Shown: positions 1 to 64,000, numbered from the stretch's first letter. The stretch: 64,000 nt of DNA from Proteromonas lacertae (GCA_002245135.1 NGBS01000001.1:186001-250000); one strand, 5' to 3'. Notes: generated by a model from the letters alone, not told the origin. Translations and numbers: made by a program.

Positions 1-115
1 AGTTTTTATTAACAAACATTAACTTCACTTTGTTATTATAATCATTAAATGCATCCAAAATATTCCTATTGATAGTCAGATATAATTTATACTTTGAAGA
101 TTTACATTGAGACAT
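1..115 (-). CDS. Partial gene of unknown function, running off the window start
   Basis: ATG at 115 followed by a 27-nt GTATAA...TAG intron gives an open frame MSQCKSSKNILDAFNDYNNKVKLMFVNKN to the window edge. Confidence 0.35.
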   Translation of the reverse strand, partial: MSQCKSSKYKLYLTINRNILDAFNDYNNKVKLMFVNKN

Positions 116-277
116 TATTCTGTTTTACTAATTCTTTGATTTGATAAATTAATCGAGATTACTAAGATAAATATAATCAAATTTCTACAAAAATGAGTAC
201 TTCAATAGATAAATGAAAAATAAATTCAAATTTCAAACAGTTATAAGAAATTTGATCGTTTCAAATTCATTTCAAAA

Positions 278-3200
278 ATGGTTTTATCTGCAAAACCCCT
301 TTGGAAAGCAATATATGATGATTTAGTTGCTATACTGTGTTACTTTATTGAATATATTATATAGATATCATCCTATTCTTTCTGATTGTCGAAAGAACAT
401 TCTTTGTTCTCCTGTCCTAAAGTCAATATTAGGTCAGGTGCATTTAATCATTGAGTATTTATAATAATTCAGTATATTATAGTAAAATAATTACAGATGA
501 GAATAATTTGAATAGTTTATTGAAAAAAGAAGGATTTCTAGATGAATTAATGTATAATCAAATGCATGAATGGTTAAATCAAATCAATAATTTAATAAAT
601 TCACTAATTCAACCTACAGATTATGAAATTTTATTTGATTGTACTAAAAAGTTAATGAAGAGAATTGAAGCTGCATTTACTGATAATAGTTCAGAATCAT
701 TGTGTTTGGTTATATATGCATGTTGTAAAACGTAAGAAATAGCATGTTTATCTTATATTCATAGTTTATTCTCTTTCTTTCAAACAATAACTGATGAAAA
801 AATGTTATTAGCTTTATCAACTGTATACACTACAACAACACCCTTTCCAAATTGGTTAAATCGATTAGAAACTTCATTATTTCCAGATTGTGAAGATAAT
901 ATAAATGAATTGAGAAAAATAATTCATGAAATCTATTTCTTTATCAATCAACAACCTTATAAGTTATATGAATCAATTCCATTGAATTATTTCTCATCAG
1001 ATTTTGATGAAACAATGACTATTATTGATACTGTCGTATAATTATTATATTTTTGGTATAGGAAACAATAATGCGTTATTATTTAGATGAAGAACCAGAA
1101 AAAGGACAAAAATGGATAGAATTAGTCCAGAATTATATTACTCAACTAGAAAATTTCGAAAAGAGTTATGTAAAACCACCCAAAGATACTTCGTTTTCTA
1201 TTGATACATTAATAGAATATTTCAATAAAAGAGAGAAAATGGAATATGATTTAGTAGATCCAGTCGTAAAGAGTAATTTATTAAAAGGAATAGGAATGTC
1301 AACATTTATTGATTTGTCTGATAGAATATCCTTTTTATTATTATTATTATTATATTCATTTAGTATATATTTAATTCTGCTTGTAAGTTAGATTCCATCC
1401 TAATTGCTTAGAAACATTTAAACTATTACATTCAATGAAAATTACACCTCATATAATCAGTGTAAATTGGGCTAAGAATTGTATTAAAGTTCCATTAGAA
1501 AGAAGAAATATCACAGACTTCATTGTTTCATCCTGTGATTTGTTATTTGATAAAGAAAATCTTTCAACAGGAGATATTACTAAAGATATGTTGAGTGGTA
1601 TTGATAAAGTAAGAGAAATGAATAAGTATTGAATATATTCAATAACATTATTATTGTATAGAGTATTGGATAAAAACAAACCTGGTTTGTCAGTGTACAT
1701 TGGTGATGGATCGACTGATGTTTTACCTGCATTAGAAACTGATATTGGAATAATCATCTACAAATCTGAAAATCCTAGTATAATCAGTTTTTGTAATGAT
1801 TTTCATATTGAATTAAAACCATTATACAACTGTAATAGAGACAATATAAAGAAGGATAGTAATAAACCAGTATTGTATTATGTACATTCGTGGTCTGAAA
1901 TTGGTTGGTTTTTATTTGGATCAAAGTACAGTCAATATATTCAAGGTTATGAATGGATATACAATATTCCAAGAATGTTAATCATTGCTGGAAGTGATAG
2001 TGGAGGTGGCGCTGGTATTGAAGCTGATATTAAAACTTCAAGTGCATTAGGTGTATTTAGTAGTTGCTGTTTAGCTGCATTAACATCTCAAAATACTGAA
2101 GGAGTTCAAGGTATATTTACAGTACCAAAAGAGACTGTTGAAAGTCAATTGAATTCTATTCTTAGTGATATAGGTACAAATACAGTAAAAACAGGGATGT
2201 TAGGTGATATTGCATCTATTAAAGCAATTGGTAAGATGATGTTTAAATATAATATCACTAATTTAGTTATTGATCCTGTAATGGTTTCTACAAGTGGAGA
2301 TGTGTTATTACAGAAAGAATGTGTTGAAACAATTAAAGAATGTTTAGTTAGAAAAGCTTTGATTATTACTCCAAACATATATGAAGCTGGAATAATGTTA
2401 AATCGAACAGTTAATAGAAAGCTTAATGATATTAAGAAAGCTGCAGTTGAATTGCATAAACTTGGCCCAAAGTATGTTTTAGTTAAAGGAGGACATATAT
2501 CTTTTTTTATTTTTTGCTGTTGTGTTATTTTAGAGATTGTTTTTTATTATTGTAATTAGAAGATGGTAAAATGCTACTGATGTTTTATATGATGGAAATA
2601 CAATCAGATTATACACTCATCCATTTATTAATACAAATCATACTCATGGCACAGGATGTACATTAGGAAGTGCAATTGCTAGTGAAATAGCCAAAGGATA
2701 TGATGTTCCACAAGCTGTACAAAACGCAAAGAATTATATTTCTAGACTTATTGAAGAGAGTCAATATCTTCGAATTGGATTTGGCAAACAAAATCCAATG
2801 TTACATTGTATGAACAATTGTGATTGGTTATATCGTGTTATACCAAAAAGATCAATTGATTTGAGTTTATATGCTGTAATGGATCCTGATATGGATAAGA
2901 AGTGGAATAGAAAAGCATCTGAATCAGCTGAAGCAGCAATATTAGGAGGTGCAACTGTGATTCAAATGAGAGCAAAAGAATTATCAACTAATATCCTTTC
3001 TTTGTATGCTCTTTTATAGAATAATAGTGAGTTTAATTTATTGTTTTAAAGGAGTTTATAGATAATGCTTTAGAAGTTCAAAAGGTTTGTAAGAAATATA
3101 ACATTCCTTTTTTAATAAATGATAGAGTTGATATTGCAATGGCTATTAATGCCGATGGAATTCACATTGGTCAATCTGATATGCCATTGAGTTATGCTAG

Positions 3201-3596
3201 AAAATTAGTGGGAAGTTCAATGATTATTGGTGTAACAGCTGGAACAAAAGCAACTGCAATAGAAGCTGATATGAATGGTGCTGATTATATTGGAACAAAT
3301 GCAATATTTCCAACAGCGTATAAGCTCTGTTATTGTTATTATTATAATACTTAAATAGAACAAAAGAAGATAGTCCAGTGATGGGAATTGATACTTTGGA
3401 AGAAATATGTAAGAGTGTAACAATTCCAATAGTAGCAATTGGAGGTATTAAAAAGACCAATGCAGTGGAAGTTATGAAGAGTGGAGTTAATGGAATTGCT
3501 GTAGTTTCAGCATTATTTGATCAACCAGATGTGAAAGTAGCAACAGAAGAATTGAAAGAAATTGTTGAAAGATTTAAGAAAGAAAAAGAGAATTAA
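278..3596 (+). CDS. Multifunctional thiamine enzyme: TenA-like + HAD phosphatase + ThiD (HMP/HMP-P kinase) + ThiE (thiamine-phosphate synthase)
   Basis: Spliced model with 6 GT-AG and 3 AT-initiated introns. Motifs: ILYHP (TenA-like N-terminus); DFDETMT, ISVNW, GDGSTD (HAD, as in plant TH2); IAGSDSGGGAGIEADIKT, VKTGML, DPVM, KGGH, THGTGCTL (ThiD); INDRVDIA, DGIHIGQSD, GADYIG, VAIGGI (ThiE). The junction near 2555-2572 is ambiguous. Confidence 0.88.
1326..1386 (+). other. U12-like intron, AT-AA, 61 nt
   Basis: AGA|ATATCCTTT...TTTAAT-11nt ending TTGTAA|GTT AGA TTC. Removal joins SDR to VRFHPNCLETF in frame. Confidence 0.8.
2497..2555 (+). other. U12-like intron, AT-AA, 59 nt (alternative 3' end at 2569, also AA)
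   Basis: KGGH CAT|ATATCTTTT...TTGTAA|TTA GAA GAT GGT restores KGGHL but needs one extra base in the following A-run. Splicing to GGTAA| at 2569 is in frame but deletes the linker. Confidence 0.65.
2991..3049 (+). other. U12-like intron, AT-AA, 59 nt
   Basis: ACT A|ATATCCTTT...TTTAAT-12nt ending TTTTAA|AG GAG TTT gives ELSTKEF, matching the ThiE ST(R/K)EF stretch. Confidence 0.8.
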
Positions 3597-3699
3597 TAAT
3601 AGAAGATTCTTATATTTGTTTTTGTTGAATTATTTATTTGAATGAAAAATAAGAAAGAAAAATGAAGAATATATAAAATATATTTTAGTTTTTATAGAA

Positions 3700-5353
3700 T
3701 TATTTCTTATATAAGAATGCCAATCCAGCAATACCAGCAAACATTAGAATAACCAAACCACCAAATATAATCAACCAAACTTGACCATCCATATCTATAT
3801 ATATATAATAATTATAGTAACATTATACTATTCTTAATAATAGAAGCTACATTAATGCTACTATCAAGTGATCCAGTTACTAAACATCCTCTAAATGATA
3901 AGTTATCATCTTTTGGGAATAAAACTCCACAGGTAGCTGGTAAATCATGAGCTTCTTCTCTTACAATATTCTCTGATAATTCTTTATTATAAATTCCAAC
4001 ACTTCCATTATTTGTACCAATTCCAATGAAGTTCATTTCAGGACTAATATATAATATAATATATATATATACTTTACAACGACAGTTGTAATAGATTTAT
4101 TACTTGGTGCTTCTCTTGATAATATATAATCAACAGTTGGATTATTTATATCATCCCTAAAGTTCAAATTATACTATTTAATAAAATAATTAATGAAATA
4201 ATATTATACACAAACAATATATCCTTTCCTCGCAGATGTATAGGAACATACCAACTCATTCTCTGATAAAAATTTCCCTTTCTTTAATATTGTCTTTATT
4301 GGAGTATTACTATCATCAACTTCAATATGAGGTGGTTCTAACACTAACGTAGTTGCTAAATTCTTTGATCTTAAGTTTATTAATTCACAATAACCATCTT
4401 CATATATTACGCTTAAATATTCATAGGATGGATTGAAGGACATATCTTTTACTGAGCTTTGTCTATGGTTGATTTCTCGTATATATTTTAAACTATATCT
4501 ATATCTATCAATAGGTTTAGCTTCTTCTACTTCTTCTTCTTCTGCATTTTCTTCATTTTTTGGTTTTTCTTCTTCTTGCACTTCTTCCTTTTTACCTTTC
4601 TTTGATTTCTTACTCTTTTTATCTTTATTGTTATTCTGTTGCTGTTGTTGTTGTTGTTGTTCGTTATTTGGACTATCTGTATCTATTTTTTCTTTTTGAA
4701 TTGACCATAGTTTTATTGTACCATCACTTAATCCAGTTGCTATGATACTATTATCATTGGAAAAACAACTGATTTTTTGCTCAATTTTAGAATTTTCTGC
4801 TACTGTTGCTTGTTCACAATCAATTGACATACTATTCATTTATAAGTTGCAAAAATAGTGTAGTCATACTATAATAAGTCATCTTTAACACTAATTGAAC
4901 AAATATGAATCTTACTTTTAGATGATAATGCAATCAATGAACCCTATTAAATTTATAATTACAGCCAATTAAAATACATCTTGAGAAGCACTTACATTAG
5001 AAATATATAGATTTTCTGTATCACAATGTATTAAAGTTTGCATTTCTAAACATTCTGATTCATCATCTCTCCATAAAGAAATTACTCTCTATTATAAATT
5101 AAATAATTATTGCTATACAACAAAATTTTTGATTCCAGTCTTTGCAGCACCTCCACCACAGCTCAAACAAATAAGATCTCTGTCGCCTATAATATATTTG
5201 GATTAAAATACCAACAATATCTAGAATTGTCTCATTTGGATGCAAAATTGTCATTGATGTAACTGGACTAGGCACACCAATTCTGTTGTATCCACCATCA
5301 GTAATAGACGATTCATTTTTTTGAACTGGCTTTTTTTCAGCTTCAGAAGACAT
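3700..5353 (-). CDS. SEC12: Sec12/PREB-like WD40 guanine-nucleotide exchange factor for Sar1
   Basis: After splicing 7 GT-AG introns: CGGGAAKTGIKN signature, WD40 repeats, AHDLPAT...TGSLD last blade, C-terminal transmembrane helix, internal poly-Q/acidic insert. Confidence 0.8.
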
Positions 5354-5409
5354 TCAAACTTATTTAAAACGAGTGAAACGGATATATAATAATTGCATTT
5401 CAGTCTTTA

Positions 5410-6231
5410 ATGTCAACTGTAGTAACAGGTATAGTTAACAAAATTTATATTATAGATCCTATCGCCTTGACTGTAGCTGGTGTTGTTGTAACAGCTTGTT
5501 CTTACCTATTTTGGAAATACACAACTTCAAAAACTGAAGCTAGTATTTTGAATATAGCTGATGAATTTGTTGCACCTAAAAAAGTTAAACCAACCATTAG
5601 TGCAGAAGAGAGAGAAAGAATTGCCAGAGAAAGAGAAGAAGCTGAAGCTGAATTACAAGAAAGAATTAAAGCTGCTAAAGAACAAGATAAGGCTATTAAG
5701 AACCAACAACAAGAGGAGTTAAAGCAATACAAAATTCTTGCTGCTGAAGAGAATAGAAGAGTAGCTGAGATAAAAAGAAGAAAGGAAATGAACAAGAAGC
5801 TTGAAGAACAAAGACAAAGAGAAGCTTCCGAAAAGAAAATCCAACAACAATTAGCTGAAAGATTAGCTAAACAAGAAGCTGAAAGAAAACGAAAAGAAGA
5901 TTATCAAAAAAGAAAGGAGCAACAAGCTAAGGAACGTGCTGAAAGAGAGCAAAGAAAGAAGGAAAGAGAACAACAACGTATTGAAAGAGAAGAGCAAAGA
6001 AAGATAAAACAAGCTGAATATGAAGCTCGTCAAGAAGAAAAGAAGAAGAGATTTGAAGAAAGACAAAAACAAAGAGAAGAAAGAGAAAAAGCTAAGAGAG
6101 AACAGAATGAAACATCAAACAATGATTCTTCTGAAAATACCCAAGAAACTGAACAACCTAAACAAGAAGAAGAGCAACAACAACAAAATGAAGTTACTGA
6201 ACCAGTAGCTGTTGAAAATACTACAGACTAA
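5410..6231 (+). CDS. N-terminally membrane-anchored charged coiled-coil protein
   Basis: Hydrophobic IALTVAGVVVTACSYLFW then an E/K/R/Q-rich helix. Probable in-frame 27-nt intron at 5429-5455. Confidence 0.7.
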   Translation: MSTVVTGIVNKIYIIDPIALTVAGVVVTACSYLFWKYTTSKTEASILNIADEFVAPKKVKPTISAEERERIAREREEAEAELQERIKAAKEQDKAIKNQQQEELKQYKILAAEENRRVAEIKRRKEMNKKLEEQRQREASEKKIQQQLAERLAKQEAERKRKEDYQKRKEQQAKERAEREQRKKEREQQRIEREEQRKIKQAEYEARQEEKKKRFEERQKQREEREKAKREQNETSNNDSSENTQETEQPKQEEEQQQQNEVTEPVAVENTTD

Positions 6232-6346
6232 ACAAATTTTGATGTAATTATAATAATGTTATGTGTACAAATCACAAAAGATAAAAATGCGTTATTTTAA
6301 ATCTGTAAGTATTATTTTAATGTAGTTGTAGTTGTTATTATTATAA

Positions 6347-9063
6347 CTAATCACTAAGTTCATCATCATCAACGCTTTTGCTATTATTAGAAATAACTGC
6401 TTGACTTTTATATAGATCAGCGATTTGTTGAGAGGATGTTGCATTTTCTGGCTTCTTATCATCTCTGGTTCTTATAAATCGAGGAAATCTCAACGCAATT
6501 CCTTTTTCTTTATCAACTAAACCAGTTGCTGCTTTATGAATAGGACTAATAGACAAATCAGCAGCTTTTATTTCCCATACAACTTTAGTGTCAAACCATT
6601 TATCTGGTAATAATGAATCATCATAAATATAATTCTCTCCAGGATTATCAATTACATGTTTTTGCATTTCAGTACCTAATACTTTAAGATCATCATCAGA
6701 AAATCCAGTTCCAATCTAATCATATAATAATATACAAATAACAAAAAAATAAAATACTTTACAGATTGATTGATATTCATCATTATCTGGATCATAACAA
6801 GCTAATAAGTAAGCTCCATATACTCCTGTTCTTTTACCTCTACCATCATAAGCTCCAATTGGAACTAAATCAATGGAATCACCAATCTTATCCATATAAT
6901 CTTTCTTCAATTTCAACCAATTCAAAGATCTTTTTGATGGTTCATATTGAGCATTTTCGTATAATGTTTTTACCATTAAACCTTCACAACTATTCTTTAC
7001 AGATTCGTTCAAGAAATCAAGCATGTCATCTGTATTATCACACTATTAATTATAAAATACATAATAGTAATTAATATTTATACTTCTTTATGTGTAGCAA
7101 ACATCAATTTACCTTCAACTGGTTTGAAATGTTCATGTAACATATTTCTTCTTTTATCAAAAGATTCTTTCAATAAACTTTCTCCATTAAAATACAATAA
7201 ATCAAATGCCATTATTATAACTTGAACTGTTATATTCTCAGTAGAAACATCTTTTCTTGCTCTTGTTGATAGTATTTGAAATGGTAATAATTGCTTCTTT
7301 ACTCTATCCCAAGCTACAACTTCACTATCAATAACGAATGATTTTATCTCAGGAGATACATTAGTCTTTAAAAATTCTATTAAATCAGGATATTTACCAG
7401 TTTGATTCTCAGAATTACGAGAGAAGATTCTATACTCTCCATTTTCAGTTTTATGAATTTGAGCTCTTTCTCCATCGTATTTATATTCACAAGTAAACTT
7501 AATACCATTAAATCTATCTAATACTTCTGTAATTCCTTTGGTTGGTTTAGCCAACATAGGCTTGATTGGTATTCCTGGAGTTAAACAACACTGTTCTAAT
7601 AAATGATCAATTCCTGATTCTAATAATAATGGAATAATCTTATCAAATGTTGGCATTTCATTATATGCTTGTTTGACTATTTCTTCACATTCTTCTTTGG
7701 ATATTTTCTTATTGTCATTCATTGATTTCTTATACATTGCATCTCCTAATGAAATTAATACAGACTGCAAAGCCAAACCAATTCTAAGTTTGCCTTGTAA
7801 AGCTCTTACTATATACCTGCTTTCACATTCTCTACTAGCAACTAATAACTTTTGTATATAACCAACTTTTTTATCTACACTATTCTGACCTGATGATATT
7901 GCTATGTTTTTGAATTCTTTAAACACATTTCTTACAGTTAAAGGTGCTGGAGCAAAAAGCATTCTTTGTGTTGTTTTACTACTTTCAGCTACAACTCCTA
8001 AATCACCTGAGTCTTTATAATTATTTTCAATTGTATCTTTTGTACTTCCTGTCGCTTGGGCTATTGATTTAATAATGTATGAATCTCCAATTCCTAATTC
8101 AACACCATCAAATGCTGGAGCTACTTGATTACAACATAAATAAACAGATGGTAATAAATCTTCAGGTGTCTTTTCAATTACTTTATAGAAAAAATTACTT
8201 AAATATTGTTGTATTTGTAATCTTTTTGTTGTTTTTTCCATTTTTTCAAATGTATGTGATAATGAGAGATATGGAACTCTATTCAATAATTATTATTGTA
8301 TTATATATATATACGGTTCATTCTTTTTCCAACTATATTTCTTTTCTTCTTCATCATCATATTCAATATCATTATTATCACCTTTATCTTTTAACACATC
8401 ATTTATTGTTTTAGTTGTTTTACTCTTTTTTGTCTTTTTAGTTTTTATTTCTTCTTCTTCTTCTTCTTCCATCTTCAATGATGAAGTTTCTTTTTCTTCC
8501 TCTTCTTCTTTTTTATCTTTTTCTGCATCTGAATCTGATAAATCTTCCATTTCATCATCTTCTTTCTTTGTTTCTTCTACTTTCTTTTCTTTTTTAGATG
8601 ATTTATCTTTTCTAGGTGTTTGTTTTTTAGGAGTTTTCTCTTTCTTAGGTGATTTTGATGTTCTTGGTTTCTTCTTTTCAGGGATTTCTTTTATTTCTGA
8701 TTCTGTATTTGAATGACTAAAAAAATAATCTATTAATAATACTTCTGCCTTTTCATTGGTATAATTTCTTCATCATCACTATCTTCTAGTTCATATTCTT
8801 TGTCTTTAGGTACTTTTGGTCTATCTACCGTTTTTACTATTTTTACTTTCTCTTTCACTTCTTCTACTTTTTTAACTTCTTCTTGTTCTTTTATAAAATT
8901 CTTTTCATTATTTTCTGTTGCAGCAGGCGAACTGACAGGTTTAAAGAAAGATCTACAATGTAAACTCTTTATTAATCATACGATAATGATGCTTGGCCTA
9001 TGATCTTTGTGTTATCTACAATGTGATATTACAATGGCAATTTATACTCTGTTTCTTTGGCAT
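6347..9063 (-). CDS. LIG1: DNA ligase I
   Basis: [12 protein letters not shown] (motif I), [22 protein letters not shown]-terminal PIP-box-like QASLSSFF; 6 GT-AG introns. Confidence 0.96.
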
Positions 9064-9239
9064 TTTATTAATTTCTATTTGGCGCTTTTTTAAAAAAACG
9101 AATATTTTTTTATTTTGTCAAACCATCAAACCTCGAGCTAAATGATTAAGTTCGTTTAGTTACTCCCAAAATGTTTGATTAACAATACATTCCAATTTAA
9201 AGCCCAATTGCATTTATTTTAGAGTGTTGTTTTTAGAGA

Positions 9240-9587
9240 ATGGTATGAATTATAAATATCTTTTCAATTTCATTATATTCTATATTATAGTATGATTTAT
9301 TAAACCCAACATATGCCGAGGAATGTAGAAGACACAAGTTAAAGAGATTAGTACAAAGCCCTAATAGTTACTTTATGGATGTAAAATGCCAAGGATGCTT
9401 TGAAATGTATTTGATCTATTTTTTATTCGATTAGCACAACAGTATTCAGTCATGCTCAAACTGTTGTTGTATGCAAAGGGTATAACATTTTATTTTTAAT
9501 CTAATTAGTTGCAACACAATTTTATGCACACCAACAGGAGGAAAAGTAAAGTTAAGTGAAAACTGTTCATTCAGAAAGAAAAATTAA
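9240..9587 (+). CDS. RPS27: 40S ribosomal protein S27 (eS27)
   Basis: After 3 introns: DLLNP...[23 protein letters not shown]...[15 protein letters not shown]...LCTPTGGK. Confidence 0.96.
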
Positions 9588-9707
9588 ATAATTTTAATTT
9601 TATCATTGTAAAGGGGCTTTAATAATGTTTTTCTTTGGATTAGTTTTTTTACAGCTCATTAATCACAAAAATCTAAACAAAAAAATAAAACATAATAGTT
9701 GTGGTTA

Positions 9708-11341
9708 TTAATTCGGAGAGTATTTCAACATCTTCATTGATGTTTTCGCTAATATATCTGAGATAAACTGAAGAGTGTCACAATCAAGATCATTTATCAT
9801 ATTATACTTATCAGATGATAATATGATTGGAAAACCAAGATTACTGTTCAAAATTTCTAATCCTTCTTCTGTATTACCATACTTAGCAAGTAATTTCCCA
9901 GTATTATAAAACATAACATATTCATTTTTCATTACTATTGGTAATAGAAATGATCTAATATATTTATGAACAGCTTCTCTCTCTTCAATGTTTTTATCAT
10001 CTTTCCTTATTACTAACCAATCATTACTCTCATAAATCTCTTCACTGCATTTAGATCTATAGTTGAATATATGATTTTTTAACTCATTCATTACATCTGT
10101 TGTTATTTCATTATTCTTCTTTAAACTGTCTTTTGTAGTTTTAAGTAATTTGTTCCATTCATCAAATATATCACTTAACTCGAAAAATATCTTTATATCA
10201 TAATAATCATTAAAATCATATTGAATATCTTCAGATGTAAATTCTTCTTCTTTAACTTCATTCACCAATTCTTCAGTAATAAAACCATAAAAGTCTTTTG
10301 CTTTTGATAAATTTAAATCTAACAAAAACAATCTAACATAAGAAACTAGACCAACAAAATAATCAGGTCTTGATTCTTTATTATCATTAAACCATCCTAA
10401 CAAATTGTAAAAAGAAATTAAAAAAACTAAAACAATGAAATAAATCTATAATATTATATAAAAAAAAGATATAGATGGATCAATAGCTTTATCTGCATTG
10501 ATATTAATATTCACTTTCTTAGTAAGTAATTCTTTTAACCTTGTATCTATTTCTCTATCTAGTATATCCCTTAACACATATTCAGCTGCATTACCAAAGT
10601 ATCTTAAGAAACTTGTATATATTTGGTTTTTCATGTCTTGACTTATATCATTATTTTGGGTATAAGTATATAAATATTCTTTTAATACATCATCTCTTTC
10701 TTCAAAGGTTAAACATGAGATATAATAAGCTGTAAAATCATGCTATTTATAATATAAAACAATATATATATATACCAATTGTAGACTGAATAAATAATAG
10801 AAATAATTCTTTATAATATTGTTAAACTTCTCTTCATCCAATATTTCACTGAATAAACAAAGTCTTTCTTTTTGATTTTCATTCTCAGAATCACTATTAT
10901 TGTCATTATTATTAGATGATTCATTCTGCATATTCTTCATTCTTATCATTATATAAAAGTGAGTAACAAAACCAATATATTTCTCATTCACTGTATCATC
11001 ATCATTTACTGCTAATTCATATAATTTATCATACAATTCTGTATATTGTTCATTATAAATATATCTTTGAATCTCATGAAAAGTTGATTCTTTGTTATAA
11101 TCTTCATATTTATTCTGATATTGTGATAAATAACTATTAATATCATCTTGATATAATTTAATATTATCAAAATATTCATTAAAATGACTTCTACTTTCAC
11201 ATGATTGGCTTATTTGTGTTTGCAAGCTTTTCATTAATTCATATTCTAGTTTAACTCTTTTATCAACCCATTCAATATCTTCCCATGTCTTTATATAAGG
11301 ACTTTGTAATAGAATATCAACAGAATTACTTACACTATTTC

Positions 11342-11377
<36 letters not shown>

Positions 11378-12711
11378 TATACGATCCATATATTACTCTT
11401 TCTAATTCTGTAATTTCTTCATCTTTATTCTCTTGTGGAGAATTCTCAGCTATTTTTCTGTTCATTAGTTTTGTAAATATGTAATTCCTATTACCTATTC
11501 GGTTTCTATTCTCATCATAGTGAAGTGGAATTGCTATTAAAAATAGTTATAATATATATATATATTATACTACTTGCTAACATTGGTATTCTAAAATATG
11601 AACCTGTTTGTTTGCATGATTCAATTGCTTCATCAATAGTACCACCTCTAATATTATAGAAAATTGATTTAAGTAAGTTTATTTCATTCTTTGAATCATT
11701 ATCATACAATTTTACATCTATAATTATATAATAATAATGATAAATACTATTTCTATTAACATCATCTGGGTCATATTCCATTCCTTTATCATTTACTAGT
11801 GTTTGAGCATAATAAAATGGTATAGTATGATTATTAACTGATATATTGAATAAATAAGTTGGTGGTTTATCATATATTGATTCTAACCATTTAATATAAG
11901 CATTTGTTCTTATATTATTTCTTTGATGAAGTGAATTTTGATAGATATCATAATCACATGCTAAATCAGTACTATTTATTGTCTTATATTTATATTCATT
12001 GTATTCTTTCTCTGCTTCTTCCATGAGTTCTAGTAATTTCCAAGTATTTCTTTCATTGTGTAATAATTCTATTCTTTCTTTTTTCATTTCTTCTGTTAAT
12101 TCAAATGGTGATGGCTTACTTAAGATATTTCTTTCTGTTAGAGAATTTATTGCTTTCATACAACCCTCCTATTGTTATTATATAATAATCAATATACAAT
12201 TAACACTTGATATCTCATTAAAAGTGATTCAAATGAATCATCTGAAACAGCTTGATAAGATTTGATGAATTCTGGGTATTGTAATGAATATGTCTTTTCT
12301 GCATCTGATAATTTATCATAATCATCTGTAGTTATGTCTAAATCTAAAAGATTATTGGTTGATTTATCTAAATAATGTAACATTCTAACGACATACATGT
12401 TTCCGATTTACTTTTATTACTTTTATTGTCATCATTATCATCTTCTTCCATTTTATTCTCATTCTTATGAGTTTTATTGGTATTTGTTTCTATATCTGTT
12501 CTAGAATCCGATCCAGATTCAGTTTCAGATTCTTCTTCATTAATTGGATTTAATGTTTCTCTATGGAATAATGCAGACGGAAAGTCTTCTTTATTCTGCT
12601 CATCTTCTTCCATTGGATATTTGAACTGCAAAATAGCAAATTATAATATACATCATCAACACTGTCAAGTGTTTGAAGAATCTTTTCATATGCAGACTTC
12701 ACACTACTCAT
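9708..12711 (-). CDS. NUP107: Nucleoporin Nup107/Nup84-like
   Basis: ERNTWKLL, KWLE, YDPD, IFYNIRGG...AIESC, ERVIYG, TWED motifs of the Nup84/Nup107 family; 7 GT-AG introns plus 1 AT-AC intron. Confidence 0.75.
10407..10472 (-). other. U12-type intron, AT-AC, 66 nt
   Basis: Minus strand TCT|ATATCTTTT...TTTTTAAT TTCTTTTTAC|AAT TTG TTA GGA TGG joins ORFs 10446-10634 and 9708-10403 in frame. Confidence 0.85.
11342..11377. repeat. (TAA)n microsatellite inside a NUP107 intron
   Basis: About 12 tandem ATA/TAA units directly visible. Confidence 0.85.
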
Positions 12712-12754
12712 TTTAAATTTCAATGGCTCGAATGACGGCTTGAATTAGTGAAAA

Positions 12755-13297
12755 ATGTCAAATCGAAAAGTGAAGAAAGGAGCTTTTAGTGATGTATAAT
12801 ATTTTGCTATAAAATTTATAGGGTAAACTAAAAGCAATTGCACAAGAAAGCAGAGATGTCGGTAAAATATCAAAAGATTGTTATCCTCTTTTAAGTATAC
12901 TTAAAATTTTGTATTGAAGATGATTCTCTTGATGGATTTATAAGAAAATTAGTAGAACTATCAAAAATAGAAGCAGAAAAAATAAATTCAAATTCACTCT
13001 CTTATTCTTTATTGTATTCAGCACTTTACTTAATTATCGAATAGAGACAAGGCTATACAAAGTAATGCAATATTAAAACCTTTATTTGAATTAAGAGATT
13101 CACCACAGAAAAGAATAATTGATATAGATACTAAAATAGAAGTAAAGAAACCGAAATATATCATTGAACCATCTCAAAATACACAAAATATACCAGAAAG
13201 CGATATGAAAACACCTGAAATTCTATTGAAAAACAATTTAATACCAGATTATCACAATCAATGGAATTTTGCAATAAGTGATGATTATAGTCTTTAG
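12755..13297 (+). CDS. Histone-fold protein, NC2-alpha (DRAP1/Bur6)-like
   Basis: After 3 introns: FSDGKLKAIAQESRDVGKISKDCYPLLNDSLDGFIRKLV...SLSYSLLDKAIQSN, resembling the NC2-alpha/NF-YC H2A-like fold. Confidence 0.6.
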
Positions 13298-13374
13298 ATA
13301 CATTCTACAATCATTTATAAAAACAACAATATAATTTAAAAATAAGTAAAATATAATGTTATAATGTATTTCTA

Positions 13375-16129
13375 TCATTCTGGTCTCATTGAGTCTCTTC
13401 GTTTCTCTCTCATAGCTTGTTTCTGCATTTGTTCATCATTTCCTTGTTCTAATGTCCTACTGTAAAAAGTATTCAATTCATTATCTTTCGTTTCAGCTAC
13501 ATAATGAGCAACGGCTAATTGTTCATCTTTTATTTTCTGTGATATATTATAAACTCTATCTAATTCATTCTCAATATACAACACATCACTATATATTGGT
13601 TTAATATTTCTCTCTCTTAAAGATCTATTTACTTCATACCATTTTTCAGCTGTTAATACATCAGTTGATCTATTGAAATATATATATATATAGGTTATAC
13701 TTTGCAGCTAATAGTAAATTACAAGCAGCATTAGAATTAAGATGATAAGCATCAATAATATAATGTAAATCAGGTAATTCCAATACATTAATCAAAGCTA
13801 TTATCTTTTCTCTCAAATCTAACAAACATACTTTCTTATTCCACACTTCCACAGGATCTTCTTGTCCTTTATAATATTTAGACATTGCCATAGCTTGTTC
13901 TAGTTTCGATGGTGGTTTTTCATCTTTATTTGGTTTCTCAAACTCTGTAGGAATGGATAATGGATGAGATACATCTCTCATTGAACCATCTGATGGATGA
14001 GTTACTCCTAATCGAGTTTCCTCTTTTTCCCACAAATCAAATAATAATTGGAATACATTATTACCACTAGTAGTACCTTTCCATACATAAAATAACTTTT
14101 GTAATCTTTGATTATCCATTATATCTGCTAAAATACCAATAATTTGATGTTGAATCATTAATGGTGCTTTTTCACATAAATCTAATAAAGATACTATTCC
14201 TTCACAATCTAATAATTGTTCTTGACAGGAATCACATCCTAATACACTCACCCATATTGCATTTAACGCTGTTATTAATAATCTTAATCCATCTTCTTGT
14301 ATTGACTGTTCATGTGAGATTAATTCAACTAATATTTCAATTCCATTCTTCTCTCTGAAAGTGATATGATTGTTTGTATAAATGGGTAAACAAGTGTTAC
14401 TTAATATAATGCAAATAGATTCTTTCACTTTTAATGTCATCTGATAATCATTTAATAATTCAATAAAATAAGATATCAAATCATTCTGATAAAACTGCTC
14501 CCTAAATTCATCAATATGTGAAACAATTGAACATAATTTCAAAGATGGTTCTATTTCTCTACTACAATTATCTCTATCTGATAAGTAGTATCTAACATTT
14601 CTAAATAATATATGAAGCCCCATTATCTTCTTAAATGAATCTGGCATACATGGTATTACAGTTTGTAATATATTCAAAGCATTAACACATAAAGAATGTT
14701 GTTGTTCATTACTCCAATATACTTTATCAACTTCAGAATTAGAGGATAAATCAATATAATGTAATAATACTCTTAAATAATCAGAGGATTCTATTAAATA
14801 TATACAGTCTTTATTCTTCATTAGTGTTTTTAAACATGTCCATACTAATAAATAGAATTCTTTATCTAATTCAGTCATTCTTCCTCTTGAACCACCATGT
14901 TCATAAAGGAAATCAGTATCACCTAGTTTATGTAGTAATAAATCCATTATATCTGAATCAATAAAGAGATTTAACCATTCTTCTCTTGATGCAAATAGAT
15001 TTAAGATGACTAATAAATTATTTCTATATTCTAAATCACATGTTTTATATGCGTTGAATAAATGCCATTTTGTTACTCGATATAACATTGAAAAATATTC
15101 TGGTGAAGCTATTGAATACATTGCATTGGATAGTCGATATTTATATAATAATTCCTTTAATGTGATTGCTTTTGAACCTAATTCAACTGCCACATAAGAT
15201 GCTTCTAATAAATACCACAATGTCTATCAATAAAATAAAAATAAAAATATATATATAATAATATACATCAATACAAATTTCAGAAGCTTCTTCATATTCA
15301 TATTCTGCTAAATTCAATAGGTCACATATATGTCTTGTTCCACCATGCAAAATCAAAGTTTCAACATTATCTCTATTGTGACATAATATACCATATAATC
15401 GTGTTAAATTAACTAAAAAGGTTGGAACACTTCCATCTTTACCTATTACCGATTTTGGATGAGTTTTTTCAAATTCTTCTTTATTTCTTTTATCATCGTT
15501 ATATCTGGAGTTATTCAATTGGTATAATTGGTTCTCCATAGCATCACATATTAAATGAACTCCATCACATTTATTAATAATTTGTTGATAGTATTCATAA
15601 TTATCGTTATCAATTTTCAATTTTGCTAGTAAAGCATCTACTGCAGCATCATGTATCTTTTCAGATTGAGAACTTAGGCATTTACAGAAAAAACTAAATA
15701 TATCAATCATAGCTTGTTCATTTACTCTTTCTTGATTAGCTTTAACAGATATGAAGGGCTATTGTCAATAAATATTATAGTATATACTAATTTGGCTTCT
15801 TTTAATAACTCAACTATTTGATCATGATAATCGCTAGTTTCATCACTCACTTGTTCCATTGCAACTAATAATATCATATTAATGTAAGACAGATCGTCAA
15901 CTTTAAATCTAACAAAGTATAAATGGAATTAATAATACCCATCTTGTCTATGTTTTATGATATATTCCAACGACTGTACATTTCTTTCAACATACTCCGA
16001 ATAGTCTGGTGATTGAAATTGTTCAACAATAACACCTAAATCAAGATCATCGACATATCTAACAGGACTTTTTGTATTTTCATTGGGGTTATAAGCTAGT
16101 GTTCTTCTTTTTCTTGTATTATTATTCAT
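13375..16129 (-). CDS. CFAP69: Cilia- and flagella-associated protein 69-like ARM-repeat protein
   Basis: ARM-like repeats; DLDL..IVEQF, GFKVDDL, DLEYRNNLLV, EGIVSLLDL, LWEKEE.RLGV, DLREKI, W.EV...L....IKP motifs; 4 introns. Confidence 0.7.
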
Positions 16130-16301
16130 TTTCAAAAAACGGTCTTTGCTTGAGAGGCTTGACTTTTTAAAAATCGATTTTCTCATCACACAATGAAGTT
16201 TAAAGACATTTGACCTTTTCATTATAATAAACAACACACATATTTATCAATAATAATATTATTAAATGTTATAATTGACAATTACACTACAAAATAATAA
16301 A

Positions 16302-16992
16302 TTACTTAGTAACACTTAATCTCTTCACTCTTGCAATTTCTCCTTGTACATTCACTGTGAAAAAATCCATCATCGATGGTTTCTTCGAGATCCAAGATCT
16401 ATATTCAACATAATCAATAAAACCATCTTTGTTTTGATCAGCACCTGAAAAGGAGCTGTCTACTAAAGCATCTACTTGTGTTGGTTTAAGTGGTGAACCG
16501 TTTTGTTCCAATGTAGCCACAAGCACTTTCTTTAATTCATCTTTACTAATTCTCTTATCTCTATCAATATCATACATATTAAATGAAACTATTTCAATAT
16601 AAAAGCAAGAATAATACAATTAATCTTTTCTTCAACTGTAGCTTTATGACTTAAAACAGATAATCCCTTTATGAACTCAGTAAAATTAATTAATCCATCT
16701 CTATTTTCATCAAACATTGCAAATATTCTCTCAGCAAACAATGAAGAAGAAATACCAAGTGCCATTTCAAATTCTCTACCAATAATATGCTATAAAAAAC
16801 AAATAATACTTTGGATCAATAACACCATCATCTTCAATTAAGCTACTTATCTTTTTGAAATGATCATATAAGTCTTCTATTTCATCTGCATCAACTAAAT
16901 ATAAATAAAAATAAACTCATACAATGAGTTATATTCTGAAAGTCTTTCACTTCTTTCTTAGTCAGAGCGCATTTGCCTGGCTTATTCCCCAT
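16302..16992 (-). CDS. Calcineurin B-like (CBL-type) EF-hand calcium sensor, N-myristoylated
   Basis: MGNKPG start; SSLIEDDGVIDPKEF extended first EF loop; SLFAERIFAMFDENRDGLINFTEF; ADQNKDGFIDYVEY; 3 introns. Confidence 0.85.
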
Positions 16993-17306
16993 AACAAATT
17001 AAAAACTATAAATCAACAAGCCAAAAGCTTGATTTCATTATTTTAGATTATCCTTTTTTGCACAATGTGTTGTGTTATTTAAGTATTTAAGAAGTTTATA
17101 TGATAGTAACCTTCATAATTATGAAATGTGCAAGAAAGAAAGAAATATGAGAGAATTTGTTAATTAAAATAAATAAATATGACTGATATTGGATAACTAA
17201 CGAAAAAAATAGTAATATGTATATAAATGCATGAATTATTCATTTTTACATTTATCATAAATAAGCCTCATATATCTTTTGACTTTTCATTTCTTTTTAT
17301 TGAAAA

Positions 17307-18461
17307 ATGGCATTCTGTGTTGAAGTATTGCTTTCATTTTATTGATTTTCTTAGAAAGTACCTTTTGATAAGTTCAAGGACGATAAAGGTGAACATGAAG
17401 TAAGCAAATTTATTTGTTGTAATAATCACGGCTTCACTTTAGAAATGCTTGACTTTGGTGCAAGAATTTATTCATTCAAATGTCCTGCTGAAAAGAAAGG
17501 AGAAGAACCTCAAGAATTAACAATGCAACACAAATACCTTCAAGAAATGGTTAAAGATCGTGACACTTATTTTGGTTGTACCGTCGGAAGATACGGTAAC
17601 CGTATTGCTAATGGTAAATTCAGTCTTGACGGTAAAACTATTCAATTAGCCCAAAATAACGGAGGCAATCATCTTCATGGTGGTAACGAAGGTTTTGATC
17701 GTAAGATATGGGATTCTGAGGAAATTATAAATGGTCACGAAGTTGGTGTTAAATTCACTCTTCTTTCCCCAGATGGAGATGAGAGTTATCCAGGACAATT
17801 GAAAGTAGAAGCTCGTTACACCTTAACAAGTGATGATGAATTAGTTATGGAATTCACAGCTACATCAGATAAACCAACAATTGTTAATCTAACCAACCAC
17901 GCCTATTGGAATTTATCAGGTAAAATCAAGGAGGAAGGTATTCAAAACCATACATTACAATTAAACTGTAAGAAGTATGTACCTGTCAACGACAATATGA
18001 TTCCAACAGGAGAATTGACTGAAGTAGCAGGTACATCTTTAGATTTCACTAATCCAGTCAAATTAGGTGATGTATTAGACAAAATCCCAGTTGGAGGTAA
18101 GAATGGCTTAGATCATTGTTTTGCAATTGATAGAACAAACGTTCCATTCCCAGACGATTGTGCTGATGTTGGTGTTTTACAATGCGGTGATAGAAAATTA
18201 ATAATAAAGAGCAATCAGTTAGGTATTCAATTCTATACAGCTAATTGGTTGAAAGGAACAGATGAGAATGGAAAACCATGTTTTATGAAACCTCATCAAG
18301 TGATTGCTATTGAACCACAGATATTCCCTAATTCTCCTAATGTTCCAAGATTCCCAAGTCCAGTTTTAAGACCAGGTAAAGAATATCATCACATGAGTAT
18401 TTATAAGTTTGAAGGATTTAAGTATGATACAAGTGATGATAATACTGAAACCTCAAAATAA
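17307..18461 (+). CDS. GALM: Aldose 1-epimerase (galactose mutarotase)
   Basis: YFGCTVGRYGNRIANGKF, HLHGG, NLTNHAYWNL, catalytic Glu in AIEPQ; one 30-nt 5' intron. Confidence 0.95.
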
Positions 18462-18569
18462 ATCTTATTATGGAATCTATCTTAGTTTCTCATGTTTTTT
18501 ATAAGTGTTGTTTTTTTTGTAAGATATCTTCAATGAAACAATCATATTATAAATTAAATAAATAAACGA

Positions 18570-18970
18570 TTATGTGAGCTTTGTTTGAGTTAATCTAGAT
18601 ATTTCCTGTTTAGCTGTTTTGTATAATTGACTGATATTCTTCAACAATACTTCATTTTTCTCTTTCTCTTTGGCCAACTAACAAAAATATTATTAATATT
18701 ATATGCCTGTTGTTTCAATGCTTCAATTTCTTCATCTTTCATTTTTATGATTTTGTCCTTTTCTGTTATTTGTTGCTTTAACTATTCTTTTAGAGTATAA
18801 AGAATACTTTCCTAACCTCTGTTTCATTTACATTATCGAACAAATCTAATCTCTGTCAAAAGAGAAAAATATACCATCTACAGTAGTGCCACTGCCATAA
18901 TCTGTTGTACCTAATCTTATTAATCCTTAAAAATACTATGTTCATCCTCATTATCAAAAAAGAAAGACAT
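18570..18970 (-). CDS. Small coiled-coil protein resembling the FLASH/CASP8AP2 N-terminal domain
   Basis: Not in the ORF track. Five exons give ...VDDLFDNVNETEVRKLKQQ...NEVLLKNISQLYKTAKQEISRL. Confidence 0.6.
18678..18706 (-). other. GC-AG intron, 29 nt
   Basis: CAG|GCATATAATATT...TGTTAG|TTG GCC; needed to keep the frame and has typical length and composition. Confidence 0.75.
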
Positions 18971-19090
18971 TACGACAAACAGATATAATAAATGTCTAAT
19001 TTATTCTATTTATCTATTATGATTTATTCAAACATCAAAACAAAAACAAAAAATAATAGTAAGACATCAATTTTATCATAATCAATCTGT

Positions 19091-19654
19091 TTAAGCTACA
19101 AGAGTTGAAGCAGTAGCTGATTCACTATTTAGAGAATAAATAAAATGTACAAATATACTATTTCCAGTTTGGTGGTAATTGTTTTGATGATTTGTAATAT
19201 CTTGCTAATCTGTGGATTCTGCTTTCAATAAGAATAAGACGATATTTAGAATCTTTATCTTTTCGATTTCTTTCTAAATGCTTTCTTACAGCGACGGCTT
19301 TCTTGATTAAGAAATATAAATCTTCTGGGATTTCTGGAGCTAAACCGTTCTTTTTTAAGATTCTGAGGATCTTTGAACCAGTAACAGCTTTAACTTGAGC
19401 AATACCATCTGAATCTCTAAGTAATACACCGATTTGAGATGGTGTTAAACCTTTCTTTGAAAGTTTGCATACGTGACTTTCTACATCTTCAGCAGTAATT
19501 TTTAACCAGCTTGGTGGTGTTCTCTTGTAGGGGAGGGCTGAATCTGCGATACCCTTGCTATGAAGGAATAAATAATAAAATAAATAAATAAAAGTAATAG
19601 TAATAGTTTATATAGATAGCTAGATATATACCCATGACCATAAGTACGACCCAT
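19091..19654 (-). CDS. RPS13: 40S ribosomal protein S13 (uS15)
   Basis: [25 protein letters not shown]...[14 protein letters not shown]...[21 protein letters not shown]...[13 protein letters not shown]; 2 introns. Confidence 0.97.
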
Positions 19655-20222
19655 AGTTGTTTATTAATATAAATGAAAAACAATTGATGCCTCAATGTGT
19701 GTGTCCGGAATTATGGTCATTGGTTTGAGTGGCTTGACAAATTTAAAATGTTTTTTTGAAGCATACATTGATTCGAATCATTCAAATGCTTTACTAAAAT
19801 GCAGGAATCATCCACCATAATTGAATAGAACATTAATTAAGATTTATTTTAAAAGATTTTGATTCGTTAATTCAACCAATAGTCAATATTATTAGACGAA
19901 ATATGAGTATAAACTCATTATTAAGTATTTATAATTTTTAATGTTGAATTGAAATTATATGTTGAATTTCTGTTTCACTTTTTCACAGTCTTAATGGCTT
20001 GTGAAGCGTTCTTTCAATTCGCTCATCAACATTCTTCATAATTCTATCGGATATAAGCTACACAGAAATTGAAGATGTGTGTTTTATTTTATATAAGCTT
20101 TGCAATACAAAAGGTTGTGTTTTTAAGGGGGTATTGAAATTACTTCCAAATTTCAAAATACTTTGAATTGAAATTTTGTCTTCTATTCATTATAAACAAT
20201 ACATTATTTGCTATATTACAAA

Positions 20223-23200
20223 ATGGAAGGAATATTGAATTTCTCAGAACACTACGATGTAGGCTTATTTGAGCAGGTGTTGAATGTCTTTGTTGACGCA
20301 AGGAATCCACAAGTAAAAAATCTTAATAATCTATTATAAATAGAATCTACAAGCACAACAAGCTATTTTGGCTTTTCAAGAGAATCCTAATGTATTTACA
20401 CTGTTGTTTATTGTATAGTCATGGACTGTGTCTGGACAAATTATAGATCAATGCAGCAATCCAAATGCTAAATTTATCGGAATAAAGGTATTATAATTGT
20501 TTTTATATTTAGATTCTTGAGAATTTGGTAAATCAAAGGTGGAAAGTAATATCAGTAGATGAGCGTAATGGAATAAGAAATTATGTATCAAGAAAAATAC
20601 TTGAAATATCAGCCGATCCAAATCGTTTAGTGAATGAAAAGAATATAGTAGAGAAATTGAATGTTGTATTAATAGCTGTATTATTTAGAAATAAATTATT
20701 ATCATTATAGATACTGAAACAAGAATGGCCTGATAATTGGCCAACTTTTATACCAGAATTGGTAGATTCTTCAAAAGTATATTATAATATATATTAAAAA
20801 TAGACAAGTGAATCAATATGTGCAAATAATATGAATATACTTTGCTTATTAAGTGAAGAAGTTTTTGAATTTTCAGATGATATGACTTCACATAAAGCAG
20901 AATATCTAAAGAAACAATTAGAAAGTCAATTTGAAGCTATATTTCAACTTTGCCAGCTTGTATTAGATTCAAGTCAAAATCCCTCATTATTGTCTTCATC
21001 CTTAAAGACATTGCTAAGATTCGTTAGATGGATTCCAGTGAAATATATATTTGATACTCCACTATTACAAGTAATTACAAATAAGTTTTTTCCTGCAGAT
21101 TTATTCAGAAATGATTCTTTAGATTGTCTTACAGAAATTGTTAATTTAGATGTAAAAGATCATGATCCTTGTTTCCCTGTGTTTTATAAAGCATTTATTG
21201 AGAAACTGATGATCATTTTACCACCTGGAACTCAATTAGAAGTGCAGTATAATGATTTAAGTGATGAGTTAGTGACATTTATAAGGCAATTAGCTTTATT
21301 TTTCACTGGGTTATTCAAAATGCATTTAAACTGTTTAGAAAGTGAAATATCAGTAAGAGAAGAATTGTGCGTTGGTTTCCAATATATGGTAATGATTACA
21401 AAGATAGTACAAGATCAAGAAACTTTTAGAATATGCGTAGAATTCTGGAAATCACATACAGAAGGTGTTTATTTCAAAGATAATCAAAAGATAGCTGGTG
21501 AAGTAACAAGACGTGATTTATATGCTCCAGTACATCAAATAGTACGTCAAATAATGATTGATAATATGGCTAAACCTGAAGAAGTAGTAATAGTGGAAGA
21601 TGCAAGTGGACAATTAATAAGAGAAATAACGAAAGATACAACTGCAATAGAGTTGTATAATTCAATGAGACAAACTTTAATATACTTGACACATTTAGAT
21701 CAAACAGCTACAGAGGAGATATTATACCAGAAAATGGCTGAATTAATAAAGAATGGAAGTTGGTCATGGAATAATCTAAACACATTATGTTGGTCATTAG
21801 GATCAATTAGTGGTACAATGACTGTTAGATGAAGAAAAGAAATTTGTCATCTGTATGGTTAAAGATTTATTGACATTAACAGAAGAATCAACAGGAAGAG
21901 AGAATAAAGCTGTTTGTGCTAGTGGAATAATGTATGTAGTTGGACAATATCCTCGATTCTTACGTAATCATTGGAAGTTCTTTAGAACTGTAGTGAGAAA
22001 GTTGCAAGACTTTATGCATGAGAGTCATCCTGGTGTAAAGGATATGGCATGTGATACTATAAGAAAAATAGTATTAAAATGTAAAGAAGAATTAATAACT
22101 AAACATATGACTGATGGTAAAGAAGAAGATATGTTTATTAGAGAAATGGTAAGAGAGTTAAACAGTACAATTAACGAATTAGAACCTGAACAAGTGTATA
22201 GTTATTATGGTTCACTAGGTATAATAATCAAAGCAATTAATAATACAACTGACCAGAAATTAATATTGATGGAAACAATGGCTTCTTCCTCAGGTGTATG
22301 GAGTGATACAATAACTCAGTGTAAAAGTATATATAATAACTATTATTATTATATAGTTCATCCAAATAAACTAGCAAGAACCTGATACCATTAGATTATT
22401 ACAACATATAATAAGAATCAATTCAGCAATGTGTGAAAATGTTGGTCCAATATTTAGTGAACACTTATCCACTATTTATTCAGATTTATTGAACTTGTAC
22501 ACTGGATTTGAAACTACCATAGAAGCTACTTTAAAAGCATCAGGAGTACAAAGTATAGATTATTTATTACCTCGTTTAATGAGAACTACCAGACGTGTTG
22601 TTTTAGCATTATTAGATAACTTCTTTAGCGTTTGTGGTATAGGAACTGATATAATTACAACCTATGTAGATCCATTGATTCAATACAGTGTTTCAAGGAT
22701 ATGCCAATTGTGATATAATCACTAAAGAGCCATTGGTATTGAAAGTAATGTCAACAATAGTGAAAAGGATGAAGAAATTAGTGGATAAATACTGTCCTGA
22801 GTTCTTACAAAAAGGTATACAACCAACATTACAATTGATTACAAATAATACTGAAGATTTTCCTACTCATAGATCAAACTTTTATTTGTTATTGCAAATG
22901 TTAATAAATAATAATTTTCAGGCTTTCTTTGTAAGTCTACCTGATTCTCAAAAGTTGATAATTGATTGTATAATATGGGGAATAAAACATGTGGAAAGGA
23001 ATATCTCTGAAGAGAGTTTAGATATATTAAATAAACTATTAGATAGTGTATTATCAACACCTTCCTTATCAAAGACATTTTGGAGTAATTATTACATGTC
23101 AATTTTATTAGAAGTATTTTATGTTTTAACTGATCGATGTCATAAGAATTCATTTCATCAGCAAGTATTAGTATTGAAGAGTCTGATAACAATTGTTGCG

Positions 23201-23584
23201 ACAAATAGAATACCAACGCCATTGTATGACCAACCAAATTTTCATAATAATGTTGAATATATTACACTTTATTTATGTGATTTGTTAAGTAAAGAATTTA
23301 CCAATATTTCTAGAGATATCATTGTAGCTTTTGTACAGCAATTGTTTAATAATTATGCTGCTAATGTAGATGATTTTAGAGTATATGTTCGTGATTTCTT
23401 AATTCAAATGAAAGAGTTTTCTTCATCTGGTCAAGATAATAGTGAATTATATATAGCTGAAAAAGAACAGTCTAAGAAACAACAAGAAATGCGTATTATA
23501 GAGATACAAGGTGCTGTACCTGGTCTAGCACCTCAATATAGCACAGCTTTGACAATTAGAAGGAATAATGAGGATGAATTATAA
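20223..23584 (+). CDS. XPO1: Exportin-1 (CRM1); three +1 frameshifts in the assembled sequence
   Basis: ILKQEWP, NNMNIL.LLSEEVF, MAKPEEV.IVED, LNTLCW, IMYVVGQYPRFLRNHWKF, MHESHPGVKDMACDT, RDFLIQMKEF; 6 introns; frame changes near 21825, 22375 and 22685. Confidence 0.93.
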
Positions 23585-23765
23585 ATAGTAATAGGCGATG
23601 GAATAAATGATATATATTCATTTTTTTATTTTTATTTTGGAATATTGTTTTGAAATTCTATCTCAATTTTGATTGAATACATTGTTTAGGTTGTATTTCA
23701 ACAAAAAACAATTTGATTTGTCAAACAACAAGAGGGTGAGGCTTAAGATCTTTTTTTGATTTGAG

Positions 23766-26700
23766 ATGGCTACTCTTCTAAAGACGCACCAATACGAAAA
23801 GTGTTCTGCCCCTAATTGTAATCAGTTTCAACACCATATCAGGGATGAAGGTGACAAGACACCTTTTTTGTGTTGTGATCATAACGTCAAGTATGACTTT
23901 TAACCATTTTATTCTTCTTTAGTCTTAAGAAGGATGAAAATGGAATTTATTTTACCAATGTTGGTTACTTGCAAATCTATGAACAAGAGAAATGGGTGAA
24001 ATACTTATTCGTATTGTTTGAAAGATACTTGTTATGCTACACTGGACCAACAGGCAATGAACCTATGGTATGAGATATTTGTTTTTATATATTCCTAGTA
24101 TCATGTTGATATTACCACATGTAACATTCAATTAAACGGAAATGCAGTTATTGTAAGTGGTTCTGTACCATTAAATTTAGCTGCCTTTTCATATGTTGAC
24201 GCTCAAAAATGGTATAGAGCTTTATGTGAGAATAAAAACATCGCCTCACAAGAACCAATGCCACCAGAACCAAACCGAAGTGCCATACACCATAGATACT
24301 TAAACAGCTGTAGAGAAAGAGTTGGAAATATGATAACTAACAATAGAACAAGTAGTGTATCAGAGTTACATATATTCACTGGTACTTGGAATATGGCAGA
24401 AACAGAACCACCAAGAACCTTACCAGATTGGGTAGGTCAAGATTATGATATATATGCAATAGCAACTGAAGAATGTATGGCTTTAGATTCAATTAGAAAC
24501 TCCTTACAAACTATTATTGGTAGTTCATATTATGCTCAAGAAGCGATGATTGGTAATGTTAGAAAAGAATTAGGTTATCATGGTTATATTGCTTTATTTG
24601 TATTTATTAAATTGGAGTTTATGATGAGTGGATTGATTAGATCTCATGAAATTAGAAAGACTGAATCTGCATTGGGTATGAATTTGATTATTACAAAGGC
24701 AAGTAATAAAGGTGGTGTTTGTATTACATTCCCAGTACATTTTGATTATGTTAAAGCACCAGGTGATCCAACCTGTAAGTTTGGTTTTATCAGTTGCCAT
24801 TTACCATCAGATTCTAAAGGTAAAAGTAAATGGGAAAAGAGAGATAAAACAGCTAATGAAATGATAAGAAATCTAAGTATAGATTTAGCTCATACTCGTT
24901 TATTCTTAATGGGTGATATGAATTACAGAGTTAATTTAGACCATTTATCATGTTTAAGAGCAATATCAGTAGCAATGAACAAAGCACATCCACAAGAATC
25001 AGCTGATGCATGGAAAGTATTGAAATATAACGATCAATTGACTTGCACATTAGGTAATGGCAATTCATTAGGTAATTTCATTGAAGTTCATGATTTATGT
25101 TTCCCACCAACTTATCGTAAAGAGAGAGAACAAGCTGGTAATTGTGGTGACTTTACTAATTATGAAGTGTTAGTAAAAGCATATTCACATGAAGTATTAG
25201 AGAAGAATGGGAATATTACACCTCGTACTCCTTCATTCACTGATAGAGTGATTTATCATCCACCATTTGGATGTTTAGATGCAACTTATTGTGATTAGTA
25301 TATATACTTTTATATATATATTGGAATAGTTATAATTGTATTCATACTGTTACTACCTCTGATCACGTTCCTGTATTAGCTTCAATGATTTATCGTACAA
25401 GTGAGAATGTTGATATGAATAAAATACCTGCTTTAGGACCAAGAGTATAATAATAATAATGATTATATTGTAATATAATAGTTGGAATTTGATATGCAAT
25501 TAGATATGATTGCTGAACAAATAAAGAAGTGTGATTTCTTCAGACATTTAGCAACAGTGTATGGTGGTATAATGAAATTAAGAGATGATCAATTAGACTT
25601 AATCATGAAGAATTTAGTGATAACAAGACCAAAGAAAGAAACTCAATTATTCACACAATATTCAAACGGAGGTACATTGATGATATTAATCTCTGGTAGA
25701 GTTAGATTAGAATCAGGTGGAAAAAAGATCAGAATAATTAAAGAAAATGATTGGTTTGGTGGTGAGAATTTAATAGATATGATAGTTCCCTATGATGCAA
25801 TAACAGAAGAAGATTCAATCTTAGTAGCCATCAGTGAAAATGAACTTAAAATCTTCGCTAAGATTAACCAAGAATTATCAGATTCTATCACAAGGACATT
25901 AGAAGGATATTACTTAAAGAGTGCAGAGAAGATATTGTGTTTAGATAAACTCACTAATGATTTACCTTATAATCCATTGAATACATTATTATCTAATATC
26001 TCTATATTAGATTATCCAGCAGGTTATCAATTAATGAATATGGATGAAAAAGGTGATATTTGTTACCATATCAATTGGTGGTGTAGTTAGAGTTTATATG
26101 CCTGATGCTAATGGTGTTGATCAGACTATTTCAGTATTATCTTATGGAGATACTGTTGGTGTTTATGCTTTATTAGATGATCCTGATTATAAGAGTTTCG
26201 CTTATGCACAAACGGTTACATCTGTTAGATTAGTAGCAATTAGAAAATCATTATGGGATGAATTCTTAGCTGAATTAGTTGTTCCAAATCATATTGAAAT
26301 TAGAGTTAAATCAGAATTTGCTAAGACAAATACATTACCAGAGTTCAAGAAGATGAAAGTAGAAGAATGTACTAATTTAGATGTAGTTTCAAGAGGTATT
26401 ATTAAATCAATATATGGTGGATATAATATCGATAGTGGAGGTTGTGTATTTGATCCAACTCAAGTTACTGAAGGATTTGGTTTATTATTATTAAGTGGAC
26501 AAGCTGCTACAAGATCTAACATGAGAATAGCCAATAATATGAAAGGTAAAGATGCAATGAGATATATAGTAACAGCTGGTACATGGTTACAGAATCAGAA
26601 AGTGAATGAACCAATTATTGCATTCAAGCCAAGTGAAATTGTGTATATTCCTAATGATGATATGAAGAGATTGAGTTATTTATTGCATTGTGGTTATTTA

Positions 26701-28179
26701 GGCCACAATATGAGGCCAACAGACAAACCATTTGTATTAGGTGATCAATTCATTTTAGATTTGAACTTTGAAATTATTGAATTATCTGGTTTAGAAGAAG
26801 GTGAGAATAAATATCATTTAACTGTGAAGTATTATGATCAAGATACAAATGAATTGAGAGTTATTAAAAGACATTCAAGAAATGCAGTTAATAGAATATC
26901 TAATGATATATTCTCATGTAATTTGAAGTATGGAGTTCAATCTATTAAATTAATTGTTAAAAAAAATAAGAATGATACTCAACAAAAAAATACTCCGATT
27001 GGTGAAATAACTATATTATGTTCTGATGTAACAGAAGAAATTCGTGTAAATGAATGTAATCCAATAGAAAAGTGGTATGCATTACAATTAGAAGGTGTAG
27101 ATCAAGCTGCTAAGATTTTTATTAAATACAATCCAATTGTTGGTTGTATTGCTCCAATTGGTGAAGTAGCAATTAATCAAAAGCTGTATAACAAGAAAGA
27201 AAAAGCAACTTCAATTAAAGAAATCAAAGGTTTTAGTGATGCAAAGAATGTAGTTTTATCTGGCAGTAAGAAATTATTAGGTGGATTGAAAGGTTTATTT
27301 GGTGGTAATAAAGTGAAGATATCTCATAGTGTAATGGATGTTCCAGGCAGTTCAGGTGGTTCTTCATATGTACCAACTAATAAATATGTTGCACCATCCA
27401 CTGTAGTTGGAGCTCCACCACCATTACCAGGTGCACCACCTCCTATGGGTTATCCACCTCAAGGATATCCTCCACAAGGTTATCCACCACCACAACAAGG
27501 ATATCCTCCTCAATTACCAGGAAGAGGAGTTCCTCCACCAGTTCCAGGTGGTGTTCCACCTCCTTTACCAGGAGCTCCACCACCACAATTACCTGCAAGA
27601 GGAGCTGTTCCACCTCCATTACCAGGTGCACCACCACAATTGCCAGCTAGAGGTGCTATACCACCACCATTACCTGGAGTTCCTCCTCAATTACCTGCTA
27701 GAGGAGCTGTTCCACCTGTTTCAGGCGGTGCTCCACCTCCATTACCAGGAAGAGGTGCTGTACCACCACCACTACCTGGTGTTCCTCCTCAATTACCTGC
27801 TAGAGGTGCAACTCCACCTCCATTACCTGGTGCAGCACCTCCGCTTCCAGGAAGAGGTGCTCCTCCTCCACCACCACCACAAAAAGCAGCAGCTTCCTTA
27901 CCTCAAACACCCAATACACCACAACCAGCTGGTCCAGCTGTAGTTACAAGAGAAAGAGCGCCATCAAAAAGTACTCCACCTCCACCACCTCCATCAACAT
28001 CAACACCAATTCCCGCTGAAGAATTACCCAATATTATTCCAGATACTCCAACACCTAATGAATTAGAAGAAGTGGCAGGTGTAAATCCTGATGAAGTTGA
28101 AAGTGCAGCTGTTGAGAATCAAGAACAAGAAGAAGATGATGATGATGACTCAGATGAAGTAGAAGAAACATCATTGTAA
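23766..28179 (+). CDS. Inositol polyphosphate 5-phosphatase with PH, tandem cNMP-binding, C2-like and proline-rich regions
   Basis: PH-like N-terminus (GYL...KW..Y.FVL...AQKWYRAL); 5-phosphatase motifs TWNM, NKGGV, FISCHL, GDMNYR, PPTY, PSFTDRV, SDH.PV; cNMP-like ILISGRV...DWFG and GDTVG repeats; +1 frameshift near 26066. Confidence 0.85.
27409..27880 (+). repeat. Coding tandem repeats PPQGY and PPPLPG(A/V)PPQLPARG
   Basis: Repeated CCACCATTACC(A/T)GG units visible in the DNA and in the translation. Confidence 0.9.
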
Positions 28180-28269
28180 GAAAGATATAGAAATTATCTT
28201 TATAAGATTTATATAACTTTATGATATTATATTTTTTGTATTTAAAAATAACAAACAGATTTTATATTT

Positions 28270-30956
28270 TTATTTCATTTTCTTCTTTTCAACACAATAA
28301 TCTTCATAATACTTCAATTCTTCATTTGTCCATAATGAATTTTTTATTTGAATGAATGGATAATCTTTTTTTTCTAATGATTTCGAACAAATTGCTTTTA
28401 ATCCATTCATTTTAATATTATTTCCATTTAGATTTATAATATTACATTTTTCAATTGAACTAATTTTATCTGCTAATAATATGACACTTTCATCATATAT
28501 TGATATATTACCCAAATCCATTTTACCATAACAATAAGAATCTATTAACAAGTTTAAATTGTTTAATAATGATTTAAAACCTACATTACCAATTGCATTA
28601 TCTATTAAGTGTAATAAATATTTACAAAAATATACCATGAATAAATAACTTTTCAATACTATCATTTTCTTTCACATATTTCATCAAATACTCTATTCCA
28701 TCCGCATCTATATTGTTACCATTTATATATAGTCTTTTTTCCCCATTAATATTCTTCAATCCATCAACCAAATACTTTAATCCAATTGAAGATAATCCCA
28801 TTTCTATTTATTATTAAAATAATCATTATAATACTTGAACAATTTATTTTATGAAAATAAGCTTTTATTAAATGTAAATGAGAAGATAAAATTTTCATTC
28901 CTTCATCTCCTATCTCATTTTCATATAATTGAAGATGTTTAAGATTTGAAAATGAAGATAAATTGTTAATCAATAATTCAATACTTTTATAAGTAAGTTT
29001 ATTATCTATATAATATTAATATTAAAAAATCTAATTATACTACTTAAATAAAACGTCTCTATATCTCTTAATTCATTTGATCTTAAAGAAATGAATGATT
29101 TGAAGAAATCATCATCAATTTCTAGTTTCATCATTAATAAATAACTACTAGATTTGATATATTTCACTAATTCTGGAATATCTTTATCAATCAGTAATTC
29201 TTTATTATCATTAATATAAAATTCAACTTGTGAAATAGAAAACTTGGAGAATAAAGCTTTTATTCCTTCTGAATGAATATCATCGTTGTGTCTAATATCT
29301 ATCTTCTTGAGGTTTGGATATTTATATAATTCTTTGGACAATAATAACATTGATTCATCATTTAAATACATCCCTTCAAGATCCAATACATTATCTTTGC
29401 TGATTAATAAATGCAAATATGGAAGTAATAATTTGAAGCCTTTTGGACCAATTGGATTATCTATTTAACAAGAATATAAATACATAATAACAAATACCTT
29501 CAAGATTTAATCTAATTAGTTTCATGGATGGAATTGATGTAACAAATAATTCAATGAAATCTGATGTAAAATTACATCTTGATAAATCTAATTCTTGAAG
29601 ATTTTGTAATTCAGAACAATATGATCTAAATAAGGATTGATATTTGATTTGGAATAGAAAACACTAAAGAAATAAATATGAATAGAAAGATACGAAATAT
29701 TAGTGTTGTCGGTTTGATTAATTTCATTATTCTGAAGAAATAATCCATCTCTCTTTCACATAAACATAAATTCCAATAATATATTTTTATCATTCCTTTA
29801 TTACATTTATCAATACGAATTTTAAATATCATTTCATCTAACCAACAAACTTTTCTATTTGTACATTGATGATGAATTTGAAATTTCAGTTTCTTTTTTA
29901 TCGATTTATTTTTTTTCCAAAAGTATATAGAAAATAATATTGACAGTATTTTCTCATTAGGTTTATCATTGTAGGATTCTATCAATTTATCTCTAATACT
30001 TTTCCACTCTTTACTTTTGACATGATACTCTGGTGGATATACTATCGGTAGTAATATTATAATTCCATTACCATTATATAATATGTCTTTTCTTTCACTC
30101 AATATTAATAAATAATTATCTTCATCTCTTAATATTTCACTCATTTTTATCATATCTTTTCTAAACTCTTTTAAACTCATTCTATTCTCATTATTCACTT
30201 TCAACATTCTTTCTATCATTTCTGTATCACATTCCATATCAATAGTGTATTTACATCTCACAATATTTTCTTTTGTTTTATTCACATTATTATCCTCATT
30301 AAATGGTAATTTCTTACAAATCATTTCATATAATATACAACCAATTGACCACATCACACTTCTCTCATTACATTCTAATCCATTGAACTCTTCTGGAGAT
30401 TTAAAACACATATCATACACTCTAATATCTTCTTCTTTTCTCAAAGTGTTTAACCACAAATCACATAACTTTATTTTACCATAATTATCATATATTACAT
30501 TATTACTCTTCAAATTACTCATTACTATGCTATATTCATTTAATATTATCAAAATATCACATATAGAACATGTAATATTATAAATATCATCATTTGATAA
30601 GGAGTTACTCAGGATTATATCTTTCAAATCTCTTGAGTAATATTCTCTTGATATTATCAAATATTCTGAATTATACGACTGAAACATATTAAAAGGAATA
30701 ATAAGCGAAGAAGAACAATTTTTCAGTAATGAGTAATTCTCACAGAATTTTAACACTATTTTCTCTTTAATTTCAGCTACATTTAACGCTTTCACCATCT
30801 TAGTGTTATAGCAATGCTGTACTACTATATCTACTTCATTATAGCTCTTTTTTACTCTTTCTTTTATCTATATAATCAAATTAACAGAAATACTTTTGCA
30901 TCAGAGGGTAATATAGAGGATATTACATCATTTACATCAGTATTTAAGCAAAACAT
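28270..30956 (-). CDS. Pseudokinase plus RI-like leucine-rich-repeat protein
   Basis: Kinase fold with MSNLKSNN in place of HRDLKxxN, DLW in place of DFG, SPE and WSIGCILYEM retained; followed by LxxLxLxxNxIGxxG repeats; 6 introns; probable frame change near 29630-29660. Confidence 0.75.
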
Positions 30957-31129
30957 TTTCAAACTTGTTTGATGTTTTGAAAATTTAGTCGTTTCATTTT
31001 TGTATTTTGATAAAACACGATAAAAGAATAAATAAATTATTATTACATCTAATTTCATATCAGATTAGCAGATTAATCATTTTTACCATGGAATTTATTT
31101 ACTTTTAATATAATTTTGATAATACATAA

Positions 31130-31614
31130 TTATCTAACTTTAGGTATTTTATATGACTCATATGGCATGTAGTGCATTCTTTTCATTTGTTGCTCATTAA
31201 TAAATCTAAGCTGCTCTTGATCAGCATCAGTAAAATTCTGCATTCTTGATCCTTCAGGTATTTCATCTGCTCCTTCCTCCATTTTACCTGATTTCATCCT
31301 ATTTATTATTTTTTACTACAATTAAAAATACGTCCAAACACCTGCAGTAACAGTTTGCGGTTTATGTGGAGTAATCATTTGAATAAATCTTAATCTATGG
31401 TAACCATTTACTAATAATTCATCAATTCTGTAAAACATAATAATACCATATAATACTTTTTAGGATCACTTATTTCTTTATTCTTTCTAAATTCTGATTT
31501 GATTTCTTGAAGCGCTGGAGTTATCCTTTCTTTAGGCTATTAGAAGTAGTTGACTTTAATTCATACTAATAATTTCGCTTGTCTTAAGAGAGTTCTATAA
31601 AGAGATAGAGCCAT
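31130..31614 (-). CDS. LYR-motif (Complex1_LYR) protein
   Basis: MALSLYRTLLRQAKLLP...IKSEFRKNKEISDPKKIDELL; 3 introns; absent from the ORF track. Confidence 0.8.
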
Positions 31615-31712
31615 TTTAAAAAATGTGTTTCTGTTTATATAGAAGATTCATTCTAAATTAGCTCCACTTTATCAAGCTTTCAGGTTTGTTTCTTTGATTT
31701 TTAAAATTTGAA

Positions 31713-32608
31713 ATGACAGAAATTCTTTGGTTAGGTCATGCCACATTTTTTATAAAAACCAATGGGATAACTATCTTAATTGATCCATGGTTTGATAACC
31801 CTAAAGTATTATAATTGGTTTTATTCCTAAAGGCTCCAAGCAGTATTCCAGATGAAGTAAAAACTGCTCAGTACATTTTAGTAACGCATGGTCATTTTGA
31901 TCATTTTGTCAGTGCAATACCTTTAGTGAAGGAAAATGCCAACACAAAGCTAATTGTATGTGGCTAAATATATGCAAATAGGCGAATGGAGAAATTATTA
32001 CATATTGTAAAAGCCAAGGCGTACCAGGTATTTATTTTATGTGATATTCTGAATTATATTAGAGGAAAGATTACATGGTATGAATAAAGGCGGAACTGTT
32101 CAATTAGAGAAAGGAAATTCTGTTGTTGCCGTAAGAGCTGTATAATTATTTATTTTATTGAATTAAAGGAACATTCAAGTAGTATCACTACTCCAGATGG
32201 TACAAGTATTTATGCTGGTGAACCATTAGGTTTTATTATTAATACAGCAGATGGTATATAATATATCTCTATAAATATCTCTTAATATTAGATCATCATA
32301 TTTATTACTCTGGAGACACAGCTGTATTCGGTGATATGGGCTTAATTAATGAAATGTATAGACCTGATGTAGCTATAGTATGCTGTGGAGGTAATTACAC
32401 AATGGATGCTGATGGAGCTGCTTATGCTATTAATAAATTCTTTACAAATGTTAAAGTTGCTATACCAATGCATTTTGGTACATTCCCAATATTAAAATCA
32501 AGTGGAGAAGACTTTAAAAACAAAATCACCAGAAAAGATTGTGAAGTTACTATTCTAGAGATTGGTGCTGTTAAAAAGTTCTTTGAATCAAGTTGTATTA
32601 TTATGTAA
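31713..32608 (+). CDS. UPF0173-type metallo-beta-lactamase-fold hydrolase with C-terminal CaaX
   Basis: WLGHATF, ILIDPW, LVTHGHFDH, GMNKGG, AEHSS, YYSGDT, IPMHFGTFP; 5 introns; ends CIIM-stop. Confidence 0.88.
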
Positions 32609-32719
32609 TTTGGTTCTATTTTATTCTATTCACTTTTTATATATGAATTTTTAAAATGTTTTTGGCATTTCAACATAGAACATCACAAAATGTAAATATA
32701 TAATAAAGAAAAACAACAA

Positions 32720-35700
32720 CTAATTCAATTTTATCTTCTTTCTACTATTTTTCTTTCCTTCTTTATTATTATTGTGAATAACCACTTTCTTGTATTTCTG
32801 AATTGCAAATTTCCTTCCTTTCTTTGATATATCTCTTGAATCTAATTTCACATAACTAAATGGTTCAGGTTTTCCCTTTAACAAAATATCACCCTTTGCT
32901 TTTTTAGCTTTATATTCTTCACCATCTTTAACACCTTTCATTTGATGCATCTTTTTACTTTGTTTAGATCCTTTAATCACTAATTTTTTCTGTGATTTAT
33001 CAATTACCTTTTTATCATCATCATCTTCATCATCATCACTATCTTTACTAATATTATTAAACTCATTATCACCTAATATCAATTTACCTTCTTCATCATA
33101 TTTAATATTATCATCTACATCATCAAATGGATTTCTTTTTCTTTTCATTGGTTGATTGGATGTTAATACTTGACCAGTTCCTAGTAAATCTAATGGTTCA
33201 TTTCCTCCTTCTTCTAAGGTTGAGAGTTTATAATCTTTTGATAAATGTTGTAACCAATCTTCAATTTCATCATCATCATCATCATCATCTTCATCATTAT
33301 CACTATCGTTATTATTCTCTGTTTCCATTCTTGATGATTTTGCATTTGCTTTATCTCGAATATTCTTATCTAATGATTTCTTTATATTGATTATAACTTT
33401 CTTATCTTCTTCTGGAATATATGGTTCTACATTCTCATAACCTATTTTTCTTACTAATCTTTCTAAAATAACTTTGACTTTGTTTCTGAATTTCTGCTTG
33501 CAGTGTGGTATGAATAATGCATTTATGATTTGTTCTGAGATTCTTTCCAATTGCATTTTTGAATAAATTGATGTTAATACTTTAACAAATCCAAGACAAC
33601 TTTTGATTATCTCTTTCACTTGTATCTTAAATAGTGCAAGTATAATTTGTATAATTTGAGGTAATAGCGACTGTATTACTGGCCTTTCTCTATATTGGTA
33701 AATTATTCTACTCAATGCGATAATAGCAGCTGATTTCATTACATTTGTTGTTCCAATTAATGGTAAACTCAATAATTTGATATATTCAGATAATGATATT
33801 TGCACTATAAATATATTAATATATTTATATATTAATATATATATACATGAAGTTCCATCTGATTCAATAAATATTGTCTTTCCTTCACCTTCAACCATCT
33901 TATTACCAATATCAATAACTAATTCAAGAGCTTCATGTCGAATTCTATACAATAATAATAATAATAATAATAATAATATACTTTGTATTTGTATCTTTTA
34001 AACTAGCTAATATTTCAGGTAATAGTTTGGGAATGTATTGCATATCTTCTGAACATAGTGTTAATGACTTTATAACTATTGAAATACATCTTAAATGCAT
34101 TTTCTTTGAAGTTGCATGTAGATTATTGATATTCTCAATTAACATTTCACATAATAATTTCTTGTTATTAACATCATCTAAAAATCCATTCTTCAGTTTA
34201 CAAATAGCATATAATATATTATATAATCTTCTTTGTAATGGAATAGACTGAATTGTGAATAATGGTTTTAATGAATTAAAGAGTAATAAATATTCTTTTG
34301 ATTGTAAAGAATCAATGAAATAACTCAACAAACCACTCATAATTACCATTGTTTTAATATTTTGAATATTACTATTATCATTATTATAACTAGTTGAAGC
34401 ATTGACCAACTTCAATAAACATTGATTATATAAACTACAAACAAAAGCATAATCACATATTGTCAAGTAATTCTGAATTGTTTCTCCTATTACAGTAACA
34501 TATTCCATATTTCCATTTTTACTAACTCCTGTTGTAGGTGTTGGAATATTTTCATCATCCCAACTTCCATGATATTTCTCAAATTTATTAAATAGAATTG
34601 GTAAATACTTATCAGCATAATGTTTTATAATTGATTTTTCTTTTTCATCTGTGCTGACTTTCACTGATTTTATTAGATTGTTTAACCCTTTAATTATATA
34701 AATCACAATCTGATCAGATTCACTTGTATTTATCACTTTTCCTAAATTTGGTGCAATTGGAGGGAAGAATAAGATAATATCTTTACAATTGGTACATATT
34801 TGAGGGAATAAAGACCATATCTCTTCATATTGATTATGATATATTAACTTTAACTCTTTATGTATTGATTTTACACTTGATTCTTCACAATAATTTGCAA
34901 TTGGTAATAATCTATACAAAACAAAACATTAATTATTACAATTTATATTTTTATACTTTTGAATAAAGAATTCTAAATAACCATCACACTTACTACAATT
35001 ATCCATTAATAGCTTCAATACCCATAATCTTTCATCAGGAATTCCAGGAACTTCACAATTACTTGGTCTTAATGGAATTATATCTAAAAACACAGATGGT
35101 GTAAGATGTTGCATTGCCATTGATAATACATAATTAATTGTATTAGCATATGGTTCTTCATTCTCTATAGCTGCATTTCTTAATGAAGCAACACTGATAA
35201 TTAGATCTTTTAATAGATCAACTCTATCACGAAGTACTTTAATCATTGGAACTAACACTTTTAATGAAAATTGCCATGATTTCTGATATTGAAATGTTGT
35301 TACTGTTTCTATTGCACTTATTATTGATTGTACAATGTTAGGTGGAGTATCAGCAGTTATTGATTTTTGCAATATTGCAGATATAACTATATTGATAGTT
35401 AAAACGATAGCTTGGTCTGAAAATTGATAATATGATACAATAGTCTCAACAGTAGGTGAAATATATTCATATATTAATTCCATTGATGATATATGAGATA
35501 TAATAAGTGATAGTAATGTTATATATTCATTAATTGTATTAGATTCGTGATATTTAGTATTTGATTGATGGTTTATTAATATAAGTAATAAATCTTTACA
35601 AAAACTGTCTGTTATATTTGTATTACTATCAATTACAGCGTTACATACTTGAAATACTAAAAATGATAAGATTTCATTATGTAGTATTAATATCTATAAA

Positions 35701-36461
35701 CTATACAAATATTATATATACTTTTAATATCAAATCAATCATTTGTTTTACTACACTAAAACTCATTAATGGTGCTACAATTGTTAATAATGATAATAAC
35801 GCTAAATCTTCACCCTTTTCTTGTACTGTTATGTCTTTAATGATAATTGCTGAAAAATCTAATAATATTTCAAAAGGTCTCATAAAATTGTTCTTTGAGT
35901 TGTATTGACAGATTGAAAATATTGCATCTTTACTCCATTTACGAACCTTTGGATTTTTATTTATTGAACATAATATGAGCGTAAGGAATGCTTGTTTTGT
36001 TACATTATCTGACCAAAGTGTCATATCTGATTCAATATATAGCAAGAATTTGGATAAAACTTTTATATAATCCTTCATATCAGACGGTTGATCAAAATCT
36101 ATAAGTTGTTTGTAAACATTGGTAATGATTGGTATAAACATATTAAACTTACTTCCAATTACTGCATGATTGATCGAATCCAATTCTATATTGAGTAAAT
36201 ACATTAACTATTGAATATTAAGTGAATTAGATAAATACTGGAGGTAGGTAGTCTCTCTCTGATGATTCGATTGAAGACATTGTTGCACCAAAATATTCCA
36301 ATGGAGTTGGAAGAGAATTGTCATTCTTTTTTGATGCAATTACTTCTGTTATAGCATGAAGCACAACATTAACCTAATTCGATAGATATTCATAATATTC
36401 ATACTTTAGCAAGTTTTGGTTCATTAACTCTATCTCTTATTGAAGAAAAAATGTCATTCAT
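32720..36461 (-). CDS. RRP12: RRP12-like HEAT-repeat ribosome biogenesis factor
   Basis: EYFGA, PKVRK, LPEILASLKD.N.KIR, EIIKSCLGFVK, LERLVRK.G, EPLDLL, GEEYKAKKAKGD...KPEPFSY; 6 introns. Confidence 0.88.
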
Positions 36462-36617
36462 TTTCAATGTCAAAAATGTAATTGACAAATGTAATTTTTG
36501 TTTTTTTATGTTTTTCATCAATACTCCTAATTGAATGGATAAAACAGTTTTTAAATAATATTATTATATATTTAATATCTAAATTAAACTAAAAGTGTTT
36601 TATTCTTTTGATTCGCT

Positions 36618-39290
36618 CTATATCTCTTCTTCTGTTTCTTCTTTCTCAGTCTTTGATTCATCTGCGGTATTTACTTCATCTTTTTTCTCCTCTCCTCCTT
36701 CTTTTTCTTTTTCTTTTTCTCCATCTTTTTCTTCTTTTGATTCACCATTATCATTAGCTTGTGGTTCTTCAGAATAAATATCATTAGTTTTCCTGGGAAT
36801 AATTGGTCCACCTCCATATTGTGTATATAAGAAATCCCATACATCCTTATTAATTGACTTATAATGTCTAAATGATTCTAAATGTTTTTTAATATTACCT
36901 TCTTCATCAAATAAACATGAATTATCAATAGCATCAGGCACTTTTCCTGCATTAAATATAAAATCAGTCCATTGTCTACTCCATTTCATTGAAATAACGT
37001 ATATACTGGTGGATTTGATAGAATCATATTTTTGAACCATCGTTTCTTCATACTGTCTTCTTTTCTGAAGTGTTGTTAATTCATTCATACATATTTCACA
37101 TATTCTCTTTTCCTAATTATTATAAAAATAAAATAAATAAATATATTATATTATATTATACTTTAATTAATCTATCAGATCCAAATGTTGCTATACATTC
37201 ATTATATAATTCATCTGATAATTCAATATAGTGTTTTGAACTAATTGGCATATCTGCTCTAATATAACCATGTCTAATAAAAATAAAATAATAAAATAAT
37301 AATAATACTCACAACAAATATCTCCATTATCAACATTAGGAACATATGTCAAATTCTTCATTAAAAACCACCAATACTTTGATATTACATTCTTATGAGT
37401 TATTTTATCATCACTTATTTCTTTTTCATATTTTTCTAGTATATTTGATACTTTTGTATTATCTGATGGTGGATTTAGTTTATATAAAGCAACATAACAT
37501 TGCACTTTGTTTATTTCTTTCTCACTCACTTTAGTAACACTATGATCATTATATAACCACCAAATATTATCAGTATCTCGACAATAACAGATATAATGTC
37601 CTCCACCCATTGTACCAATGTGTGTTATTATTGCTACACATGAATACACAGTTTGTGTATATATTTCACTAGATTCTGGACTGAGGAAAGGTCTCATATC
37701 TAAATCGTCAAATGGCAATGTTATATGTGTTGCAATCTATTAAGTTATATTATAAGTAATACTTTTGAATTGAATAATCTACCAACTTCAAATCTTTTCA
37801 GATTTAATATTAATATTTGTGGTAATATTTCAATTGATTCCATTCTCTTAGCTTCTTGTTTTTCTTTACATATCTCACAATAGTATTTATTATCACCATT
37901 AAGACAATTTGGATGATTATAACTTTCTTTTCTATTTTAAAAATAAGAATAAATAAATAAATAAATTATACAAACAATCAATCAATGGAATTGGTGTAGC
38001 AGTTCCAATCATTCTATTAAACGAATGCCAAGCTCCACTTATTATATTACCATCTTCTTTGATTGGTATTTGAATTGTTAATTCCAAAAATGGTGATACT
38101 GAATATGTTGTTGTTTTACAATTATCACAAGTAATTGTTTGTGCAATATATCCTTCAAATATATCACTTATTATATTATGATGACTATTAAAACAATGAA
38201 TCTTTTTATCAATCCATTCTTTTAATTCTTCATCACTTTTTATTGATCTATAACTTTCATCATTTCTATTACCATAGATATATAATAATAAAATATATAT
38301 ATATACCTTTTATCTATTGTTGTAGCGTCAATCATATTATTTAATAATGCTTGTAAACATTCAGATGCATCTTGTTGTCCAGCTCCATCAAAATATGTAT
38401 TTAGTTTGACAAAACTTGATAATATTGAATTTGGTTTAAAACATTGTACTTTTCCTTCTGAAACTACTTTTACTGTTTGAATAAAGGATTTCAATAATGA
38501 ATATTCTTTTAATTTATTATCTATTAATAATAAAAATTATATTATTAATATACAATCGGTATTAGACAATACAATCGATAAATTGTCATAGAAATACGAT
38601 GTTAATATATCACAGTGGCAAAGTGATTGTATAACTGAATTGAAGAAGCAAGTATTACCTAAATTGAAGAATCCAACTTTAAATGGAGATAATGGAGATG
38701 AATCAGTTGATGTTGATGGTATAGGAGCTTTTTCTTGGTTGAATTCTGGTGATCTTACATAAAACAAACTATATTGGATGTATGGAACAGGAAAATTCTA
38801 TTAATTAATCATAATATAATATAAAATACACAAGTGACTGGATAGTCCAGAAGATCTTTATCACATTTGAAACATTTTATTGATTTTGATGATATATTTG
38901 CATATACACAGTACCAAAACAATTAAATAAACTAAATCTAAAATGTTAATATGAAAAGGATATGTGAGAATATTGAATATGTTTTTCAATACACTCATTC
39001 TTGTCACAGAAAATAGAATAACAGTCAGGCTATTATATCTAATATACGATAATACTGATAAACAAATCCAAAAGTTATTGAGCAAATCTTCATTACAACT
39101 GAAACACTTTACTGGTGATTCTCCTGTTTTAAGCTAAATATAATAAATAATATTATACTATTAATTTACTCTTAATATAAATTGAAATGTGATAATTCAA
39201 CCTTGAGAGAGAATCTTCATCAATTTCAATATGGTTACATTGACCATCTATATTTAAATCATTTTCATTCTCATCTTTTGTTTCTGACAT
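36618..39290 (-). CDS. Ubiquitin-specific protease, USP20/33-like (zf-UBP, USP, two DUSP-like domains)
   Basis: GFFNLGNTCFFNSVIQ, QQDASE, LKRF, HIG...GHY, W.LYND; N-terminal Cys/His zf-UBP; C-terminal W.FLY..YGGGP; 9 GT-AG introns plus 1 AT-AC intron. Confidence 0.88.
38911..38963 (-). other. U12-type intron, AT-AC, 53 nt
   Basis: Minus strand CAC|ATATCCTTTT...TATTTAAT TGTTTTGGTAC|TGT GTA TAT gives HCVYANISSKSIKCFKCD with the expected zf-UBP H-to-CxxC spacing. Confidence 0.88.
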
Positions 39291-39368
39291 GAGAAAAAAA
39301 ATATGAATTTCAAAATAGATTTGATGGTAATTGACATGTAAATTTGAATCATTACAAAAATATCAAAA

Positions 39369-40827
39369 ATGTCTAATTGTATTGCAGCTATGTATTATGG
39401 TACAACATCAATTGCGGTGACATACTTCCCTAAAGAAAATGCTGATGATGTTGCAAGTCAAGATGGTATTACAAAGAGTTGTCTTTCTACTTGCTTGTAT
39501 GAACCTCCTAATTTGATTATTGGAGCTTCAATTGAAGAAAAGGATTTATTAAAAGAGAATTGTATCTTCAATTCAAAAAGATTACTTGGTGTGAAAGTAT
39601 TTGACAAGAGAATTGTTGAAGAATTTAAGCACTGGCCATTCAAAATAATTTCTGATGAACATGACAATCCATTAATACAAGTTCAATCTGATACTTCTCG
39701 TAGTTTTTCACCTGAAGAAATTTTATCAAAATTCTTAATAAATATAAGAGAAGAATATACATCAGAATTGAATTCCATAATTTTACCAGTATCTGGGTGT
39801 TTTAATAGCAGTAAAAGATTAAGTTATGTTAATGCTTGTAAACTAGCAGGAATTCCAAATTACAAGTTAGTAAATGAACCAACCGCTTCAGCAGTTGCAT
39901 TTGCCAATAGAAATGGAGAATGTATCCCAAAATCAACATTATTAATATATGATTTTGGTGGTGGAACATTCGATTGTTCAATAATAAAAGTAGAGCAAAA
40001 AGTAATCTCAATTCTTGCAACAGGAGGTGATAGTCATTTGGGTGGAGAAGATGTAACTAATAATTTAGTGGATTATTATGCAAATTTATTAAAGGAAACA
40101 ACAGGAACTAATATATATGAAGATCCTAAAGAGTTATTAAGCTTGAGATATGCTTGTGAAGAAGCAAAGATTCAACTAACTAGTTCTGGTTCTGCAACAA
40201 TTGATTATAAACCATTAGTAGCTAATAAAATCGATTCAACATTAAAATGTGATTTATTCAATGAAATTAACAAGGAATTATTCGAAAGATCCGTTGTAAT
40301 TGTAAAGGAAACAATTAAAGAAAGTGGAATAAATGAAAATGAAATAGATTGTTGTGTATTAGTTGGTGGAAGTAGTATTATTCAATATGTACAGACTTTA
40401 TTATTAGATTTACATATTGATATGTTCAGAGATGCTGAAGCTGTATCTTATGGTATTAGAGCACTAGGCAAAGGAACAATTACAGCCAAGTGAGAATGAA
40501 TATAGAATTAATGAAATATTGACTTATAGTTTAGGAATAACTAAAAATAAAGATGGTAGTGAAATTGATTGGATAATGAAGAAGAATACTCCTATTCCTT
40601 ATACTGAGAAGAGAAGTTATAAATATGATGGGAAGAATGATAAATTAGTGTATTATGTATATGAAAACACAGGAAGTTATGATGACAATATATTATCATG
40701 TTGTCAGATTGTGGTTGAGAATTTGTCTCTATCTTATCCAGATTATGATTTAGAGTTTGTAATTGATACAAATGGATTATTGGCTGTTTCTTCTTCTATT
40801 CCACAGATTAAATGTAGTATTTATTAA
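39369..40827 (+). CDS. Divergent intronless Hsp70-family protein with short substrate-binding region; +1 frameshift
   Basis: KRLLG, VNEPTASA, IYDFGGGTFD, GDSHLGGED, CEEAKIQL, LVGGSS, EAVSYG; continues in the +1 frame to YSLGI...KNTPIP...VYE...IDTNGLL. Confidence 0.8.
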
Positions 40828-40998
40828 TACAATTATAAATAATTTCATGTAATATAAATAATTTGTTGATTTGAGAAGTGATACGCATGAAAACAAAGAA
40901 AAAAAAGAAAAATATAAAAGTTTGGCTTGTCTTTTTTTTATTGATTTACGTTGTTTGAACTTTCTCGTCACTAAAATAATATAATAAGAAAAAAATAC

Positions 40999-43900
40999 AT
41001 GTTTCAAACAAATGTAGTGTTGCTGCTACTAGTTTTACAATTATGTAATACAATGCACATATATAGACCTTGGATTCCAGAAGAAGTGGATTGGTGTTTG
41101 AGAGTACATGGTATATATTTTTATCAATCATTTAAAAAATAAATAGACCCACTTTGGCCTTTCAGTTATGAAAAGAATATAGGACAGGTTTTTGAACATA
41201 AAGGTAGAGAAACTAATAATAGTCAAAATCTAGGTGTTTATTGTAATGCAACACAAGCTCTAAGGATATGTCACATTTGTGAGGATTTCAATACAACTGA
41301 TAGTGAAGGTTATTTATCAAACTATACTTCACATATGCAAATTCAAGGGTGCAAATTGGACATTATTAAACAAAAATATACCAGTAGCCTTTGATACACC
41401 ATATGTTGCAGGAGGAACTCACAAAAATGATTATGGAAGAGATGATAAATTTGTATGTGTAATACAAGATTACTCCTGTCTTGATCCAACACAAAGTCCT
41501 GCTAAATACTATTCATCTGATGTTTGTTCGATTAGATGTTGGGGCGAAAATGAAGGAAAACCATTTCCAGTATCACCACATCCATCTGAAAAGGAATTAC
41601 CATTTCCAACGGAACAATGGGAATATAATAAACGTAAAACAGCTCAAGGATTTATAGATACATTAGCTGGTACAGGTGTAAGAGGTTATAAAGATGGATT
41701 TAGAAATGAATCTCAATTTAACCTTCCCAAAGGAGTTACAGTTGGTTTAAATAATGATGTATATGTAGCTGATACAGGAAATCATTGTATTAGATTAATA
41801 AGAGAAGATAATGTTTCAACTGTTATTGGTAAATGTGGAACAGCTGGATTTGCTGATGGTGGTATTGATGAAGCTCTATTTAGTTCACCCACAGGAATTG
41901 ATTTTTATTATGAAACAAGGACAAATAATAATGGAGATGAATATGAAATAGTGTATTTAATTGTAGCTGATACAAATAATCACAAAATTAGAAAAGTATA
42001 TAAAGATGGTAATAAATATATTGCTACAACTTTGAGTGGTACAAGAAATATAACAACTGAAACAAATGAAAGAAAAACACCTCAATATGGTTTTAGTGAT
42101 GGTGATCGAGATCATGCAAGATTTTCATACCCCCAAGATGTAGCAGTTACACCTGATGGTGTTGTGTATGTTGCTGATACATTGAATTATGCAATTAGAA
42201 TGATAACTGCCTGATGGTAATACAACAACAATTGCTGGACATAGAATAATAGCCTCTAACATTCCTGGTTGTCCAGAACCATGTGAAAGAGTATTAATAT
42301 AATTAATTATTATATTTTTTATTTATAGTTTCAACAAGGATTTAAAGATGGTAGTACTGAAGAAAGTGAATTCTATTATCCAATTGGTATTTCACTTGGT
42401 CCAAATAACACAATATTAGTTACAGACCAAAATAGAATAAGAATGATAACTCCAAAAGAAGTAATGTCTACAGTTCAGAATATAACAAGTTACAATAGAG
42501 TAGTAACTTTAGCAGGTAATGATGAAGTAGGAGAAAGGGATGGAAGAGGAGAGTTAGCAACATTTCAAAACCCCAAAGGTATAATGATGGCAGGTGATGG
42601 TTCAATATATGTAGCTGATGGAAGTTGTAGGATAAGAAGATTGAGATCAGAACATGATGTTGCATTAGAGATAAAGAAAGATATGAAATTCAATTATTTA
42701 GTTAGACCATCTGGTTGCATGAGTAGAGATTTTCCAATAGATAGAACAAATTACAGATTAACACCACATATTGGTCATATTGAGTATAGTAATTATTCAT
42801 TAATTGGTTTATTGAATTTACCATGTGTTGGTGTTCCTACTGATTATGATTTTGTTACTACAAATTATACTTTAACCAATAACAGAGGTGGTACTGGATA
42901 TGGACCAAATTATAATATGTCTGATTTAGATATTGGAACTTCGTATAGAATAAGATGCCCTGAAAGTGATTATAGTGGATTTGTGGTAAAATGTAATGGT
43001 AGTTTATGTTCAGATAATAGTTATGTATGTCAATCCGCAAGGAAAGTCGTTGGAATAACAAATGATAATCTTTACAAACTAATAGTTAGAGAAGGTGCTG
43101 AAATAGAAGGAATGTTTTATACAAGGACATTTTCAATTGAAGCGATAGATGAACATATTGTAGAGACACATACATTAGCTGGTATTCCTACATCACCATT
43201 AGATGATGGATGTGGATATTTAGATAATATACCAGCCACAAAAGGAAGATTAAGTTTAGCTTATGATTTAGCTATGCTTTATAATACAACCTTAACAAAC
43301 GAGAATTACATGTATATCGCTGATACAGAGAATAATGTTATTAGATATATGACTGCTACTTGCACATTTGTATGTGAAAACAATGGTACTTGTGATGGTC
43401 CTGATCATTGTAGTTGTACAACTGGTTGGACTGGTTATGATTGTTCAATTCCAGAAGAAAAATCAGATTTAGATTGTGGTCCAGGGTATGTAAAAGTAAA
43501 TGATGATCCAATTCAATGTGAAGCAACTTGTGTGCAAGATTGTGGTTTACATGGTAAATGTACATTACCTGATACTTGTACATGTGATGAAGGTTGGTAT
43601 GATGCTAATTGTACAACACCAGTTTGTCTCCAGACATGTGGTAATGGTGGTAATTGTACTGCTAATAATACATGTACTTGTCCTCAATGGTGGACTGGTG
43701 ATGATTGTAGAACACCTGTTTGTACTCAAGATTGTAATCATGGTATTTGTATTGCACCAAATACTTGTATGTGTAATCATGAATGGAGTGGCTATGATTG
43801 TTCTAAACCAATATGTCATCAAGGATATTTAGTACCTTATGATGATGATGATGAAGAGAATGTTAAGTATTGGCCTACTTTTGTTCCATGTAATTATAGT

Positions 43901-46900
43901 GAATGGTGTAATGATACTTCTATGTTTGATTGTCAACAGAGAATAAGAGAACAATCGCCATTAGTACCAGCTGGAGCATTTGAGAGAAATATTACTGGAT
44001 TTAAAGAATTACCAACTGGTTGTTTCAGATTAGAATTTAATTTATCAGATCCCTATCCATTGCGTTATTTTAAATATGAAATTAGTTTAAATAATTTCAC
44101 TAATAATATGATACATCAAGGTAATACTCCATTCCCTGATTTATATCCTGAATATCCAGATATAGCAGACTCTGATAGACAAGTTGCACTAGTTGAATTA
44201 AAAAACATGACACAAGGCTATTATGTTTGTGCAAATGGTGGAACATGTTACAATCCTGAACAATGTGATTGTACAAGAGATTGGGTTGGTTTTGATTGTA
44301 GAACTCCTGTATGCAGACCAAGTTATTTTGAAGAAGGAAATGATGAAGAAGAATACAAACTATTAACCACAGTTCAAGGTTATCCGCGTTGGCAACACAA
44401 TGATATGGTTAAACAAGGTGAATATAGATGTTCAATAAGAGCAATGACAGAATTTGAGCATTATTGGTGTTATTCTCCTAGGAATTGTTCAGATTATATA
44501 TGGAATTATCCTACTTATTATAGTCATTATATGGATTGTCCTAATGGAACTATTGTTGTAGATGGTGAAGCAATTAATGATGATTGTGAGAATGAGAATT
44601 ATTGGACTAATAAATGGCCTAATTCTCCTTATGGTTGGCCTGCTGTTCATATATCTTTTTTATTTTTATTATTATTATTTCTTTATATTTTCTTTAATTC
44701 TTATTTTTTTACATTAGATCACCTGAAAATCCGGATCTTGACACTAATGAAGGTTATTTGAAGAGACAAACATGGAAAACATCAGGAGAAAGATGGAGAA
44801 AAGGTAATAGTTGTACTGTTCTATATCACAGAGTTTGTAAAAAGTATAAATTATTTAATAATATATATAGTGATACTGGCAAAGTAGAGAGATTATACAA
44901 TGAAACAATATATTATGAAAATGACAATCTAACAATAATCAATACGAATATCACATTCAGACCAGTCATAGAAGATCGTCATAATACTAATGATACATTT
45001 TTAAATAGAACATATGGTAGATGGTTTGAAGATGGTGGTGAATGTATAGATGAAGTAATAGGTGGATGTTGGAATAATGGAACATGTGTATCACCAGGTA
45101 TGTATATATATATAATATTATCTATTATAATTGATTAGATGTTTGTGTTTGTGCTGAAGGTTGGACTGGTAAAGACTGTAGAGAACCAATTTGTAATAAT
45201 ACTTGTGTTAATGGTGTTTGTACTTATCCCAATGAATGTACATGTAATCGTGGATGGGAAGGCCCAGATTGTGATATTCCAATATGTGCACAGAATTGTA
45301 CAGGACCTGATACTAACAATGAAACTGATCCTTTATCACATGGAAGATGTGTTGGACCTGATTTATGTGAATGTAAAAAATGGAATTCTACCATATTTGA
45401 TAATAGAAGGTTTTGGGGATATGTAGATGGTAAACCATTTTATAGAGATAATTATAATAATTCACAATTAACAGGATGGACTGGATATGATTGTAGTACT
45501 CCTATTTGTGTTCAAGCTGAAAAGTTTGTGTTTAATAAACCTTATGGTAAATATGCAGTTGGTTTTAATCAGTCAATATTACATGGACATGAACCGCAGA
45601 ATAACATTGATGGAGAAGAGGAATATCCTTATTATCCATTGCCTGTTGCAGATTATACAGGTGAGTATTGTAGAAATGATGGTAGTTGTTATCAAACTGG
45701 TTGTTTATACGGATGGAATTCAACGTGTAATGTAACACTATGGGAAGCTGGTAATTATCCTAACAGAAGTGGAGTTGTTAATTACTATAATTATACATGG
45801 TTAGATTGGGAAAATTGGGATGTTGGTGTTGCTGAACCAGGTGAAGGTATTTATGTATGTTATAATTATGGCTCTTGTGTTGCACCTGATACTTGCAGTT
45901 GTCAAGATGGTTGGGAAGGATTTAATTGTTCTATACCTCAATGTAGACACAGACAACCAGATAGTGGTGAAATAGTAGGATGTTTAAATGGTGGTATTTG
46001 TAGTGATAGAGATAACTGTACATGTATGCAAACTCCTTCATTATTATATGATAAATATCCAGAGTTATCGTGGAAGAATCCAGGTTTTATTACTGGTTGG
46101 AATGGTAGTGATTGTTCAATGCCTATGTGTGTTCAAGGATGGTATGATGTTAATTGTACTGAACCTGGAATTAGTGATGCTGGTGAAGGATGTTATAGAT
46201 GTCCAAATATATCATTTTTTTGTTTTGATTTTTGATTATTTTCTTTAATTTTATGTTTTTTGTAAGGTGGTTTATGTACTGCTCCAGATTATTGTTCTTG
46301 TCCTCCAGAATGGACTGGTTATGATTGTAGAAAACCAGTTTGTAGTGTTCCAGTTACAGGAAATTTATTATATCAATTGCACACAGAACAAATAGAGAAA
46401 ATAATAGAATTTGAAAATGATCCATGTGGTGAAAATGATGAAATCATGTTTAATGGAGTTAATACTCATCGAGGTAATTGTACTGCACCAGGAAGATGCC
46501 AGTGTTTATGTAAAGAAAGAGGTACTCCCTTCAAAGATTTTGGACTTAGAAGATTCCAAGGTTATAGTACAGTATATGGTCGTGAAGATTGTAGAGATGG
46601 ATATGAAGGTGAATATAGTGAAGATGATGAATATTTTGTTTCATGTCATTTACAGATTTATGTACCTACAACTGCTGAAAGATATACTGTTCTAATTATA
46701 TTAGTGTGTTTTGCTGCTGTTATAATTTTGTTTGCTTTATGGTGGTGTATTTCATCAACTTGGAGAAGATATAAATTGGTTAAGATGGTTGAAGATAGAA
46801 GAGTTAAAAAGAATGTCAATGTTGCGAAAAAATTGGCAGATGAAGAAATACAAGAACAAAATACTGAAAAGAAGAAGAGAGATGAAACTATGAAAAGGAA

Positions 46901-46949
46901 ATATGAGTATGATCAGTTATTGGCTTTAAAAAATAAAAATTTATATTAA
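40999..46949 (+). CDS. Large type-I membrane protein: signal peptide, NHL repeats, LCCL-like segment, many EGF-like repeats, TM helix, short tail
   Basis: YVADTGNHCIR-type NHL repeats; repeated C.NGG.C..P..C.C..GWTG.DC..P.C; TM VLIILVCFAAVIILFALWWCI; about 4 GT-AG and 2 AT introns; frame changes near 41345 and 42209. Confidence 0.85.
44651..44712 (+). other. U12-type intron, AT-AC, 62 nt
   Basis: CAT|ATATCTTTT...TTCTTTAAT...TTTTTAC|ATT AGA TCA joins ORF 42443 to the frame of ORF 44758. Confidence 0.85.
46209..46265 (+). other. U12-like intron, AT-AA, 57 nt
   Basis: AAT|ATATCATTTT...TTCTTTAAT...TTGTAA|GGT GGT restores the EGF motif CPNGGLCTAPDYC. Confidence 0.85.
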
Positions 46950-47006
46950 CTTATTACTTTATTATAATTATATATATTTTTAGTTCTATTAACAATAAAT
47001 ACTATT

Positions 47007-47348
47007 CTAAGTAAATTCACTTTCATCTTCTGATGTTTTTGTTACTATTTCTAGCAATTTACAAATCTTTGTGTGTTTCTTTTCTTTTGCAAGTGAGTAT
47101 GCTGTACAATCTCCATCAATCCTTATATTTGGATTAGCTCCATATTCTAGCAGCAATTTAACAGAATCAAATTTACCATGATACGATGCCAACATCAATG
47201 CAGTTAATCCAGAAGCTGGTTCTATTTGATTTATCCAAAACTCTCGAAACTTTGTATCTTTTAATATCACTTTTAGGGCAGATATATTACCATCTGCTGA
47301 TGCTATATAGAAGTTTGAAGCATCCTTTTTAATTCTAATTCTACTCAT
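47007..47348 (-). CDS. Small ankyrin-repeat protein
   Basis: GLTALMLASYHGKFDSVKLLLEYGANPN. Start placed at MSRIRIKK because the upstream ORF extension overlaps the opposite gene. Confidence 0.85.
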   Translation of the reverse strand: MSRIRIKKDASNFYIASADGNISALKVILKDTKFREFWINQIEPASGLTALMLASYHGKFDSVKLLLEYGANPNIRIDGDCTAYSLAKEKKHTKICKLLEIVTKTSEDESEFT

Positions 47349-47398
47349 AATTTCAAAAACATATTTTGGCTCGAAAAAGTTTGATTGGCGGTTTAAGA

Positions 47399-47948
47399 AT
47401 GGATGATGATGATGACTTGTTAGACATAGAAAAAGATATATTAGGCGATGCAGATATACATGAATCACAAAATTTACCTCCACCAAACAAATCTGCTACT
47501 GCAATTGTAACCAGTCATGGAACGTATCTGAATGGGTTTACTCCAGCTAAGTCACCATTTGAAAGAGTTGATACAACAAACATTGAAGTTGTTCAACCGC
47601 CAATTGCACAACAAGAGGATATACCTCTTATTCAATATAAGAAACGAGTAATAATTGTTATTTATTAATAATATAATATAGAAAACAGAAAATTATTATT
47701 CAAAAGATCCTCCTTTATCTTCACCTCAAAGATTAATATCAAATACACTAACTCAGACAAGATCACCACTTCCGCCGACACCTTCACAGTCTATAAGAAA
47801 CACTCATTTATCTCAAATATCACCAATACAACCATCATCTCTGTCATCAACTAATACTCCAATTTCACCTCATTTTCAAATTATATCATCAACTCCACCG
47901 TCTTTACCATTAACACAACAACATCATCAACAGCAATATAGTCAGAAA

Positions 47949-47987
<39 letters not shown>

Positions 47988-48721
47988 AAGCGACACGAAC
48001 AACAATTGCAGCAAGTTACATTAACTCAAAACATATCATCATCAACAACATTACAAGATAATTCTACCAGAGTAATTCCAGGTCCAGCAGGAACATTATT
48101 GAATTATAACAACAATAATCCATCACAATCAATAGAAAATAATCAATCAACGTCAACTAATACTTCTACAACTACATCAAATAATGTTTCGATCACATCA
48201 GATATAAACAACTCTGAAATATATTTATCTTCACCATTATGGGGTGTTATTTATAAAGACTTAGATATTACTAATAATAGTATATTATATATTTATACGT
48301 ATAAATAGTGAGTCATTATCCAATTGGAGTTATATTAAAGAATGATAATACAGATACAAAAATACCTGAATTATTTGGCATTATTACATCCATAACTGTT
48401 AAATGTACAGGTACAATGATAAGTATAAAAGATACTACTGGAACAATAGAAGGTATTATTCATAAGACATTATCTGATGAAATTAATGGACAATTATCAT
48501 GTGGATGCATTATTTTATTGAGAAATGTGTCTGTATTAGTTACTTATTTATCAAACAGATATGTTATTATCACTAAGAATAATTTTGTGAAATTATATAT
48601 ACCAAATATACAAAAACCAGTGAATAGTGTTAGTATAAATGATGTTACAATAGATAGTGAAGAAAGTAAAGATAATGATTCAAATAGTTTATTTGGAGGA
48701 ATGTTTCGAATTCCTTCTTAA
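47399..48721 (+). CDS. HROB: HROB/C17orf53 (MCM8-9-interacting OB-fold protein)-like
   Basis: IPGPAG motif, low-complexity Q/S/T region, C-terminal OB fold IKDTTGTIEGIIH...GCIILLRNVSV; 2 introns. Confidence 0.75.
47949..47987 (+). repeat. (CAACAG)n poly-glutamine repeat
   Basis: Alternating CAA/CAG codons directly visible. Confidence 0.85.
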
Positions 48722-48812
48722 TTGTTTATTTTTTTTATAATTATAATGATGTTAAATTTGCAGTAAACTCTCATAACAAACAACAATATACCAAAATTAA
48801 GAGATTAATCAT

Positions 48813-49109
48813 TTATTCTTCTTTTTGCTTTCCTGATTTTTTGTCTTTCTTCTTTTCACTTTCTTCATAGTTGGTTTTCTTCTCTGGAGCTTCAGACTTT
48901 TCTTCATTTTCTTCGGTACTAGGAGTTTTCTTGATGAATAAACCACCTATATCTACAATTACTGATTCTACAACAGCTACTAAGAAAACAACTATAGCTA
49001 AAGCAACTATCAGATTACTGTGTTTCTTTAAGTATGTAAGATTTGGATATAGTTTTAGGCCTTTAATAAAAGAAGGTATATCACTTATAATAGCATTTAC
49101 TCCACTCAT
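48813..49109 (-). CDS. Small single-pass membrane protein of unknown function
   Basis: 98-aa ORF with LIVALAIVVFLVAVV and a charged tail, filling the gap between two genes. Confidence 0.6.
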   Translation of the reverse strand: MSGVNAIISDIPSFIKGLKLYPNLTYLKKHSNLIVALAIVVFLVAVVESVIVDIGGLFIKKTPSTEENEEKSEAPEKKTNYEESEKKKDKKSGKQKEE

Positions 49110-49282
49110 TTAATACAATAACTATAAAAAAAGAAAATGTCGATTGTAACGATTGTTGTAGTATTCGATTGTTTATCATATGTATTAAATAACAATGGAA
49201 GAATATAAAATATATTTGGACAATTGCTTATGTTTTAGTATTCTTAACATAAAAAAAAGGAATAAAAAAACATAATTATCAT

Positions 49283-52200
49283 TTAATCGATGGTTTTATT
49301 ACATATTGGACATGTCTTCAATTGAGATTTCAAAAGTTCATAGCAGTTTAAACACATACAAGCATGACCACACACATTAAATCTTATCTATTCATATATT
49401 ATAATAACAAATTCATTATATACTTGTGTTTTATTGGCTTGACAAAAAATACATATAGGAGTGACAGATGGTTCAACATAAGTGTTATTATAGCCATATT
49501 TATTAGTATTATACCATGACGGATGGTTACAATCTATAAATAGTATATATATATATATATATAATACACTCAGGAGGTAAAGGAAAACTTTGTTGTTGTT
49601 TATCATTAAATGCACTTTCATTTGGATTATCATATTTTATCTGTAAAGGTATTGAATCTTTGTTTAATTCATTTAATAAACCTCCACTACTACCACTTTC
49701 TTCTTTTACTTCATCAACTTCATCTTCATCTTCTGGTGAGGAAGTTGTTGTTGTATTTGTTGTGGTTGTTGCTGTTGTTGGTATTGGTGATGATGATGAG
49801 ATTGTGAATGGTAAATCAGGTGTTAGTGGTTTTTCATTAGATTCATCATCATTCTCTTCTTCTAATATAATTCTTTTGATTGTTTCTTGTGAAGAACTAT
49901 CATTTGCTTCTATTATAGTTGATGTCATTGTTGTTGGTGGTGGTGTTGCTGTAGTAAAAGCTGTTGTTGTTGTTAATGATATTGGAATAGATGGTGTTGA
50001 TGGTTGTGAATGAGATGATGACGATGAAGAAGTATGTTTGTTGGAATTATTATAACTTGTCTTTTTATCAATACTTTTTCTATCTCTAGATTTTATATCA
50101 TTCTTTACTGGAATTGATGCTGATGTTGATGTTATTGGTTTATCATCATTAATAATCGATATTGGTTGTCTAGATAACATCGATATCTTCTCCTTTATCT
50201 CATTCATTGATTCTTTTTCTTTTTGGCCTAATTGTTCAGCAAATTCATTCTGTTTTCTTATTTTCTCTTTAAACTTCTTTGCATCTTCTAATAATTTCTG
50301 TTCAAGTAATTTTTGACTTTCTATTTTCTTTCTTCTGTTTTCTTCTTGACGTTTCTTCTTTTCCAACTATAACGTAAAATATAATAAATATATACCAATT
50401 CTTCTTCACTTATTTCATGATTCTCTTTCACTTTCTTTATTGAAGATGATGAATTGATTCTCTTTTTATTCATTTTGTTTTCTTTAGTGTTATTATCTTT
50501 TGACTTATTATCAACTTTTTCAATTGTTGTTGTTGTTGTATTGTCATTCGTTTGATTAGTTTCTTTACTATTATTATTACTAGCAGTGTTAGTATTATTA
50601 TTATTATTATTATCTAAATCATTCGAGTCAGATCTATTCAAAACTCTATTGTTAATATGATGTGGAGGTATAAACGTAGAATGTTGTTTCATAAACTTCC
50701 TCGGTCTTTTTCTTCGAGTATTGCTACTAGCAGGATTTGAATCAACCTGTGATGTTGATAATTGTTTAAAACTTCTTGATTTATATCCAACTATATAATA
50801 ATATAATAATATATATACATATAGGTTTACTTAATTTAAACATTATAGGATCAATATTATAGATTAAGCAACATACTATGATTTGACTGCTGATAATAAT
50901 ACAATACAACTTCACATGGTATTCATCAAATTCAATATTAATCGAATCTTTATAATTTGATACAATCTCATTCAATATGTAATTAAATGGTATTACATAA
51001 ATATTTAATTTACAAAAACAATATATCATCATTACAATAAGTGCAATTTCAGAGAACTAATAAAATAAAATAAAAACATAATATATATACATGTATCTGA
51101 TGGTAACACAGTTGAATATAAAAATTATACAACATACAAAACAACTTTGAAGTTAAGAAATCTCTAATCATATTCATCACACTAACATCTCCTAACTTGA
51201 TCACTCCAATGATTGAATATTCATAATACATAACTAATGAGATTAACAACAACTTCATTAACATTATCTTCCAACTTGTTGCACCTGAAAACAACGATGA
51301 TAATCTATTTAAAGTATTATTATGTTAATATATATATATACAGATTTGGTACATATGAATTAATAAGATAAAACATCAATACAAATGGTCTTGCTACATA
51401 TGATATAATACTGGGAATATCAAAATTCACAGAAAAACATATAAACTCTATAATAAAAGGTGATATTGTCTTAAAGTGTATAAAATCCTTCCACTGATGA
51501 TAATTATCTGAATCTTTCATGAATTGTATCACTAATAAATAATAATAATATATATATATATACATGATTCTGATATTAAATACAATCTAAATAATAGAAA
51601 TGTAATAATAATTATTTGGATTGGTAAATAATATATAAACAATGAAGTTATCTATTAATAAAACAATAAAATAAAAAATAAAAAGAAAATACAGGAAAAC
51701 TAATTTTCAACACCCATACTAGACTTTCAAATACGATACTACTTCCCAGAAACAATATATTTATAGATCCGTTACATAATAAATATATATATGGACATAA
51801 CCGTATTATTGTAATATATATACAACTATAAGTTACAAATTCACAATATAAATGATCAGTAACAGAGTATAATATAACACAAGCAAACCATATAGAGAGA
51901 AACAGTGTAAAAAAATGTAAATACACTTGCTGTATAATCGTCGTAATACATATACCAATTAAATATAGGAAATTATGTTGGTGCAAGTAATATAGTATTG
52001 AGTAGTAATGGAATTTACGTTCTGTCTCATATGCCACTTCGTAATAACTGATTATATTTATTATACATGATAATTTCTCAATCTATATAAATATTATAAT
52101 TATTATACATTTTCTGTGGGAAGTTTGTCAATGTTATAAATATTATTAAAGTTATCTCTGTAATAATTTAAATATGGATTGTATGACCGAATTGACTTAC

Positions 52201-52746
52201 AATACTATTAGAGAATAACTAAATATAATGTTTATATAAAAAAAAGGATATTCAAGAAACAGACCTTTTGACTTATCAAGCAGTGATTCAGGTGATTCCA
52301 TCAAGATTCTGTTTTGTTCCACTATTATATTCTTCACCCAAAGATCTATTTCTTCATTCACACCTAGGATGTAACTATCTTCTTCTTCTTCTCTTTCTTT
52401 TAAATAATTAAGATACACAGACAACATTTCACGATCGACACTACTATTTATACATAAATTTTTATATCATTTGTATTTATACTCTCGAAATTCACCTCTT
52501 GTGCCTATTATCACAAATATTAAAAAAATAAAGGGAACACTACAACACAGCCATTCAGGTATAATACTTAAAGTAGCACTCATGCTGTTGAATTTTTCTA
52601 TATTTTGAATAAATTGAATAACTATAATTATGGATACTTTCACTTTCTTTACGATTATCCGGTTCACAATTACATAAAACAGGCATAATTACCAATATAA
52701 AAAGCAATGAAAAGATAAATGAGCGAAATCTCTCCCTCATTTTCAT
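49283..52746 (-). CDS. Multi-pass membrane protein with C-terminal C3HC4 RING finger (putative E3 ligase)
   Basis: About 12 introns splice the short ORFs into one frame: signal peptide, many TM segments, charged and S/T-rich linker, CIFC...CGHACMCLNC...CPIC. Confidence 0.72.
52197..52251 (-). other. U12-like intron, AT-AA, 55 nt
   Basis: Minus strand GA|ATATCCTTTT...TTCTCTAAT AGTATTGTAA|G TCA ATT CGG gives LESIRSYNPYL, in frame with the next exon. Confidence 0.8.
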
Positions 52747-53099
52747 AAGAGTGGTATTTAGTTTTATAAAAAAAACTCGGCTTGAGGTTTACAAAAATAT
52801 TCTATAGCCATTTAATGATATATTTTGATATTATTAGTATTAGATAAATGCTTTACAGGATATATGCAATATAAAGGAGAAAGTTTTCAAGTAAATGAAT
52901 AATTTAAATCACTGTTCGTTAATTAAAGATATTAAGAAGATAAAAAATGATATTATGAATATTTTTGCTATAATTATGATTATAAAATTGATTATTCTTC
53001 TATTATGTAATTATTTCATTCAAAATTAGAAAAGAAATAGAAAAGGTTTGAATATTGATTTGAGTTTAATTTGAACTGTTTGATATTTTTAAAATTCTT

Positions 53100-54587
53100 A
53101 TGTCAAACCAAACTGATTTGGAAATATTACAAAGTATGGAATGTAAAAATACGCAGATCTCTGATGAAGATGAAGGTATATTGTAATAACTATACGAATT
53201 AGAGAATCTGATCGAAATGAAGACGAAGGAATTATTAAGACAAAGACAAAAGGAATTAGAAGGAAAAGGAAAACAATATATTCAGCCATTATTTACTAAG
53301 CCTGTATAGACACAATATTTCTATCTAAAAATTATAGCATGCTTCAAATGATGTTGTAACCAATATGTTTCATGATTTAGCCTATCATAAATTCCTAAGA
53401 GAACGTTATTCTCAACTAGAAAAAGCTCATGGTGTATATCTCCTCATATATTTATTATTCAAACTAGTTCATTGATAAAATAATAAATATTCGTAACAAT
53501 ATAACAGATAAAGAGAAGAACTATGTAAGTTATCAAGAATTCTGTGATTTATTTGCAGATGAAAGAGTTGATCCAATTTATAGTTTATTTCTCAAAGCAT
53601 CATCCTTTATTCATTTCCCTAGACGTCCAGATGGTAAAATATCGTTAGAATTCTTCCATTATTACGTAACAGAGAAGTGCAAATTAATAGAATTCCAAAC
53701 AATATTAATGTATTATGCAAGAGAAGAAATAGGATATATAACAGAAATAGAATTTGAACAATTCGTGACGGATCATGTAGTAAAATACTTTGAAGGATTA
53801 AGAGAGTTACCTGAAAGAATGCATGTGTTCTATATCCATCATACAGTGAGAAAGTTTTTATTTTTCCTTGATTCAAATCACAAAGGAAAAATATCACTTG
53901 ATGCTTTATGGAAAAGTCCATTATTGAAGGAATTACTACAAATAAATGAACCAACTGATGAAAATCAGATATTAATCAACAATTGGTTTTCTTCACATAA
54001 AGCTTTATCAATTTATCAGAAGTATTTAGAATTAGATAAAGACAGAGATGGAATGTTATCCCAAGAAGAATTGTTGAATTATGGTGAATTAACACCAGCA
54101 TTTATTCAAAGAGTATTTGAATGTTCACACGTGTTTGATGGTAAAATGGATTATAAATCATTCTTAGATTTCGCTATAGCAATGGAAAATAAAGATACAA
54201 AGGAAGGAATTGCTGTATATTTATATAATTATATATTATAATTATATAGTATTTCTTCAGATTATTGGATATAAACAGTGTTGGATATTTAACATCATTT
54301 AATATTAATTATTTCTTTAAAGAAATTAATTCGTTTTTATCATCACATGATTTAGATATAGTTCCTGTTGAAGATGTGAGAGATGAAATATTTGATATGA
54401 TTCATCCTAAAGATCCTTTAAAGTATTCATTCATTCATATATATTATATATTGTTTATAGAATAAAATTAAAGGATTTAATTGAATCAAAATCAGGTAAA
54501 ACATTGATTAATATGCTGATTGATGGAAACGAATTCTGGAAGTATGATAACCGTGAAAGTTTGATGCAATCAGAAGATGAATCATAA
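53100..54587 (+). CDS. PPP2R3C: PP2A regulatory subunit B'' gamma-like
   Basis: VRKFLFFLD, NWFS, Y.KYLELDKDRDGMLS.EEL, MDYKSFLDF..AMEN, DEIFDMIHP, FWKYDNRE; 5 introns. Confidence 0.88.
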
Positions 54588-54666
54588 ATATTATATAAGT
54601 TTTATTCTATTATATTTATTAATCTTTTGAATTTTGGGACAATTGAAATAATATATTCGTTTTAAT

Positions 54667-55160
54667 ATGAAGTTTTTGTTTTTAATCATCTTTTCGTTTA
54701 TTTCTATACAACTCATTTCAGCTTCACAAGATGGATCAATAGCGAAGTTAAGTAGAAGTAATTTTGATTCAGTAGTTAATGGTGGAGGTGATTGGTTTAT
54801 AAAATTGTATTATTGTGGTGTATATTCGTAGCTATTCTCCTTGGTGTGGAAGTTGTAGAAGAATAGCTCCAGTATTCAAAGAAACAGCAGAAAAAGCAAA
54901 AGAGATAAACTTTGCTGAAGTAGATGCCACTGTTGAGAAATGTATTTAAAATTTATTATATAAATACATTTTAATAGTGTTGAGACTACGTTTTAGAGTA
55001 TTATCGTATCCAACTCTATATTTTTATCATGATAAGCAGTTTTACTATTACAAAGGAGAGTATATTAATAGTTTTTATTATTTAAAATAGCCATAGTGTT
55101 AATAGTTTGTTAGAATTTATTAAGGGTGGTTATAAGAATCTAAAAGGTGTGAATTATTAA
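54667..55160 (+). CDS. Secreted/ER single-domain thioredoxin (PDI/TMX-like)
   Basis: Signal peptide, WFIKFYSPWCGSC, FAEVDAT, RFRVLSYPTL; 3 introns; absent from the ORF track. Confidence 0.85.
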
Positions 55161-55256
55161 TTTTCATGAATTGTTTATAACTTCTTTGTTAATAAAAAAC
55201 AATAATTAAAATTACATTACTATTATTTTTATGTTTATTATTATAATTTAACCAAA

Positions 55257-56192
55257 TTAACCAACAGGAACTTCCAATTCAGGTCTTGTGCTTTTACCAA
55301 TACTATATCTAGGTCCATTCAATTTCTCAGTAGTTTTAAAGTATTTAAATGATGATTTGGCATATTGAGTATCATATAGAGCAGGACCTGGCGATCTTGG
55401 TTTTTCATGTGGAAATCTCACATCACTACCTAACTTAGGTTGTGGAGAAGTAGCTCTTTGACTTAATACTTGTTTACCTATTGATCCAACAGTTTCATAA
55501 TCACCTTTACACCCACTATCTTTATAGTAACAACACCAACCTGGTTTTATTACATATTCAGCTTGATTTCTAGTTTCGCTACCCATTTTGAATGTACTAG
55601 CTCTTTTTTCTACTTTTGTTTTATCTGGATTATAATGTTGTGGATCTGGTGCTATATTATGCACTGAATCGTATAAATATCCTGTTTCCATTCTATTTAC
55701 TTGACCTCCTAATGACCAAGAGGGTGTTTTTGGTCTTATTGCATCTTCTGCTTGTTTCTTTATTTTATAGTGTTGAGGTGATGGTGTTTCCCTCATTCCT
55801 TGTGTTTCTGGAATCATACTCTCACCTACATACATTTTAGTTATTCCATCTCTTGTTGATTTACCTAAAACAAAATGAGGAGCAGTTCTTTTAGTAGAGT
55901 TAAATGTTTTGGATATTGGTTCTTCTGTATTATAATACTGCGGATCCTATTCGAAAATTATTACTGAATTAGAAATACTGGATCATTCTTCTTTCTATAA
56001 CCCACTTCATATATTCCAGTCTTCCATCTATCAATTTTACTCAATTTTCCACCAAATGAATATTGTGGAAGTTTTTGTAAGGTATTATTCTTTACTGTTG
56101 CATCATAAGCACCTGGTCCCTAATAAAACGTTAGATCATAAATATGTTTATACAGGTGTTCTATATTTTTCTCTCTTAGGTGGTGGTGGCAT
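55257..56192 (-). CDS. SHIPPO/ODF3-like PG-repeat axonemal protein
   Basis: Repeated (T/S)PGPxxY and PDPQHY motifs, each followed by P.(Y/W/F)S.G...R; 2 introns. Confidence 0.75.
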
Positions 56193-56360
56193 GAGATAAT
56201 GAATAAAAATAAAATAAAACGACAATCAAAAACGGATATATTTTTATATAGGTGTATGAAAAATCCCCATAAATTCGTTTTGGTCAGCCAAAACAACCGT
56301 TTCAAAATCATTTTTTTAATTAATTTCAAATTTATAGAGTCTTAGAAGAATTATATATTT

Positions 56361-59300
56361 ATGAGTGATTTAGATATTCCTTTTGAATTGAAAGGAGAAG
56401 ACAAAGAGCTAGTAGAATGGATCAAAAAGAGAATTATTATTAAAGGGTATTATTGATGTATTATTTGCTGTATAGTTATGATGAATCAATGTATGACACA
56501 GTTTACGATGAACCTTTACTTAATTTTATCGATGGGAAGGTAGGTAATAAATTGTTTGTAAACATTGTTGATGGAAAAGCTAAATTTTACTTACAAAAAT
56601 TCCCTGATGTAGATCCAAACGGTCAAGTTCAATATTTCTTAAAACCATTAAATACACCAACAATTACTGCTACAAACGTTGATCAGATTATTCAGTATGG
56701 TTTAATTAGTGGTCCAGCAATGGATTCTTTGTTGCAAAAAATGAACGGTGTATTTAAAAACATATTAACAGTAAAAGATGATTGGCCAGAAAGTATTAAG
56801 AAAGATATAACAGAAAGTTTACACAAATTCATGGCATCAATTACTGAAACTGTATATCATAGTAAAGGCCAAACCATCTTATATGTACCAAATGACAAAA
56901 TCGAGAGTATTGAAGAAGCAGCTAGAGATAAAGAATTATTACAACGATACGATACGACAGTCATTCATTGGACAAGACAATTGAAAGATTTATTAAACAA
57001 TCAAAACAATAGTAATACAGATAATGAAAATTCAGGTCCATTAGAAGAAATCAACTTTTGGCAAAGTAGAACTGATGATTTAGCTGGTATTCAAGAACAA
57101 TTACAGAAACCAGGTGTAGCTTTAGTGATCCAAGTATTAACAGAATCAAAATCATCTTATTTAAATCCATTTTTACAACAAATTAAAACAATTGATGCAG
57201 GTTTAGAGGAATCAAGAGATAATATCAAATTCTTAGATAAAATGAAAGTTCCTTGTGAACAATTATCAAAATCATCACCTTCTGAAATTCCTAAAGTATT
57301 ACCAATTATATTGAATAATATCCGTTTCATTTGGGCTAATTCTCATTATTACAACACTTCTGAAAGAATTACAAATATATGTAGAAAAGTAAGTAATGAA
57401 ATCATCGCTAGATGTAGAGATAATATTGTATTAGATGATATTTTTGGTAAAAATGTGAAGAAAAGTATGCCAAGATTAGAAGAATGTATAAAATGTGGTG
57501 CTGAATGGAAGAGATGTTTTAATGACCTACAAGATGCAATTAACTTAGCAACAACACCTCAAGACACTCACATATGGCAAGTAGATATGACTTCTATCTT
57601 CGCACAAGTAGAAGCCTTTGTACAAAGATGTAAAGATTTAATTGAGATATGTGAGAGTCAATTACAGTTTACTCGTTCTCCTGATACAATGGAGCCAACA
57701 CCTAATGGTTTACCCATCTTTGGTGGTAGTAAAGGACCAGAAATATGTAAGAGTATTATGGAATTAGAACATTCATTTAAGAAGCATTTGGATAGATTGA
57801 AAGTAATAAAAGAAGATGTATTAGATGTAAGATCAACACAATGGCATGAAAATTTCAATCAATTTAAGAATGGTATTAAAGATTTAGAAGTTATGATGCA
57901 AAATGTAATGACTGCTGCTTTTGCTAATGTTAAGACTATTGAAGCTGGTGTTGAAACATTACATGCATTCCATCGTATTATTAGAAGACAATCTTTAATC
58001 AGATATCTCAATAGCAAACGTAGTTTGATGTATCAAATGTTCCAAACCAAATTAAGAGAAGCTCGAAATGAGTTTGATAGTAATAGATTCCATCCTAATC
58101 TTGATCCAGATGAACCTGAATTCAGTGGTGCTGCTATATGGGCACATGGTATTCAACAACGTATTGAACACGAATATCAATTATTATGTACTTGTGCATT
58201 TGAATCTCCAGCATTAGAAGCACCACAAGTAGAAGATGAGACAAAGATATTCTATAATATCTTGGAAGAATATATGTTGAGAAAACATCAAGAATGGTTA
58301 AGTTCAATTGGAGATTCACAATCTATTCAAGCTAAGCTTGAGAAACCATTAATGGCAAGAATCAGAACAGGTCCATTAGCTCCTGATCATTTATTATGTA
58401 ACTTTGATCCTGATGTATTAGGATTATTCACAGAAGGATTCTATTGGCAGAAATTAGGACCAAAATATCAGTTACAAATGGGTGCTACAGATATCTTAAC
58501 TCAAGAAAGTAGATTGAGATTATTAAGAGATAATGTGATGTGGGTTGTAAGAGATTATAATTTGATATTAGATTCATTATCAAGTGATGAAAAGAAACTA
58601 TTCCAAGAACATATTAGAAAATTAGATTCAAGAGCTCAAATGGGTTTGACAAAATTAACATGGGTTTCGAAAAATATGGTTGAATGGTATATAGCTGAAT
58701 GTAGAAAACATTGTTCATCCTTATATCAAACCGTTTGTGATTTCAAAGTGAAACATGCAAAGATAAAGAGATTAATTCGTTCAGTGAAAGAATCATTATT
58801 ATTGGAATTTGAAAGAAATCGTATTTATACAGTTGATGAATTTACAACAGCTCAAGAAACTCATAGAGAAAAGATGACTAATTTCTTAAACAAACAACAT
58901 TTAGAGATAAGAAATACATTGAAAGAAATATACAAATTCTTTGTTGAAGATCCATTTATTATTCAAAGAGAATGGTTGAATTTCTTGAAATTACTCGATA
59001 AACAAGTAGAAGAAGCTTTAAGATATTCATTACGTAAATCATTGACTGAATTATCACGTATTATTAACGGTGATAAGAAGAATGAACCAAGAGCTGCATT
59101 TAAAGTAGATGTTATATTAGATGGTCAAGAAGTAGGATTTATTCCACCAACTGAGAAGTTCCAAGAATCTATTAACTTAGTAATGAGAAATATGGCTAAA
59201 GTAATAGAATGTGTACCACATTTAAGTGTAACATTACATGAAGAAGTATTAGAATTTAAAGAAGCTTTATTAAAGACAGGTGATGAAAATATTCAACCAA

Positions 59301-62300
59301 TTGTAGAAGTAGTAGAACCAAAATCATTCTATGATATTATAGCTCAAGAACCTGAAACTAATCAATTAGGTGGATTAATTACTAATGGTTTTGGTAATGT
59401 ATTGGTATTATTACAGAAACACGTTTCTCATTGGGATAGTTATAAGAGTTTATGGGAGAAAGATAAGAAAGAAGCTTATATTAAAAGATTAGCTAAAGCT
59501 AATAGACCATTATCTCAATATGTAGCTGATATTCAAAGATATATAAAGATACAACATGAAATAGAAGCTCAAGAGCCAAGCACTACTGTTAGTTTTATTA
59601 AATTAGATTGCTCCATATTGAAGAATACCTTGATTGAGATGTGTATTGATTGGCAGAATAGACATACTGGTTTATTGAATGATAATGCATCAAAAGATTT
59701 AGAAGCAATTTATACATTAATGAAGACAAATACTGAAAAGATGCAACAGAAACCAACCAACTTAGATGAATTAAGTGTTGCTATTAAAAGATTAGCTGAA
59801 TTAAGAGATAAAAGTCCAGAAATTGAAGCATCTTTCCCAGGTATTGAAGAGAGATATAATACATTATCACAATTCGATGTTGATCTACCAGAAGCTGAAA
59901 GTAATTTATTAACTAATTTAAGACCTGAATGGGCTAAATTCCAACAAGTGATGGTAGAAACTGATGAGATGTTACAGAAATCAAAACAAGCAATGAAACA
60001 TGATTTAGAAGATAGTATAAAGAGTTATGCCAATCAAGTCAAAGATTTGAGAGATGATTTCGTTAATAATATTCCAAGTGGAGCTGATAAATCAATCGAA
60101 GAAGCCTTTGAAATCATCAATCATTATAAACAGAAGATTGCCCAATTAAAAGAGAAAGAGAAGAAGTTATTACCAGGTTTAGAAATCTTCAATATACCTC
60201 AAGAAGAGTATAAAGATATGGTAGATACAGAGAAAGATTTAGAAGTCTTAGAGAAGATATGGACAATGAATAAAGAATGGGCAGAACACTGGGATAGTTG
60301 GAAATTCGGCCTATTTAGAGATTTAGATGCACCAAAGATGGAGAACTTTGCACAAACTACATTCAAAGATTTAACTAAATTAGGTAGAACCATTAAGAAT
60401 TGGGGTGTATGGCAAGATTTAAAAGCTAGAGTAGATCAATTTAGAGTGACTATTCCATTAATTATGGATTTACGTAATCCAGCTATGAGACCTAGACATT
60501 GGGATCAATTAAGAAATACAATTGGTAAAGATTTTGATCCTGAAGGTGATAACTTTACATTAGAAACTATTTATTCATTAGGTTTACATAACCATGCTGA
60601 ATTTATTGGTGAATTATCATCGAATGCTAATCAAGAATTGGCTATTGAAAATAGTCTTAAGAATATAGAAGAAGGATGGAGTAAAGAACCATTGGTAATT
60701 GCACCATTCAAAGAAAAGTACTTTAAGATTACAACTACTGAAGATTTATATAATCGATTAGATGAAAATCAAGTCAACTTATCAACAATGAATGCATCTA
60801 GATTCTTCAAATCATTCGAAACACAGATTATGTATTGGACTAGTGCTTTAAGAACAGTATCTGAAGTTGTAGATATTTCATTGATGGTGCAAAGACAGTG
60901 GATGTATTTAGAAAATATATTTATGGCTTCTGAAGATATTCAAAAACAATTACCACAAGAAACTACTCTATTCATGAAAGTAAACAATGAATATGTTGCA
61001 ATGATGGCTGAAATGTATGAAACAAAGATTGCATTTAAATGTTGTACAAAAGAAGGTGTATTACAGAAGTTAAGACAAATGAGTGCTGATTTAGATTCAA
61101 TCCAAAAGAGTTTAGATCAATATTTAGAAACAAAACGTCAGAAATTCCCTCGTTTCTATTTCTTATCTAATGATGATTTACTAGAAATATTAGGTCAACA
61201 GAAAGATCCAATGCAAGTACAGAAACATATTAAGAAATGTTTCGTTGGTATTAATCTATTAGATTTCATTGCACCTGGTGTTGCTAATAATAGAGACATT
61301 GAAGCAAGAGCAATGAAAGCAGCTGATGGTGAAATATTACAGTTTGTAGAGAATGTAAGAATAGGAGGTCCAGTTGAAGATTGGTTGATTCAAGTAGAAA
61401 AGATGATGGTAAGAACAGTGAAGAAGGAATTATATACAACTATTACTACTAATTCAGCATCTAAGAAAGAGAAATGGATTAAAGAAAATCCAGGTCAATT
61501 ATTAATTACAGTAGGTAAGATTCAATGGACTCAGAATTGTATGAAAGCCTTCAGAGAGATTGGTAAAGGTAGTAAGACAGCAATGAAGAAAGAAAAGAAG
61601 AAGCAACATATCTATTTGAGTAGATTAGCTGATATGGTGAGAGGTAAATTAACCAAAGTAGAAAGATATAAGTTAGTCGCTTTAATTACTATGGAAATAC
61701 ACAGCAGAGATGTTATTGAAAGATTAATCAAAGCAGATTGTCAAAATGAATATGAATTTGAATGGCAAAGTCAATTGAGATTCTTCTATGAAAAAGAACC
61801 ACAGAATACAGATAATGGTGTACAATGTAAAGTATTACAATGTAATGCAGATATTCAATTTGGTAATGAATATCAAGGTAATAATGGTCGTCTAGTTATT
61901 ACACCATTAACTGATAGATGTATTTTGACATTAACAACTGCACTTCATTTACAAAGAGGTGGTAATCCATTAGGTCCAGCTGGTACAGGAAAGACAGAAA
62001 CAGTGAAAGATTTAGGTAAGAACTTGGCTAAATTCGTTGTTGTATTCAATTGTTCTGATGGTTTGGATTACAAATCAGTTGGTCGTATGTTTAGTGGTTT
62101 GGTACAATCTGGTGGTTGGGGATGTTTTGATGAATTCAACCGTATTGAAGTGGAAGTGTTGTCTGTCGTTGCACAACAAATTCTATCAATTATGAATGCT
62201 ATTAGTGCACATTTAGATACATTCGTATTTGAAGGTCATAATGTTAAATGTAATCCAAATTGTGGTATATTTGTAACTATGAATCCTGGTTATGCTGGAA

Positions 62301-64000
62301 GATCTGAATTACCTGATAATTTAAAGAGTTTAATGAGACCAGTAGCTATGATGGTTCCTGATTTAGCTATGATTTCTGAAGTTATGTTAATGGCTGAAGG
62401 TTTTAGAGATGCTAGAAATTTAGCTAAGAAGACTGTTACATTATACAGTTTGATGGTTCAACAATTATCCAAACAAGATCACTACGATTATGGTTTAAGA
62501 TCTTTAAAAGCTGTGTTGAATTGTGCAGGTGCATTGAAGAGAAATCAACCAGATATGGCTGAAGATGTGATTGTATTAAGAGCTTTAAGAGATATGAATG
62601 TACCTAAGTTCATTAAAGAAGATTTCAGATTGTTTATATTGTTATTAGCTGATTTATTCCCCGGTTTAGAATTACCACAAAGTGAAGTTGGTTCATTACA
62701 AATCGCCATAGAAGAAGAATTAGAAAAAGCAAAATTGCAAAAGAATGAAAATATTATACATAAAACTATTCAATTATATGAATCTAAAGCTACACGTCAT
62801 TGCAATATGTTGGTTGGTAAATCATTATCAGGTAAATCAACAGCATGGAAAATGTTAGCTGCTGCTAAAACCAACTTAAGAGAGAAGAAAGATCCAAATC
62901 ATTTCGCTGTAGCTTATGATATATTAAACCCCAAATCAGTTCCATTGAATGATCTTTATGGTTATTATGAATTAGCAACTATGGAATGGCATGATGGTAT
63001 ATTAAGTACTCTATTCAGAAGTGAAGCAAATGAAACAGATGTTAAAGATGCTAGTGATTTAGAAACAGTCAAAGAACATTGGTTAATATTAGATGGTCCA
63101 GTTGATACATTGTGGATTGAATCAATGAATACTGTTATGGATGATAATAAGACATTGACATTGATTAATGGTGATCGTATTGCTATGACTGAATATATGT
63201 CATTATTATTTGAAGTATTGGATTTAGCTGTAGCTTCTCCTGCTACTGTATCTAGAGCTGGTATGGTTTACTTGGATTTGGAAGATTTAGGATGGAGACC
63301 ATATGTGAAAACATGGATAGCTGAACATTATGGTCAAGATCAAGAGATTGCTGAGAATTTACAAGGAATGTTTGATAAATATGTAGATCCAATATTAGCA
63401 TATAAACGTAAGAAAGTAGAAGAATTAGTGCCAATCTCTGATTTCAATGCTGTAAAATCATTATGTAACTTATATGAAACATTAGCAACACCTGAGAATG
63501 GATTAGATAAATCAGTAGATCCAGAAGGTTATTATGTATTAGCTGATAAATGGTTCTGTTTCTGTGTAGTATGGTCATTATGTGCTGCTGCTAATGAGAA
63601 GGGAAGAGTGTATTTAGATGAATATATTAAAGATATGGAAACTCAATTCCCACCACATTCAAGTATCTATGATTATTGGGTTGATGTAAAGAGTAAAGAA
63701 TTCAAAGTGTGGGATGATAAAGTTAATAAAACATGGAGACCAGCTCCTAATGCACCATTCTTCAAGATTATTGTTCCAACAGTTGATACATTACGTAATA
63801 CATTTATATTTAAGAATTTAATATTGAATGATCATGCTGTATTGATTGTAGGTAATACTGGTACTGGTAAGACTGTATTGATTCAATCATTATTAGAACA
63901 ATTACCACAAACACATACAAAGTTAACAGTCAACTTCTCTGCAGCATCTACAGCAACAGGTACTCAAGCAATTATTGAAGGTTCAATGGAGAAGAGAGCT
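56361..64000 (+). CDS. DNAH2: Axonemal dynein heavy chain, DNAH2 / inner-arm I1-beta-like; 3' partial
   Basis: One 29-nt intron, then an open frame to the window end. GPLEEINFW, FPRFYFLSNDDLLEILG, RLVITPLTDRC, HLQRGGNPLGPAGTGKTETVKDLGK, CFDEFNR, DGPVDTLWIESMNTVMDDNK, GNTGTGKT. Confidence 0.85.

Follow-up and report, generated by a model that had tools for sequence, protein, structure and literature searches.

Putative A-type U12 introns, commonly ending in AA, in five genes of a 64-kb window from Proteromonas lacertae

Eight short inserts in five genes were analysed in a single stretch of 64,000 nucleotides (called the window). These inserts are probably A-type U12 introns of an expanded minor intron system, in which AA would be a common and probably a regular 3' end. 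The evidence supports them as introns with U12-type donors, and homologue profiles support the AA end as the best one at three of the five AA sites. At three sites, the exact removal of AT...AA is required for a normal protein. Judged from the sequence and its homologues, the window is likely to be one of the rare instances in which minor introns have expanded, here with an unusual rule for their ends. The sample consists of eight introns in five host genes within one 64-kb window that had been flagged as unusual, and so both the density and the share of AA ends may be overstated. Three features come in addition to those noticed in an earlier sequence-only reading of this DNA: a TAG located 20-23 nt before the intron end in 6 of the 8 cases, phase 0 in 6 of the 8, and three AT introns within one thiamine gene.

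Results

Intron models and donors

The window has a GC content of 28.4%; it is gene-dense and its introns are short. Gene structures were derived with a semi-Markov gene model, which was trained on the long exons of the window and permitted any 3' dinucleotide after ATATC[CTA]TT. There are 57 such 8-mers on both strands (15 of them in sense orientation within modelled genes), and the model placed introns at precisely eight, the AT donors considered here. When left unconstrained, it put the 3' ends on AA at 1326, 2991 and 46209 and chose other ends at the remaining five. The model also gave 111 GT-AG introns, from which 9 were removed as antisense shadows or frameshift absorbers, and the resulting 102 are a model estimate from DNA alone. 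The sequence-only reading had given about 110-115 GT-AG introns. Their length, described as mostly 25-45 nt, is borne out by 97 of the 102 (median 33 nt); 96 of them start with GTAT and 98 end with TAG.

All eight donors of the form ATATC(C/T/A)TTT that had been reported were found at their positions. The donor ATATCCTT occurs at 1326, 2991, 38963 (minus strand) and 52251 (minus strand), ATATCTTT at 2497, 10472 (minus strand) and 44651, and ATATCATT only at 46209. The RTATCCTT donor, which is read by the minor spliceosome, is exact in four of the eight, and the other four depart from ATATCCTT (three ATATCTTT, one ATATCATT). A donor of the ATATCTTT type also occurs in Physarum (bioRxiv 2020.10.12.336362). 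The inserts are AT-rich and 53-66 nt long, as had been read (61, 59, 59, 66, 53, 62, 57 and 55 nt), and they are longer than the GT-AG introns (Mann-Whitney p=3e-6). C is found at +5 in 8/8 AT donors compared with 2/102 GT-AG donors: the major donors are GTAT(A/T/G), usually with A, T or G at +5, whereas in the AT donors a C precedes a run of T. The U2-type AT-AC class was considered and rejected, since it needs a major consensus donor in all but +1, while the AT donors carry the +5 C and the T run.

The local minor share had been put at 6-7%. We obtained 8/110, or 7.3% (95% CI 3.2-13.8%), which becomes 6.5% on the intron count of the sequence-only reading. A relaxed scan of the modelled genes found no additional AT intron, nor did it give a convincing case of a U12 donor in a GT-AG intron, the single doubtful one being at 29693 on the minus strand. 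Six of the eight AT introns are in phase 0, which is an excess over the 22% typical of minor introns (p=0.002) and over the 39% of the local major introns (p=0.045). The rarity and the bias away from phase 0 that are typical of U12 introns are thus both absent here, with about 7% of introns and 6/8 in phase 0.

The rival explanation that survives best accepts the eight as real U12 introns but takes the window as a lucky cluster, in a genome where 1-2% of introns are minor as in Blastocystis and where AC outnumbers AA. This would lower the scale and leave the mechanism unaffected. Five of the eight AT introns lie in two genes, the window was flagged for looking unusual, AT introns are missing from the 7.5 kb dynein exon and from several other genes, and the confidence intervals are wide (3.2-13.8% for density, 24-91% for the AA share). 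However, the AT introns are carried by five separate genes across 51 kb, and, if introns are treated as independent, 8/110 departs from a rate of 1% with p=1.4e-5. Counting only the best-pinned AA ends, three among the eight, the plant rate of 2.96% is already exceeded (p=0.001). We regard a lucky cluster as unlikely, while allowing it appreciable weight.

Branch-like motif, internal TAG and intron ends

A motif of the form (TTC)T(T/C)TAAT had been claimed in seven introns at 10-16 nt from the 3' end. Its core T(T/C)TAAT is indeed present in that interval in 7/8, but the full form is limited to 3/8 (44651, 46209 and 52251), the four others being T/A-rich variants. Only 3/102 GT-AG introns have T(T/C)TAAT at 10-16 nt (Fisher p=3e-8), and when the intron interiors were shuffled 20,000 times, seven was never reached. 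With a composite intron pattern, drawn up after the data were seen, there were 9 matches at 7 sites where 0.93 would be expected. The canonical branch CCTTRAC is found in 0/8 AT introns.

The 3' ends were as read before, three TAC and five TAA with four of the latter as TTGTAA; the terminal hexamers are TTGTAA (four), TTTTAA (one), TTTTAC (two) and TGGTAC (one). Every AA end passes over an AG one to four bases downstream. In addition, a TAG ends 20-23 nt before the 3' end in 6/8 AT introns. Six such cases in any 4-nt window arose in only one of 50,000 shuffles, a figure uncorrected for the choice of trinucleotide. This internal TAG ends 32-46 nt after the donor, which is the usual length of a major intron. 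The two introns lacking the TAG have the fullest branch motif and the longest distances from branch to end (14 and 16 nt), and there may be an alternation between a TAG at -20 to -23 and the full TTCTTTAAT. The 3' selection had been described as relaxed, which may be the wrong picture: the stereotyped ends, the TAG and the skipped AGs suggest a shifted yet specific 3' rule.

Some of these features could be produced if the major spliceosome, or an altered machinery of hybrid kind, removed the AT-AN introns. GTAT, with which 96/102 major donors begin, is one base from ATAT; the internal TAG in 6/8 resembles a major 3' site at major intron length; and there is no canonical U12 branch. Such splicing is nevertheless improbable, because the +5 C and the T run at +7 to +9 are as in the U12 donor and seldom occur in the major set, and because the AT introns are a class apart in length and carry a motif absent from most major introns (3/102). 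Also, the likely relative Blastocystis retains a full minor machinery.

Two further schemes were tried and rejected. By inspection, two-step splicing via the internal TAG would leave a piece without a usable donor, and the frames do not sum. Conversion of a major intron by a 21-nt shift of its 3' site into the exon does not agree with 1326 or 2991, where no residues are missing. Signs of introners were also looked for: no junction-spanning repeat was seen by eye and there are no near-identical copies among the eight AT introns. The interiors of 6/28 AT-intron pairs are more similar than shuffles (p<=0.03), which may be explained by the common 3' motifs and low complexity.

Intron ends evaluated from homologues

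For each site we listed every frame-preserving removal, using the AT donor and all nearby GT-AG, GC-AG and AT-AC pairs. Candidates were scored with profiles of 28 homologues of the thiamine fusion and 24 homologues of the EGF protein. The end given by the sequence-only reading ranks first in 4/5 profile tests (1326, 2991, 44651 and 46209), and at these four sites exact removal with AT-AN termini restores the protein. The ends at 10472, 38963 and 52251 are set by frame and motif only. At the true donor, none of the five AA introns has an in-frame AC. AT-AA had been named the commonest terminus, and this stands for the window, with 5/8 introns and profile-best ends at 3/5 AA sites, while the interval of 24-91% leaves its rank beyond the window loose.

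The host gene with three AT introns is a thiamine biosynthesis fusion of HAD-like, ThiD and ThiE parts (278..3596, plus strand, 5' end of the model uncertain). Its best full-length matches are green algal, and the gene is patchily distributed. In the HAD-like part there is an AT-AA intron of 61 nt in phase 0 (1326..1386, plus strand). Its end ranks first of 37 open-frame candidates in the 28-homologue profile (37.7 bits; next 28.7; best GT-AG 22.6), and the window row has no insertion in the homologue alignment. In the ThiE part, an AT-AA intron of 59 nt in phase 1 (2991..3049, plus strand) has the first of 39 candidate ends (123.8 bits; next 117.8). The junction is gap-free against 28/28 homologues, and Pfam TMP-TENI matches positions 1-37 and then 39-127.

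The remaining intron of this gene, in the ThiD part, is AT-AA and phase 0 at either of two lengths, 59 nt (2497..2555, plus strand) or 73 nt (to 2569), so the AA end of the earlier reading holds while its length of 59 nt has a competitor. The 73-nt AT-AA form is the sole frame-intact end at that donor that scores well, and its loop is shorter than in all 28 homologues. With the 59-nt end, the KGGH motif is followed by the conserved residue and the loop has a normal length, but an extra one-base frameshift is required 15 nt downstream, near 2570. The homologue loop has at least 7 residues and a TAG lies 22 nt before the 59-nt end, both of which favour 59 nt. There is no in-frame GT-AG or GC-AG alternative at 2497.

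Two AT introns belong to a gene for an NHL and EGF-repeat protein (41053..47014, plus strand), which also has two +1 frameshifts. The AT-AC intron of 62 nt in phase 0 (44651..44712, plus strand) has the first of 35 candidate ends by a small margin (39.2 vs 37.8 bits) in a region that is variable among homologues. The end of the AT-AA intron of 57 nt in phase 0 (46209..46265, plus strand) is first of 32 candidates (156.6 vs 146.8 bits), with a junction that is gap-free in 24/24 homologues.

The three other host genes lie on the minus strand. In Nup107, an AT-AC intron of 66 nt in phase 0 (10407..10472) uses the single in-frame AC. The downstream exon matches PF04121, the exact end is not pinned by homologues, and PDB searches with the Nup107 exons gave no usable match. 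An alternative AG end also lies 27 nt into this intron. The AT-AC intron of 53 nt in phase 0 at 38911..38963 lies in the N-terminal zinc-finger region of a UCH-DUSP ubiquitin hydrolase. It has a single in-frame AC and no GT-AG alternative; UCH and DUSP matches are downstream of the intron, and the short exons are without a Pfam match. We take the His-to-Cys spacing to fit zf-UBP. The last one is an AT-AA intron of 55 nt in phase 2 (52197..52251), in a gene of unassigned family for which the ESM Atlas gave no family and no homologue was available to pin the end. Frame and motif support its AA end, which restores the frame to the next GT-AG intron, and neither of the two AG ends nearest to it is in frame.

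It can also be asked whether the cell uses nested or flanking canonical GT-AG sites, so that its proteins would carry short hydrophobic insertions or deletions. In-frame options for this do exist at 1326, 2991, 10472, 46209 and 52251; that at 1326 is a 25-nt GTATA...AAG intron in the 3' part (1363-1387). At the sites that have a profile, they all score 11-16 bits or more below AT-AA (22.6 vs 37.7, 112.9 vs 123.8 and 143.3 vs 156.6), no option exists at 2497 or 38963, and relatives keep the AT donor and not the GT-AG sites. This use of canonical sites is very improbable.

Evidence from relatives

Proteins of relatives whose genomic reading frames run on into introns were also used. At 2497, all 11 proteins in two clusters of relatives, whose representatives are 83% and 87% identical, read through the donor as I-S-F after KGGH. 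A more distant third cluster (P0248, P0274) shows GT-type read-through upstream in ThiD; it ends at an earlier intron and is uninformative for 2497. At 46209, all 4 members of a 90% cluster show I-S-F read-through. Two of them, P0275 and P0426, are alleles of one relative; they have 21 read-through residues in common and then continue in different frames. By codon enumeration, only one offset is consistent (two extra T), and the intron then ends in GCTTGT(A/G)A with a length of 73 or 75 nt, provided that both alleles have a common 3' sequence and exon start. Neither AC nor AG can thus be the end of this relative's intron at 46209, which decodes to a terminal A. The apparent branch of this relative, itself inferred, is 23-25 nt from the end and outside the 10-16 nt interval.

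The sequence-only reading had named a miscalled AC or AG as a possible source of the terminal AA, and on this account all AA ends would be assembly errors. Single-base frameshifts do occur in the assembly, about one for every 7-8 kb of coding sequence, and a G follows three of the AA ends, so that a lost G could hide an AG end. At least seven other one-base frameshifts were found: three in exportin-1, two in the EGF gene and one each in a cNMP-binding protein and an Hsp70-like gene. These seven all look like an extra base, and the frame would be lost if an extra A were present at an AA end. Such a rate cannot give five cases at eight 3' ends, and the independently assembled relative decodes to a terminal A at 46209. 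We find assembly error scarcely credible.

Discussion

Proposed mechanism and origin

If the eight are A-type U12 introns as we propose, U11 and U6atac would read ATATCYTTT, and U12 would be tuned to a T-shifted branch, TYTAAT, pairing with it as in the TTTGA case of Physarum. The 3' site would be set by the distance from the branch together with a short (T)TKTAM end and not by AG, so that AGs one to four bases from the AA end would be skipped. The minor branch lies about 8-30 nt from the intron end, according to the accessible part of PMC1557818. In the AT-AN class, a 5' A tolerates A or C as the last base, and human splicing of such introns requires CENATAC (PMC8280824, available in part). 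Under AT pressure in a 28% GC genome, AC may then drift to AA. Minor snRNAs and minor-specific proteins were searched for within the 64-kb window and none was found; no match reached the Rfam gathering scores, and there was one chance-level snoRNA score.

Many of the AT introns were likely gained within the lineage, because 6/8 are in phase 0 and three are in one patchily distributed thiamine fusion gene. On the other hand, the Nup107 intron may be old and is a candidate for retention, since NUP107 is a minor-intron gene in mammals in the sources partly available to us.

Comparison with known systems

The window introns have in common with the A-type (AT-AN) U12 introns of animals and plants the ATATCCTT donor, a branch-like motif near the 3' end and a variable last base. 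They differ in share and type: the animal and plant minor introns are below about 0.5% and mostly GT-AG, compared with about 7% in the window, all A-type and with the branch TYTAAT. AT-AA is the commonest non-canonical minor terminus in the accessible text of a survey (PMC10639083).

In Blastocystis ST1, 346 of 35,412 introns (about 1%) are U12, and all four minor snRNAs and seven minor proteins were reported for Blastocystis hominis (PMC5608401, partial text). Blastocystis minor introns are 77% AT-AC and 49% phase 0 in the available part of PMC10639083. Those of ST1 resemble the introns here in being short, mostly A-type, phase-0-rich and suspected of recent gain. They differ in their share of about 1% and their median of 39 nt, and the accessible portions of the sources make no mention of AT-AA.

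In Physarum polycephalum, 20,899 of 175,198 introns are minor, about 12% by our own arithmetic (bioRxiv 2020.10.12.336362). The likeness to the window lies in the high share, in a T-shifted branch (TTTGA) that is placed 9-12 nt before the end, in donors of the form ATATCYTT and in a tolerance of AT-AA. However, the Physarum introns are mostly GT-AG, with 26% in phase 0, and AT-AA makes up 27% of 1,014 non-canonical cases, or about 1% of minor introns. Physarum is an amoebozoan, and any expansion here would therefore be independent. After Blastocystis, the next densest figure met outside Amoebozoa is 0.554% minor introns in Basidiobolus (PMC10639083, partial text).

We put forward more tentatively, at somewhat less than even chances, that this flagellate lineage represents the second, independent large minor-intron expansion after Physarum, amounting to several percent of introns, mostly new and in phase 0. 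It would also be the first genome with AT-AA as the main class of minor intron and with a changed 3' code, consisting of a TAG about 21 nt upstream, a TYTAAT branch with a co-evolved U12, and a TTGTAA end that skips AGs. In the literature searched, with most subscription papers outside the search, neither minor introns in Proteromonas nor a genome dominated by AT-AA are reported. Little de novo creation of minor introns beyond Physarum is described in the accessible text of a survey of more than 3,000 genomes, and Proteromonas and Opalina are absent from the supplement of that survey (PMC10639083).

If the expansion is true, a second high-density lineage would make the gain of minor introns testable, as well as the way in which a 3' site is chosen where neither AG nor AC marks it. 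Blastocystis, a near relative at about 1%, would allow gain and the drift from AC to AA to be followed at individual positions. AT-AA junctions are discarded by standard annotation pipelines, and two of the larger genes here would therefore be broken in automatic gene sets and the class invisible to intron classifiers.

Affinity of the organism

The window holds an axonemal-type dynein heavy chain and CFAP69, so its host is flagellated and not Blastocystis, in which flagellar genes are lost according to the available part of PMC12129017. A metagenome scan with the EGF exon found no relative, and one with the ligase gave 80 loci, none above 53% identity. The ligases of three relatives are 76-91% identical to that of the window. 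In a fast, single-gene tree of 99 rows, the window and these three cluster with Blastocystis hominis (SH-like support 96), in a group that also has one gut-metagenome row and one MMETSP row. This single gene weakly groups the window with Blastocystis as a probable relative.

Possible alternative splice signals

Two of the AT-AA introns, those with donors at 1326 and 2991 (+), each carry in their 3' half a nested 25-nt segment of the form GT...AAG, located at 1363-1387 (+) and 3027-3051 (+), respectively. The ends of both nested segments fall 1 or 2 bases beyond the AA of the host introns. The segment at 1363-1387 is in frame, and its use as an intron could yield a second protein form in which 12 residues are inserted.

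The sole candidate for a GT-AG minor-type intron in the window is a doubtful GT intron beginning GTATCTTTC in a kinase-LRR gene (~29626-29693, -), for which the model output two introns separated by one base. A small, apparently RPS27-like gene has a donor-like motif, ATATCTTTT, at 9256 (+), inside its first GT-AG intron, which spans 9243-9290; the motif is possibly a competing minor donor, or a chance occurrence.

Features of the window genes

The thiamine biosynthesis fusion gene (278-3596, +) combines HAD-like, ThiD and ThiE parts. Its top full-length matches are green-algal TenA-HAD-ThiD-ThiE proteins, and the distribution of the HAD-like/ThiD/ThiE fusion is patchy. For a relative's ligase and likewise its ThiD (proteins P0002 and P0246), the longest contig is 11,253 bases, and this shared figure suggests that the gene order of window 1000-8300 is conserved in that relative.

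One-base frameshifts were located on the + strand at ~21825, ~22375 and ~22680 in exportin-1, and at ~26067, ~40468, ~41348 and ~42210, the genes being intact apart from the shift. All seven are in the +1 direction, and they are most likely leftover assembly insertions.

Finally, the axonemal-type dynein heavy chain gene (56476-64000, +) is intronless across a coding sequence of at least 7.5 kb, whereas intron density elsewhere in the genome is about 2 per kb.
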